Assembly: GCF_035084215.1 (NCBI RefSeq)
Contig: NC_090346.1
Location: 47,802,001 to 47,866,000 of the forward strand
Direction of reading: 5' to 3'
DNA length: 64,000 nucleotides
DNA from: Heptranchias perlo
Taxonomy: Eukaryota
A program made the position numbers and the translations under genes. A model generated the notes under the pieces. The model searched no databases and had not been told where the DNA came from. It saw only the letters and a program-made list of their open reading frames with translations. Positions within the stretch are counted from its first letter, which is position 1. Every line of letters begins with the position of its first letter. This document shows positions 1-64,000 of this stretch, one piece after another.

Positions 1-214
1 CGTATGATTTATTGTTGAGAAATCTGGGTGTGAAGGGCCGTGGCAATGTATTATCATAAATAATCCTAATTAATTTTATTATTGCATCATGTGGCCAAGC
101 CTGCCAGCATTCCTTGCAGACATTTAAAACACTGTTTTGATGCAATCTACTGAGCTGTTACAAATAGTTTCACTTTCGTTTTCCTGGTTCTAATTAATAA
201 AATGAATAGAAAGA

Positions 215-380
215 AGAAGTTGCATTTATTTAGCACCCTTCACAGCCTTAGGACGTCCCAAAGCACTTTGTATCCAACATTTGAATCCTAGTCGCTATTG
301 TATTATAGGGAAATGCAGCAGCCAATTTGCAAGGTCCCACAAACAGCAATAAGACGAGTGACTACTTAATCTATTGTTTG
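215..380 (-). mobile_element. Deu-domain SINE 3' fragment abutting the AIMP2 exon 2 acceptor
   Basis: ttgcatttatttagcaccc...ggacgtcccaaagcac...aaggtcccacaaacagcaat, shared with the other copies. Confidence 0.7.
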
Positions 381-389
381 GTTTTCCAG

Positions 390-596
390 AATGGGAATGA
401 TTATCCAGCACTCCAGGACTTGGAATCGAGGCAAACAGAAATCCTAAAACGTTTGTATGAGTTGAAGGCAGTTGTTGATGGGCTCTCGAAGACTGTTCTT
501 ACACCAGATGCTGACCTTGATGTTACAGAAATTAGCCAAGTCTGTTGTGTGCCGACAATCCATACCAGAGCTAACTTAGATTCAATACTGGGAAAG
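390..596 (+). CDS. AIMP2: AIMP2 exon 2 (aminoacyl-tRNA synthetase complex-interacting protein 2); exon 1 lies upstream of the window
   Basis: ttttccag|AAT...GGAAAG|gtaaat; 207 nt, phase 0-0; [46 protein letters not shown]...LDSILGK matches the AIMP2 exon 2 peptide. Confidence 0.95.
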
Positions 597-1146
597 GTAA
601 ATTTGAATCTCAACTCATCTCTTGTTAAATGAGCAGGTGTGTTAAGGGTGAATTTAATGGAGAAGTTCCCCTTTGCTCAGTGAGCTACAGATATTTCTGC
701 CGGTTCCCTTAGAGCTCTGGGTACATGCTGTCCAATATGGCCTTTGCACAGTCCATCTGTTTTGCCATCTCCCTCCCTGCTTTCAAAATCTACCTCAAGA
801 TCCTTCTCTTCAACTGCGCGTTCACCACACAGCCCTCTTTTTCCTTTTACTCCCAGCTCGCTACGCACTCATTGTCCACTGCCCTGTTAAGCACTCAGAG
901 ACAACGCTCTGTATATGAGGAGAACTGTAGAAATTTAATAAGTTGTAATACCAATCTTTACAGATTTAAACTAAAAGGTACAATTCTAAAGAGGATGCAG
1001 AAGCAGAGACCTGGGATTATATGTACACAGGTTGTGAAAGGTGGCAGGACAGGTTGAGAAAGCGGTTAAGAAAGCATACTGGATCCTGGGCTTTATAAAT
1101 AGAGGCATAGAATACAAAAGTGAGGATGTTATGTTGAACTTTTATA

Positions 1147-1381
1147 ATTGTAAACAATTTTACAACACCAAGTTATAGTCCAGCAATTTTATTTTAAATT
1201 CACAAGCTTTCGGAGGCTTCCCCCTTCGTCAGGTGAACGATGTGAAAATCATCGTTCACCTGACGAAGGGGGAAGCCTCCGAAAGTTTGTGAATTTAAAA
1301 TAAAATTGCTGGACTATAACTTGGTGTTGTAAAATTGTTTACAATTGTCAACCCCAGTCCATCACCGGCATCTCCACATCA
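1147..1381. mobile_element. Fold-back Penelope-like element copy 1 with hammerhead motifs, inserted into a CR1 LINE
   Basis: About 96-bp inverted arms plus a 35-nt unpaired tail; TSD GAACTTTTATA at 1136-1146 and 1382-1392. Confidence 0.8.
1199..1237 (-). ncRNA. Minimal type I hammerhead ribozyme motif
   Basis: UUCAC CUGACGA A GGGGG aag CCUCC GAAA GC UU GUGAA; the + arm copy (1255-1293) has GAAAGUUU. Confidence 0.7.
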
Positions 1382-1804
1382 GAACTTTTATAAAGCACTG
1401 GTTCGGCCACAATAGGAGTATTGTGTCCAATTCCGGGCATCGCACTTTAGGAAGGATGTGAAGGCCTTAGAGAGGGTGCAGAAAAGATTTACTAGACTGG
1501 TTCTAGGAATGAGGGACCTCAATTATGTGGATAGACTGGAAAAGCTGGGGTTGTTCTCCTTAGAGCAGAGAAGGTTGAGAGGAGATTTGATAGAGGTGTT
1601 CAAAATCATGAGGGGTCTTGACAAAGTAAATAAAGAAAGACTGTTCCCACTGGCGGAAGGGTCACGAACCACAGGACACAGGTTTAAGGTGATTGACAAA
1701 AGAACCAAAGGCGACATGAGGAAAAACTTTTTTACGCAGAGTGGTTAGGATCTGGAATGCATTACCTGCAAGGTTAGTGGAAGCAGAGTCAATTGTGGCT
1801 TTCA

Positions 1805-2660
1805 AATAATGAAGCAGGCCATGCCTGCACGCAGCAAGACCTGGACAACATCCAGGCTTGGGCTGATAAGTGGTAAGTAACATTTGCACCAGACAAGTGC
1901 CAGGCAATGACCATCTCCAACGAGAGAGAGTCTAACCACCTCCCCTTGACATTCAACGGCATTACCATTGCCGAATCCCCCACCATCAACATCCTGGGGG
2001 TCACCATTGACCAGAAACTTAACTGGACCAGCCATATAAATACTGTGGCTACAAGAGCAGGTCAGAGGCTGGGTATTCTGCGGTGAGTGACTCACCTCCT
2101 GACTCTCCAAAGCCTTTCCACCATCTACAAGGCACAAGTCAGGAGTGTGATGGAATACTCTCCACTTGCCTGGATGAGTGCAGCTCCAACAACACTCAAG
2201 AAGCTCGACATCATCCAGGAGAAAGCAGCCCGCTTGATTGGCACCACTTCCACCACCCTAAACATTCACTCCCTTCATCACCGGCGCACAGTGGCTGCGT
2301 TGTGTACCATCCACAGGATGCACTGCAGCAACTCGTCAAGGCTTCTTCAACAGCACCTCCCAAACCCGCGACCTCTACCACCTAGAAAGACAAGGGCAGC
2401 AGGCACATGGGAACAACACCACCTGCACGTTCCCCTCCAAGTCACACACCATCCCGACTTGGAAATATATTGCCGTTCCTTCATCGTCGCTGGGTCAAAA
2501 TCCTGGAACTCCCTTCCTAACAGCACTGTGGGAGAACCGTCACCACACGGACTGCAGTGGTTCAAGTAGGTGGCTCACCACCACCTTCTCAAGGGCAATT
2601 AGGGATGGGCAATAAATGCTGGCCTTGCCAACGATGCCCACATCCCATGAACGAATTTTT
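1805..2660 (+). mobile_element. CR1/L2-group LINE 3' part nested in CR1
   Basis: RT C-terminal peptides QQDLDNIQAWADKW, STIYKAQVRSVMEYSPLAW, KSWNSLPNS; 3' tail gggcaataaatgctggcc. Confidence 0.85.
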
Positions 2661-4858
2661 AAAAAATTAGATAGGTACCTGAAGGAGAAAAATTTTCAGG
2701 GGGATGGGACTAGCTGGATTGCTCTTGTGGAGAGCTGTCTCAGGCTCGATGGGCCCAATGGCCTCCTCCTGTGCCGTAACCATTCTATGATTTAAAAATT
2801 TAAGCTACACCCTGAGACGCTGGCATTAATCTGTCAGCCTGACTTCTTATCGAATGCTTTGTCATTTTATTCTCCCGTTGCAGTTTGCCTTTCGACTTTT
2901 GCTCAACTCTCGTGATTTCCATTTTAGTATTTGTATCTTCAACAACATGCTCCAATTTTCTGATCCCTACTACTTCCTGTTAGATTAAGAATCCATTCTG
3001 GCCACAAACATTTGTTTACTTATCAAGAATTCAGAGCAGATTACTGAGACTTCGGTGTTCCACAGTTCTGCATTTTTAATTGGAGTGGGATATTTTCTAT
3101 AATGTTAGAATTTGCTATATTTTGGTAGTTTGTCAAGAAGGTAAAATGTATCATTTATGCAAAAGTAGCTGAGATTTGCAACTAAACGCGCTTCTTCAGT
3201 GGGTGCGATTAACAGTATTGGGAATTTGAATCTTCTATTCATTTTACTGGAGTTGACTATTTTGTTTAGATCTACAATATATTGAGTCAGTGAGGCTTAG
3301 GCCTTGCGTCATCCTTTTGTTTAGGCCTTTGGCTCAGCAGTAAGCAATTATTGAATTTCCTATCATCGCCCTTCCTGTTTCTCTTGTTGCAGTTTCTCAA
3401 TTAACCTCGCTCCAATTTTGTTTTCTTCTTAGCTTTACAATTTCCAAAGTCCATTACTTTAGTTGCATGGTTAGTTTCTGTTCATCCTTAATATTTTAAG
3501 TATTAACACTTTGATAACTCGTGCCTGAATGTTATTGAGCGTTTCTGACTCCGAACTAAATATGATGTTACGTCTGCCCTGGTGGACTAGTTCATGTATA
3601 GAATCAAAAAAACAGTCTTCGATCACCTGATTACACTTATTGCCTCTTCCTCCCTTCCCGTGCCTCAACAATTGGAAGAAAATATCTGTGACCGGGAACA
3701 TGCCAACAGAAGGAGCATTAGGCAGAATAACCTGTTCATATGGGTAGAATTTTTAAATACTGATTTTTTTTCATTTTTGTTTCGAATGAATAGTTTTTTT
3801 TTCACTCTCCTGGCCAATCTTCTCTCCTGAAGTTGCTGACCCCTCGCTGGGGTACAGTTCCATGTGCACACGGTGCCTCTCGGTATCTCGCCCAAGTGGG
3901 CGGGTTCTTCATGCATTAGCCTGGTGAGTGGGTGTGAGCAGGCTGCTTGCCCATGGAGGGTGTGGTCTGTGGCTGCGAGCTGTTGTCACTTAAAAGTCCC
4001 CACAATTCCAGTTGGGATCACTGGGAATTGACCAGGAGCAGCACCCCTGTCGGTTCTCCCCTCCCTAAACCGTAGGCACTGAGACCAGTTGTAGCACCTA
4101 CTGCTGCCCTGACTGGGATCGGTTAAGTAATGGCCGCATCTTAATTTCTTTAAACTTTGAAAGTAAATTGACTGACCGTCCCAATTACAGTGCAGATACT
4201 AATAACACACAACTGCTGTTAAATGTTTACATAGTGAGTAATCTGTATAAATGATAGTTATTTCCATTTTAAGTCTTGTATAGAAAAGCCTTTAGTCGTA
4301 GTCAATGATTGTCCACGTTTAAACAGAAACAAAAATGTAGCAGCTCCCAACATCTGCCTACTATACATTGCATTCTAAGTCTCCCTGTATGATTGTGATA
4401 TTAATACTGTGGATGATGCACCAGCTGACCCAGCGTGTTGGTACTCTCTGTGCGTGTCTAAACAAATTAGGATAAAAGTAGCCCTTGTATCAATATAGCC
4501 GGTCTAAAATTACTGCCCGGGGTCATTTGCTCATGCAATTGAAGCCTCCATGTCTGTTGCTATAAAGAACATGCTCAACGCGTCTGTCCATATAACTGTG
4601 ACTCTAGCTCCAGTGAAATCTAGGTTTTCCAATTGTAGCATCAATTGATGGGGGCGAATTGAAATTTTCAAGACCGAGATTGCTAGATTTTTGTTAGGTA
4701 AGCATATCAAGGGATATGGAGTTGAGGTACAGGTCAGCCGGGATCTAATTGAATGGGCTCGAGGGGTTAAGTGGCCGCCTCCTATTCCTATTTTGTCAGT
4801 TTGTACTGTCTGTGTTGCATTCACAATTGTCTTTTAATTTAATTACGCTTCGCTTTAG

Positions 4859-5090
4859 AGTTCTGGTGTCCTCCGAGACATCGTCATCAATGCCAGCCCT
4901 TCTGAGGTGCCGCTGTCGCTATTGGTCCTGCACAGTTTGCTGTGTGAGCAATACAGGGTGTTGTCTTCAGTGCACGTGCACTCCTCGGTGAAAAACAATC
5001 CAGCCCAACTCAGAAACTGTCTAGGCGAAGAAAGCAGCAGTCGGTCACGGCAGGAATATCAACTCGGCTTTACTGTCATCTGGAAGGATG
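4859..5090 (+). CDS. AIMP2: AIMP2 exon 3
   Basis: cgctttag|AGT...AAGGATG|gtgagg; 232 nt; [45 protein letters not shown]...[11 protein letters not shown]. Confidence 0.95.
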
Positions 5091-6011
5091 GTGAGGAGAA
5101 AATATTCGGTGGAGCTTTCCTGAAAACAAACTCAATTGTTGGAGTTTGGAAATAATTTTGTAAAACAAATCAAGCTCATTTCCTAACTTCTTTACAGTGT
5201 ACAGGTGGAAAATTTAGACTCTCTCCAGTGAAGACACTCTAGCCACGTTTGTCCCTTAAACAGTCAACTTGGAGCTCAAGTTTGCTCATTGCAATAAGAT
5301 TGTGCTCAGTTATTTAAAAGGAAATCTATAAATGTACCCGGGCAAACTAATACTGAAATAGGCTATTTTTATAAATGGCCTGGAAGGCAGAATATTGGCC
5401 AAGGTATCTGGGACAAAAGTGGGTGCAATGGCCAATGATACTGACCAATACGCAATAATCCAGAGAGACCTGGACAAGTTAAGATCAGTGGACAAAGGAT
5501 TAATTATGAATTCTTGAGATTTGGCAGAAGAAGCAGGCATATAAACTGTGCAATGAGTTTCCCTGAACTATGTGTTCTCTAACAGAATTTGGAGGGACAT
5601 AGCTGTGGAAGCTGGGATTGGTGCAGGAGGGTAATCTTTCAACGGTTGAGGCAGCGTAAGATTGCTGCTGATTCTAGCGTAGGCCCCGAAAGTACTCGAC
5701 AAGAGGTGTATTACCAGTCTCTTCTAGCAGCACGGTTATTGATTTTGAACATATAATCTATATGATGGATATTATAACGTGCTTTTATGGCAACATAACT
5801 ATTGGAGTAGCTGTTTCCTCACCAGTCAATCATTGATCTGGGTCCCAGGGCTGCCGGGTACTGACCCTGTCTGCCACATGTTGGTTTTCAGTTCTGACAT
5901 TAAGATAACAATGCAGTAAATCTGAATGGTGCAAGACTGAGGCTTGCCCGTATGTTTTAGATGGACCTGCTGGATGTGACAGTACAGTGGCTTTTGTGTT
6001 TTTTTTGGCAG

Positions 6012-6391
6012 TGTCCAAACCGCAAATGAAGTTCAGCATCCAAAGCATGTGCTCCATCGAAGGTGAGGGAAACATCGCCCGCTTCCTCTTCTCCTTACTT
6101 GGCCGCGAATACGATCCAGTGGCCTCGACGCAGATCGACAGCTGGGTGGACGTTGCCATCTTCCAGCTGAAGATGGGCAGCAACAAGGAGAAGGCAGCCG
6201 TAATGCGTTCCTTAAACTCCGTCCTCGGCAAGAGCCCCTGCGTAGTGGGAGTTGATCTGACGTTAGCTGACATCGTGCTGTACTGTGCTTTGCAGCAGAC
6301 GGAGATTGCCAGTGTTCCAGCTAATGTCCAGAGATGGGTGAAATCCTGTGAAAATCTAGCATGCTTCAATCTAGCACCAAAGCTGAAGTAA
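6012..6391 (+). CDS. AIMP2: AIMP2 exon 4 (last coding exon, GST-C-like domain)
   Basis: tttggcag|TGTCC...TAA; [27 protein letters not shown]...[11 protein letters not shown]...[16 protein letters not shown]. Confidence 0.95.
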
Positions 6392-6504
6392 ATGTTGTAG
6401 TGGAGGGGAAATTGTACTTTTTAAACCCTTTCCAGCTGATACCTGTATATTTAAATTGGGTCTTACTGTTTGCATATCTGAGGAAGTACCTATTTAAATC
6501 ATTT

Positions 6505-6510
6505 AATAAA
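6505..6510 (+). terminator. Probable AIMP2 polyadenylation signal AATAAA (second candidate at 6955-6960)
   Basis: AATAAA about 115 nt after the stop codon, followed by T-rich sequence. Confidence 0.55.
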
Positions 6511-7904
6511 TATTTTTAACAGCATTCTTTGACTGAAAAGTCTTCCTTTTTAAAAAAAAAAATTGTGCATTTTAATTCATCTGAATGTAGAAATCAGCAC
6601 TACCAGTTAGGTATGTGACTCCAATTGACACAAGCAGCAACACTGTCTTTAAGATTGGCCAGTATCTATTGACTTCATGTGTAGATTCAGTGGCTCTGAC
6701 ATTCTGCTATTAAACTGCAGGCAAGTGGAAATTGTTGGGGAAAATCGCTATTTAGTAACTCCATAAGAGCAAGTACATCAAAAACTCAAGATTTACTTTA
6801 AACCCATCCCTCCTTGCCAATCCTACTCATACACACCCACTCCCCATAGCTATTTTTGCTCTTTTTTTTAAACCCCCAAAATTAATTTGTACCTCAAGTA
6901 CAACTTGGTTCAGAACTAAGTAATCCTTGTATTGTGTTTAAAATTGTATTAAATAATAAACATACACTTGGCAGCACCTCATGCACGAATTGGTACGTAT
7001 GCTTTCAAACCCAGTCCAGTGTACCTAGTTTGCGGACTACCCTTTGATCTGGGACCTACCTGCTACACTGCAGATTGTTCCTCCTGTAGTACGGCCTGTC
7101 CTAAAGGTACAGAAAATCTGTTCCTACAATGCTCGGTGGCAAAGAAAACTAATTGACCTTCCTGTGAATTAGTGCCCGAAACAAGTTGATCACAACTGTT
7201 ACCCTGTCACTGAGCAGCTACTAATATTTACATGCAGTCAATGCATTTTATATCCAGTACCATAGCATTTACTCAGGCATCAGTTAGAAAGATACAGAAT
7301 TCAAGTTAAGGATAAATGAACACAAGCAGATCAGTGCAAATGGCCTGGACACCTTTATTATTCATTCTTGGGATGTGGGCGTTGCTGGCAAGGCCAGCAT
7401 TTGTTGCTCTTGAGAAGGTGGTGGTGAGCCGCCACCTTGAACCGCTGCAGTCCACGTGGTGAAAGTACGTACTCCCGTCACATTTCCTCACTCACTATTT
7501 CTGACTGAGGACACGTGTAGGAAATCCATTCTTAAAAAATGGACTTGCATTTATCATATTTCAAAGTGCATTTGAAATGTAGTCACAGATATCGGGGAAA
7601 CACAGCAGACAATTTGCATACAGCAAGATTCCACAAAAAGCAATGAGATGAACGAGCAGTTAATCTGTCTTTGGAGTTGGTCAAAGGAGGAACAGTGGCC
7701 AGGACACAAGGACCTGCTCTTTGGCAAAGCTTTACATTCATAATGTTTCATTTAATATTCAATCCTTCTCACTCATAATCAACTCATTAAATTAAACCTG
7801 TACATTCACAAAACACAATTATCATAGATGAGGTATTCAAAGTGAATTTGGGTGGAAAGGACGACAGACTGGGAGAAAATTTCTCCAGGAAATCATGAAG
7901 ATCT

Positions 7905-8066
7905 CTAACCGGGTACCCCCTCTCCAGCCAGTAATTTGACTTTATCTTTGAGGTTTCTGATTTCTTCATTCTGATCAATAATTTTCTGTTGTAGGCTCTT
8001 AATTTCTTGCTCCTGGGTCACTACTTTCTGTTCGAGGTTGCCCTGCGGTGAAGTAACAGGAGTAAC
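7905..8066 (-). CDS. EIF2AK1: EIF2AK1 (HRI) exon 15, C-terminal coiled coil and stop
   Basis: cacgtag|GTT...GGT TAG; VTPVTSPQGNLEQKVVTQEQEIKSLQQKIIDQNEEIRNLKDKVKLLAGEGVPG*. Confidence 0.85.
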   Translation of the reverse strand, partial: VTPVTSPQGNLEQKVVTQEQEIKSLQQKIIDQNEEIRNLKDKVKLLAGEGVPG

Positions 8067-8324
8067 CTACGTGTGAAAGAAAATATCACAGCTGTTATTG
8101 AGTGGGAAAAGAGAAAGAAAACAGATGAAGCATAAAACTGACAGCATCTAGTCCATCCAAAATTAATCCTGCTTCAGCCCCAGAATCTTACCTTAAATTA
8201 TTTTATTTTTTTCCCCCTCAATTCTTTAGTGAAGCTAAATCAAATATTAAACACTAAAGTTTGAAGAAAAACACAAGGCCAAAGTTGACCTAAATAAATT
8301 AGATTAAACTCGACAAGAGACAGA

Positions 8325-8705
8325 CTTGCACTTATATAGCGCCTTTCACGACCTCAGGATATCCCAAAGCGCTTTATAACCAATAGAGTACTTGTGAAGT
8401 ATAGTCACTGTTGCAATGTAGGACGCGCACAGCAAGGTCCCACAAACAGCAATAAAATAAATGACCAGATCATCTGTTTTAGGTGTTGGTTGAGGGATAA
8501 ATATTGGCCAGGACACCGGGGAGAACTCCCCTGCTCTTCTTTGAAATCATGCCATAGGAACTTTTATACCCACCTGAGAGGGAAGACGAGGCCTCGGTTT
8601 AACATATCCGAAAGTTGGCACCTCCGACAGTGCAGCACTCCTTTGGTACTGCGCTGGGAGTGTCAGCCTAGATATTTGTGCTCAAGTCTCTGGAGTGGGA
8701 CTGGA
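8325..8705 (-). mobile_element. tRNA-derived Deu-domain SINE (SacSINE1/AmnSINE-like)
   Basis: Central domain gtgctgcactgtcggaggtgcc...aaaccgaggcc...ggtgtcctggccaatatttatccctcaacc with an L2-like tail; about 12 copies in the window. Confidence 0.75.
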
Positions 8706-8955
8706 AGGCCACGGCTGACTAAACCCAAAAAACTAACAAATTCCTCAGCGAGAATTTTCACCACAATCAATTAAAGGCTCGCTATCGAAACTGCGTTCTC
8801 AAATCACCCTTTTCAAATCTCCTTCCCTCAATTTCATCAATGGGATGTTTACAGAGGAAAGCAGGAATTCTGACGGAGGTTTTTTGTTGTTGAAATAGGA
8901 GTTTCTGCCCCTACTCCCTAAACCAATTTTAAGGGACAAAGATTTCTACCCTTAC

Positions 8956-9189
8956 TTCAAGTGAATTGTAGAAGAGGTCACTGCCCAACATCTCATCTGC
9001 ACTCGGTCTGTGGGAAGCGGTTTCACTGGTTAGCATCTTAATGTATTTAGACTGTACAGGCCACCGGTGTGTAAAGTCCTCTGCAATGTGGCCTTCTCGA
9101 AGGGCTGTGAGTGTCTTTGTCCTTTCCATCTGTGTTCCAAACGGCTGGAAGAGCTCCAATAAGATGATACCTACGCTGTACATATCTGA
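8956..9189 (-). CDS. EIF2AK1: EIF2AK1 exon 14 (kinase subdomains IX-XI)
   Basis: ctttcag|TCA...GAA|gtaagg; 234 nt; SDMYSVGIILLELFQPFGTQMER...HRPSADEMLGSDLF. Confidence 0.95.
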
Positions 9190-10089
9190 CTGAAAGTGGA
9201 GATAGAAACATAGACGTTACAACACGGGAACAGTCCATTCACCCCAACCAGTCCCTGTCGTCATTTACCCTCCACACCAGCAAATAGTTCCAATCGCATT
9301 TACCCACCGTGTCCCCATATCCCTTCAACCCCCTCTCCAATCTAACCTTGAATGTCAACAGTTTCTGCCTCAACCACTAACCCTGGAAGTGAATTCTGCA
9401 GCCTCACAACTCTGAAGAAGTTTCTCCTGCCCTCCGTTCTAAATCTCTTACATTTAATCTTGTATCTATGGTTAAAATTTGGTACAAAAAAACCCCATGG
9501 TGTGAGCCAGTGGCTTTCAAAGTTTTCTGCATGGAAGACTCCCTGTAAATGCTGACGCTGTCAGGGGAATCCCCTGTGCTAACTGCTGAAAGAACTTCAG
9601 GAAAACAGGGCCATCATTGCAGAAAACATTCTTATACAGGAACAGAAGTATACAAGTCAACAAATAAAGGGGAAAAAAATACAAAATAGGGAGTTCTTCA
9701 GATCTTGGTCTTGCAGATCCGATGTCCTCAGGTACCACAGACCCCAAGCTTAAAATCCATGGTGTAACCATTGCAAAATTACAATTAGAAGCCAGAATGG
9801 ATAGTTGCAAACTATGGGACGGAGAAGATTTAACTTTCGAATGTTCTCTCAATTTTAGAAGAGCAGCCATACATTTATTCAGGTTGTATTGTGCAGTCAT
9901 TTATCCAGCTGTAATATATTAATAATTTTATGTCCACACCTATCTCCTGTCTATTAAAACTTACACTTTTGTCAACTAAATTCCTATGTCCACATTTATA
10001 ATGATGTGGAGATGCCGGTGATGGATTGGGGTTGACAATTGTAAACAATTTTACAACACCAAGTTATAGTCCAGCAATTTTATTTTAAA

Positions 10090-10128
10090 TTCACAAGCTT
10101 TCGGAGGCTTCCTCCTTCGTCAGGTGAA
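10090..10128 (-). ncRNA. Minimal type I hammerhead ribozyme motif (sense in HRI pre-mRNA)
   Basis: UUCAC CUGACGA A GGAGG aag CCUCC GAAA GC UU GUGAA. Confidence 0.72.
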
Positions 10129-10195
10129 CGATGTGAAAATGAAATCCTCGAAATGAAAATGAAATCCTCATTTCGAGGATTTCATTTTCACATCG

Positions 10196-10234
10196 TTCAC
10201 CTGACGAAGGAGGAAGCCTCCGAAAGCTTGTGAA
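10196..10234 (+). ncRNA. Minimal type I hammerhead ribozyme motif
   Basis: Identical motif in the opposite arm. Confidence 0.72.
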
Positions 10235-10504
10235 TTTAAAATAAAATTGCTGGACTATAACTTGGTGTTGTAAAATTGTTCACATTTATAATGGCACCTG
10301 CCTATGTAAACTTGTCACGCTGTAATTATACCCTTCAGCCAATTGTCTCATCATTCCGCCCTCTAACCCTGTTTCACTGAAGACTACACTTGGTTTTGTT
10401 ACCCTCTGTACAAAACCAAGGGAGATCAAATAGTACAATTTTTTAAAAAAAGACTAATATTTCAATCCCAGTTAATCTGACGAAGGAAACCTTGCAGTTC
10501 CTCA

Positions 10505-10890
10505 ATCAATTAGGAACAAGGATCAGGAGGAGGCCATTCAGCCCCTCGAACCTGTTCCACCATTCAATTAGATTATGGCTGATCTGTATCTTAACTCTAT
10601 TTACCCGCCCTGGTTCCGTATCCCTTAATCCCCTTACCCTAACAAAAATCTATCAATCTCCGTTTTGAAATTTTCAATTGACCCCCAGCCTCAACAGCTT
10701 TTTGGGGGAGAGAGTTCCAGATTTCCACTCCCCTTTGTGTGAAGAAGTGCTTCCTGACATCACCCCTGAACGGCCTAGCTCCAATTTTAAGGTCATACCC
10801 TCCTTTGTTCCAGACTCCCCCCACCAGAGGAAATAGTTTCTCTCTATCTACCCCATCAAATCCTTTATGCATCTTAAACACCTCATTGAA
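10505..10890 (-). mobile_element. CR1 LINE 3' fragment
   Basis: EVFKMHKGFDGVDREKLFPL...FFTQRGVEIWNSLPQKAVEAG; close relative at 21385-21880 (-). Confidence 0.8.
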
Positions 10891-11233
10891 CAATTAAAAG
10901 TAGAATGGAGAGTGATCCCAGTGTTCCCACTCCTGATCGTCATCCGGTGACCTCTGTCGGAAGTGAAAGTACATGCTCATTAAGTGTGGATAAATTTGGC
11001 CTCAGCTTAGATGCGCCCCCCCTCCCGACCCACAGCAAATATCCTGCTGATATTCGATGTCCAGACTTACACAGGAAGAATGGGCCATTTTGAAATACCA
11101 GTAGAATCGTGCCCCAGAGTAACAAATGAACGTTTTTGGGAGAGGGGAAGGAGAGAAAAAAAAAAAATAGTATTTTGGATTTATAACCGGGTGCACTCAA
11201 CGCTTGGTAAATCTACAGATGTTTGAGTCAATA

Positions 11234-11400
11234 GGGGTAATTTTAACCTAACTCACCCCAAGGGGTCGGGTGGAACACTGGTTTTACACTCCGCCTGTCA
11301 CTGTCCACTGCCTTCAACGGAAAGTTAAATCGGGGCGAGATGTGAAACCATCATTACACCAGTCAGTTTCCCCACAGGCGGGTTAGGTTAAAATTGCCGC
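11234..11400. mobile_element. Short MITE-like element with about 20-bp terminal inverted repeats
   Basis: GGGGTAATTTTAACCTAAC ... GTTAGGTTAAAATTGCCGC, with internal imperfect symmetry. Confidence 0.55.
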
Positions 11401-11559
11401 CAGTGTGTCTGATAAAACGTTCTATCATCCCGAATTATATCCAGCACTCTGCTATTCCAGCTGTAAAAGTAAATGCGTTAACAAGTTGGCCTGGGGAATG
11501 CATAAATAGAAATTGGAAATTAAACAGAAGGATTACGTATTTGAAAGAGATATCTGTAC

Positions 11560-11639
11560 CTTGAAATCATAGTGCGAGCCTCTCAGTTGTTCGGGGGAAG
11601 CATACAGACGAGTCCCCACTCCTGAGGTGTGCTTTGAAT
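11560..11639 (-). CDS. EIF2AK1: EIF2AK1 exon 13 (activation segment)
   Basis: ctcccag|AT...AAG|gtacag; SKHTSGVGTRLYASPEQLRGSHYDFK. Confidence 0.95.
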
Positions 11640-12789
11640 CTGGGAGTAAACAGAAAACAGGACAAGTCAATGTGGCCTCAACAAAAGTACGAGAAAATAA
11701 AAGGTCAATTTATCACAGTCCTCATCGCCTCATGAATTATCCTTCACACACTGTGAGTAAGTTACTAAACACTCCCGTCTCCTCTCTGCTTCCCCGCTAT
11801 TTTCCAAGTTATTTTCCCCTCCATTCTTCTGATACGGTTTCATTGCCAATTAGTGTTCCTGGCTCAGCTAATGAAGACAAGTGCGCAGTGGCACCCCAGG
11901 TTATCTCTCGGGTGGGATTTTATTCCCGCCCTCCCGAGGGGCAGTGAGGAACCCGACTTCACAAACAGAACATTATATTTCAAAATACAGCTTTCTTTTC
12001 CCGAGACATCTGACCTCTTTTTCTTCCTTCATGTGAAATTAATATGATAGCATGGTCGCCTCTCAGTCAGAAGGTTGTAGCTTCAGGTCCCACTACGGAC
12101 TTGAGCACGTAGTCTAGGCTGACATTTCTGTGCAGTGCAGAGGGAGTGCTACATTGTCGGTGGTGCCATCCTCCAGATGAGGCGTTAAACTGAGGCCCCG
12201 TCTGCCTAGATCCCAGGAACCATTCGAAGAGTAGGGAGTTCGGGAATGCACTCCCTGAAAAGGCAGTGGAAGCAGATTCAATAGTAACTTTTGGGGGTAG
12301 GTCATTTAGGACTGAGATGAGGAGAAATTTCTTCACTCAGTGGGTGGTGAATCTTTGGAATTCTCTACCCCAGAGGGCTGTGGAGGCTCAGTCATTGAGT
12401 ACATTCAAAACAGAGTGTGATAGATTTCTAGATATTAAAGGCATCAAGGGACATGGGGATAGTGCAGGAAAATGGCACTGAGGTAGACGATCAGCCCTGA
12501 TCTTGTTGAATGGCGGAGCATTGGTATCTTCCCGTGTCTCCTCGGATTATGGAAAACAGATAAAGTGGGATAAATTAGCAGAAATTTAAAAAAAAAATTA
12601 AAATCCACATTTATAAAACTTTCTTTAATTAAGTTTCAACAGCAGTCCCAAATCGAAAAGTTGAAAAAGTTAGTGCTGTAACTTTTCATCTGCATGGTGC
12701 AGGACTTGCTTTACGGATTATTCTCCACACAAGGGAAAGTGAGAGTTTTTCACTGGAGCATACACATATCTGCAACCTCCAATACTCAC

Positions 12790-12913
12790 TGGTTACTTTG
12801 GCTGTTGCTGACCAAGGATCCGAAGCCTCGACGACGATGATATCACTGCAGGCCAGTCCAAAATCCCCAATCCGAACATGGTAGTCAGGGCCATGGAGGA
12901 AAATGTTCCTTGG
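12790..12913 (-). CDS. EIF2AK1: EIF2AK1 exon 12 (DFG motif)
   Basis: tttaaag|CCA...ACCA|gtgagt; PRNIFLHGPDYHVRIGDFGLACSDII. Confidence 0.95.
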
Positions 12914-13424
12914 CTTTAAAACAGCACATCGTGAGCGTAGGTTAGTTATGCCATGTGTTAAATGGTGAATGAAGTAGCTTTCGTGGCACGTAGCCAAGTA
13001 TCGTAAAATCTCACAGCTCAGAAGGAGGCCATTCGGCCCATCATGCCTGTGCCGGCTCTTTGAAAGAGCTATCCAATTAGTCCCAATTCCTTGCTCTTTC
13101 CCCACAGCCCGGCAAATTTTTCCTTTTCAAGTGTATACGCAATTCCCTATTGAAAGTACAGCACAGTAACAGGGGAATATCAATAGGAACCATTGGCCCA
13201 TATTATCCCAATGTGTAAGTAACAATCTTCATGAAATCCAAGGTAATAAAATAATTACTTGCCATTTATGTAAATGTTTTCACTCTGCAAACACGGTTTA
13301 GTGCTTATTTTCTTATTTGAGGCCTGCTTCAGTAGGAAAAAGAAAACTCACCCGATTAGTGTAACTAGTAGCAGTTAAAAAGTTTTAGGACCCCTTCAAG
13401 GACTCAGTTTGTAAATCCACTGCT

Positions 13425-13760
13425 GGGTGAGAAACTGAGCTACACAGAACAAGGCGGTCCCAGGTTCAATCCCTGGTCGGTGCTGAGTCAGCCCATTCGA
13501 ACCTAGGTAACCTATTTATCCATGGGCTTGCAAGGGGGAAGGTCATCCAGGGTCCCACTTCTGACCACTGTCCAGCGATTCTTGCTGGACAGTGCATGGA
13601 TGAACATGGGATGACAACAGGATCGGGCGCAGCCGGGATGCTCCCCAGAAGCGCAGAGTCTACTGACTCTCCGTCTTTCCCTCACAGTGAACAGCAGCCG
13701 CTTGGAGGAGGCATTGGAAAGGCACTCACTGCCTGTGGAACTGTACCCCAGCCCGGGTGT
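13425..13760 (+). mobile_element. LF-SINE-like tRNA-head SINE (old)
   Basis: gtcccaggttcaatccctggtcggtgctgagtcagc...ggaactgtaccccagc; related degenerate copies at about 3820-4130(-), 16540-16765(+), 23910-24085(-), 39770-40110(-), 42000-42400(+), 53030-53590(-), 62075-62390(-). Confidence 0.6.
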
Positions 13761-13764
13761 ATAG

Positions 13765-14290
13765 AATCATAGAATGATACAGCACAGAAGAAACATAAGA
13801 AATAGGAGTAGGAGTAGGCCGTATGGCCCCTCGAGCCAGCTCCGCCATTCAATAAGATCATGGCTGATCTTTGACCTCAACTCCACTTTCCTGCCCGATC
13901 CCCATATCCCTTGATTCCCCTTGAGTCCAAAAATCTAGTGTTCTCAGTCTTGAACATACTCAATGACACAGTATTAACAGCCCTTTGGAGTAGAGAATTT
14001 CAAATATTCACGACCCTCTGAGTGAAGAAATTCCTCCTCATCTTCGTCCTAAATGTCCGACACCTTATCCTGAGACTATGCCCCCTAGTTCTAGACTCTC
14101 CAGCCGGGGGGGAACAACCGCTCAGCATCTACCCTGTCAAGCCCTCTTAGAATCTTTTATGTTTCAATGAGATCACCTCTCATTCTTCTAAACTACAGGG
14201 AGTACAGGCCCGTTCTACTCAATCTCTCCTCATAGGACAACTCTCTCATCCCAGAAGGAGGCCATTCAGCCCATCATACCTATGCCAGCT
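13765..14290 (-). mobile_element. CR1 LINE 3' fragment
   Basis: Reverse complement of the CR1 3' UTR and ORF2 end; similar copy at 16045-16480 (-). Confidence 0.8.
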
Positions 14291-14599
14291 TTTAAGAGGG
14301 GGAAAAACGTAGACGATGCATTAGTGTTATAAGCAGACCGAACGGCCAACAATTCAACAATACTGTAACAAAACCAATTAGACATCAAAAAGTAATCAAA
14401 ATATACCGAAACTCTTTCCTTCCATTTTCTCAGCTGTTACGGTGTTGGTCGGATTGAGGAAGAGAGAAGGATGAACACACCTGGCATCTAAATAATGGGT
14501 ATCATTCGCCATAACAAAAACAGCCGACACTATATACTTGACGCGATCAAATAAGTCAAACGACACCGGGCCACTCTGGTTCTTCAACAATCCCGAACA

Positions 14600-14893
14600 C
14601 AACTCAGATTGTGACATCCAATCCGAATTCCAAACAGAGCGCAAAGATTGTGACGTCACAAACCGTTACCGTCACAACACGAAACGAATCAAAATCGCGC
14701 GCAAGCAACCGCTGCCTCATAACGGGAAACCTCTCCCTGCACGTCAGCCAAGAAATGCTGTCTCCAGAGTTCCCAATCTGACCGTACGGAACCCACGACA
14801 CCCATTTTGCACAAATCAGCGGCACGGAGACCGCGTGAGGAGAGAATGTTCCGATCCTGAACTCACTTTGTATAAAAAACCCCTCTAATAAAA
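14600..14893 (+). promoter_or_regulatory. Putative ANKRD61 promoter with palindromic CRE and X-box-like site
   Basis: Local CpG enrichment; TTGTGACGTCACAA (14648-14661); GTTACCGTCACAAC (14665-14678); CGTCA half-site near 14742. Confidence 0.5.
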
Positions 14894-15058
14894 ATGTGCG
14901 AATGTGGGGCTGAGTTTAACGATCTCCACGCCAAGCTTCACGATGCTATCATGAAAGGAGACCGAAAGACTATCACAAGCTTGCTGAAGGCCCATCCAAT
15001 CAATGATCCCATTACTATTTGGAAAAACTGTGCTCTGTTCCCCACACTTCAAACTCAG
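14894..15058 (+). CDS. ANKRD61: ANKRD61 exon 1, nested antisense in EIF2AK1 intron 11
   Basis: ATG...ACTCAG|gtaatt; 165 nt; MCECGAEFNDLHAKLHDAIMKGDRKTITSLLKAHPINDPITIWKN. Confidence 0.8.
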
Positions 15059-16044
15059 GTAATTCCAACAATTCATTCAGACGTTCCTTTTCTCTGTTTT
15101 AAGTGTATCAGAGGTTTTATATGAAATCGAAAAAGGTTGATCATAGAATAATCTACCTTGAGTTTAGCCTTGCTCATTTTTTGAACTAGCATCCTCCATA
15201 TACCCTGGGGGGGTTAATACTCTCTGAAGTGCTGAGAGCCATCATGTGACCCTCCCCAATTGCCATTCCACATAAAAGCCTTGTCAGCAGAAACAAGTCT
15301 GCAGTTCTTGTCAACACAGGCAGTGATCAATTTGTCCAAACAAAGCAGGAGGGATGCAAAATCCCACCGAGCCTCTGGTTTTTAAAGAGAAGTCGATCCC
15401 AATTTGCCAGGTCACTCGAGTCCAGAGAGCTGAAGACCCCACTTTCCCTCAGTGAAATGTTCAGACCGGGGAATCCATAAATTCACCCAATTTATAATTT
15501 ACTCCTTTTGAAATGATGGAGCCAAGGTTTCGAGCACAAGAATGGTTAAAGATGAGGGGCTGTTGGGCTCATCGAACCTCAAACCTCTTCTGCTGTTCTC
15601 CTTTGTAACAGAGGGCAGACTACCGTAGATGCTGGGATGGTGCCAAGAGATCAACCATAAAGAAGACACATCCTGGGGCTCTTGGACGTATACTTTTACA
15701 TCTGTAAACATCCTGGGCACCAAAACACTGCATCACTGACCGATTTCCCATACAGTCCCAAATACTTTCGGCACTGTAGAGTTTTTTTCCCCCAGGGATT
15801 TATGCCATCTAATTTACATAAAACATTTCCCCCTTGATCTAAACTTGACTTTTCAGATGGTCAAAAGTCCAGGATGGTCCAGTAGCTTTCCCATCAATTT
15901 TCTGACCACAAGTTATCAGGGAGAAAAGGCCTCTCAGTTTATCACTTTAGTACCTTTCCAAATACATGAGCTACCAAGCAAGAAGGCCCATTGTTTAGGC
16001 TCAAAGTGAAACAGTACCTTTAAGTGGAGAATACCGTCAGATAA

Positions 16045-16480
16045 GAACATAAGAAATAGGAGCAGGAGTAGGCCATACGGCCCCTCGAGCCTGCTCCGCC
16101 ATTCAATCAGATCATGGCTGATCTTCGACCTCAACTCCACTTTCCTGTCTGATCCCCGTATCCCTTGATTCCCCGAGAGTCCAAAAATCTATCCATCTCA
16201 GCCTTGAATATACTCAATGACTGAGCATCCACAGCCCTCTGGGGTAGAGAATTCCAAAGATTCACAACTCTCTTCATGAAGAAATTCCTCCACATCTCAG
16301 TCTTAAATGGCCGACCCCTTATCCTGAGACTATGCCCTCTAGTTCTAGACTCTCCAGCCAGGGGAAATGGCCTCTCAGCATCTACCCTGTCAAGCCCCCC
16401 CTCATAATCTTATATGTTTCAATGAGATCACCTCTCATTCTTCTAAACTCCAGAGAGTATAGGCCTTTCTTACTCCTCAG
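16045..16480 (-). mobile_element. CR1 LINE 3' fragment in ANKRD61 intron 1
   Basis: aagaacataagaaataggagcaggagtaggcc... CR1 3' end. Confidence 0.8.
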
Positions 16481-16902
16481 AGTGATATTATCAGATGTTA
16501 TACTTTAAAGAGAGAGGGGGAAGGAAAGAGGATTTTAAAAAAAAGTCAGCCAGCGTTCCCATTCCTGATTATCCAGTGGCCCCTGCTGGAAAGTGCAGGT
16601 GTGCCGACATCTGGTGAAGATAGAATTGAGAGCAGTGTTGATCCCCCTCCCACAGTCAAATAGCTGGCTGACATGACAGTCACTGTTTGGGTCTCACTGC
16701 AGGATAGACGAGACCCATAGAACTGTACTCCAGCATGAGTCAATGACTTCAGGAGAGTAGAGGGTGCAATAACGAGCGAGCGCAACAGAATCTAAACTGA
16801 TCGCTGGGTGGCATTTTAAGAAAATTGGATTATTTTGAAGCAAATACTTTTCAAAACCGTGTTCTTAGTCTAATATTTGTAATATCTTTCTATTATCCTA
16901 AG

Positions 16903-16997
16903 GGGTTGGCCATCCTTCCAATCCACTTGGCTGCAACATACAGAAAGGCAAAGAGTTTACAATGTTTACTTGATCTAAAGGCTGATATAGAGGCACG
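16903..16997 (+). CDS. ANKRD61: ANKRD61 exon 2
   Basis: cctaag|GGG...GCACG|gtgagt; GLAILPIHLAATYRKAKSLQCLLDLKADIEAR, an ankyrin repeat. Confidence 0.85.
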
Positions 16998-17152
16998 GTG
17001 AGTGTCGCGTGTTAAACATTCTCATCGGTTCCGGTGGTTCTCAAGTGGTGGGCATGAGGCCTCTCCCGATGGGACGAGGCAAGGGTCCCAGGGGGACAAG
17101 AATTGACCCTCTAAATTTAATCTGAATGATGAAAGTGCCATAGTTGTAAAAG

Positions 17153-17600
17153 AAACACTTGCAATTATATCGTGCTCTCCCCAACCTCAGGAAGTCCCAA
17201 AGCGCTTTACAGCCAATGAAGTACTTTTGAAGTGTAGTCACTGTTGTAACGCAGGAAATGTAGCAGCCAATTTGCGCACAGCAAGATCCCACAATGTGAT
17301 AATGACCTGATAATCTGTTTTAGTGATGTTGGTCCGAGGGATAAAATATTGGCCCAGGACACCGGGGAAGAACTCCCCCGCTCTTCTTTGAATAGTGGCC
17401 GTGGGATCTTTTACGTCCTCCTGAGAGGGGCAGTCGGGGCCTCGGTTTAACGTCTCGTCCGAAAGACGGCACCTCTGACAGTGCAGCGCTCCCTCAGTAC
17501 TGCACCGGGAGTGTCAGCCTTGATTCTGCACTCAAGTCTCTGGAGTGAGAGTCAAACCCACGACCTTCTGATTCAAAAAGCGAGAATGCCCCCCACTGAG
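17153..17600 (-). mobile_element. Deu-domain SINE, near full length
   Basis: Includes a tRNA-like head (ggtcgtgggtttgactctcac) and the L2-like tail. Confidence 0.78.
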
Positions 17601-17784
17601 CACGATTAACACCAACAGAGCAGGTAATTGCCCAGAAACTGACACTTTCACCATCTCTTGGGACTTTTTTTTTTAAAACAGCAGAACGACAGTATTTGGC
17701 CTGCAAGTCACATTGCTTGCACAAAATGCATGGGATTTGTTGAGATGTTACGTCAAATCATTTGCCCTACTGTCAAATAAGAGT

Positions 17785-18135
17785 ACTCCAGTGCCGTACT
17801 GAGGGAGTGCTGCACTGTCGGCGACGCCCTCTTTCCAATGAGACATTAAAACGAGGCCCCGTTTGCCCTCTCAGGTGGACGTAAAAGATCCCACATCACT
17901 ATTTCGAAGAAGAGATGGGGAGTTCTCCCTGGTGTCCCTCAACCAATATCACTAAAACAGATTTATCTGGCCGTTATTACATTGCTGTTTGTGGGATCTT
18001 GCTGTGCGCAATTTGGCTGCTGCATTTCCTACATTACAACAGTGACTACACTTCAAAAGTACTTAATTGGCTGTAAAGCGCTTTGGGACATCCTGAGGTT
18101 GTGAAAGGCGATGTATAAATGCAAGTCTTTCTTTC
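17785..18135 (+). mobile_element. Deu-domain SINE, inverted relative to the 17153-17600 copy
   Basis: Same family in the opposite orientation. Confidence 0.78.
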
Positions 18136-18180
18136 CTTTAAAAATTCTCACGGATTTTGTTCTTTCTTTCTTTGCCTTAG

Positions 18181-19204
18181 GGACATGAGAGGTCGAACGG
18201 CGCTGCATCTCATCGTAATGCACTGGCCCAACATAGTCCGAGACTGGATCGTACCAAAGACCAAGTTCGAGAAAGCCATGGCGGCCATGCAGAGCCGGGC
18301 GGAATCCTGCCTGCGCCTGCTGTGCCTGTACGGGGCGCAGGTCAACGCGGTGACCCAGGGCGGCAGCCGGGACACGGCCATGCACCTGGCCGTGCGCCAC
18401 GGAGCCTGGCCGGCGGTGGGCATCCTGGCGCGGCATGGAGCCGACCTGGAGGCGGCCGACCAGCACGGCCTGACCCCGCTGCACATGGCCAGCGGCGTCC
18501 TGGACCGGCGCATGACTGAGGAGCTGCTGGGCCGGGGGGCGCGGGTGGACAGCCGGGTGGCGAGCAGCGGCAGCACGCCCCTCCAGCTGGCCGTGCGCGC
18601 CGCCTCCGGCAAGGGCGGGCAGACGCTGGGCGCCGGCCTGGGCTGCGTGAGGGCGCTGCTGGGCCGGGGGGCGGACGTGGACGCCCGGGACCGCCGGGGT
18701 CGAGCCGCGGTGCACGACGCCTGCTTCGGCGGCCGGGAGGAGGTGGTGGACCTGCTGCTGGAGCACGACGCCGATCTCAACCTGCGGACCGGGCTGGGCG
18801 AGACCCCCCTCTCCCTCTTCCTGGAGCGCCGGCCCAACCTCGGGTGCGGCCGCCTGCTGGCTAAGCTGCTCAGCCTCTCCTGCCCGCCGCGGCTCACCGG
18901 CGCCAAGGGGCTGCCGGGCGGGCTGCTGCGGCCCGAGTACCGCCGGCACAAGGAGTTCCTGCTGGCCCTGAGCCGCGAGCCCCCAGCGCTCCGGGACTTC
19001 TGCCGCGTGGCGGTCAGGAAGGTCTACGGCCACAGGCACGGCCAGCGCCTGAAGCAGCTTCTGCCCACGCTGGTCTGGCAGTTCGTGTACGGTTACCAGG
19101 ACTACACCGAGCGGCTGGGGGAGATCGCGGCGACCCAGCAAAACGGGCCGGACTTCGAGGGTCAAGGAGAGCTGGACGAGAACCTGCTCCACATGCACCT
19201 CTGA
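18181..19204 (+). CDS. ANKRD61: ANKRD61 exon 3 (multiple ankyrin repeats, SOCS-box-like C-terminus)
   Basis: gccttag|G GAC...TGA; GRTALHL, DTAMHLA, GLTPLHMA, GSTPLQLA, GETPL ankyrin motifs; nested position matches the known EIF2AK1/ANKRD61 arrangement; spliced ORF 427 aa. Confidence 0.88.
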
Positions 19205-19341
19205 GGGGACGCAGCTTTGCTCGACGTGGACTTATTTATTTTAGAAGTACCGATGGTTTGGTCGAAATCTGTTCTGAAACCCGAATAACTTTTAGTCTCA
19301 CTCGGTGGTTTAACTCTCTCGCAATTGATTAGTCGTAAGGA

Positions 19342-19347
19342 AATAAA
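19342..19347 (+). terminator. Probable ANKRD61 polyadenylation signal AATAAA
   Basis: AATAAA about 140 nt after the stop codon. Confidence 0.5.
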
Positions 19348-19444
19348 GAGTTTTGACAAGAGCCCTCAATTTACAAATAGACACGCCCAGCCTGCAAATC
19401 ATTTTATCTGGCTGTCTTCTTATTGAAATGTTATGTGCGGAATC

Positions 19445-20490
19445 TTTACAGGTTCACTCTCATCAAACACACCTCAAATGTAAGATAGTCGCTAATAAAT
19501 CCAATAGGGAATTCAGGAGAAACTTCTTTACCCAGAGAGTGGAACTCGCTACTGCAAGGAGTAGTTGAGGCGAATAGCATGGATGCATTTAAGAGGAAGC
19601 TAGATAAACACATGAGGGAGAAAGGAATAGAAGGATATGCTGATAGGGTGAGATGAAGAGGGGAGAGAGGAGGAGTGTGGAGCATAAACACTGGCATAGA
19701 CCAGTTGGGCCGAATGGCCTGTTTCTGTGCTGTAATTTCTATGTAAACCTCAGATCTTAGTAAGAATCTCATTGAAGTCTCCTTTATTGCTTCTTTGCAT
19801 TTGACTAGATTTTGAGATCTTGTGAACGAACTCTAAATACTTTCCCAAAGCAGCCACTGCTTAAATTAAACATTAGGTGTTTTTTAAAAAAAATAAGACA
19901 TTGCTTCCTGCCTCCGGTTCTTATTTTTGCTATGAAAAGGTGGGAGCTCTAGAAACAGTAACCGAGGAACAAAGGTTTCATGGTAATTCTTGAGGCTGCT
20001 GAGTGTATAGTGAAAGGAGAGTATTTATGTGAAATTTAATACAGGGCCACCTCCATCATCTGATTAGACTGGAGAAGCTGGGATTGTTCTCCTTAGAGCA
20101 GAGGAGGTTAAGGGGAGATTTAATAGAGGGGTTCAAACTCATGAAGGGGTTTTGAAAGAGTAAATAGGGAGAAACTGTTTCCACTGGCAGGAGGGTCGGT
20201 AACCAGAGGACACAGATTTAAGAAAATTGGCAAAAGAACCAGAGGGGAGATGAGGAGAATTTTTTTTAAAAAAACACAGTGAGTTGTTATGTCTGGAATG
20301 CGCTGCCTGAAAGGGTGGTGGAAGCAGATTCAATAGTAACTTTCAAAAGGGAATCAGATGTATACTTAAAAAATTGCAGGGCTATAGGAAAAGAGCAGGG
20401 GGAGCGGGACTAATTGGATAGCTCTTTCAAAGAGCCGGCACGGGCACGATGGGCCGAACGGCCTCCTTCTGTGCTGCATGATTCTATGAC
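19445..20490 (+). mobile_element. Two CR1 3' fragments (about 19445-19745 and 20060-20490)
   Basis: REFRRNFFTQRV and agactggagaagctgggattgttctccttagagcag CR1 signatures. Confidence 0.75.
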
Positions 20491-20530
20491 TCGGTGAATG
20501 CTTGCAACGAGAGCCGTGATACGGACTCAC

Positions 20531-20637
20531 CTTCAAGTCTCTATGCATGACGCCCTTGGAGTGGATGAAACGCACTCCCTCCAGCAGCTGACGGAATATG
20601 TGACTGGTGCAGTCAGGTTCCACCAGATTAAACGGAC
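20531..20637 (-). CDS. EIF2AK1: EIF2AK1 exon 11 (CP heme-regulatory motif, HRDLK)
   Basis: tcattag|GT...AAG|gtgagt; (C)PFNLVEPDCTSHIFRQLLEGVRFIHSKGVMHRDLK. Confidence 0.95.
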
Positions 20638-20769
20638 CTAATGATACCAAAGAGGTGAGAATGGAATTTCACAATCTTTATTGTTTGTTTTAAATACTTA
20701 TTTTGGGTCAAATAGGAGGGATGGATAAACTGAATATTTAATAAGCTGATAAAGAATTAAACAACTCAC

Positions 20770-20878
20770 AGGTATGTGACGAGCCCTCTCTCTGTCTGGT
20801 ATTCCTTTCCAAAATCCAGTCCTGAAGAGACCCTTCGCACAACTGCATTTGTATATGTAGCATGAGGTGAAAACAGAT
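20770..20878 (-). CDS. EIF2AK1: EIF2AK1 exon 10
   Basis: gtcttag|ATC...ACCT|gtgagt; [26 protein letters not shown]. Confidence 0.95.
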
Positions 20879-21384
20879 CTAAGACACACAAAAAAAGTAA
20901 CATGTCCAATTTTAACCCGTCCTCTGGCTGATTACAAGACCCATTCAGGGACAAGGTGAAGCTCAATGTAACGGGATGCTCCCAAGTCTACTTAATTTTA
21001 ACGCGTCTTTTGCTGACTGAGAATTACACACACACATCCAGGGACGAGGGGACCTCCAGGCAGCTGAATCATCTCCGTTTAGTGGCAAAAATGCTCCAGG
21101 ATTGTCTAACAGGACAGGGGTTTGCCTACTTTAATCAGACTAACAACAATCAGTACTGCAAGCGCCCCCTTTAAGAAGGGAACACCAAACATAACCTGCA
21201 GTTGGACAAAACCAACGTTAGTTTTTCTTTTCTTTCACCCTGTCCCCAAGTTTCCCAACTTTGATTTCGAGAGTCGCCCCAGCTAATAAAATAAGTCAGG
21301 TCACAGGAGACCACGACGAGCACTCACGTGACTCAAACCCATGCAAATCTGACCGTCAACAACAAACCGTCAACAGTGACGTTA

Positions 21385-21880
21385 CATAGGAACAGGAGGA
21401 GGCCATTCAGCCCATTGAGCTTGTTCCGCCATTCAATTGGATCATGGCTGATCTGTATCTTACCTCTATTTACCCGCCTTGGTCCCGTAACCCTTAATCC
21501 CCTTACCCAACAAAAATCGATCAATCGCAGTTTTGAAATTTTCAATTGACCCCCAGCCTCAACAGCTTTTTGGGGGAGAGAGTTCCAGATTTCCACTCCT
21601 CTTTGTGTGAAGAAGTGCTTCCTGACATCACCCCTGAACGGCCTGGCTCTAATTTAAAGGTTATTCCCCCTTGTTCTGGACTCCCCCCCCACCAGAGGAA
21701 ATAGTTTCTCTCTATCGACCCTATCAAATCCTTTAATCATCTTAAACACCTCAATTAGATCACCCCCTTAATCTTCTATACACAAGGGAATTCATTCCTA
21801 GTCTACGCAACCTGTGCTCATAATTTAAACCTTTTTAGCCCTGGCATTGTTCTGGTGAATCTGCTCTGCACCCCCTCTTG
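21385..21880 (-). mobile_element. CR1 LINE 3' fragment
   Basis: WNSLPQKAVEAG peptide and CR1 tail. Confidence 0.8.
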
Positions 21881-22310
21881 AGGTGCTGTTAATAGGTTTC
21901 AAATTCAACATTTTACAATACTCCACTTTCACCAGTTGGACTTGTGTTCATTTAAGTTACGGAAAGTACAAGTTACAAATTGGCATCATCATTACTTTGG
22001 TAAAACCACTAGTGCCAAGAACTTGGGGGAATGATAAAGATTCTGCCCAACTCAGGGGTTGGGTGGTGCAGCGGGGCCCAGGTTTGAACCCAGCCTCCTC
22101 GTTCTGCTGATGTAACCTTCCCATTTGAAGTGATTTTGGATAATCTAAACTGAGTTCTCAGTGGGTTTGAAACCCATAGCATAAAAATGTCCTTATCTAC
22201 ACATTAACAGTCAATTCCACTCAGAGGGCTGGTGCGGAAAAATGGAAATGTCACACTGGTACAGGAGGGGCACTGATTTAAAGTTGGGGCTAAGTCACAT
22301 GGAAGAGCAA

Positions 22311-22600
22311 CAGGGAGCTTCACTCTGTATCTAACCCATCTTGTACCTGACCCCGGGAGTGTTTGATGGGACAGTGTAAAGGGAGCTTCACTTTGTATCT
22401 AACCCATCTTGTACCTGAACCCGGGAGTGTTTGATGGGACAGTGTAAAGGGAGCTTCACTTTGTATCTAACCCATCTTGTACCTGAACCCGGGAGTGTTT
22501 GATGGGACAGTGTAAAGGGAACTTTACGCTGTACCTAACCCATCTTGTACCTGAACCCGGGAGTGTTTGATGGGACAGTGTAGAGGGAGCTTCACTCTGA
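22311..22600. repeat. 68-bp tandem repeat, about 4.3 copies
   Basis: Unit gggagcttcactttgtatctaacccatcttgtacctgaacccgggagtgtttgatgggacagtgtaaa starting at 22313, 22381, 22449, 22517, 22585. Confidence 0.9.
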
Positions 22601-22700
22601 AAAGCATTCCTTTCCTTATGTTGAATTCCAAAAAAAAACATTCTAAAGCGACAAAGATAATCATGCTGGAAATCCTTCCCAAGGTATGCTGCTTCCTCAC

Positions 22701-23196
22701 CTTGGACTCGGGGTACGCATCTGTGAATGACGAGCCATCCTCTGAACTTGAACTACTGTTCACGTAGACAGACGAACCTGAAATCTCCTCGACAGCACCG
22801 GTAACTCCCTCCTGTTCCGTGTCGAGGTCTTGCATATCCGCCTCCATTGCTTCAACTAATGGGTCCAATTTGTTCCTTTTGTCGGGGGACATTAGGAGCT
22901 CGGAGCTCGCACCTGTGCCACTGTGAACAGACACACTCTTCGAATAAAAAGGTGAAGAGTGCACCTTGAGACCCTTCACTCCCGCCAATAAACGGCTCCT
23001 GGTTTTTAGATGGTTTGCACCATAGTCTTCATTGTGGAAGGAAATCACATTGTCATTTTCTTTTGAAATGCTCATGCACGTCTCTTCCTCGGCTGGTTTT
23101 CTCCCTGACAAAGTCTCTCCCATTCTGGCAAAAGGACCGGAGTCCGCAAAAATTATACTTGAGCCACTGGTTTCTGTGTTGCGGATGGAAGGGTCC
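22701..23196 (-). CDS. EIF2AK1: EIF2AK1 exon 9 (kinase insert)
   Basis: ttccacag|G GAC...AAG|gtgagg; 496 nt, phases fit both neighbours; DPSIRNTETSGSSIIFAD...SSSSSEDGSSFTDAYPESK. Confidence 0.85.
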
Positions 23197-23364
23197 CTGT
23201 GGAACACAGTTTGATACCTTAGTTCTACAAGTTTTAAGCCATCAACTGAATAAAACTAACCTTAATGACCAGGAAAAAAAAAGTTATACATATGCTTCCA
23301 AAAGTACCAAAGTGTATTTGGACCATAAATCCTCTAGACTGAAGTTCTAGCCCTACCTCTCATA

Positions 23365-23910
23365 CTTTCTACATTACAACAGTGAGTACAATTCAAAAAG
23401 TACTTAATTGGCTGTAAAGCGCTGTGGGACGTTCCATGGTTGTGAAAGGCACCATATAAATGCAAGTCCTTTATCAGGACGGCACTGATTTACCCTGAGG
23501 TGAAGTTCTGTGGACGCCAGCAGCCCTCAGGTGTCTTCATACGTGCTACAGACTCGAGCACATCATCGAGGCTGACACTTCAGCGCAGTACCGAGGGAGT
23601 GCCGCACTGTCGGAGGTGCTGTCTTTCAGATGAGACGTTAAGTCATCCGAAAAAGTGGACGTACAAGACCCCAAGGCACAATTTGAAGAGGAGCAGGGAG
23701 TTCTCCTGGTGTTCTGACCAATATTCCTCCCTCAACCAACACTACCAAAAGCAGATTGCCTGGTCATTCATTCACTGTTGTGTGCAGATTGGCTGCCATG
23801 TTTGCCTGCATAACAGTAACTACACTTCAAAAGAAACCAGTTGGCTGTAAAGTGCTTTGGGACATCCTGAGGACATGACAAGGCACCCTATAAATGCAAG
23901 TTCATTTGTT
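23365..23910 (+). mobile_element. Deu-domain SINE copies (partial plus longer)
   Basis: Family motifs as above. Confidence 0.7.
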
Positions 23911-24094
23911 CTTTCACATGAGCCCAAACAGTGCTGGTCAGCCGGCTATTCAACTGAGGAGGGAATCGCAGCCAAGTCCAAGCCTGTCCTCACTCGACAT
24001 CCACTTGTCCACCATCCAGCAGAGCAAAGTGATCAGGAACAGAAATCGTGGCTAATTTCCTCCCCCCCCACCAGGGCACTGAATTGAATGTTAC

Positions 24095-25280
24095 TTATAG
24101 AATCATACAGCACCAAAGGAGGGCATTCGGCCCATCGTGCCTGTGCCGACTCTGTGCTGTACGTTCTTTGTAATTCTTTATAGGGTTAGATGAAGAAGGG
24201 AGGGAGGAGCACAAACACCGGCATGGACCTGTTGGGCCGAATGGCCTTTTTCCATGCTGTATGTTGTTTGCAATTCTTTGAAAGAATTATCAAAATAGTC
24301 CCACTCCCCTGCTCTTTCCCTATAACCCTGCAAATTTTTCCTTTTTAAGTATTTAAACAATTCCCTTTTGAAAGTTTTTATTGAATCTGCTTCCACCGCC
24401 CTTTCAGGCAGGGCATTCCAGATCATCACAACTCACTGCATAAAAAAAACTCTCCATCTCCCCCTCTGGTTCTTTAGCCAATTACCTTAAATCTGTGTCC
24501 TCTGGTTACTGGCCCTCCTGCCAGAGTAAATAGGGAGAAGCTGTTTCCACTATCAAAATCCCTCATAACTTTGAACACCTCTATTAAATCTCCCCTTAAC
24601 CTTCTCTACTGTAAAGCAGAACAATCCCCAGCTTCTCCGGTCTCTCCACATAATGTTTCTTTTTACTTTAGCATCATTGCACCTAATTCCAGTCAACAGA
24701 TTCTTACCTGTAATCTTCCTGACCAGAGGGACCCTTCAAGGCACATAAATTACCGCAAGGCATTCGATTACCTAAACAGCGCAATCAAAGGAAGAGGCAT
24801 TGGTTAAGATGTGATAATGAAAGGTCGTTGGGGGGATAGGAACATAGGAACAGGAGGAGGCCATTCAGCCCCTCGAGCCTGTTCCGCCATTCAATGAGTT
24901 CATGGCTGATCTGTATCCTAACTCCATCCACCCGCTTTGGCTCCACATCCCTTAATACCCTTGGCGAGCAAAAATCTATCGAACTCAGATTTAAAATTAT
25001 TAATTGAGCATCTACTGCTTTTTGTGGGAGAGTTCCACACTTCTACCACCCTTTGCGTGAAAAAGTGTTTCCTAACTTCTCTCCTGAATGGCCTGGCTCT
25101 GATGTCTTCTTGTCCTAGACTCCCCCAGCAGTGGAGAAAGTTTCTCTCTCTCTACCCTATCAATTCCTTTCAAAATCCTAAGAACCTCAATCAAATCACC
25201 CCTTTACCCTTCTACATTCCAGGGAATACAAGCCGAGTTTATGTAATCTCGCCTCATAATTTAACCCTTGGAGCCCTGGT
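24095..25280 (-). mobile_element. CR1 fragments flanking EIF2AK1 exon 8 (about 24095-24650 and 24835-25280)
   Basis: IWNALPERAVEADSIKTFKREL and CR1 3' UTR motifs. Confidence 0.75.
24708..24771 (-). CDS. EIF2AK1: EIF2AK1 exon 8
   Basis: tgtttag|GT...TACAG|gtaaga; 64 nt, phase 1 to 2; NRMPCGNLCALKGPSGQEDYR. Confidence 0.75.
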
Positions 25281-25325
25281 GTCTATTTGTATTGGTTTCT
25301 GTAGAGGACCAAGATTTAACTGTAC

Positions 25326-25425
25326 TTCTCAGAGGCGGTGGCTGTGTATGCTCCATCCAGGCAGTGTGATAGCCAACGACGTGAGGGTGCTGAAGGCCGG
25401 CCAGGACTTTAACTTCTCTTAGGAC
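25326..25425 (-). CDS. EIF2AK1: EIF2AK1 exon 7
   Basis: atttcag|GTC...AGAA|gtacag; 100 nt; [26 protein letters not shown]. Confidence 0.9.
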
Positions 25426-26384
25426 CTGAAATAAAAAAACAGAAAAGATTCCGGTTATGCCTCAAAACCCAAGTATTTTAAAACAGAATTTTTGCAAATG
25501 ATCAGCCACCAACTATGAGCTAATTGAAGGGCAGAACAGGCTCTAGGGGCTGAACGGCCTCCTTCCTGTTCCTATGATTTTACAAACCAATGCCCCCAGG
25601 TTCGCCCCCTCTAATCAATGCGCTGACCCTTGCAGAGTTACGGTTCCGTGGGTACCAGAAGGCAGTAACCTACACTGCACAAGTCCACCATGGGGGGCTT
25701 CACAGCCCAGCCCTGTCGTGTCCTTCCCCAAAGTCGACACGCCTCCAGTTTCCAGTCGGACTTACTGCACGGTGATCATGAATGATTCTTCCACCTCCGC
25801 CCCCCTCCGACCCCCCCCCCCCCCCACAACCCTCCAAACATCCTAGCCCAGGGGCACTGAGGGCAATTGTAAAACCCCCACTGCTTTTCCAGCTCGGACT
25901 TCTACATCAACACAAACCCAGATCAAACCCCAGTCCGTACGGCTTGGCACCACACCACATACAGCACAGGAGGTGGCCATTCGGCCCATTGTGTCTGTGC
26001 CAGCTCGTTGCTAGAGCAGTTCAAAACTAATCCCACTGCCCCGCGCTCGTTCTCTCTCGGTAGCCTTATATCTTCCTCTACTTCGAATATTTATCCAATT
26101 CTTTGTTAAAAGATACAATGGTCTCTGCCTCAACCACTCCCCGTCGCAAAGCATTCCTCGCTCCAACCACCCTCTGTGTAAAGAAGTGTCTCTTAAGCTC
26201 TCTCCTCGCTCTCAGTGATCGTTTTAAATTGATGCATTTACCTATAAAGCCATTAGGGAGCCCTGGATAATTTATTGTTGAAATGTGCTTAGGCAGAGAA
26301 TCCTATAAATAACTGATCATTACTCAGAAGGGGCAAAATGCTTAGTTATGACCGTGTACCATTATTTCCAGTTGTGCCTGTTCA

Positions 26385-26690
26385 ACAACAACAACAACTT
26401 GCATTTATATAGCGCCTTTAACTAGTAAAACATCCCAAAGTGCTTCGCAGGAGTGTTATCAAAACTGAATTTGACTCCAAGCCACACAAAGCAATATTAG
26501 GACAGGTGACGGGTTTTAAGGAGGGTCTTAAAAGGAGGAGAGAGGGATAGAGAGGTTTAGGGAGGGGATTCCAGAGCTTAGGGCCATGGCAGCCGAAGGC
26601 ACGATCACCAACGATGGAGCGATGAAAATCGGGGCTGCGCAAGAGGCCAGAATTGGAGGAGCGCAGAAATCTCGGAGGAGGTTACGGAGC
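26385..26690 (-). mobile_element. L2-clade LINE 3' fragment
   Basis: GDRAFGCHGPKLWNPLP; tail gctatataaatgcaagttgttgttg. Confidence 0.75.
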
Positions 26691-26792
26691 GAGAGATTTC
26701 TACACGGGTCCAATAGGCTGCAAACTCGAACGCGCAATTGGCAACTTGCAAATAAATGTCAGCACCGCCCGCTGTTGCTGTTAACTGAATAC

Positions 26793-26873
26793 CTTCATGC
26801 AGTCATATTTTGTAACTTTCTTCATGAGAATCTTCTTCATGGCATAGAACTGTCGATCCAATTTATTCCTGAC
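26793..26873 (-). CDS. EIF2AK1: EIF2AK1 exon 6 (catalytic Lys)
   Basis: attgcag|GTC...AAG|gtattc; 81 nt; VRNKLDRQFYAMKKILMKKVTKYDCMK. Confidence 0.95.
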
Positions 26874-27326
26874 CTGCAATAAATACAGGGTAGATCGGTG
26901 AGCTTTAATGAGTTTGTTCTCGATTCCTGTGTGCGATTTCTTCATGGGGGCATTAACCCATTTATTTTAAGCAGGATATTGCCTCGTAGCAACGGATGCT
27001 GTCAATGTACAAGTAGAATAATGTAACAATTTACTGGTATGAGGTTTAAACTTCTTTAGAAGAGAGAACTTTTTTTTCTAGTAATCTGCTACTGGAAAGC
27101 AAACGCCGTGTTCATGGAATGCTCTGTACCTAACAAGTTCAGGTTACTATAGATGAACTTTATATTGCTTGTGGGCGAACGGAAGGCAGGCTCGGAGGAA
27201 AGGGGCCCCGTATCTCTTACTGTTTCTCCAGCCCCATGCATTACTTTCTCCAATTGGCAAATGTACCACCTTTACTTAGACCAGAATTAGAATCTAGAAA
27301 TCGGAATGAAAGGTTTAGGCACACAC

Positions 27327-27426
27327 CTTATACACATTTCCATAACCGCCTTTTCCCACTCTGCTGATTTCTTCAAATTCATTCACGTACCGCGATGTCT
27401 GACCCTGGAACAGCGTTTCCTTTGCT
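27327..27426 (-). CDS. EIF2AK1: EIF2AK1 exon 5 (Gly-rich loop)
   Basis: tgctcag|A...AAG|gtgtgt; 100 nt; [33 protein letters not shown]. Confidence 0.95.
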
Positions 27427-27689
27427 CTGAGCAAGTATCAAAAAGCAACACTTTAATTTACAGTATTCTAGTTAACCCATTATAATAATTAGGCCTTCTG
27501 TCACGTACAGGCCAGACTGGGTAAATGTATTTACTAAGAACACGCTCCCGCTGCCAAAGCCCAGCAGTTACTGGAGAAGATGACATTAGTGAACCAGTTA
27601 GAGTTTGAGGACAATCCAACAGCTTCACAGTCACTTTTACTGGTACCAGCTTTTTATAAAATCAGAATTCAGATTCTCAAAGTGCCCAT

Positions 27690-28235
27690 GTTCCATACTT
27701 AAGAAAAGACATACTTGCTCTCGAGACAGTACAAAGAAGGTTCACTCGGCTAATCCCGGGGATGAGGGGGCGGACATATGAGGAGAGGTTGAGTAGATTG
27801 GGACTCTACTCATTGGAGTTCAGAAGAATGAGAGGCGATCTTATTGAAACATATAAGATTGTGAAGGGGCTTGATCGGGTGGATGCGGTAAGGATGTTCC
27901 CAAGGATGGGTGAAACTAGAACTAGGGGGCATAATCTTAGAATAAGGGGCTGCTCTTTCAAAACTGAGATGAGGAGAAACTTCTGCACTCAGAGGGTAGT
28001 AGGTCTGTGGAATTTGCTGCCCCAGGAAGCTGTGGAAGCTACATCATTAAATAAATTTAAAACAGAAATAGACAGTTTCCGACAAGTAAAGGGAATTAGG
28101 GGTTACGGGGAGCGGGCAGGAAATTGGACATGAATTTAGATTTGAGGTTAGGATCAGATCAGCCATGATCTTATTGAATGGCGGAGCAGGCTCGAGGGGC
28201 CGATTGGCCTACTCCTGCTCCTATTTCTTATGTTC
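27690..28235 (+). mobile_element. CR1 LINE 3' fragment (little decayed)
   Basis: RTYEERLSRLGLYSLEFRRMRGDLIETYKIVKGLDRVD...; tail cctatttcttatgttct. Confidence 0.88.
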
Positions 28236-28298
28236 TCGGGATTACTAGTCCAGTAACATAACCACTACGTTACCTTACCCTCTAAATTCAACACATAC

Positions 28299-28342
28299 CT
28301 GCTGGTGATCAGGGTAGGCACATCTCCATTTGTAGCATGCCC
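28299..28342 (-). CDS. EIF2AK1: EIF2AK1 exon 4
   Basis: tttttag|GGG...GCAG|gtatgt; 44 nt, phase 0 to 2, bridging exons 3 and 5; GHATNGDVPTLITSR. Confidence 0.75.
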
Positions 28343-28934
28343 CTAAAAAAACAGGAAGACAATGTAAGTTAGAACCAGACCTCGTTCACTGCAACGTAAA
28401 CCGCCCACCTCCCAATAACTGTTGCTGGCGCTGCCCTCAGCGGAAGGCTTCCCAGTGGAACTTTTCTCAACGAATGGGTTTCCCACTACTTCGCCCTCCA
28501 AATGTATCTGACGACAGAAATCCAGAGGAACGTTAAAAAGAACAGCAAGGCTGTCCAAACAGCTCCAGTGATCTCTTGTCGCGGGAATGACCCAACAAAC
28601 GCCCCCCCCCAACCCCCTCCCCCAAATAAAAACTTGCGGTCTAAGTGAATATGGGACGTTGGCCAGGCAGTGCAAGTTATGCTCTTGGTTGCGAATGGTG
28701 GGCCCCAGGAGATGTGGTGCCTATTCCTGCACATGGTGAATGCACCAGGAGATGCTGCACGCAGCCATCTGGATCAGGAAGCTTCGATCCACGGCCTGCG
28801 CTGAGAATTAGCTTCGCAGCCAACGAAGTATTTCTGAACCGTAGTCACCGGCAAACCCGGCAGCCGATTCGTGCACAGCAAGGTCCCGCAAACCACAATG
28901 AGATGAGCGATCAGTTAACCTGTCAGTCGATTGT

Positions 28935-29325
28935 CGGTTCGAGTCCCACTCCAGAGCACGTAATCCAGGCTGACACTCCCAGTGCAGCACCGTGGGAGTG
29001 CTGCACTGTCGGAGTGGCCGGCTTTCGGATGAGGTGTTAAACATGTTATGTGCCCTTCTCAGGTTCACATGGCACTATTTTGAAGAACAGCAGGCAAATT
29101 CTCCCCGGTGTCCTGGGCTAATATTTATCCCTCAACCAACCTCACTGAAAACAGATTATCTGGTCATTATCTCATTGCTGTTTGTGGGACCTTGCTCTGC
29201 GCAAATTGGCTGCCGCGTTTCCTACATTATAACAGTGACTACATTTCAGAAAAATACTTAATTGGCTGTAGAGAACTTCAGGAGGTCCCGAGATCACGAA
29301 AGGCGCTGTATAAATCCAAGTTCTT
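28935..29325 (+). mobile_element. Deu-domain SINE
   Basis: B-box-like ggttcgagtccc followed by the Deu domain and tail. Confidence 0.75.
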
Positions 29326-29394
29326 TCTTTCAAAGGTTTCCGAAGCCTCCGAGATGTGGAGCTCTCTAATCCCAAGCCAGCAGTGCAGACTCAC

Positions 29395-29531
29395 CTGCTG
29401 ATATAAGCCGTTGCTTGCTGCCTGCAGGAGGTTCGTAAAGGCTTGATTGTGTTGCAGCCTGACGGTGCTCAACTCATCGCTGAAGGTGATTGGGGAAATC
29501 AAGTGCATTCCCGCTAGCTTTTGACACAGCA
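29395..29531 (-). CDS. EIF2AK1: EIF2AK1 exon 3
   Basis: gtttcag|TG...CAG|gtgagt; LCQKLAGMHLISPITFSDELSTVRLQHNQAFTNLL. Confidence 0.92.
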
Positions 29532-29644
29532 CTGAAACAGGAAGTAAGGTTTTGACAGAATTATTGAGAGAATAAACAGTTGCGCAACAGACAGACATGT
29601 TCGCATCTTAACTTAGTACAGTGTGTAATGCTAACGTATCAACA

Positions 29645-30130
29645 ATAACACCACCAACTCGCATTTATATAGCTCCTTTAACATAGTAAAACGTCCAAAG
29701 GCTCTTCACAGGAGCGATTATCGAACAAAATTTGACACCGAGCCACATAAGGAGATATTAGGACAGGGGACCAAAAGCTCGGGCAAAGAGGCAGGTTTTA
29801 AGGAGCGTCTTAAAGGAGGAGAGAGAGGCGGAGAGGTTTAGGGAGGGAATTCCAGAGCTTAGGGCCTAGGCAGCTGAAGGCACGGCCGCCAATGGTGGAG
29901 CGATGAAAATCAGGGATGCGTAAGAAGCAAGAATTGGAGACCGCAGAGATCTCGGAGGGTTGTAGGGCTGGAGGAGGGAGGGGGCGAGGCCATGGAGGGA
30001 TTTGGAAACAATGATGAGAATTTTATAATCGAGGTGTTGCCGGACTGGGAGCCAATGTAGGTCAGCGAGCACACGGGTGATGGGTGAATGGGACTATATG
30101 CAAGTTAGGATACGGGCAGCAGAGTTTTGG
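29645..30130 (-). mobile_element. L2-clade LINE 3' fragment
   Basis: LADLHWLPVRQHLDYKILIIVSKSLHGLAP is the L2 ORF2 C-terminus; similar fragment at 26385-26690. Confidence 0.8.
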
Positions 30131-30813
30131 TTGATCAAGACAAATATCAATACTGGGTCTAGCTGCTACTTTCTAAAATAAAATGCTTCACTGCTGTGAA
30201 ATTGCATAGAATTATATAGAATTTTACAGCACAGAAACAGGCCATTCGGCCCGACAGGTCTATGTCAGTGTTTATGCTCCACACGAGCCTCCTCCCACCA
30301 GTATTTAAATTGCATTTGATTTTCCAGGAAGTACAGTTTCAAGTCTATACCTGAACTTTCTTTAATGATTGGTTTTCAGATTCCAACATGTATTAAAATA
30401 ATCACACACAGTCAGGGCACATAATTAAATTCTGACTACAATAAATGTTGTCTTTGGATTCGGTTATCAATAGCAATTAATACTAACACAAGAAAAATCA
30501 ACAGTCGAAGCAAACCTATTTTAAAATAATTCATAATTATATTAACTGCACTAACAAGTTGCTTCTTATGTCGCTCACCAAGGCATTTTAATTACTGAGT
30601 TCACAGAGGGCCTTAACAAAGCTGCAATGTGTTTACAAGGTGCATTCCACTTACAGTACCTGTGGTTTCATTTATCAAGCCTCCGCCTACAAAATAATTT
30701 ACGCAATTGCATTACTTATAATTAACGTTAGTTCTTCCCCGCCCCCCCCCCCCCTGTATCTTTGGGCTTTCAGCTAGATTTCTCCGTCGTACAGTACTTG
30801 GGGTGAGTCTTAC

Positions 30814-30981
30814 ACTTGAACAGGCTCGTGGAGCGCTGAGGATTTCTCTCATAAACGAAGCAGAGATGTTCCAGGAGCGAGACCAACAGCAGCTGGTTGG
30901 GAACGGCGACTGTGAAGTCCATCAGCGTCGGGACTGTTCGGTTACAATCCGCGAGACCGCACTCCTCCAACAGATCGGATT
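30814..30981 (-). CDS. EIF2AK1: EIF2AK1 exon 2
   Basis: attgcag|AA...AAGT|gtaaga; ESDLLEE...DFTVAVPNQLLLVSLLEHLCFVYERNPQRSTSLFK. Confidence 0.95.
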
Positions 30982-31658
30982 CTGCAATTGGGGGGCGGGG
31001 GGGGGAGAAAATCATAGAATTTACAGCACAGAAACCGACCTTGTGGTAGCAACTTCCACATTCCAACCACTCTCTGGGCAAAGAAGTTCTACCCTAGTCT
31101 TCATCTTCCTCTCCCCCACCCTTCCTGAGAGACGACTCCTGCCAGGATACGGTTCCCCACAGGTGTCTGACCTGAGTGGCCAACAGATTATATAACCTAG
31201 ACTGCAAGAGGCAGTAGGTGTTGTGAACACGAGAGCAGGAGGCCTTACACCCAATCCAAATCCTGTCCTCCTGAAACGCGACATACTTCACACTGGATAG
31301 CAATCTGGAGCATAAACCCGTGGCCAATTTACTTTTCCTAGCCAGGAGCAAAAAAAAACCCAGTAGTTTAAAAAAAGTTTTAAAAAGGGTTATACAAGAT
31401 TGGCTGCCACGTTCCCCTACATTACAACAGCGGAAAAAAAACACTTATCTGGCTGTAAAGCACTTTGGGATGGTCTGAAAGGTGCTTTAGAAATGGAAAT
31501 ACAAGTTCTCCCTCTCTTACTAAACACAGAATTGCACCCAGCACAGAAACAGGCCATTCGGCCCATCTGGTCCATGCTGCACACGAGCCTCCTCCCACCA
31601 GCATGTCCTTGTGTTCCTTGCACCCTCGTGTGATTATCCAGCTTCCTCTTGCACCATT

Positions 31659-31746
31659 AATTGTAAACAATTTTACAACACCAAGTTATAGTCCAGCAAT
31701 TTTATTTTAAATTCACAAGCTTTCGGAGGCTTCCCCCTTCGTCAGG
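31659..31746. mobile_element. Penelope-like element copy 3 (single arm, truncated), EIF2AK1 intron 1
   Basis: Identical to the left arm of copy 1 up to GTCAGG, then breaks into a G-run repeat; hammerhead stem I 5' strand lost. Confidence 0.75.
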
Positions 31747-31855
31747 ACGGGGGGGGGGGGGGGCCGGTGTGGTTGGGTTTGAGCCCCGGGGGGGGGGGTG
31801 GTTGGGTTTGAGCCCCCGGGGGGGGGGGTGTGGTTGGGTTGAGCCCCGGGGTGAG
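31747..31855. repeat. G-run tandem repeat (tgtggttgggtttgagcccc-Gn) x3
   Basis: Directly visible. Confidence 0.8.
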
Positions 31856-31925
31856 GAGCCGCTCTGCCCTGGGACCGAGTGTTGCATCAGTCCGGGCGGT
31901 GAGCGAGTCTGGAGCCGGCACTCAC

Positions 31926-32139
31926 CGTCGAAAGCAGCCGGGCCTTCCTGCGGGAAGCTGATGGCCAGTTTCGCCCGGGGCTGCTCCGTGTCATCGCTGG
32001 TGTCCCGCGGGGGGAAGACACCGGGACAGCCCGAGCCCCGAGACCACCCGGCTCCGCTCAGCATCGGGGAGAGGAGAGGCGCGTCTGCCGGCAGCGCTTC
32101 CGAGTCACCCGGCACCCGGGGACCAGGACCGGGGACCAT
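31926..32139 (-). CDS. EIF2AK1: EIF2AK1 exon 1 coding part (start at ATG 32139 or the in-frame ATG 32064, MLSG...)
   Basis: GC-rich; ends AISFPQEGPAAFD G|gtgagt, similar to HRI AIDFPAEG...D; the start codon is ambiguous. Confidence 0.8.
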
Positions 32140-32189
32140 CGCCACTCAGAGAGCGGCAGCGGCTGTCAATCAACAGACAGAGCCGGCCC

Positions 32190-32795
32190 AGAGCTACTGC
32201 TCAGGGAGGGAGGGAGAGATACTGCTCATAGAGAGAGAGGGGGAAGAGGAGAGAGTTACTGCTCAGGGAGGGAGGGAGAGGGGAGTTACTGCTCTCTGAG
32301 GGAGGGGAGAGATACTGCTCACAGGGGGAGAGGGGGGGGAGGGAGAGGGGAGAGGGGGGGGGAGGGAGAGGGGAGAGGGGGGGGAGGGAGAGGGGGGGGG
32401 AGGGGGAGAGGGGGGGGGAGGGAGAGAGGGGGGGGGAGGGAGAGAGGGGGGGGGAGGGGGAGGGAGAGAGGGGGGGGGAGGGGGAGGGGGAGGGGGGAGA
32501 GGGAGAGAGGGGGGGGAGGGGGAGGGGGAGAGGGAGAGGGGGGGGGGAGGGGGGGGAGAGGGGGGGGGGAGAGGAGAGTGTTACTGCTAGAGAGAGGAGG
32601 AGGGAGGGAAGAGAGAGGAGGAGGAGGAGGGAGGAGGAGGAGGAGGAGGGGGGAGAGGAGAGAGTTACTGCTCAGAGAGGGAGGGAAAGAGTGTTACTGC
32701 TCGGAGGAGGAGAGGAGGAGGAGGAGGGGAGTTACTGCTCGGGGAGAGGGAAGAGGAGAGAGTTACTGCTCTCTGAGGGAGAGGAGAGAGTTACT
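32190..32795. repeat. Polypurine (G/A) tract with interspersed GAGTTACTGCTC units
   Basis: About 250 bp of pure G/A (32323-32577) flanked by about 10 copies of (GA)GTTACTGCTC. Confidence 0.9.
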
Positions 32796-32807
32796 ACCAT
32801 TCAGAGA

Positions 32808-32949
32808 TATTTTAAATTCACAAGCGTTCACCTGAGGAAGGAGGAAGCCTCTGAAAGCTTGTGAATTTAAAATAAAATTGCTGGACTATAACTTGGTGTT
32901 GTAAAATTGTTTACAATTGTCAACCCCAGTCCATCACCGGCATCTCCAC
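32808..32949 (+). mobile_element. Penelope-like element copy 4 (short inverted arm, full arm and tail), upstream of EIF2AK1
   Basis: TSD ACCATTCAGAGA at 32796-32807 and 32950-32961; hammerhead motif at 32827-32865 (CUGAGGA...GAAA GC UU). Confidence 0.8.
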
Positions 32950-33929
32950 ACCATTCAGAGAGATAGTGGTCTCAGGGAGAGCTACTGGCAACTCAGAGAG
33001 CTAACCCTAATGCAGCCATTCAAAAAAAAGGTGCATTTATATAACACCTTTTACAACCTCAGGACGTTCCAAAGCACAATACAGGCAATGAAGTGCAGTC
33101 AATGTTGTAATGTGCAAAACACAGCAAGGTCCCACAAACAGCAATGTGATAATGACCAGATAAACTGTTTTAGGTGTTGGTCGAGGGAAATAGTGTCATG
33201 GGATCTTTTACATCCACCATTGAAAATATATCACCGTTCCTTCATCGTCGCTGGGTCAAAATCCTGGAACTCCCTTCCTAACAGCACTGTGGGAGAACCT
33301 TCACCACACGGACTGCAGCGGTTCAAGGAGGCGGCTCACCACCACCTTCTCAAGGGCAATAAATGCCGGCCTCGCCAGCGACGCCCAGATCCCATAAACA
33401 AATTAAAAAAAACACTTGAGAGGGTGGATGGGGCCCCGGTTTAATGCACAGAGATTCCTTAAAAGCCACAATCCAATGCTATCAGCCAGAGCATTACCCA
33501 ACGTTGTTAGGCCTGTGCTATGCCCCTCCCCTCTGGTCTGCCAGAGGCCGGGACCCACCAGCAGGCAAAGCCTTGCATTCCAAAACTCAGGTTTGCATTT
33601 CACAGTTTTACAAGATCAAAAGACCCCACACTGTCAAACTCCAGCAGGCCCCTGGCCTGTTTCCCAGTGCTACCAAGGCACAGGACCATTCCATAGTACT
33701 AGTAAAGCAAAGATTATGTGCCAAAATCTCTGGAGTGGGACCTGAACCCACAACCTTATGATTCAGATTGCTACCAACTCAGACAGGCTGACAGAAATTG
33801 GTCTGGTCTAATTTTATCATCTTATTATCTATCCTCTTCCTCCCCAGTTCTATTCTTGAGGCCATTTATAGCGCTTGCCCCAGTGTCCCCTCTCCCATCG
33901 GCAACAGCACTTGATCATCTTGCAGTATT

Positions 33930-34390
33930 CTCCTCCCAGCGAGGGTGGCGCTGCCGCGACGATGCAGTGTTCTCCTCCTACCGGCGGTGGCGCTGCCGCG
34001 ACGATGCAGTGTTCTCCTCCTACCGGCGGTGGCGCTGCCGCGACGATGCAGTGTCCTCCTCCTACCGGCGGCGGCGCTGCTGCCGCGACGATGCAGTGTC
34101 CTCCTCCCACCGGCGGGGGCGCTGCCGTAGCAATGCAACATCCTCCTCCCCCCACCGGCGCTGCCCTAGCAATGCAACATCCATCTCCCACCGGCGGCGG
34201 CGCTGCTGCCGCGACGATGCAGTGTCCTCCTCCCACCGGCGGCGGCGCCGCTGCCGCGACGATGCGGTGTCCTCCTCCCCACCGGCGGTGGCGCTGCTGC
34301 CGCGACGATGCGGTGTCCTCCTCCCCACCGGCGGGGGCGCTGCCGTAGCAATGCAGTGTCCTCCTCCCCACCGGCGGCGGCGCTGTCCCT
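33930..34390. repeat. GC/CpG-rich 39-46 bp minisatellite, about 10 copies
   Basis: Unit ccggcggtggcgctgccgcgacgatgcagtgttctcctccta (42 bp). Confidence 0.9.
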
Positions 34391-34399
34391 CCACCTCCC

Positions 34400-35250
34400 C
34401 GCGGTGCGTTGTGGGCCGGGCCGGGCCGGTGGGTGCCCGGATGTGCTGATTGTGAGCTCGTTCCGTGTCGTAATCGTTGCGCGCGCGCGCGCGCGGTGGC
34501 GGTGGGGGGGGGGAGGGGGTTTACCGCCGCGCGCTGCCGCCGCCGTCGTGATGGAAACACTCGGGGTATGTACCGGGGCTCGGTCCCCCACCCCCTCAAA
34601 ACCCCCACACCTTCCTCCTCCCTCCCTCCCTCCTCAGTCGAGGCCGCGGCTCCCGCTCGGGCCTCCACCTCTCGTGTAACTTACGGCGGCGGGGAGGAGG
34701 AGGGGGCCCGGCTCACACTCTCACAGCGCCCTCCCCTCACATCCGCGCCGGTGATTCTTCTCCTCCTCCTCCATGGTTACTGCTGCTTTATTCCCCCCCC
34801 TCTCTCTTTCTCTCTCGTTTTCATCCTCGTGTTCGGTTTAATTTGCGGCTCCCCGGGGCCTAAGGCCACGTTACCTTCCGCCCTGTGGTAATTTATATAT
34901 AAACAACCGAAGGTGTTTTTTTTTTGTGCCGCTGCCGCGGGGTGTAGGCCCCGAGCCGGCTCCCCCTCACTGAGGGGGGCGCGCGCGCGCGCGCACGTGT
35001 GTCTGTGTATGCGCGCGCGCGCGCGTGTCACTAGCCGAGAGGAGACGCCGCTTTGTTTCCCCTTTTTCCAGGGGGGGTGTTTTATTTTTTGCAACCGAAG
35101 GAACTCCGAACCCGGGTTTCACCCCCCCCCCCCTAAGAGGAGGCTTTCTGCATTGTGAGGGCTGAAGGAGCCTTGAGGGCGGGGTAGCAAGTTGCGAGGC
35201 GGAGCTCTTGTTTGTTGCCGGGGTTTGTCTCTTTTTTTTTTCTGAATGAA
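34400..35250 (+). promoter_or_regulatory. USP42: CpG island with putative USP42 promoter and non-coding exon 1 (donor about 34565|GTATGT)
   Basis: Very CpG-rich with (CG)n runs; good donor GGG|gtatgt; the first coding exon has an acceptor 9 nt upstream of its ATG, so an upstream exon is needed. Confidence 0.6.
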
Positions 35251-35984
35251 TTGTTTCACAAGTCACTTTACAACTACACGTTTTACTGGCCAGTAGTAGC
35301 CAAAAAGAAAAGTCGAGATTTGCATCTGACAAGAAGCTCGGATTTTTCTTGCATGGGGGAAAAAAACGAGAGTGGTTTTCGTTTTTCACCTTGGTGCAGA
35401 AACTCTTTTTGTTTGCTATTTAGGCTTTATTTGTTTTTAAAAAGCAGCTTAAGTTGTAAAAATGCAATATTCATAGTCTTGAGTTAAAATGAGCAATTAT
35501 TTTCTTATGCAAATACATTTTAGTAGAAAATGCGACAGCTTTTCCAGTTGCAGCTGTAGCAGAGTGTAATCTCTTCTCCTCCCATGATTTTTATCTAGAA
35601 AGTACCTACATTTTTTTGAGGTGTCTTTCACTAAAATCCAGAAACTATGTGGAATAGAGATCAGAAGATTTTATCCCATTAATGGGAAGAGAATGTCTAC
35701 TCTCAGTTCAAAATTGCTTAATTCAAATTATCTGAAACAATTTGTCTTTAATACTACATTTCCACTTTGTTGCTATTTACATTGCTTAATTTAAATAACG
35801 ATAATTAAGATTTCTTAGTGCAACAAACTTAGCACTCCTATCAGATTGTATGTGGTTCAACAAAAATCTACAGTTTTGCAGCGTTATTGCCATATACCCA
35901 TTGTCTGAATACAAATTTTATTTACGTTACCTATTCACAATGGTGAAATACCCGGCATAAAAATGCCGCTAAATTGGCAAATTA

Positions 35985-36260
35985 TATGGCATCTGTAAAA
36001 GTGACCATGAAGCTGTCGGATTGTCGTTAAAAACCCAGCTGGTTCACTAATGTCTTTTAGGGAAGGAAACCTCTCGTCCTTACCCAGTCTGGGCCTATAT
36101 GTGACTCCAGTCACACACCAACGTGGTTGACTCTTGGCTGCTATCTGTAGTGATCCAGCAAGCCACTCAGTTGTATTACACCACTACAAAGATTTAGGGC
36201 AACTAGGGATGGGCAATAAATGCTGGCCTTGTCGGTGACGCCCGCACCCTGAGTGATTTT
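35985..36260 (+). mobile_element. SINE sharing its 3' tail with the CR1/L2-group LINE
   Basis: Body gtcggattgtcgttaaaaacccagctggttcactaatgtc...; tail gggcaactagggatgggcaataaatgctggcc matches the LINE tail at 2593-2650. Confidence 0.65.
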
Positions 36261-39200
36261 TTTTTAAAAATGGCATGTTTATGCTGGTTTTGCATATTTC
36301 CTTATACAATCAACTAAGGACCCTGTTGTGGTTAGAAAATAAAACAAGGTCATTTACCACCCAACTTCAGGCAAAAGCAAGGAATTCACCAGTTTGGAAG
36401 TAATGTTACTGTGCATTTCTGTTTTCATTTCTGCGTGGTTTCTGTGTTGCCTCTTTCCTGCCACACTGCCTGTTTCAAAAGGATGTTTTTATCTTTTTTA
36501 AACTTTGATTTCCTCTGGTTACAGTTAATGTAAGTTTTTCACAGTTGATAAGAACCTATCCATCAGCTTTTAAGACTTTTGCAGTACTGGAATCAAAACA
36601 GTAAACTGGTTCCAGCAGTGGTACCTGATGGGTTGGTCAGTTAGTTTCTCAGCTTGCTAAAGGTGGAAAGTAACTGTCCTCTCACTAATACATGGAATTT
36701 TCCAGCTCTGATTTAGTTTTGTAACCATGTGCAGGAATAAGACAGTCATAAGAATGATATACACTTTATAATCCATCCCAATCATTCTGAAGTCAGTAAT
36801 ATAAAATTGCTTGTAAATATCAAGCATGCATGGTCGTTCCTCACTTGTGCATGTGCTGCAGATTGGAAACTCACAAGGTTATACTTTTGATCTTACCTTT
36901 CAAGTGACTTGTTTGAGCTATTGAGGTAAAGGATTTTACTATTTGCGTTCCAAAATATTATTTAAAAAGTGAATAAGCAACCTCGAGTTTGCTCTGGATG
37001 TGCTGTTGGGTTTAACAAAACCTTTTCAAATTTGGCTGTTTAAAGTTGAAGTATCATTGTTTAGACATGGCCATTGAGGTTTAGAGCAGTGTTGGCCAAT
37101 ACATTAGCCACTACCCACATGTGAATAATTGGGAATCCAGATGTGAGTAATTGCATTTGAGTAGTAAATAAAAAATGAGTAATAGATACTGTTGTTGGGC
37201 ATGTGATCTCAGTAATCATTCGAACTGCGTGTGCATTTGTACTTTAACCTTTTTGTGCGTTTGCTGGTAAAATGAACAGCAGAGTGTGTGAGTGTTTTTT
37301 GATTATTGAGTGCTTTAATTCCTTGGTTACTGAATGGTGGGATGTTAAGTAAATATACACGTGAAATAAATGTACCTATATTGTTTGTGTGTGTGTGTAA
37401 GGTGTTTTCTACTAATAGTACATGCGGCTAAAATGATGTCACCGTTGCTAATTTCAAGTTGGTTTAGATGACAGATTTTAATGACATCACAAGTCAGTTT
37501 CATCGTGTTAGGATCGTAGGTTTTGAACAAACATAGCATTGCCGTGAGATTAAATATTTTAAATTGCTTCCAAGTCGAGGTTGTTGCTTAGATAGCAGTG
37601 GAATATCTATTCAGTTGTAAGAGCAGTTTATGTGCAGTGTGAAAGTTCTACTGAATACTGTTGGTGTTGATATGCTAGGTGAATTTTGCACACACAATGA
37701 AAGTTTGAACCTTTTAATTAAAAATTACGTTTATATAGCGCTTATTTCAATATCTCAAAAGAATTTCACGCAACCGCAGTGATTGTTACAATTGTACACA
37801 CATTTGGAACTACGCTGCCGTTTAATTTACCCATCCATCCCTTGTGATGGCTGTGGACTATAGTCAGAAGACCCAAGAAATGATGTGGATTGTGGGGGTG
37901 GGGGAGCATGATTATAATTTAAGCTAGTATCCTTTGACAAATTTCATGTATGTCCTGTTAAGTATGATTATGCTCATAATGACTGTGGTTTTTAACAAAT
38001 TTCAATATTTGCATAATTTGATTAGATCTGAAGTTTTATTTAACATATTTCAATGACGTGACCATCAGTCTAAAGTACAGTAGTGATGTAACATCATAGT
38101 GATCATCATAGGGCGTAAACATGTTTTCGACCTCTGCAATTGTCTGTTTGATGCTCGGGCTATCCAATGAATTAGGAAACAATTAGGGTGTGTCAGTTTT
38201 AAGAATATTCGCAGTCAACATCGGTGTTCGTTCTGTTCTCCGGTTCAACAGTTATCAAAGTTTATAGCAAAGTGTGAAAACAGAAAAACACACTGTGTCT
38301 CGGATGGGGCATAGATTTGACTCTGTTGATCTGGAGCCTCCATGTATTACTGTTGATCATTGAACCATATATTTATCAACGTTTCCTTGATCTGTCGATA
38401 AAAATGATTGGATTTTATTTCTTACCACCTTATATGGTGTTCACTTCACTATACTTTTCCCAATTTCAGCCACAACTACCCCATGACCGTGGCAAACTTT
38501 CCGATGATAGATCACTAGTCTTAATTATGATTAGCATTCTATTCTGTTGTGACTAGTTTTAGCAACTTGGTGCTTCAAGGCACGTTGCAGTGGAATTGTG
38601 GCATGTCTGCATTTGTGATTCCTCACACAGTGCAAGTTCCTGATGTCAGAGAGGTGCTGACATGTTTCAGCAGTGTGTTAATTGGTGTGCACTGTTGGTT
38701 ACAGTAATTGCTCAGTTCACCCACTGAACTCAGCATTTCTTGCTTAAGAATTCACAGAAGTTACCACCAAATGTTGGAGTTAATTATAATTTACTTTTTT
38801 TGAAATCACTGGTCCCAGTTGTATTTACCTTGGATTTTAAATTTGCATTTAGCGGTGAATATTTTGTTGCATCAAGGTGAGGGGATATCAGTGTTAAGAA
38901 GCATTTCTAATTTAAGTAGCTAGTGTCGGCATCAAGCACTCCCAGGTCAGGTATATCGCAGCCCGTTGCATAGTAAAGCTCCCTCTGCCGTACTCCAACA
39001 ATGAGCCTGGATTGCCATCATCAGAGGAAGACTTCAGTTGTACTGTTGTGTGCAACATTTGGTCTTTCAAATTGTCAATTTCCTGACAACCAGTTTCAGA
39101 TTACAGGGAGTTTTGTAGTGCAGGCTCAGTCACCCATTAGGTGGGCTGAGATTCAAGCACATTATCACCTGCAGAGAAAATTTTCTTGCTGATAGTCTTG

Positions 39201-41999
39201 GGCTGGATTTAAAGCCCAGTCCCATGGGTATTGTGCCATCCAGTCACCTTTTGGTTATACTTACAAGGTCATCGGAATTCAGTTATATGTAGTCTTTTCC
39301 ATAAATTCAGATACAGTATTACTTGCTTAAAACAGGAATTATAGTGGCCATGTCATTATGGACTTTGAGGTAAAATTAATTTTGTTTTAGAGGTGAGTTA
39401 AAGAAATTGTAAGCAATTTTCTGATATCAACATTGCAACATGGACAAGGCTTAACTCTTGTTGAGAGTTGCTGGTTGAGCTCTACGTGGCAGACATGGCC
39501 TGGGGCTGCTTGTCTGTCAGGGAAACAAAAAATTACACACTTCCATCTTTTTGAAATAACTTCTGTGTCTTTAACCCACAGTAAATATTCAGTTCTATCC
39601 AGGGTTTCCTATGCTGAAAAATTATAAATTTAAAAAAAATTACTACCTGTAGAATCAAAAGACCATTTAACCCTGAAGAAAACCCTGCGCGTCAGTAAAT
39701 GGCACTATTTTGATGCACGTTTTGTTGAACAGGAAAAATAACTAGCCTCCAACTGTCTTAAAGTAGACACTAATCTTTCACCCCCTCCCCTAACAACACT
39801 TTTTCGTTCCCTAAACAGTTTTCTCCCCACTTCTCTTATCATAAGGCCATTGATTTCAGTGTGGTGTTTGGCGAGTGTGGCAGGCCATTAGCTAAGCCAA
39901 TCCTCTCCTCGCTTGACCTCCACACACACACTCTTAGCTGTGGTTTCTTGGTAGTGCTCAGGGATACAAGGCCCTGCTATTGCCCCCCTTCCTAACCCAG
40001 AGCTCTTTGGTCAGTTGGGGGACTGAACTGAGATCAGCTGATTCAGCACAGGCTGGGTATTGATCCCAAGACCTCCTTGGTTTGTATGGCTCAGCTGCCG
40101 CTGAATGTTTGCCTTTATAGGTAATTCATTGTGTGAAGAGCTTTGAGACTTCCAACATGATGAAGTGCTCTAAAAATACAAATAAGCTAGGCAAGAGGCT
40201 TTACATCTGTGGTGCTAGATCACAGGCAGAGGTAAGGAAGTGACTCCATTCACAGCAGACCCATTACCTGCCCCTTTAATGCTCACATTGATGTAACATG
40301 AAGATACCTGTAGTATATATGTAATTAACTACAGATTGAAAAAATATTCTGATAAACTCAAAATACTTGACACCCGCCCCCCCCCCCCCCCCCCCTTTAC
40401 TTCGTGTGCCCCATAATTGCTGCCAGCCTTGTCCTTCCTCTTTTTGCGCTTTTCCACTGTTCCCTACTGCGGGATGCATATGTGCCTACGTGATGGTTCA
40501 GATGAGAATGACAATTCATGGAAGATTGCCACTCTTAACCAGTGTCCCTCAACTATGTGACATAACATGGAACTACATCAGCGCACTATAGCTTTGAGCC
40601 AATCTTAAATATTCTATACCAAGGCTTTGGATCCCTACCCTTTTAAGAGAGCATTATATTCCCTTCACATCTTTTGGTGCTGCCTTATGAAGTGACTGTT
40701 AGACATTCATTGCCATTTTCTCTACTGGCAGCAGCTGAAATATGTGCGGTTGCAAAATTTTCGAACCATGTCTATTTTTGTATTAGCTTGATTGAATTTT
40801 GATTTTTAAAAATGTATTTTATTTAGTATACATTGATGACTTTTACCTATAGATATGTGTGTCAAGTTCAGTTTTTTTTTTATAAGATCTGTATTAGCTT
40901 TAGGAAGATCCTCCTAGCAACTCCGATGCATACTAGCTGATGTCACTCTGCTGTGGCCTCCAGTTCTGTGCTAACTTCCAGGGTAGGTCCAAAGAGAACT
41001 GAATCTGCAAACTGGAGGGGCCCATCAAAAATAAATAACACGTGATGAGAAATGGTGTTTCCACAAAGCACCTGCAAGTGAGCCCAGTTATCCCCCTTTC
41101 CAATTGTGCTTGTTGACAAGTTTCACATGTAGGCAGCATGGCTGCTCTGAACTGATACCTCAGTCCTCCTTTCCCACACGTGAACAGGGTAAGACCATGG
41201 ACATTAAGAACCTCCCTGTTGGAAAGATCTGTCAATGTTGAGGGGCCAGCGTCATCAGCCAAGTTGATTCGCTGTTGATATTCCAGAAGCTTCGTAGCCC
41301 TCCCACTCTCAAGACAAGCTTTCATCCAATACTTCACCAGGAGTCCAGTAAGGTATATGGATTACTGCATATGTACTTCGGATGCACTTTTTGTGCAGGG
41401 AAGGAGGTTCTCATTAGGTTTTGACTCTTGTTAACTTTCGTAGATAGAAAATCAGCCCATCATGGCGTTCCTAAAACTGGTGCATTTCAGTTTCAATTCT
41501 TGCCCCTATTCCGTGCCTGTGATTTTTTTTTTCCAAATTGGCTAAATGTATATTATAAGCAGTGGCCAATGGGGAAAAGCATCGCTGGTCCCACAACATG
41601 GGCCAGAAAATTCTTTGTAATCTCCTTTTGTCTACCCGACAGTATTTTTCATACAAAAATGGTGTCTGTGCTTGACCACAACAGGGGTTGCAGATACAAA
41701 AAACTAATAGTTACCCCTTTTTTAAAAAAAAGGGTTTCTGTCATTCTGTGAATGATTCCCACCTACAACCCAACATCCACAGAAGTCACAATCTGTTCAT
41801 TGTATTAAGTTGTTTTATGTTTCATGGGAAAAGTGAAAGGTTTCTTGCATTCTTGTCCTCATTTGAAAGTTTCCCCTTGAGTCTTTTTCCTCACCATAAG
41901 GGATAGGCTGCCTTGGGTGTTGCATTTCCTGGCTCAGAAGAACTAGTGAGTCTTTGTAAGACTGTGGTGTACAGTAAATTTTGATGAAATCGACTAGGT

Positions 42000-42400
42000 T
42001 TAGAAAGAGTGCACCTCTTCCCCCCCCCCCCCCCCCTACCCCCATACCAACTAGGAACGTCCCAGAATCAAATCTCAAATTGTTCCAAGTTAGGTGATCT
42101 CAGCTGGGGCAGCCGTACGGGCACTGCAATTGGCCTCCGAGCCTTTGGGACGGGAAGGAAAAATCCAGAATTCCCACTCCTGATTGCTATATAGCACCTC
42201 ATGCCTAGAAATATGCATGTGTGGACATTAGATGAGAGCAGGATTGGGTTCCCCCCCACAAATGGTTGAATGCCATATTGGCATTAGTATCCCTCATGAA
42301 GAATGATCACTTGGGCGAAGTACCAGAGGACAGCCATTGCTGGTGGAACTGTACTCCAAGCAAGAAGTCAGTGCTGTTATGGGAGGGGAGCAAAACATAG
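42000..42400 (+). mobile_element. LF-SINE-like SINE
   Basis: gatctcagctggggcagc...caattggcctc...cacttgggcgaagtaccagagg...ggaactgtactcc. Confidence 0.6.
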
Positions 42401-42930
42401 TATTGAGCATATTATGAAAGCCATTCAATATTGCAATGGTGTGGTGTTCAATAAATACCTTAAAACGCATGCAGTGTTGAAGGCAGCTATGAAAATGTAT
42501 TTTAGGAGTAATTCTTGACTATTCCTCATGCTCGAGGCATCACATTGTGTGAGGAAATCGAAAGTATGAACATAAAACGGAGACATTTATGTCGTTCAGA
42601 CCATTGAAACCTTTGGAAGTCTGTAAAGAATGAGTTAAAGCCTGAACTCATTATTTGTACCTCTGCAGTGAGATGCATGGGAAAGGAAAGTTGTGTGATG
42701 AGATGATGCTGTGCTCTCATGGGCAAAGAGCATGAAGTCAAACTTTCCCTTTGGAATTTGTTGGTTTAAGGGAATGTTTATAGTATGCAGAGGAGAACTT
42801 ATTTCAAAGAATGCCAAATCCATTAGAGGTGTTGGGATATTTATAGAGCAAACCAGTTAAGTTTTAGTAGTTAATGGCTTTCCAGAATATAACTATCTTT
42901 GTTTTAACCATATTCTTGCAGAAATGAATA

Positions 42931-43186
42931 ATGACCATAGTTGACAAAGTGACAGAGGCCTCAAACACTGCAGCTTGCAAGAACCAGACCTGCAGCTCCG
43001 TGGCACCTTTCTCTGGAATTGTCAAAGAGAAGAACATGGAGTCAGGGACAGTAAGTTGGGGTGCGACATCTCCTATTACAGAGGTACCGAAGAACAAAAT
43101 CTTAGGACCTATGCCTGGAGCTGCTTTGTACACCAATGCAGTGTCTCTACAAGAGAAACCGAAGCAACCAGTGCAAAAAGATCAAA
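42931..43186 (+). CDS. USP42: USP42 first coding exon (acceptor at 42921/42922)
   Basis: MTIVDKVTEASN...NMESGTVSWGA...ILGPMPGAALY, typical of the USP42 N-terminus; CAAA|gtaagt. Confidence 0.92.
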
Positions 43187-45219
43187 GTAAGTTCAACATG
43201 CAGTTTCTTTGAAGGAGTTAACCCTGTATTTGCTTGGCGTCTGTTCCACATGTCCTGCTCTGGTCTTGCTTGAGGCTGGTTAATTTCATCCTCATGTCCT
43301 CCAGTTCTGTATTCTCAGTTAAGATTGAGATTCTTTTCCTACTGTCCTTCACCCCAATCTTTCTGTGATGAAAATCACTTACGTTTAATTTAGAGCCCAA
43401 GTTCCCAGAATTACCGTTTTTGTCTGTTGATGTGCTTTCTCCAGTGCTTTCAATGTCCCTTTGTAGTTAAGGTGCCCAAAATTGCGCGCACTGCTCCAAA
43501 TGGACTCTCTGATTTTAATCCGGCGGCCTCGATGCATCCTAGCATCGGTGGCAATTCGTGATGTACGTAGCCTGTTCCACAAGGCAGTGTCCAGCCCTGA
43601 CTCCGATATTATGCTGCTCCTCTCCTTGCTCAGGGTCTGATGTTGCAACGCTGACTTATCCTAATGAATTATTTTAATGGGCAGAATCCATGACAAACAA
43701 GAGAGTCAAAACAAGAGAGAGCAAGTTGAGAGTGGGAATTATTGTTGAGTTACCAAAGAAATATTGCAATTCAGGTTGACATTTTACTTAACTTTTTAAT
43801 TGTAAATGAAGGCTTTCTGCGCTGAATTTGTTGGAGTTTTCTCAGCTCGTTTCTATACTCACACTGAGGAAATTTGTTCCAGCTGAGGCTCCAGCTCGAT
43901 CAAAAAACCCGTACCATGATGAAGTTTACTGAACAAATTCTCCACTTGGGAAATGTATTGAACAAATGCTGGGTCAAACTTATATGTACTAAAGTGCTAA
44001 AAGTCTTATGGGATGGCAGCCGCAGGTTACACTGGTCTGGGAATGGAGGGGTCAACAACAGGACAACTAGTGCACTACGTGTATTTTTCTAGCTATTCGC
44101 ACCCTTCATCCTAGCTCGTGTTGCCAGCTTGATTGAAAATTTCCAGTTAACATTCAGTAATCTCACCAAAATCTTTTTTCACCTTTGTTAATTGATGTCC
44201 CTTTATTGTGTACAGGTACTTCATGTATCCTTTTACAAACATGCATCATCAAAGTGGCTTGGTAATTGTACTCCCACGCACAGTTGACCTGACCCTCTTC
44301 TCCCTCACTCTCCTCCTCAAATACGTTTATCCGTATTAAAACACACCCTTGCAGCATCGGCTTAATGATTCCAGATTTATTGGAATGCTATGAATCTCCC
44401 TTTTACTCGTAAGCAAATTTTATGATGAGAAATTATTTTCTTCATGTTTATGAATATCATGAACAGAGGACCTGGAACCAGACTCTTATTAGTCACTCTT
44501 CCCATTTATAACTTGCATAACGTTTTTGCATTTATCCTCATTTCCCATTACCATGCCAGGTTTCAATCCAGCTTGTTAATTTGCCATTAACTTTGAGCAT
44601 TAACTTATACAAATTGACACTTCTGAAAATCCAAGTAACTTATATATGCTGTTTAATGCTCATCCACTAATTTAACTACGTCCTCTTATGGGTTCCTGTA
44701 TATTTGTAAGTTGCCTGGTAATCAAAACTTGCATGTACACAAATAATTTATATTTGAACTGCCACCTTAAACCCAGCCTCTCATTGTTCTGCTGACAACC
44801 TGTTGACAGCCAGTTTCAACTGATTTCTATCGTAAGTACTACAGCATTGACACTTACATTTGAAAAGTATTTTAACAACTTTTACTCTGACAGAAACACA
44901 GAAAGTGGTTTTAACATATCTTTGAACCGGAACCCTGTGTTACTACATTTTGAGAGTGGAGGGGAAATAAAAATTCAGAAATTGGAAAGGTTTGTACCGT
45001 TTCCATTGGAAACTCAATAGGAATCTCTCCAATTGCTCTCAAATACATTTCCTATCCTCAACCTGTACGACAGAATCAGTTGTATCTACAGCATGCCTCT
45101 GCAGCCAAGCTCTGGCTGTAGTTGATCTTCTTGGTAAGCCACAGCTGATCATGGTGAGCAATTAGACCGGACCCGTTAATCTGTCCATTTTGGCCATCTC
45201 CTTAGATATTCAACTTAGA

Positions 45220-45700
45220 AAGAAAGAACTTGCATATTACATAGAATTTACAGCACAGAAACAGGGCATTCGGCCCAACTGGCCTATGCCGATCTTTAAC
45301 ATATTCACAAGATGTCTTAAGGCACTTCACAGCCAATTACTTCTGAAATGTAGTCACTGTATGTAGACAGATGCAGCTGTCAATTGCACACTGTGAGGCC
45401 CCACAAACAGCAAATGAGATGAGTGACCAGTCAGTCCGTGGTGTGTGGTTGAGGGACAAAGGTTGACTAAGACATCTGAAATCCCTGTTCTTCAAATTGT
45501 GCCATGGGATCAGATCATTTGCATCCATCTGAACAGGCGCAGGGACTTGGCTTAACATTGCACCTGAAAGTCGACACCTCCAACAGTGCAGCACTCCCTC
45601 AGTACTGCACTGAGGTGTCAGACTAGATTGTGATCAAGTTGTGTAGCGGTGCTTTAACCTTCTGTCCCCAATGCAAGAACGCTACCAACTAAGCTAAGAT
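45220..45700 (-). mobile_element. Deu-domain SINE (degenerate, with a short CR1-tail insertion)
   Basis: cagtgcagcactccctcagtactgcac motif. Confidence 0.65.
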
Positions 45701-46855
45701 GACACTTGATTAGATTCTTCTGTAATTGTAAAAAAAAATTCTGCCAACTGCAATCTACCTCTCTATTGTCCTCTTAAATCTTCCAATTATCCTAAACTGG
45801 CTTTTCCATGATTCCCAATTCTCTTTTTTTGTTTCCTTTTATATTAAATCTTTGCTACATTTTTGTTTCATTCTGTCTTAATAGTTCTGATTATCCATAT
45901 ATTAATTTTGACTATTCTGCCAGCATCGTCTCCATATCTTGCTATGTTCTTTTTCTTGGTGGATATATTTGCTTTGCATGTCCCTTCAAATAGTCAAAAT
46001 ATTTTTCTTCTGATTTATTGCTAAATTTTGCTTCATAATTAATCTTCCTGTTCCAAAAGAGCTAGTTCTCTTTTGTCACATTGTTCAATTGCATGGCTGC
46101 ACTTGCTCAACATTTTCGCTTAAATGAATGGGGATTCAACATTATATGCTGGATCTGTTAAATCAATGTATTTCACAGTAAATCAATTACAATTTAAAAA
46201 GAAACATGAATGCCTCCAGATGCAAGTATTTTCCATTCAAAAAAAGTCACAGAAATGGAACAAATCCACAGCAGCAGGGTGTGTCTGTTCGGAAGTGGGT
46301 GCTTGGGTATGTTCGGTGAGAGTAGAGGTACCTAGCCTATACTGGTGGTGTTCTCGAGACGCACGACCTGCTGTAACTGACAGATCAGGTGCAATTTTGG
46401 GTTCCTTCCATCATGGGGAAGTACTTAACGTTTCATGAGCACCCCCGCCCTTCTAGTCTGTCACAACCTGTTAGAGCACCACGTAGGCTGTGTACAATCT
46501 TCTAATGCAAAGTCATTTTTGCGCTAAAATTTTTTGAATTATCCAATAATTAAGCAATGTAAACAACAGCAAAGTGGGAACTTGATGCTTAAAAAAGAAA
46601 TGATCAAATTTGATTTAAGTGTCTTTGAATTAAAAGGAAACTGCCAACAAAATTAAAGCAACTGACATTTTTAGCATTGTTTTTAGTTGTGCAAAGTACA
46701 TTTTTAGTTGCCATGCAATTAAATATTGTATACAGTAAAGCTAATGCAGAACCCTGCTGTTTTAGTGTAAGTAATTTGGCCTGACAGGTTTTTTTTAATG
46801 TTATGGTTTTTAAAATAGTCATTTTCTTCCATTCATTTTACTTTTTAAATTTCAG

Positions 46856-47065
46856 ATGTACTGGGCAGTGGCGATGGGATAGCACCTCCACAGAAAGTAC
46901 TGTTTCCCGCAGAGAAAATCTCATTGAAATGGCAACAGATGCACAAAATAGGAGCTGGCCTCCAGAACCTGGGCAACACCTGCTTCCTAAATTCCGCACT
47001 GCAGTGTTTGACCTATACGCCGCCTCTTGCAAACTACATGCTTTCCCGAGAACATTCTAGAACAT
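46856..47065 (+). CDS. USP42: USP42 coding exon 2 (Cys box)
   Basis: tttcag|AT...ACAT|gtatgt; [56 protein letters not shown]. Confidence 0.96.
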
Positions 47066-47944
47066 GTATGTACAAATACAGCCTTTATATACTGAATTTG
47101 TTGGCTTCCTGGTTTCTTTTGTCTCCCCATGTCATGTACTGTACTCACCCCTGAGGGTGGGTGAGGGGTGAGTTACCAGTCCCTAGGGTTGCTGTTGAAA
47201 GATGTGTGGGAATGACGTGACTCAACCTCTGAATCTTCAATTTTCACCACCTCGTTCCTTTCTCTCTTCTCTTCCCCCCACTCCCTCCCCCCTCCAACGC
47301 CCCCCCCCCCCCCCCCCCAATTCTGCCTCATGGGCGGGGCGAACCTGCCTGCTAGCATGACTGACTTCAGGACATCATTGTCTGGGAATCATGCATGTAA
47401 ATCGCTGACTAGGTTAGGGAGGTAGAGTTATGGCACCACTGTATCAGTATGTTATGCAACACCTAACTCCCAACACCCACAAGCATTTTAAACATGAACT
47501 TAAAACAATTTGCCATCAGCACCACAGATGGTTTACACTGTCGGCACATGCCCTCTTGTTCAGAATAACCTGAATCAAATTCCTGGAGTGCTGGAAGAGT
47601 TATTTTTGGTCTTTGAAGACTCATTATCGTGAGCCTCCCGCAGGCTAGCATTGGATGTATCTTAACATGTAGAAAGTATCACGTTCTTTCTACATCTACA
47701 ATTATATTGAGGTTGGGTGTACTTCACACTGAAATCTCTCGCTCTCTCCAACGCTAATGTTTCTCTTTAATGTATATTGTGTTACAACTTTTTAAAAAAA
47801 TATTTAATACAATTACAAGCTTTTGAACAACTTCCTGCATAGGTTTATTGCTGAGCATTACAGTTTATAATTTTTTGTGATATATTTGAAAATCAGTGGC
47901 AGCAGATGTTTTTAATATACATGTTAAAAGTCTTGCTGTATCAC

Positions 47945-49230
47945 ACAACAACTTGCATTTGTATGGTGCCTTTAACATAAAGTCGCTTTACAGATAGCGT
48001 GTGTGGAAAAGAAACATATATTTGTATGGAAACGAGAGATTAGGAGTGACTAAAAGTTTGGTCGAAGAGACGGGTTTTGATCAGGCATTTTAAAGGGAAA
48101 AGGAAAGGTGGTGGGGTTTACGGTGGGAATTGCAGTTGTGGGGGGTGGGCGTGCTCAAGAGTTCAGCGTCAAAGGAATTGATGGAGAGTTTGATGTAGAT
48201 ATAGAGCCAGAGGAGATGGCAGCACTGGGGTGGGGTTGGGATCAAGGGATTTAAAAACAAGGGTAAGGATTTTAAACTTGATCCATTGGAGGATGAGGAA
48301 CCAATATCGGCCAGCAAGGACCAGGGTTATGGGTGAGCTTTAGCTAGTGTGGGACAAGATACATGCAGCAGAGTTTTGGACAAGTTAGAGTTTATGGAAG
48401 GTAGAGGAAGGAATGTCAGAGTCGAGTCTAGAGATGACAGAGATGTGTATGGACTTCAGTGGCAAGGTGGGCAATGTTGCAGAGGTGGAAGTAAGTGATT
48501 TTTGTGATTGAGAAGATGTGGACTCAAGCTCAGCTCAGCGTTGAACAGGATGTCAAGGTTGCAAACAGCCTGGTTTAGCCCGAGTGCGTGGCTGGTTAGA
48601 TGGATGGAATCAGTGACAAGGGAGTGGATTTTGTGATGAGGACCAAAGATGATGGCTTCAGACTTCAGTGTTAAGCCAGAGGCAGTTGAGATTCATACAG
48701 GGCTGGATGTTGGGCAAGCAGCTCTACATTACAGAGACGCTCGAGACAGATGGTGGTGATGTAGAGTTGAGTGTCATTGGTGTAAATGTGGAAGTTGACC
48801 CACATGTTTGCGGATTGTGATACTGTGGGGCAGCACGTAGACCAGCGAGGGGGGAGAATGTGGAACTCAGAAGATGACTGTGTAGAGGTGGGAAAATGCT
48901 GGAGATACTCTGATTGTTTAGACGGTTAGGAGTGGAAGCATGCAAGATCAGTTCTACAGAGCTGAACAAGGAGAGGTGTTGGAGGAGCATGGCATGGTCA
49001 ACCTTATCAAACCTGGTGGAGAGGATGAAGATGGATAAAGTACCACAGTCACGGAGGATGTCAGGGATTTTGGTTTTGCCATTTTGGTGTTGTGAAAAGG
49101 GCAGCGGTTGGACAGGAGGGATTCAGACGGAGTTATGGGAGAGATGGACACAGACGTGAAAGAAAACAACATATTTAAGCACCTTAGAGAGCAAGGGAAA
49201 ATTGGGGAAGGGGTGGTAATTGATGAAAAC
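47945..49230 (-). mobile_element. Old degenerate L2 LINE
   Basis: L2 3' tail at about 47950 and degenerate RT-like sequence (reverse complement of ...acaccaatgacactcaactctac...). Confidence 0.6.
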
Positions 49231-49387
49231 GGAAGGGTCACATCACACTTCTTGCAAAACTTCTCTGGAACTTTTTTGATAACTTCCCTGTTGCTGTAAA
49301 ACAGCATATTGTCTGATTCACGGGAGGTCTACTTTTATTTCTCGCTTTGAATGAAGAGGCAATAATTGTCATTGTTTTTCCTTGTAG

Positions 49388-49498
49388 GTAATGAACAAGG
49401 ATTCTGTATGATGTGTATGATGCAGAATCATATTACCCAGGTCTTTTCCAGTTCTGGAAATGTCATCAAGCCCATGTCCGTCATTAATGACCTCAGAC
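49388..49498 (+). CDS. USP42: USP42 coding exon 3
   Basis: ttgtag|GT...AGAC|gtaaga; [36 protein letters not shown]. Confidence 0.95.
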
Positions 49499-52400
49499 GT
49501 AAGAATTGTTTTTTTCCTTGAATAACTAACCTCAATAAACTGTCAAAATAACAATACAGTGCAACCTCCATTATCTGCCTTAGTGAAGCGTCCTGCAATG
49601 GATGTTGAACATTGAAAGCTAATAGTGTCCCCAAATTTTGATCATACATGTATGATACATGAATACTTTTGGCACAGGAATGAAGACAAGACCAATACAC
49701 GTAACAAAAACAAAGTTTAATCTTTCTTGTGATGTAAAATTAACTTATGTCAGGCGGCGATTGGTATTAGCCAGCTGTGCAATAAGGTGACGTTTTGCAA
49801 AAAAATTCTGGCAGATAATTGAAACGTGGATAATAGAAGTTCCACTGTACATCTAGAATTTGAAAATCTGTTCGTTTCTTGCCTTTCATGACTTGAAACC
49901 ACTGACCAGGCCGTTGGTTTGTAATTTTCATGGAAAAAATTTATGGAATTGCGTAATGCAATTTCCCCCAAAATCCTTTATAAAACTCCCGCTATCCCAT
50001 GTAACAAAAGTGGAATTTGACTTTACAGCCCCTCAAAATCAGTAGACCTGCTGATGAGGGAAGGATGATTAAAAAATGCTGTACTGGATACAAGCTAAGT
50101 TTAAGGGCTAATATAAGGAGGTTTTGATGTACAGTTTTGTTTTTTTGATTTTAAAAAAGGGCGTTTCGTTGAATTACATCTCAATAACGCGAGAACTCAT
50201 GAGGACTCTCACAGAACTCGTGACTTCCTATCTATTAACTCAGGGGTTCCTTTTGAAAATGGGCATGCTTGGTGTGCTGGACTGTGCTTCTGTAGACCTT
50301 TATACATGAACACTAACTTATCACCTCAGTAACTTAACATTTTATCTGATTTTCACCAAACTTGATCAGTGATTTTTCTCTTCAGACTCGTGGTACCTTT
50401 TGATAAATCAGTAGGTGAACTGGATACAGCACCTAAGCACTGACTCGTGACCTCAGTAAGTTAGACTTTATTAGATTTTTACCAAACTTATAAGGAACTT
50501 CCTCTACACTTGATGCGTTCATTAAAAATGGGAGAAACTTTGCATTTGTGATTACTGATTTGATGCCCTGATCAATGCACAAATTTGCAAAATGCCAAAA
50601 AAAACAAAATACATAGTGCAAAATGACAGACAAACACAAAACAAAGTGCTAAAACACATTTTTTGCGAGTGCTGAATTGTTGAAAATCAGGCCCTTTTTA
50701 GTTTTAAGATAACCTTTTAATGACTATGTACTTTATTCTCTTGATACTTTGCTTTTAAAATTTTCTGCCCTCCTGACTCTTCCTATGTATAAAATGTAAT
50801 CTGTGCTACAGAAAGATTGGAACTTTCTGAATCACTAGTATTTTCTAGTGGCGAGAAAGAGTAGAGTTGGTGTTAGTTTATCCGAGCAGTCCCCTTTAAA
50901 GCATTTCAGGGTCGAAATAAATCATTCATCTGACTTGCTTAATGAAGAGATACACTCATTAGCATTAAAGTAGAGCTGCTTGCGTTACTGTGGGTTGTTT
51001 ATGTATTTGGGATCGTTTGGACGAATACAACAAAATTAACCTGTGCAGACCATGATTGCCAGGACTCTGATTGGCATCTTTCCTTATTGGTATGGCTGAA
51101 GTTGGTAACTAAGGGATTGAACCTACTGTCACTATTCTGTGATGCAATATATTGTGTTGGTGCTTTCGGTGTGTTCTTGTAAGTTCTCTTTTCAGAAATG
51201 TATGCTATAATGAATACTGTGTAGACCATACAAAATGAGAGTGCCTGGTATATTTTGAATCTGACTAGAAATAGATAGAGGGACTGCAAGCACCCAAAAA
51301 GAAGTTTAATTGAAATTAAAAATGTATCCATATTCTCTTGATAGGTATAAAATTGCACCTCATTTGCTGATTGGTGCAATGATAGCTATCCCATTTTATG
51401 GCAATTCATAGAAAGTTAGGCAATCTGTTGAAACAAAATGCATGTTCTCTTTTTGTTTTTAAAAAGTACATTAGTCTTTATGTACTTTAACATTAGTAAA
51501 TTCAGTCAAGCATAGCTTCAGTTTGCATACCATGGTGGCTATATTAGATTTGGTCTCTGGATCTTCCCCATACATACCACTGTAATGAAGTGAAAATCTG
51601 TTGTTTTCAATCATAAGACATTTTTATATATTAGGGGAATTCTGGTAGCTGGCCAGCTGGCATGCACTTCAATTTGTTTACTGCTGGCTGGAAACAGACC
51701 CTCTATGTGGGCATCTGAAATACATTATTTGTCTTGCATGTTAGTGTTATTTTAAAAGACGGAGTCACCTCTGTCCAAGTGGACCACTTAATGAATGTTA
51801 AGCCATATTCATGTTGTTACAGTTAGTGCAGTTGTCCTGATGTTTAGGCATTTTACATTGGTTATTAATTGTGTGTGATGCCAGTGGTCTGCAAATTGCT
51901 GGTTGACACAGATTTGTAAAAGGGCTTGTAGGGGTGTGAAGCAACACAAGGATGTTTTGCAAATTGGTGAATTGCAGTGAGCTACAGGAAAAGAAGAGAG
52001 AAGATTAACACTTCATCCACTAAATGGAAATGTTGAATGATCCGACCAAACAATTCTGTAATAGCACTTTACAATAACTTAAATAGATCAGCTTACCTTT
52101 GGCCAATCCAGTTTGACAGAAAGCTCTTTGATCATTGGAATTTACACAGAGAAGTGTTTTACATTGGTATCAAAAAGATAAAATGTTATGTAAACTGCCA
52201 GTTTCATAGCTATTTCCTCAGTTTATATAGGGTGTTTTGAAATTGCTAAATCATATCTTGTAACTGCAGAAGGTCTCATGCCTCCAGTTTATGATACCAA
52301 TGAGGTTTAATAGGATATGTATCTGAACACCCTATTGAAAATTGTTGCTGAGATTTGGTTGCTACTGGAGAAAAAACATATTATCTAAGGGATAAATTGG

Positions 52401-53745
52401 CAAAAACACTTATTTGGTTTTATACAGAAGGTTTACTTCAAGAATTTTACCTCACGGCTGGCTGATGCTGCATTTAGCGCTGCAGTGATATCCAGTTGCT
52501 GTCTTCATTAATTGTCATTGTGCAGTGAAGTTTGTGAAATGTTTGTACTTCCATGGGTTTGTATTAACTCAATTCAGGTATTAAGCTCTTATCAACCAGA
52601 GCAGTCATTGTGACATTAGTTGCATTCAGTGTAAAATATAATATTAAATAATAGATTTTTATTGCATTGTGACTCTGCACACCTATGATACTTTTTACAG
52701 TCCATAAGTAATTGACCCATGTGATATACAGTAGGTTGTACTCAAGTCAGAAATGCATCCTCTATTTGAATATTAGCTATGACTGGTTATGGTTTTTTTT
52801 AATGTATGCATTGGACTTTCCACTCTTGTTTTCTATTAATTGGCTTTCTTATTGTGGAAACTTACTTTTGCTGTTTTTGTTTTAATGCTGAAATGTAGAA
52901 AATTGAAAGTTGTCTGAAACCTTAATACCCACCGTGATTCGAGTATTGATTTTGATTCAATACTCTGAGGCAATCTATACAATTTTGTGCATGTGATATT
53001 TCTTTTCTCCTTGAGGAATATGTTCATTTGCGAGCTTGGATGACAAGTGGCAGACTTCGCAGTCAGTCCCAATCCTGAAATATCTCAACCTCCATTTCTC
53101 AGCACTTTCAGTAAGTGCCATTGGATGTCAATGAGGAGTGGAATCTCTGGCTGATTTCCATTCCCCTGACCTGATGCACTGGGTTGAAGTGTCCCCACTA
53201 ACTCAGCACGGGAAATGAAACCTACAACCTAGATGGTAGTTGCATTCTGCCATTACCAACCGAGCCATTGGAGACAGGCTATTTATTTTCTAGTGGGGAA
53301 TAGCTCCATGAACTGGTAACACGCTGCCCCCCCCCCCCCCCCCCCACCCTCCACAGTATTTCAGATTTATGATCAACGTGCCCACATTGTCAGACTATTG
53401 GACACGGCAGGCATCACACCTAAGCTTGATCCTCTCCTCAGTCACATTTCAGCGGGGTCATTGCATAGCTATCATAACTGGAAATCCTGGCTGATTTCTT
53501 TTCCCCACTTCCCTTTCTAGTCCAGAGCACTGAGGACAAATACGCCCATGGCTGCCCTGTCTAAGATCAACAATTCACAGGCCATAGTTTGTCCTCCTCG
53601 TATATGTTCCCTCCCAAACTTGTCGGAGAAACATTTTCAGTGACAACAAACTCTCGAGCTCGTTTGTACTAAAAAAAAAAATTTTTCAAAATAATCTAGA
53701 CTTGTGTACTAGTCAATTCCATTATTTAAATTTTCATTCTTTTAG

Positions 53746-53848
53746 GAATAGCAAAACATTTTCGATTTGGAAACCAGGAAGATGCACATGAATTCCTGCG
53801 TTACACTGTTGATGCTCTCCAGAAAGCTTGCCTAAATGGAAGCAACAA
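53746..53848 (+). CDS. USP42: USP42 coding exon 4
   Basis: ttttag|GA...CAA|gtgagt; [33 protein letters not shown]. Confidence 0.96.
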
Positions 53849-54632
53849 GTGAGTACAAGTCTAAATGAAAATTGCAAGTGATTTAGAAGGGCTTTTTTTT
53901 AATACTTTCAATGAGTATTAATGTCTGTGTAAAGATTGAATACAATGCTGCATAATGTCTGCACAGTAAAATGTACCAAATGGCCATAGTTTCATAATGC
54001 TAAATTAAAAATACAATCAAGGAGCAAAGAAATTGGAGATCACCTCCACAATAAATAATTTTACTTAATGGAGAAATATAGAAGTTTCATTTATAGATTT
54101 GTGTAGATTAAAATAACACTTGGCAGAGTTTTATTTCATTAAAACATCAATTCTTTTACCACCAGGTAAGACCTTTGAATCAGGTTTCCTTCACTGCAGG
54201 TCATTTTGTGACCTTGTATTCCCAGCCAAAAGCATTGTTTCCTGGGGACCCATGTTAACATACAGCCTGTTCTGTAGTTCTGTTTCCTATGGGGTCAGTT
54301 TGGAATGCACGGGGCTCTCCCTGTTGCTGATGTCGCCAGAGTAGGAGTTCAAAGCACAAGAGAATAACGAAAGCTGGATGTTCCCAGTCACTTTCTTCCA
54401 CTCTTGCTTTCCCTCCCTTGACCCCTTGGAAGTGTGATGCCTCTGTTTGATGTCGCCACATGATGGCCCAGTGAAGATTGGGAGCTCATAATTTGAGAAA
54501 TCATGAGTATGAGTACCAATATGCTGTGCCACCAAACTGCCTTGAACTAAAGTGGTGTTTAATTTTAAATTGAACTGAAGATTGATTTTAGCGTGAAAAA
54601 TATACTGAATGTTCTTTCCGATACTTCTGTAG

Positions 54633-54700
54633 ATTGGATAGACAAACTCAGGCCACGACAATGATATATCAAATTTTTGGAGGGTACTTAAGGTCGAGAG
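54633..54700 (+). CDS. USP42: USP42 coding exon 5
   Basis: ctgtag|A...AGAG|gtatgt; LDRQTQATTMIYQIFGGYLRSR. Confidence 0.95.
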
Positions 54701-54926
54701 GTATGTTGCATTTGTTTAAAGATGAGAGTGGTTTTATATGTATGTAATGATTTTAGGGAAATGGCTGCATACTTAACTGAAAAACTCTGCTTTTTGCTTG
54801 CTGCAACAAAATAACCAATCATCGAACATTTAAATATTTACTGTATTGAACGTTTTATAGCAGTTCCATATGGATTTATATATTGTCTTGCAGAGCATTT
54901 TTCTAACAATATTTTTCCTATTTTAG

Positions 54927-54997
54927 TAAAATGTTTAAACTGCAAAGGAGTTTCTGACACATATGACCCATGCTTGGATATTGCCCTGGAAATAAAG
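54927..54997 (+). CDS. USP42: USP42 coding exon 6
   Basis: ttttag|TA...AAG|gtactg; [24 protein letters not shown]. Confidence 0.95.
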
Positions 54998-55869
54998 GTA
55001 CTGGAATTCATTATTCTTTGCTAGCTGCTATGATTTTCTTTTTTAAGATGCGATTTTCTCTCTCTGTTTGTACAGCATTTCCCATGAGCGGGTCTTGTTC
55101 TTCACAATCCAGAAGTGCTCTTCCTTCAAGCTCTTGCCTTGCAGAGGCGACAATGCCCAGAATGAACAGTGGCTCTAATCGTTGTAAACTATGCACTAGA
55201 CTTTATGGAGGCATAAAGCCTGTGTCTTCAGACTGTTGAGTAGACATAGACATAGAAAATAGGAGCAGGAGTAGGCCATTCAGCCCTTCGAGCCTGCTCT
55301 GCCATTCAATATGACCATGGCTGATCCTCTATCTCAATACCATATTCTCTCTCCCCATACTCCTTAATGCCTTTTTAAAGGCTAATATTCCATTAATCTT
55401 TTAAGATTTTTTTTAAGCATATGAATACTTCATGTCTTTGGATCTAATTCATTTGTCTGCTATTTTAATGGAGGCATTAATGTATTTATTTGCACAAGTT
55501 AATGCCTCTAAGAATTACAAATGAGTAGACAGATCACAACATTTGCAGGCTAAAATTATGATATTTACAAATTGAAGCACACATGGAAACATGAATATTA
55601 TATCTATCTTAATATTAAGGCGCGGCCAATATATCTCTCACAGCAATATTCTTGTAATTGCAATGTAGCGAGTCCAGTAAAGCATCAAATTGCTATCACA
55701 GCTTTTCTCCAGCAAAATTAGTCTTGTATCTCACAAAAATCAAATCTCCAGCAGCACGGACTTAGCTGCAGAAACTCCTCTGCAATGACTGTCTTCTCAG
55801 CAGTTCCGATTCCTGAACAGCCAACAGTTCAGTCCAGATGTCAGAATAGCATTTTGAAGAAAGAATATT

Positions 55870-56165
55870 TATTTGTCAAAAAAGCATATGGGATCCTTGG
55901 CTTTATAAATAGAGACATAGAATACTTTAGAAGCAAGGAAGTTATTAGGCCTCAGGTGTGGAGTATTCTGTCCAATTCTGGGAACCACATTTTAGGAAGG
56001 ATGAGAGTGCAGTAGAGATTTACCAGAATGATACCTGAGATGAAGAGGAAAAATTTGCAGGACTATGGGGAAAGAACAGTGGAGTGGGACTAATTGGATA
56101 GCTCTTTCAAAGAGCTGGCACTGGGATGATGGGCTGAATGGCCTCCTTTGTGCTGTATGCTTCTA
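55870..56165 (+). mobile_element. CR1 fragment with internal deletion
   Basis: KKAYGILGFINRDIEY joined directly to the CR1 3' UTR. Confidence 0.65.
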
Positions 56166-56858
56166 TTTTGGCATGCAACAATGGCACAATAATTCTAAAA
56201 TACTATATCATATTATAGATAAGTAGCAAGGAATTTAGACACATTGGCCAGAATCAAATGTCAGACAACACACACTGTAAACACAGTGGCCAGTAAATCT
56301 TTGCAAATTTCCATAAGATGTCGCAAGTCGTCTTTTGCTTTTATCACAATTTGTGACACAAGTTGCACTAACTTAGCGGATGACATCTGTTATGAAAAGT
56401 CTGGAAACTAAAAGTTTGTACAGGAATTACAATATAATGGTGTAAATCTAATATGAGTTGGGTGGGGCGAAGGTACATGCTTTGTTTCGCATTGAAAACC
56501 CCGTAAATATTAGCTTATGACCAAAGGATGTGTTTTTGTTTTGCTGGTTAGATTCCAGAGCCAAGTTCTGATCGTGTTTACACTGCTTTCATTATTATAA
56601 CTGTTTGGATTACGGACCAGTTTGGTTACTGGTGATTTATGTGCTGTAATTCAACTTTATTTTGCACATGAATTTTTATGGAATTCAGTTTTAAGTTTAA
56701 AGCTTGAAAGACCAGCTATAAAATCCAAAATGCTTAATTATGTACGTGTTTTATTTAGAAATATTCTAAAATATGTTTAGTTTTTTTTTGAAAGCATTCC
56801 CGATGGAAAACTTTACCTGTCTTACAATTATCTGTGAAAAATATGAATTCATTTTTAG

Positions 56859-56941
56859 ACTGCACCAAACATCACAAAAGCACTTGAGCAGTTTGTAAAG
56901 CCTGAGCAGCTGGATGGTGAAAATGCCTACAAATGCACCAA
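56859..56941 (+). CDS. USP42: USP42 coding exon 7
   Basis: ttttag|ACT...CCAA|gtgagt; TAPNITKALEQFVKPEQLDGENAYKCT. Confidence 0.95.
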
Positions 56942-59149
56942 GTGAGTAAACGTTCTCATAACAAAAATAAAGATTTGTTGGTAAGTTGTTAAATAGCTCT
57001 TCTTGTGTAACATAGTAATTTCTTCATGTCCATGGCAGCGCCCTTCCATATATACTGAATCAGTGTCCACGATGCCATTGTACTATTTGACCTATTGGTA
57101 ACAGACCTCACTATTTTAGTATTGCCATGTTCATTATTTTGCATCCTTATTTATAGGTTGGTATCCCAAATTTTTCTTCAGAATACATATGTTTAAAAGT
57201 TCTCTCTCAAGTACAGAATTAAAATTACTAGTGAAATAACATTTAACTAAACTAGGAGGTAGAAAATGTGCAGTCGCATAATGGATTTCTCTAAGAGAAA
57301 TATAAAAACATTTGCTGCAGAGGTTTCAATTTATATATAAGCATGTTGATGCATATAATACAAGAATGTATACCCATTGTGAAACTCATCACTAGTTTCG
57401 TGATTGCTAGCTACCCTTTCACCATGAGACAACTCACTGATGCACTAACTGCGTCATTCACAGTTTCATGGTGCAGCAGAAATGACTAGGCCCACCAATT
57501 TCTAAGACTCTACTTACAGTGCATGTATGTATATCTATATGTGTATCTTGTAAAGTAATGAGAAGTCATAATGGTGTGGTGTAGGCTGGATATAAATTTC
57601 CATGTAATGTCACGAATACTTGTAATAGTTCTTCGAACATCTGGTAGCACCGTCAGGAGTATAAAATGCAGTGGACATAAAAATGTTTGTCAATCGCCCA
57701 CCCAAATAAGAAGTATATTTGTCCACCAACCTCAACAGCACATTTTAAAAACCAGAACCAAAACAAAATAGATGTATTAACAGAGTGGTAGGGTATAGTT
57801 TGGTTTGATGTGCCTTTGGGAAGAGTAGAATTGAAACTTCAAATGGAGTAAGAGAATATGGTCTGTTTTCTCAGCCCCCTTTCCCCCCCCCCCCCCCCCC
57901 CAGAACATTATAGACGAGCATCAGCAGCGAAATGGAAGTATGTTTGATAAGTGCTATTATGTTATAAAGGGAGAGAAAAGTAGATTAAACAGGAGTGGAA
58001 GGGAAGTATTTTTCCTGCTTTTACTACATGCAGTACTTATCGTCCCAAGCCAGTAGGAGGGAGTGTTCCCTGCCCCAGGTTTCTGCCAATGCTGCTGTAT
58101 AACTAGAGATCTGTAGGTGTGTGAAAATAACTCAATTCTTCCATTCCATCTTGTGGGGAGAGGCATGGTTTCTGCTCAACGCCTCCTACGGATGATCAGT
58201 AATCCATTATAGGGGGAGTAGCGTCTTCAGAGCTGTTTTCATACCAGTGTGATGGTGCTCCAACATGTGCTATCACGTTACACTGAGTAAAATGTTTCTC
58301 CCCCCTCCCCAAACAAAGTCCCTGACTGTTGGTATAAAACCTCCAGGCAAAGGTTGATTGTCAGAAAACAAGACTGACAATGTCTTAATGGCAAACTAAC
58401 TGTTCAAGATAATTTTAAGTAATGGGAAGTGATTAATGATATAATCAGGTTATGGAGTTAGGATGTTTATAAACAACTCTCGTTATTTGTCACTGAACCC
58501 TTCGATTAGATTACAGGCTTGTAATCACTCCTGACTATCTAGTACATATAATTGTGTCTGACATCTATTAGTTGCTGAGAGATGGGCAGTCCTACAAGTG
58601 CCTAGCAGGTTCTCATTAACCTATGTGTAGTTCTGAGTATTTGAATAAATTTACCTCTGCTTTCAAACATTTGCAATAAGATATATCTGGCAGGTGTAAT
58701 AAATATTAAGGTTAGCACTTCAATTTCTATAAATATTACGTCGTAATCTAATTTTTTTTTAAAGTAGGCCAGTTTCTAAGGTTAAGAACAACACCAAAGC
58801 ATTGACTAGGACATGAGTAAGCTAACTGGGGTTTATTCTGTAGACAGGTTATTCAAGCCTTGACTGCTTAACTGCATAATTTTTGTAAAACTAACAAAGA
58901 ATGAAGTGCATTACTGTTGTTAAAAAAAAACTGGTTTAAGCTATCAGCTCTGGTGGATTTGCATTAACTTGCAAGTATTATGCCCCAGCGAACAAAGGTC
59001 AGCCTACATGCACATAGTGTATTTGTCACGGGGTATGGAAATTTAGTTTAAATTGTGACTTTTTAAAAAGTCACTCATCCATGTAGCCATCTTGTAGATT
59101 AAACCCACAGCACCACATTTACAGTTTTGTGTTTGTGTAAATTTTCACT

Positions 59150-60710
59150 TTTTTATTCGTTCATGGGATGTGGGCGTCGCTGGCAAGACCAGCATTTATT
59201 GCCCATCCTTAATTGCCCTTGAGAAGGTGGTGGTGGTGAGCCGCCTTCTTGAACCGCTGCAGTCCATGTGGTGATGGTTCACCCACAGTGCTGTTAGGTA
59301 GGGAGTTCCAGGATTTTGACCCAGCGACGATGAAGGAACGGCGATGTATTTCCAAGTCGGGATGGTGTGTGACTTGGAGGGGAACGTGCAGGTGGTGTTG
59401 TTCCCATGTGCCTGCAGCCCTTGTCCTTTTAGGTGATAGAGGTCACAGGTTTGGGAGGTGCTGTCGAAGAAGCCTTGGCGAGTTGCTGCAGTGCATCCTG
59501 TGGATGGTACACACTGCAGTCACGGTGCGCCGGTGGTGAAGGGAGTGAATGTTTAGTGTGGTGGATGGGTGCCAATCAAGCGGGCTGCTTTGTCCTGGAT
59601 GGTGTCGAGCTTCTTGCAGGCAAGTGGAGAGTATTCCATCACACTCCTGACTTGTGCCTTGTAGATGGTGGAAAAGCTTTGGGGAGTCAGGAGGTGAGTC
59701 ACTTGCCACAGAATATTCAGCCTCTGACCTGCTCTTGTAGCCACAGTATTTATATGGCTGGTCCAGTTAAGTTTCTGGTCAATGGTGACCCCCAGGATGT
59801 TGATGGTGGAGGATTCGGCGATGGTAATGCCGTTGAATGTCAAGGGGAGGTGGTTAGACACTCTCTTGTTGGAGATGGTCATTGCCTGGCACTTGTCGGG
59901 TACGAATGTTACTTGCCACTTATGAGCCCAAGCCTGGATGTTGTGCAGGTCTTGCTGCATGCAGGCACGGACTGCTTCATTATCTGAGGGGTTGCGAATG
60001 GAACTGAACACTGTGCAATTATCAGTGAACATCCCCATTTCTGACCTTATGATGGAGGGATGGTCATTAATGAAGCAGCTGAAGATGGTTGGGCCTAGGA
60101 CACTGCCCTGAGGAACTCCTGCAGCAATATCCTGGGGCTGAGATGATTGGCCTCCAACAACCACGACCATCTTCCTTCGTGCTAGGTGTGACTCCAGTCA
60201 CTGGAGAGTTTTCCCCCTGATTCCCATTGACTTCAATTTTACTAGGGCTCCTTGGTGCCCTAGTAAAATTGATGTCAAGGGCAGTCACTCTCACCTCACC
60301 TCTGGAATTCAGCTCTTTTGTCCATATTTGGACCAAGGCTGTAATGAGGTCTGGAGCTGAGTGGTCCTGGCGGAAACCAAACTGAACATCGGTGAGCAGG
60401 TTATTGGTGAGTAAGTGCCGCTTGATAGCACTGTCGTTGACACCTTCCATCACTTTGAAGATTGAGAGTAGACTGATGGGGCGGTAATTGGCCGGATTGG
60501 ATTTGTCTTGCTTTTTGTGGACAAGGCATACCTGGGCAATTTTCCACTTTGTCGGGATGAGGACGAGGTCAAGTGTTGGTTCACTCACCACCTGCCGCAG
60601 GCCCAGTCTGGCAGCTATGTCCTTCAGGACTCAGTCAGTAGTGGTGCTACCGAGCCACTCTTGGTGATGGACATTGAAGTCCCCAGAGTACATTCTGTAA
60701 CCTTGCTACC
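59150..60710 (-). mobile_element. Same CR1/L2-group LINE family, about 1.5 kb with a degenerate RT domain
   Basis: NPANYRPISLLS, QFGFRQDHSAPDL, GVPQGSVLGPTIFSCFIND, with frameshifts; short copies at about 7355-7460 (-) and 33225-33405 (+). Confidence 0.9.
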
Positions 60711-61125
60711 CATTCTCTAGTGTTATTTACTGTACCATGGCATCTAGTAGCCCTTTCCAGATAAATCGTTGTAGATCACATTCACGATCCCTTCCAAGGA
60801 CCAGCATACACTTATTCATTGCCTCCGAGACAGGCCCCGGTGTAAGTTCATAAGGGTTAATTATTCAATTTAAGCAGTGTCTGGGTTGATCCATTCATGG
60901 TTATTTGTTGAACTTTGTCCTTCACTGGTGTAGCGTTTTGGCAAGCAATGAGGCAACGGAAAGCAGCCTATAATTCAACAATTTTGTATTGTTCCCGAAA
61001 GGCAAAGGAGTAAAGCCTCGAGAAATACAAAACGTTCTACTCAAACACTATTTCCCAACCCTGGGGCTCCCTTTCCATTGCAGGTAGTGCGTTGTAATTT
61101 TTTTTCCCTGAATAACTTGCTATAG

Positions 61126-61368
61126 TGTGGAGATGCCGGTGATGGACTGGGGTGGACAAATGTAAGGAATCTTACAACACCAGGTTATAGTCCAACAAAT
61201 TTATTTTAAAATCACAAGCTTTCGGAGATTATCCCCTTCGTCAGATGAATGAGTGAAAAGGAGAACCTTTTCACTCATTCATCTGACGAAGGGGATAATC
61301 TCCGAAAGCTTGTGATTTTAAAATAAATTTGTTGGACTATAACCTGGTGTTGTAAGATTCCTTACATT
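61126..61368. mobile_element. Fold-back Penelope-like element copy 5 (different subfamily), USP42 intron
   Basis: Perfect inverted arms about 100 bp, tail on the left; TSD TAACTTGCTATAG at 61113-61125 and 61369-61381. Confidence 0.82.
61279..61315 (+). ncRNA. Minimal type I hammerhead ribozyme motif (mirror copy on - strand at 61212-61248)
   Basis: UCAU CUGACGA A GGGGA uaa UCUCC GAAA GC UU GUGA. Confidence 0.7.
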
Positions 61369-63684
61369 TAACTTGCTATAGGGTTAAATAGACAACACAC
61401 AATGCGTTATAATCTGAATCAAATTTGTTTCAACACTTTTTCCACCTATACCAATGTATAAAATTAATAAACAAAACCTTGCTCTTAAATCCTTTATGGC
61501 ACCTGTTAGAGATTCAACCACATTTGCTGCTTTTGATTTAATTACTGGTACTGTGTTTATAAACAGTGTAGCCAACTATGAAATCTTGTGTTAAGTGCCA
61601 TTCGTACGTGCTCTTCAAATGTACGTAGATCAGGACTGACAAAGTTTGTCCTTTATTGCCACTACAAATTACTTGCTGCTGGAGGCATAATTACTGATTG
61701 TCACATAGATATAACTAACACATACATTTCAAGCACAGTGAAAAAGGGAGCTGCACATTCACTGTGCCAGCAGTTTGTAACTATGCCCTCTGGGATCTGT
61801 AGCTTACATGAGGGCCAGATGAGTGGCTAATTACAACTCCCAAAGTACTTGCTATTAAATTCAGTGTGATTTCACTTGCCTAAGCAGTGTATGTTGCCAG
61901 GCTATTCAACTATGGGACAACATAGTCAACAGTGCTGACTCATGAGGTGAACATAGGAACAGGATTGGCCATTCAGCCCCTCAAGCCTGTTCTACCGTTC
62001 AATTAGATCATGGCTGATCTGTATTTTAACTCCATCGACCTGCTGTAGACTTTCATCTTAAGCCTCCTTGTGCCTTACCCAAGTGACTCTTCACACAAAG
62101 GCTAGACGATGATGATGTTTAGCCTATTCAACTGTGGGGCGGCATCACAGCTGACACAACTGTACACAATCACTTTCCAGGAGGAGTTGCTGGGTAACAG
62201 CAAAGGGGCAGAAACAGGCTTCCCTCCCCCCTCCTTTCCTACCCTAATGAGACCAATTAAAATGCTCCTGTCACTGCCCTGGCTGAGATCAGCTAACTCA
62301 ACATAAACCAGGGGTGAAACCTGGAACCTTCCTGATTTGTGTGGCTTGGTTTCACTTTGGGTGTTTCATTTACACATGAGCCATTCTCAAAGGGGGTCCT
62401 TTTTACTGTATCTGTCAGTGAAACTTGAAGTTACTGTATAACTGCTAAATTGACAGCACTAGCACTTTTTTATGCATATGGCATACATGACTGCTTCCTT
62501 ATAGTGGTGTATAATTTACATGAGAAACTTCATCTCCCTTTCTTGTGATTTGTGTTAGAGGCTGTGTTGCTTAGCAGTATCACTAGAAGTACAATAAGTT
62601 TTTTTTTAAAAAGGAATTTAACTGTAGAGGGCCAAGTACTTTACATGTAAGGAATTTATTCCGACATGGATGTTTTTCTTTATCCATTGAAATACTTGTC
62701 CCATATGGTGCTTGACGTAGCACCTACCATGATGCAATTGTCCCACTTAAGGGTTTCTCCACAGAGTCAAAAAACCACTCATTCTAGGAAAGCAGATTGA
62801 CCTCTTGACTGGCATCAAGCTGGAGCTGTTCTAATTTTAAATTTCCTGCTGTTTTGACTAGGACCCAAGTCATTTTATGGTCCTGTGCCCTACAACTGGG
62901 AGAAATTTTAAAAAGTAGGTGGTTTGAAATTGAATGCTGAAGAATACCTGCAAAGTATTTAACCATACACCTACATTCCCCCTCCCCCACACTTAAACCA
63001 GTTTTCCTACCCATCAACAACACAAGCAGTGAATAATTTGTGTCTTAATCTTTGAATGCAATGTTTAAATCTTCCCTTAATTTCACTGTTTCAGTTGGTT
63101 TATCTGGAGTCCTTTTTATTATACAGATATCAATATAAGGACCAGGGCTGGCCTTATCTTAATTCAGTTGAAACTGATAACTCATCCAGGGTTTGGATCT
63201 GATGCAACTAATTATGTGGCATTGTAAAAACATACCTAACTGTCTGTAAAGTTTATTCTGCTTATTAATCCCAAGGTACATATAGCTTGCTAATTTTAAG
63301 TTTAAATTACCTTTTGGCGGGTACAATATGGTATCATTGGTATTCAAGGACCTGGACATATGCAGATAATATTGAAATAGATTGCGTAAGGCAATCCATG
63401 AAGCAGCCAAGTCACAGATTGACCAATTGTCTCAAATGTGTTTGACAAATCCTTGTGACAACTTTGCAGCTCAAAAGTTAGAGCTTTAGCTCCTTGGCCA
63501 CATTTGATGAATGCATTATTAAATGAAGAAAATTCTGAAATTGAATAATGTCTTTGACATATATAATTTTTTTTAAAAACCCCACAGAAATTCCCATCAT
63601 AACTTTTGAATTTATTACAGTCGTGAAATAGCTTGCTAGTTGATTTCTAACACTAAATTTCTTTCATAACAAAACCAAAACTAG

Positions 63685-63796
63685 GTGCAAGAAAATGGTA
63701 CCTGCTTCGAAAAGATTCACCATCCATCGAGCTTCAAATGTGCTGACACTCTCTCTGAAACGCTTTGCTAACTTTACAGGTGGAAAGATCACAAAG
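63685..63796 (+). CDS. USP42: USP42 coding exon 8 (gene continues beyond the window)
   Basis: aactag|G...AAG|gtattt; [37 protein letters not shown]. Confidence 0.95.
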
Positions 63797-64000
63797 GTAT
63801 TTTGCAGTTTTGACAGTTCTATTCATCTTAATATCATAAGTGTTTGAGGCAAGAATTCTATTGGGTGGGGTGGGAGATTGTCTGCCTTGTTAGAGCATGT
63901 TAAAACATTCCATCCAGTGAATTGTCTTTGCTCTTTCAAAACCTCTAGCTTCTTTATACAGTTCTGACCATTTCCTCCTTACTTACCCCAACTTTTGCCT

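Follow-up and report, generated by a model that had tools for sequence, protein, structure and literature searches.

Five related insertions in 64,000 nt of sevengill shark DNA probably belong to an already known kind of sequence, the ends of Penelope-like elements (PLEs). The window, i.e. the whole stretch that was analysed, covers positions 47,802,001-47,866,000 of the forward strand of contig NC_090346.1 (Heptranchias perlo, GCF_035084215.1), and the insertions are situated at 1147-1381 (copy 1), 10002-10280 (copy 2), 31659-31746 (copy 3), 32808-32949 (copy 4), and 61126-61368 (copy 5). We consider them rather likely to be very short, 5′-truncated insertions of an endonuclease-bearing (EN+) PLE, with at least two subfamilies present, and there is a good chance that all five are dead stubs of such an element. 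PLEs have been reported in sharks (PMC8455134). As no PLE reading frame was linked to the copies, family membership rests on end structure. Target site duplications (TSDs), a one-sided tail, inverted arms and a minimal hammerhead all agree with the Penelope-like origin that had been proposed in a sequence-only reading of this DNA, and its view of the insertions as independent and recent was supported.

Insertions and their genomic setting

One tailed arm was compared with the window by BLAST. This resulted in eight long matches (84-100% identity, E ≤3e-25), all within the five loci that had been proposed, and an extra 22-nt match corresponding to a short inverted arm of copy 4; all remaining matches had E ≥0.26. 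Copy 5 belongs to a divergent subfamily.

Copy 1 is located in an AIMP2 intron, between the exon ending at 596 and the exon starting at 4859, where it interrupts a CR1-like LINE fragment whose flanks are in frame on both sides. The sole paralogous LINE across this site (55875-56018) is deleted at the corresponding position and was uninformative as an empty site, and frame continuity of the flanks was therefore used instead. Copy 2 lies in an intron of EIF2AK1 (minus strand) that is flanked by kinase exons near 11600 and 9190, copy 3 in intron 1 of the same gene, and copy 5 in an intron of USP42 that separates the exons near 56940 and 63685. The earlier placement of copies in AIMP2, EIF2AK1, and USP42 pre-mRNAs thus holds for these four intronic copies but not for copy 4, which sits in the interval from EIF2AK1 exon 1 to the start codon of USP42 (42931) and is not demonstrably part of a pre-mRNA. 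No tRNA gene was detected in the window.

Termini and arms

Exact TSDs, given here on the plus strand, flank four of the five copies: 12 bp in copy 1 (1136-1147, repeated at 1382-1393), 13 bp in copy 2 (9991-10003 and 10281-10293), 12 bp in copy 4 (32796-32807 and 32950-32961), and 13 bp in copy 5 (61113-61125 and 61369-61381). All are distinct and 58-83% AT, and a duplication of this kind would arise by chance with a probability of about 1e-4 to 4e-4 per site. Four distinct TSDs had been claimed, which stands, with their length corrected from 11-13 to 12-13 bp. No TSD of at least 7 bp was found for copy 3.

Copies 1, 2, and 5 are full hairpins with arms of 102, 120, and 104 nt and loops of 7, 11, and 4 nt, respectively, and 97-100% complementarity. 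An unpaired tail of 32-35 nt is present on one side only in all three hairpins and in copy 4, and absent in copy 3, which bears out the earlier description of three near-perfect hairpins with a one-sided tail of about 35 nt. In copy 1, an inverted arm on the minus strand (1148-1249), with a short end 56 nt past the predicted hammerhead cut, is followed by a tailed arm on the plus strand representing the 3′ part of the pLTR (1250-1346) and by the 35-nt AC-rich tail (1347-1381, plus strand), which ends 93 nt past the cut; the inverted arm exceeds its partner by 7 nt on the 5′ side, leaving a loop at 1243-1249 (minus strand). Copy 2 has the opposite orientation, with the tailed arm on the minus strand (10004-10167, tail about 10004-10036) and the short-ended inverted arm on the plus strand (10168-10280). 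Similarly, the tailed arm of copy 5 is on the minus strand (61126-61265, including the tail at 61126-61157 and a 4-nt loop at 61262-61265), and its inverted arm on the plus strand (61266-61368) is identical to its partner.

The tailed arm of copy 4 (32825-32949, plus strand) ends 89 nt past the cut and is preceded by an inverted arm of only 18 nt (32808-32825, minus strand), complementary to 32857-32874. This 18-nt arm was absent from the sequence-only reading. Copy 3 (31659-31746, minus strand) is a single short-end arm that ends 1 nt upstream of the hammerhead position C3 and is devoid of the 5′ strand of stem I, the tail, and a TSD. A single 1.3-kb insertion carrying captured DNA was also considered for copies 3 and 4, which are head-to-head with a 7-bp repeat outside, but copy 4 is flanked by a 12-bp TSD of its own, and this reading was therefore dropped.

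An inverted 5′-truncated copy is joined head-to-head in four of the five insertions. The 3′ ends fall in two clusters, with tails ending 89-93 nt past the predicted cut (4/4 tailed arms) and short ends at 51-58 nt (4/4). The 5′ stops are varied but, in each of the eight long arms, fall only 1-46 nt upstream of C3, which is the one unusual feature of these copies.

Hairpin centres differ in all four inverted copies, with apex loops of 4, 7, 11, and 31 nt, and the apex of copy 2 contains a direct repeat with a 20-nt period. Arms within a copy differ at 0, 0, and 1 positions, and arms of different copies at up to 14 (over 80 nt); each arm is at least as similar to its own partner as to any other copy. 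These differences indicate that the hairpins arose separately, each in the course of its own insertion, rather than being copied as a fold-back unit; such formation anew is the known inverted-pLTR pattern of PLEs. The description of these sequences as a family of fold-back elements was thus not supported in that form.

Ribozyme motifs

A minimal-hammerhead descriptor, permitting an extra base after A9, gave seven matches on both strands of the 64 kb, all in the insertions (seven of the eight long arms), compared to a mean of 0.01 matches per window in 100 dinucleotide shuffles. In copy 1, these are a perfect match on the minus strand (1199-1237, C3 at 1232, predicted cut after 1204) and, in the right arm on the plus strand, a variant in which C16.2>U turns the palindrome into a G-U version (1255-1293, C3 at 1260, cut after 1288). 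Copy 2 carries motifs in the tailed arm (10090-10128, minus strand, C3 at 10123, predicted cut after 10095) and in the inverted arm (10196-10234, plus strand, C3 at 10201, cut after 10229), and copy 4 a single motif with C11.1>U (32827-32865, plus strand, C3 at 32832, cut after 32860). In copy 5, the tailed arm (61212-61248, minus strand, C3 at 61244, predicted cut after 61216) and the inverted arm (61279-61315, plus strand, C3 at 61283, cut after 61311) both have a stem I of 4 bp, closed by U-G.

A hammerhead search had been proposed beforehand; as opposed to the descriptor, an Rfam scan of the window detected no hammerhead family up to E=5. The scan returned 13 matches, seven of which, all below threshold, placed miRNA hairpins on copies 1 and 2. 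This result was not counted against the hammerhead because minimal motifs lack helix III. Descriptor and published consensus agree on a minimal type I hammerhead with a palindromic helix III, as had been claimed. The motif as originally written was matched letter for letter in only three of the eight long arms.

Stems I and II were present in the minimum-energy fold of three of the four isolated tailed arms, that of copy 5 being without stem I, and 98.1% of 108 helix cells were paired. Covariation was weak, with two compensatory pairs, a number reached in 36 of 500 shuffles and not significant. Preferential conservation of CUGANGA and GAAA across subfamilies had been raised as a question: zero core changes were found between subfamilies, but with two lineages this is not significant (p about 0.17). 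Cofolding of two arms yielded a best fold without the helix III dimer. All eight long arms span the predicted cut site.

In read-through transcripts, each hairpin copy has one hammerhead per strand, with its own antisense ahead of it. The computed cost of the hammerhead fold over the hairpin fold was 63-70 kcal/mol for copies 1, 2, and 5 on both strands, and 16 kcal/mol in the context of copy 4. With the antisense arm first and a cost of 63-70 kcal/mol, the hammerhead is probably silent in place; most likely, the hairpin shape keeps it switched off. According to these calculations, the copies would form dsRNA stems of about 100 bp in host pre-mRNA, sequestering the hammerhead. The idea that any transcript crossing an element gains a hammerhead and its antisense, giving a dsRNA hairpin, was thus retained for three of the five copies, with the qualification that the hammerheads are probably inactive.

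Coding potential

Pfam models were searched in 154 ORFs from the window (13 + 141), comprising all 153 listed stop-to-stop ORFs of at least 75 aa, from a list that leaves off ORFs wholly in 31.8-35 kb or 18.0-19.4 kb, plus ANKRD61. No GIY-YIG match was found among them, and the only two reverse transcriptase (RT) matches were LINE-looking and situated at 59.5-60.6 kb. For the frame ending at the tail, word-indexed protein searches (proteins of 315-2000 aa and of 98-314 aa) and phmmer on 31 residues found nothing; only about 15 residues of each query derive from the element. Bacterial and archaeal genomes were scanned twice for exact DNA matches that would indicate host carry-over, with 0 matches each time. 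As evidence on ORF linkage, all of these negatives are weak. The window contains no full-length copy with a direct partial-tandem pLTR around an ORF. Truncated PLE copies are not expected to carry an RT/GIY-YIG ORF. The window alone is compatible both with a separate non-coding derivative and with ordinary 5′-truncation of a full-length PLE, and the two cannot be told apart from it.

Origin of the hairpins

Taken together, the data are probably best explained by 5′-truncated EN+ PLE insertions, with hairpins arising by fold-back at each insertion. In short, a PLE protein would make nicks 12-13 nt apart in target DNA that is mostly AT-rich, as recorded in the TSDs. The tail end, some 90 nt downstream from where the hammerhead cuts, would be the starting point of reverse transcription; the end positions are observed here, and the start is suggested by the anole element discussed below. 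Copying would proceed through the uncut hammerhead, which the arms indeed span, to the stops observed 1-46 nt upstream, and only the 3′ end of the pLTR, including hammerhead and tail, would be copied. The 3′ end of the cDNA may then fold back on 0-2 nt of microhomology and be extended on its own strand as far as the second end site, some 35 nt short of the tail, which would give the head-to-head hairpin with a one-sided tail that is seen.

For this last step, fold-back self-priming is judged moderately likely. Priming from both target strands, in which a PLE protein dimer would nick each strand and start one cDNA at the tail end and another at the short-end site before the two are joined head-to-head, is possible but rather doubtful. 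The anole PLE is described as cleaving and extending both strands, with two start sites bounding the tail (PMC11167929), copy 3 consists of the short end alone, and both arms of copy 1 contain private sequence, so that a single fold-back needs a later 7-nt apex deletion in this copy. Independent cDNAs, however, need not stop together, and the paired arms stop only 4-13 nt apart in all three full hairpins; moreover, the apex microhomology in copies 2 and 4 fits self-priming.

The position of the 5′ stops bears on the template. In our judgement, random truncation would be expected to spread the ends more widely than the 46 nt next to the hammerhead in which all eight arms stop, and this counts against the preferred explanation. 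These stops, the lack of any longer copy in the window, and the high density of five copies in 64 kb would fit a dedicated short non-autonomous pLTR-derived RNA of about 140-170 nt, SINE- or retrozyme-like, on which a PLE protein acts in trans; non-autonomous pLTR derivatives are among the elements described (PMC8557442; bioRxiv 10.64898/2026.07.22.740005). Such a template, from which the hairpin would still be built anew at each insertion, is nevertheless considered unlikely. The 5′ stop points are all different, without a common start, there are no tandem units of the kind found in retrozymes, and no tRNA gene was detected. Strong 5′-truncation is described as usual for PLEs in the same two sources, and an RT stalling past a structured region would cluster the stops likewise.

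Small size, high density, and inverted arms that are almost perfect and extend to the TSD on one side are also what a unit-length fold-back DNA element of the MITE or Foldback type, with the arms as terminal inverted repeats, would display. The one-sided tail, the different centres in all four copies, the TSDs of either 12 or 13 bp, the existence of copies with a single arm or an 18-nt arm, and the PLE-type hammerhead largely refute this very improbable reading. Finally, a coincidental hammerhead match in a repeat unrelated to PLEs would be in line with the Rfam result and with the non-significant core conservation and covariation in two lineages. It is, however, highly improbable given 0.01 descriptor matches expected per 64 kb and a tail, inversion, TSD, and spacing that independently fit PLE ends.

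Relation to described elements

An inverted 5′-truncated copy and a one-sided tail of 30-40 bp belong to the PLE layout as described in PMC8557442 (Craig et al. 2021), and PMC3846280 (Arkhipova et al. 2013) presents head-to-head arms, a self-priming proposal and, in rotifer examples, TSDs of 8-10 bp. With the inverted pLTR and tail insertions of Penelope/Poseidon and Neptune in these sources, the shark copies share head-to-head truncation, a tail at one end, a TSD, a hammerhead in the repeat, and a small apex consistent with self-priming. They differ from the EN+ PLE insertions presented there in that the inverted repeats enclose no ORF and no second direct pLTR is present, and from the rotifer examples in that their TSDs are 12-13 bp.

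The motif fits the metazoan PLE minimal-hammerhead consensus given in PMC4209133, including CUGANGA, the extra nucleotide after A9, GAAA, G10.1-C11.1, the palindromic 15.2-16.2 helix III, a helix I of 4-5 bp, and an AU-rich 3′ flank. The shark motif differs from those shown there in its CUU cleavage triplet and in a 5-bp helix II capped by a 3-nt loop. On visual comparison, its helix I is the same as in PLE-linked lamprey and sea-urchin motifs. Its GAAA-GCUU core and the flanking positions look similar to those of a turtle motif, the one closest to it, which PMC4209133 does not itself tie to a PLE ORF. The same source describes motif pairs in Schistosoma, 100-700 bp apart on opposite strands. 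No shark is among the 56 motifs aligned in that article, to judge from 0 matches for 'shark' or 'Callorhinchus' in supplement file 2.

Poseidon_Ac (PAc) from Anolis carolinensis initiates 111-118 nt into its ORF and is cut at 26, i.e. a distance of 85-92 nt (PMC11167929), compared to 89-93 nt between cut and tail end in the shark. Initiation occurs on unprocessed RNA and AT-rich targets (PMC11167929, Frangieh et al. 2024). In our reading of this paper, the 111-118 site corresponds to the tail-distal end. Two end sites bounding an AC-rich tail, AT-rich targets, and copying through an uncut hammerhead are further likenesses to PAc as described. The PAc ORF begins at stem II, whereas the shark arms have no start codon in the hammerhead and have stops in all three sense frames, so that a shark ORF start, if any, must lie elsewhere.

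Animal non-LTR retrozymes, reported in one chondrichthyan, are likewise short and non-coding, with a type I hammerhead and a probable pLTR origin (PMC7229834; bioRxiv 10.64898/2026.07.22.740005). They are described with head-to-tail tandem units, circular RNAs and, in the 2020 paper (PMC7229834), canonical hammerheads. In contrast, the shark copies are head-to-head, not of unit length and carry one hammerhead per strand, and none of the five is tandem. As in the shark, inverted arms of Drosophila Penelope made during transposition give read-through dsRNA (Evgen'ev 2013, PMC3681739); siRNAs from those inverted repeats were measured in that study, whereas dsRNA processing in the shark is only predicted.

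Implications

As annotation, the finding is ordinary, since minimal hammerheads, tails, and inverted arms have already been described at the ends of PLEs from many animals. No report of this shark family or of pLTR-only hairpin insertions was found in the open-access literature, Repbase and Dfam being outside its scope, and a detailed description of the family may not yet exist. According to PMC8557442, the way in which PLEs generate their tails and inverted repeats is unresolved. As TSD, both ends, and apex are contained in <300 bp, counts across the whole genome could distinguish fold-back from priming on two strands. Should the density seen here be typical, perfect dsRNA stems would be numerous in shark pre-mRNAs. 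Neither the question of tails and inversions nor the density of dsRNA stems is unique to this window.

More speculatively, the dominant PLE product in this shark might be a minimal hairpin, finished by fold-back at nearly every insertion, whether from a short pLTR RNA template or through a reverse transcriptase stalling just past its own hammerhead; we regard this proposal as a long shot. Five copies in 64 kb would correspond to a density of roughly 25-180 stubs per Mb (Poisson range). If the proposal is true, most stubs would be perfect 100-bp stems, and their intronic transcription would provide a built-in source of self-silencing (siRNA, ADAR substrate) with the ribozyme masked, a shark counterpart of inverted Alu pairs. 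The shark genome would then also hold a very large natural data set on the making of PLE tails and inverted ends.

Insertions and their boundaries

Five loci (copies 1 to 5, at 1148-1381, 10004-10280, 31659-31746, 32808-32949 and 61126-61368) accounted for all strong matches when one tailed arm (one-sided tails are 32-35 nt in these copies) was used as BLAST query against the window: eight long matches and one 22-nt match were obtained, and no further match in the window was better than E 0.26. Together with inspection, this confirmed all five related insertions of the sequence-only reading, including its three hairpins (arms, 102-120 nt; loops, 4-11 nt). The inverted arm of copy 4 is only 18 nt, and copy 3 is a single arm lacking a target-site duplication (TSD). 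Exact TSDs of 12, 13, 12 and 13 bp flank the other four copies (58-83% AT; chance ∼1e-4 to 4e-4 each); all four differ in sequence, as had been claimed, with lengths of 12-13 instead of 11-13 bp. No match was found between any flanks of the five copies. Copy 1 interrupts a CR1-like LINE fragment, the reading frame of which is kept from one side to the other if the TSD is counted only once; this gives independent support for a true insertion.

Other repeats were observed in the window. A young LINE-like element is present in two copies with 93-94% identity, at 1802-2585 (+) and 59229-60630 (−, with RVT_1 matches), each ∼0.4-0.5 kb from a hairpin copy, with differing offsets and unrelated flanks. 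Dispersed repeats of several older families, probably 3′ ends of LINEs or SINEs, are located at 10508-10885, 13792-14091, 16046-16345, 21377-21753, 24835-25103, 55250-55351 and 61967-62044.

Genes around the insertions

Exon-bearing frames matched GST_C and Thioredoxin_16 (AIMP2, +), HRI2_3H and Pkinase (EIF2AK1, −) and the UCH domain (USP42, +). The names AIMP2 and USP42 are presumed from these domains together with sequence motifs and synteny; no search match bore either name. Canonical GT/AG junctions flank copies 1 (AIMP2 intron), 2 (EIF2AK1) and 5 (USP42), and copy 3 lies 3′ of the EIF2AK1 exon 1 donor (∼31925) and 5′ of the next exon's frame (∼30900; acceptor not located). The earlier placement of the copies in AIMP2, EIF2AK1 and USP42 pre-mRNAs was thus retained for the introns holding copies 1, 2 and 5 and for copy 3, but copy 4 is between genes and not demonstrably in a pre-mRNA. 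With EIF2AK1 exon 1 on one side, the USP42 start codon (42931) on the other and a GA-rich stretch adjoining GC-rich sequence around it, copy 4 is probably within a promoter region common to both genes. The long GA-rich low-complexity sequence spans 32200-32790 and adjoins a GC-rich tandem repeat (33886-34385, 42-45 nt unit) between EIF2AK1 and USP42.

Copies 3 and 4 lie on either side of EIF2AK1 exon 1 in head-to-head orientation, with 1.08 kb between them (31652-32955), and 88-nt pairing is possible when both are on one transcript. A sequence of 7 bp to the left of copy 3 is found again right of copy 4; since the latter is flanked by a 12-bp TSD of its own, this is probably coincidence or target preference. 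Inside an EIF2AK1 intron, antiparallel to that gene, sits a 361-aa ORF (18119-19204, +) with 100% identity over 94% of its length to Heptranchias perlo ankyrin repeat domain-containing protein 61-like, followed by other sharks at 74-81% identity. A tandem array with 68-nt spacing (22244-22651) overlaps the open frame 22524-23255 on the EIF2AK1 strand and seems to lie at the border of the kinase-insert exon.

Hammerhead motif

The window was scanned with a descriptor for minimal type I hammerheads, made up of the core, an optional extra base, helix II, GAAA, a palindromic helix III, UH and helix I. It gave seven matches, every one in arms of these insertions, against a chance mean of 0.01 (100 shuffles). 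The hammerhead claimed for complete arms is exact in three of these and present as wobble variants in four; the eighth long arm (copy 3) ends one base short of the core. An Rfam search of the window found no hammerhead family. The motif agrees with the metazoan consensus for Penelope-like elements (PLEs), and helix I is identical, by eye, to PLE-linked lamprey and sea-urchin motifs (PMC4209133). Core and flanks resemble, also by eye, a painted-turtle motif that is not tied to an ORF in that paper.

Copy 5, representing a divergent subfamily, differs from the main subfamily (the other copies) at 11 positions over 80 nt, none of them within the core (p ∼0.17). Helix II and the short-end stem-loop each hold one compensatory pair; 36 of 500 shuffles reached as many as these two. 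Selection on the motif is suggested, at most, by these comparisons. The stem-loop, nested across the short end in the 3′ part of the arm (1305-1381; 61126-61200), carries its compensatory pair between subfamilies and is possibly a protein-binding or initiation structure.

End geometry and probable Penelope-like origin

Tailed arms end 89, 90, 91 and 93 nt beyond the predicted cut (n = 4), and the short, tail-less arms at 51, 56, 57 and 58 nt (n = 4). For an anole PLE in vitro, internal reverse transcriptase (RT) start is described at two sites bounding the tail. The main one is 111-118 nt into the ORF; the hammerhead is cut at 26, which places this start 85-92 nt from the cut (PMC11167929). 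On our own reading of that text, the 111-118 site is taken as the tail-distal end. The enzyme of this element works on uncut RNA; its preferred targets are AT-rich, and it both nicks and extends the two DNA strands (PMC11167929). An inverted 5′-truncated copy with a 30-40 bp tail on one side is a described PLE layout (PMC8557442).

The Penelope-like origin proposed earlier proved a correct pointer, putative membership resting on four end features that were found here. No GIY-YIG domain was detected among 154 window ORFs. Protein searches for a PLE link and DNA searches of prokaryotic genomes gave no matches; these are weak negatives, because the shark genome, the right database, was outside the search scope. 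PLEs are reported in whale shark (PMC8455134) and retrozymes in one chondrichthyan (PMC7229834; bioRxiv 10.64898/2026.07.22.740005), with general PLE background in PMC2377424, PMC6431247, PMC8969392 and PMC4350176. In the literature consulted, the component features have been reported, and nothing on this shark family was found.

Origin of the hairpins

The two arms of a copy are separated by 0, 0 and 1 differences in 80 positions; between copies there are 0-4 inside the main subfamily and 11-14 against copy 5. From these counts, both arms of each copy derive from one template, the copies are young and source subfamilies number at least two. No two hairpin apexes (centres) are alike. Fold-back elements as a family of their own were therefore not upheld; the best reading is that each insertion gave rise to its own hairpin, which would not itself be the mobile unit.

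Folding back and self-copying of a cDNA end is favoured, as partner arms stop only 4-13 nt apart and short microhomology is present at the apex in copies 2 and 4; TSD-flanked head-to-head arms have been explained by self-priming (PMC3846280). In copy 1, however, each arm has sequence that its partner lacks, and copy 3 consists of the short end alone. Both fit better with cDNAs primed on the two target strands, unless later deletion occurred, but that route accounts less well for the close stops and the microhomology. Upstream stops of all eight long arms fall 1-46 nt before the hammerhead core, a clustering for which stalling of RT and a short non-autonomous template are both possible causes. 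At the copy 2 apex (10133-10190), a direct repeat with a 20-nt period precedes the fold-back point; either the source element carried it or RT slipped back and re-copied.

Hammerhead and dsRNA in host transcripts

Stems I and II folded in three of four isolated tailed arms (z −2.0, −2.6 and −1.2); for copy 5 (z −0.4), stem I was absent from the fold. Meaningful cleavage of host pre-mRNA would not be expected, since read-through of full hairpins in both directions transcribes the antisense arm ahead of the hammerhead, the computed cost of forcing the hammerhead fold is 63-70 kcal/mol in full hairpins (16 kcal/mol in copy 4), each hairpin has one motif per strand and therefore no tandem dimer in cis, and published minimal hammerheads show no activity as monomers and little as dimers (PMC4209133). 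In the anole PLE, cleavage is described only in the presence of protein (PMC11167929). The ribozyme in these insertions is thus probably silent. It seems unlikely that hairpin stubs predominate among the products and supply dsRNA throughout the genome. For the hairpin copies themselves, a dsRNA role is plausible by analogy with Drosophila, where Penelope inverted repeats give siRNAs (PMC3681739).
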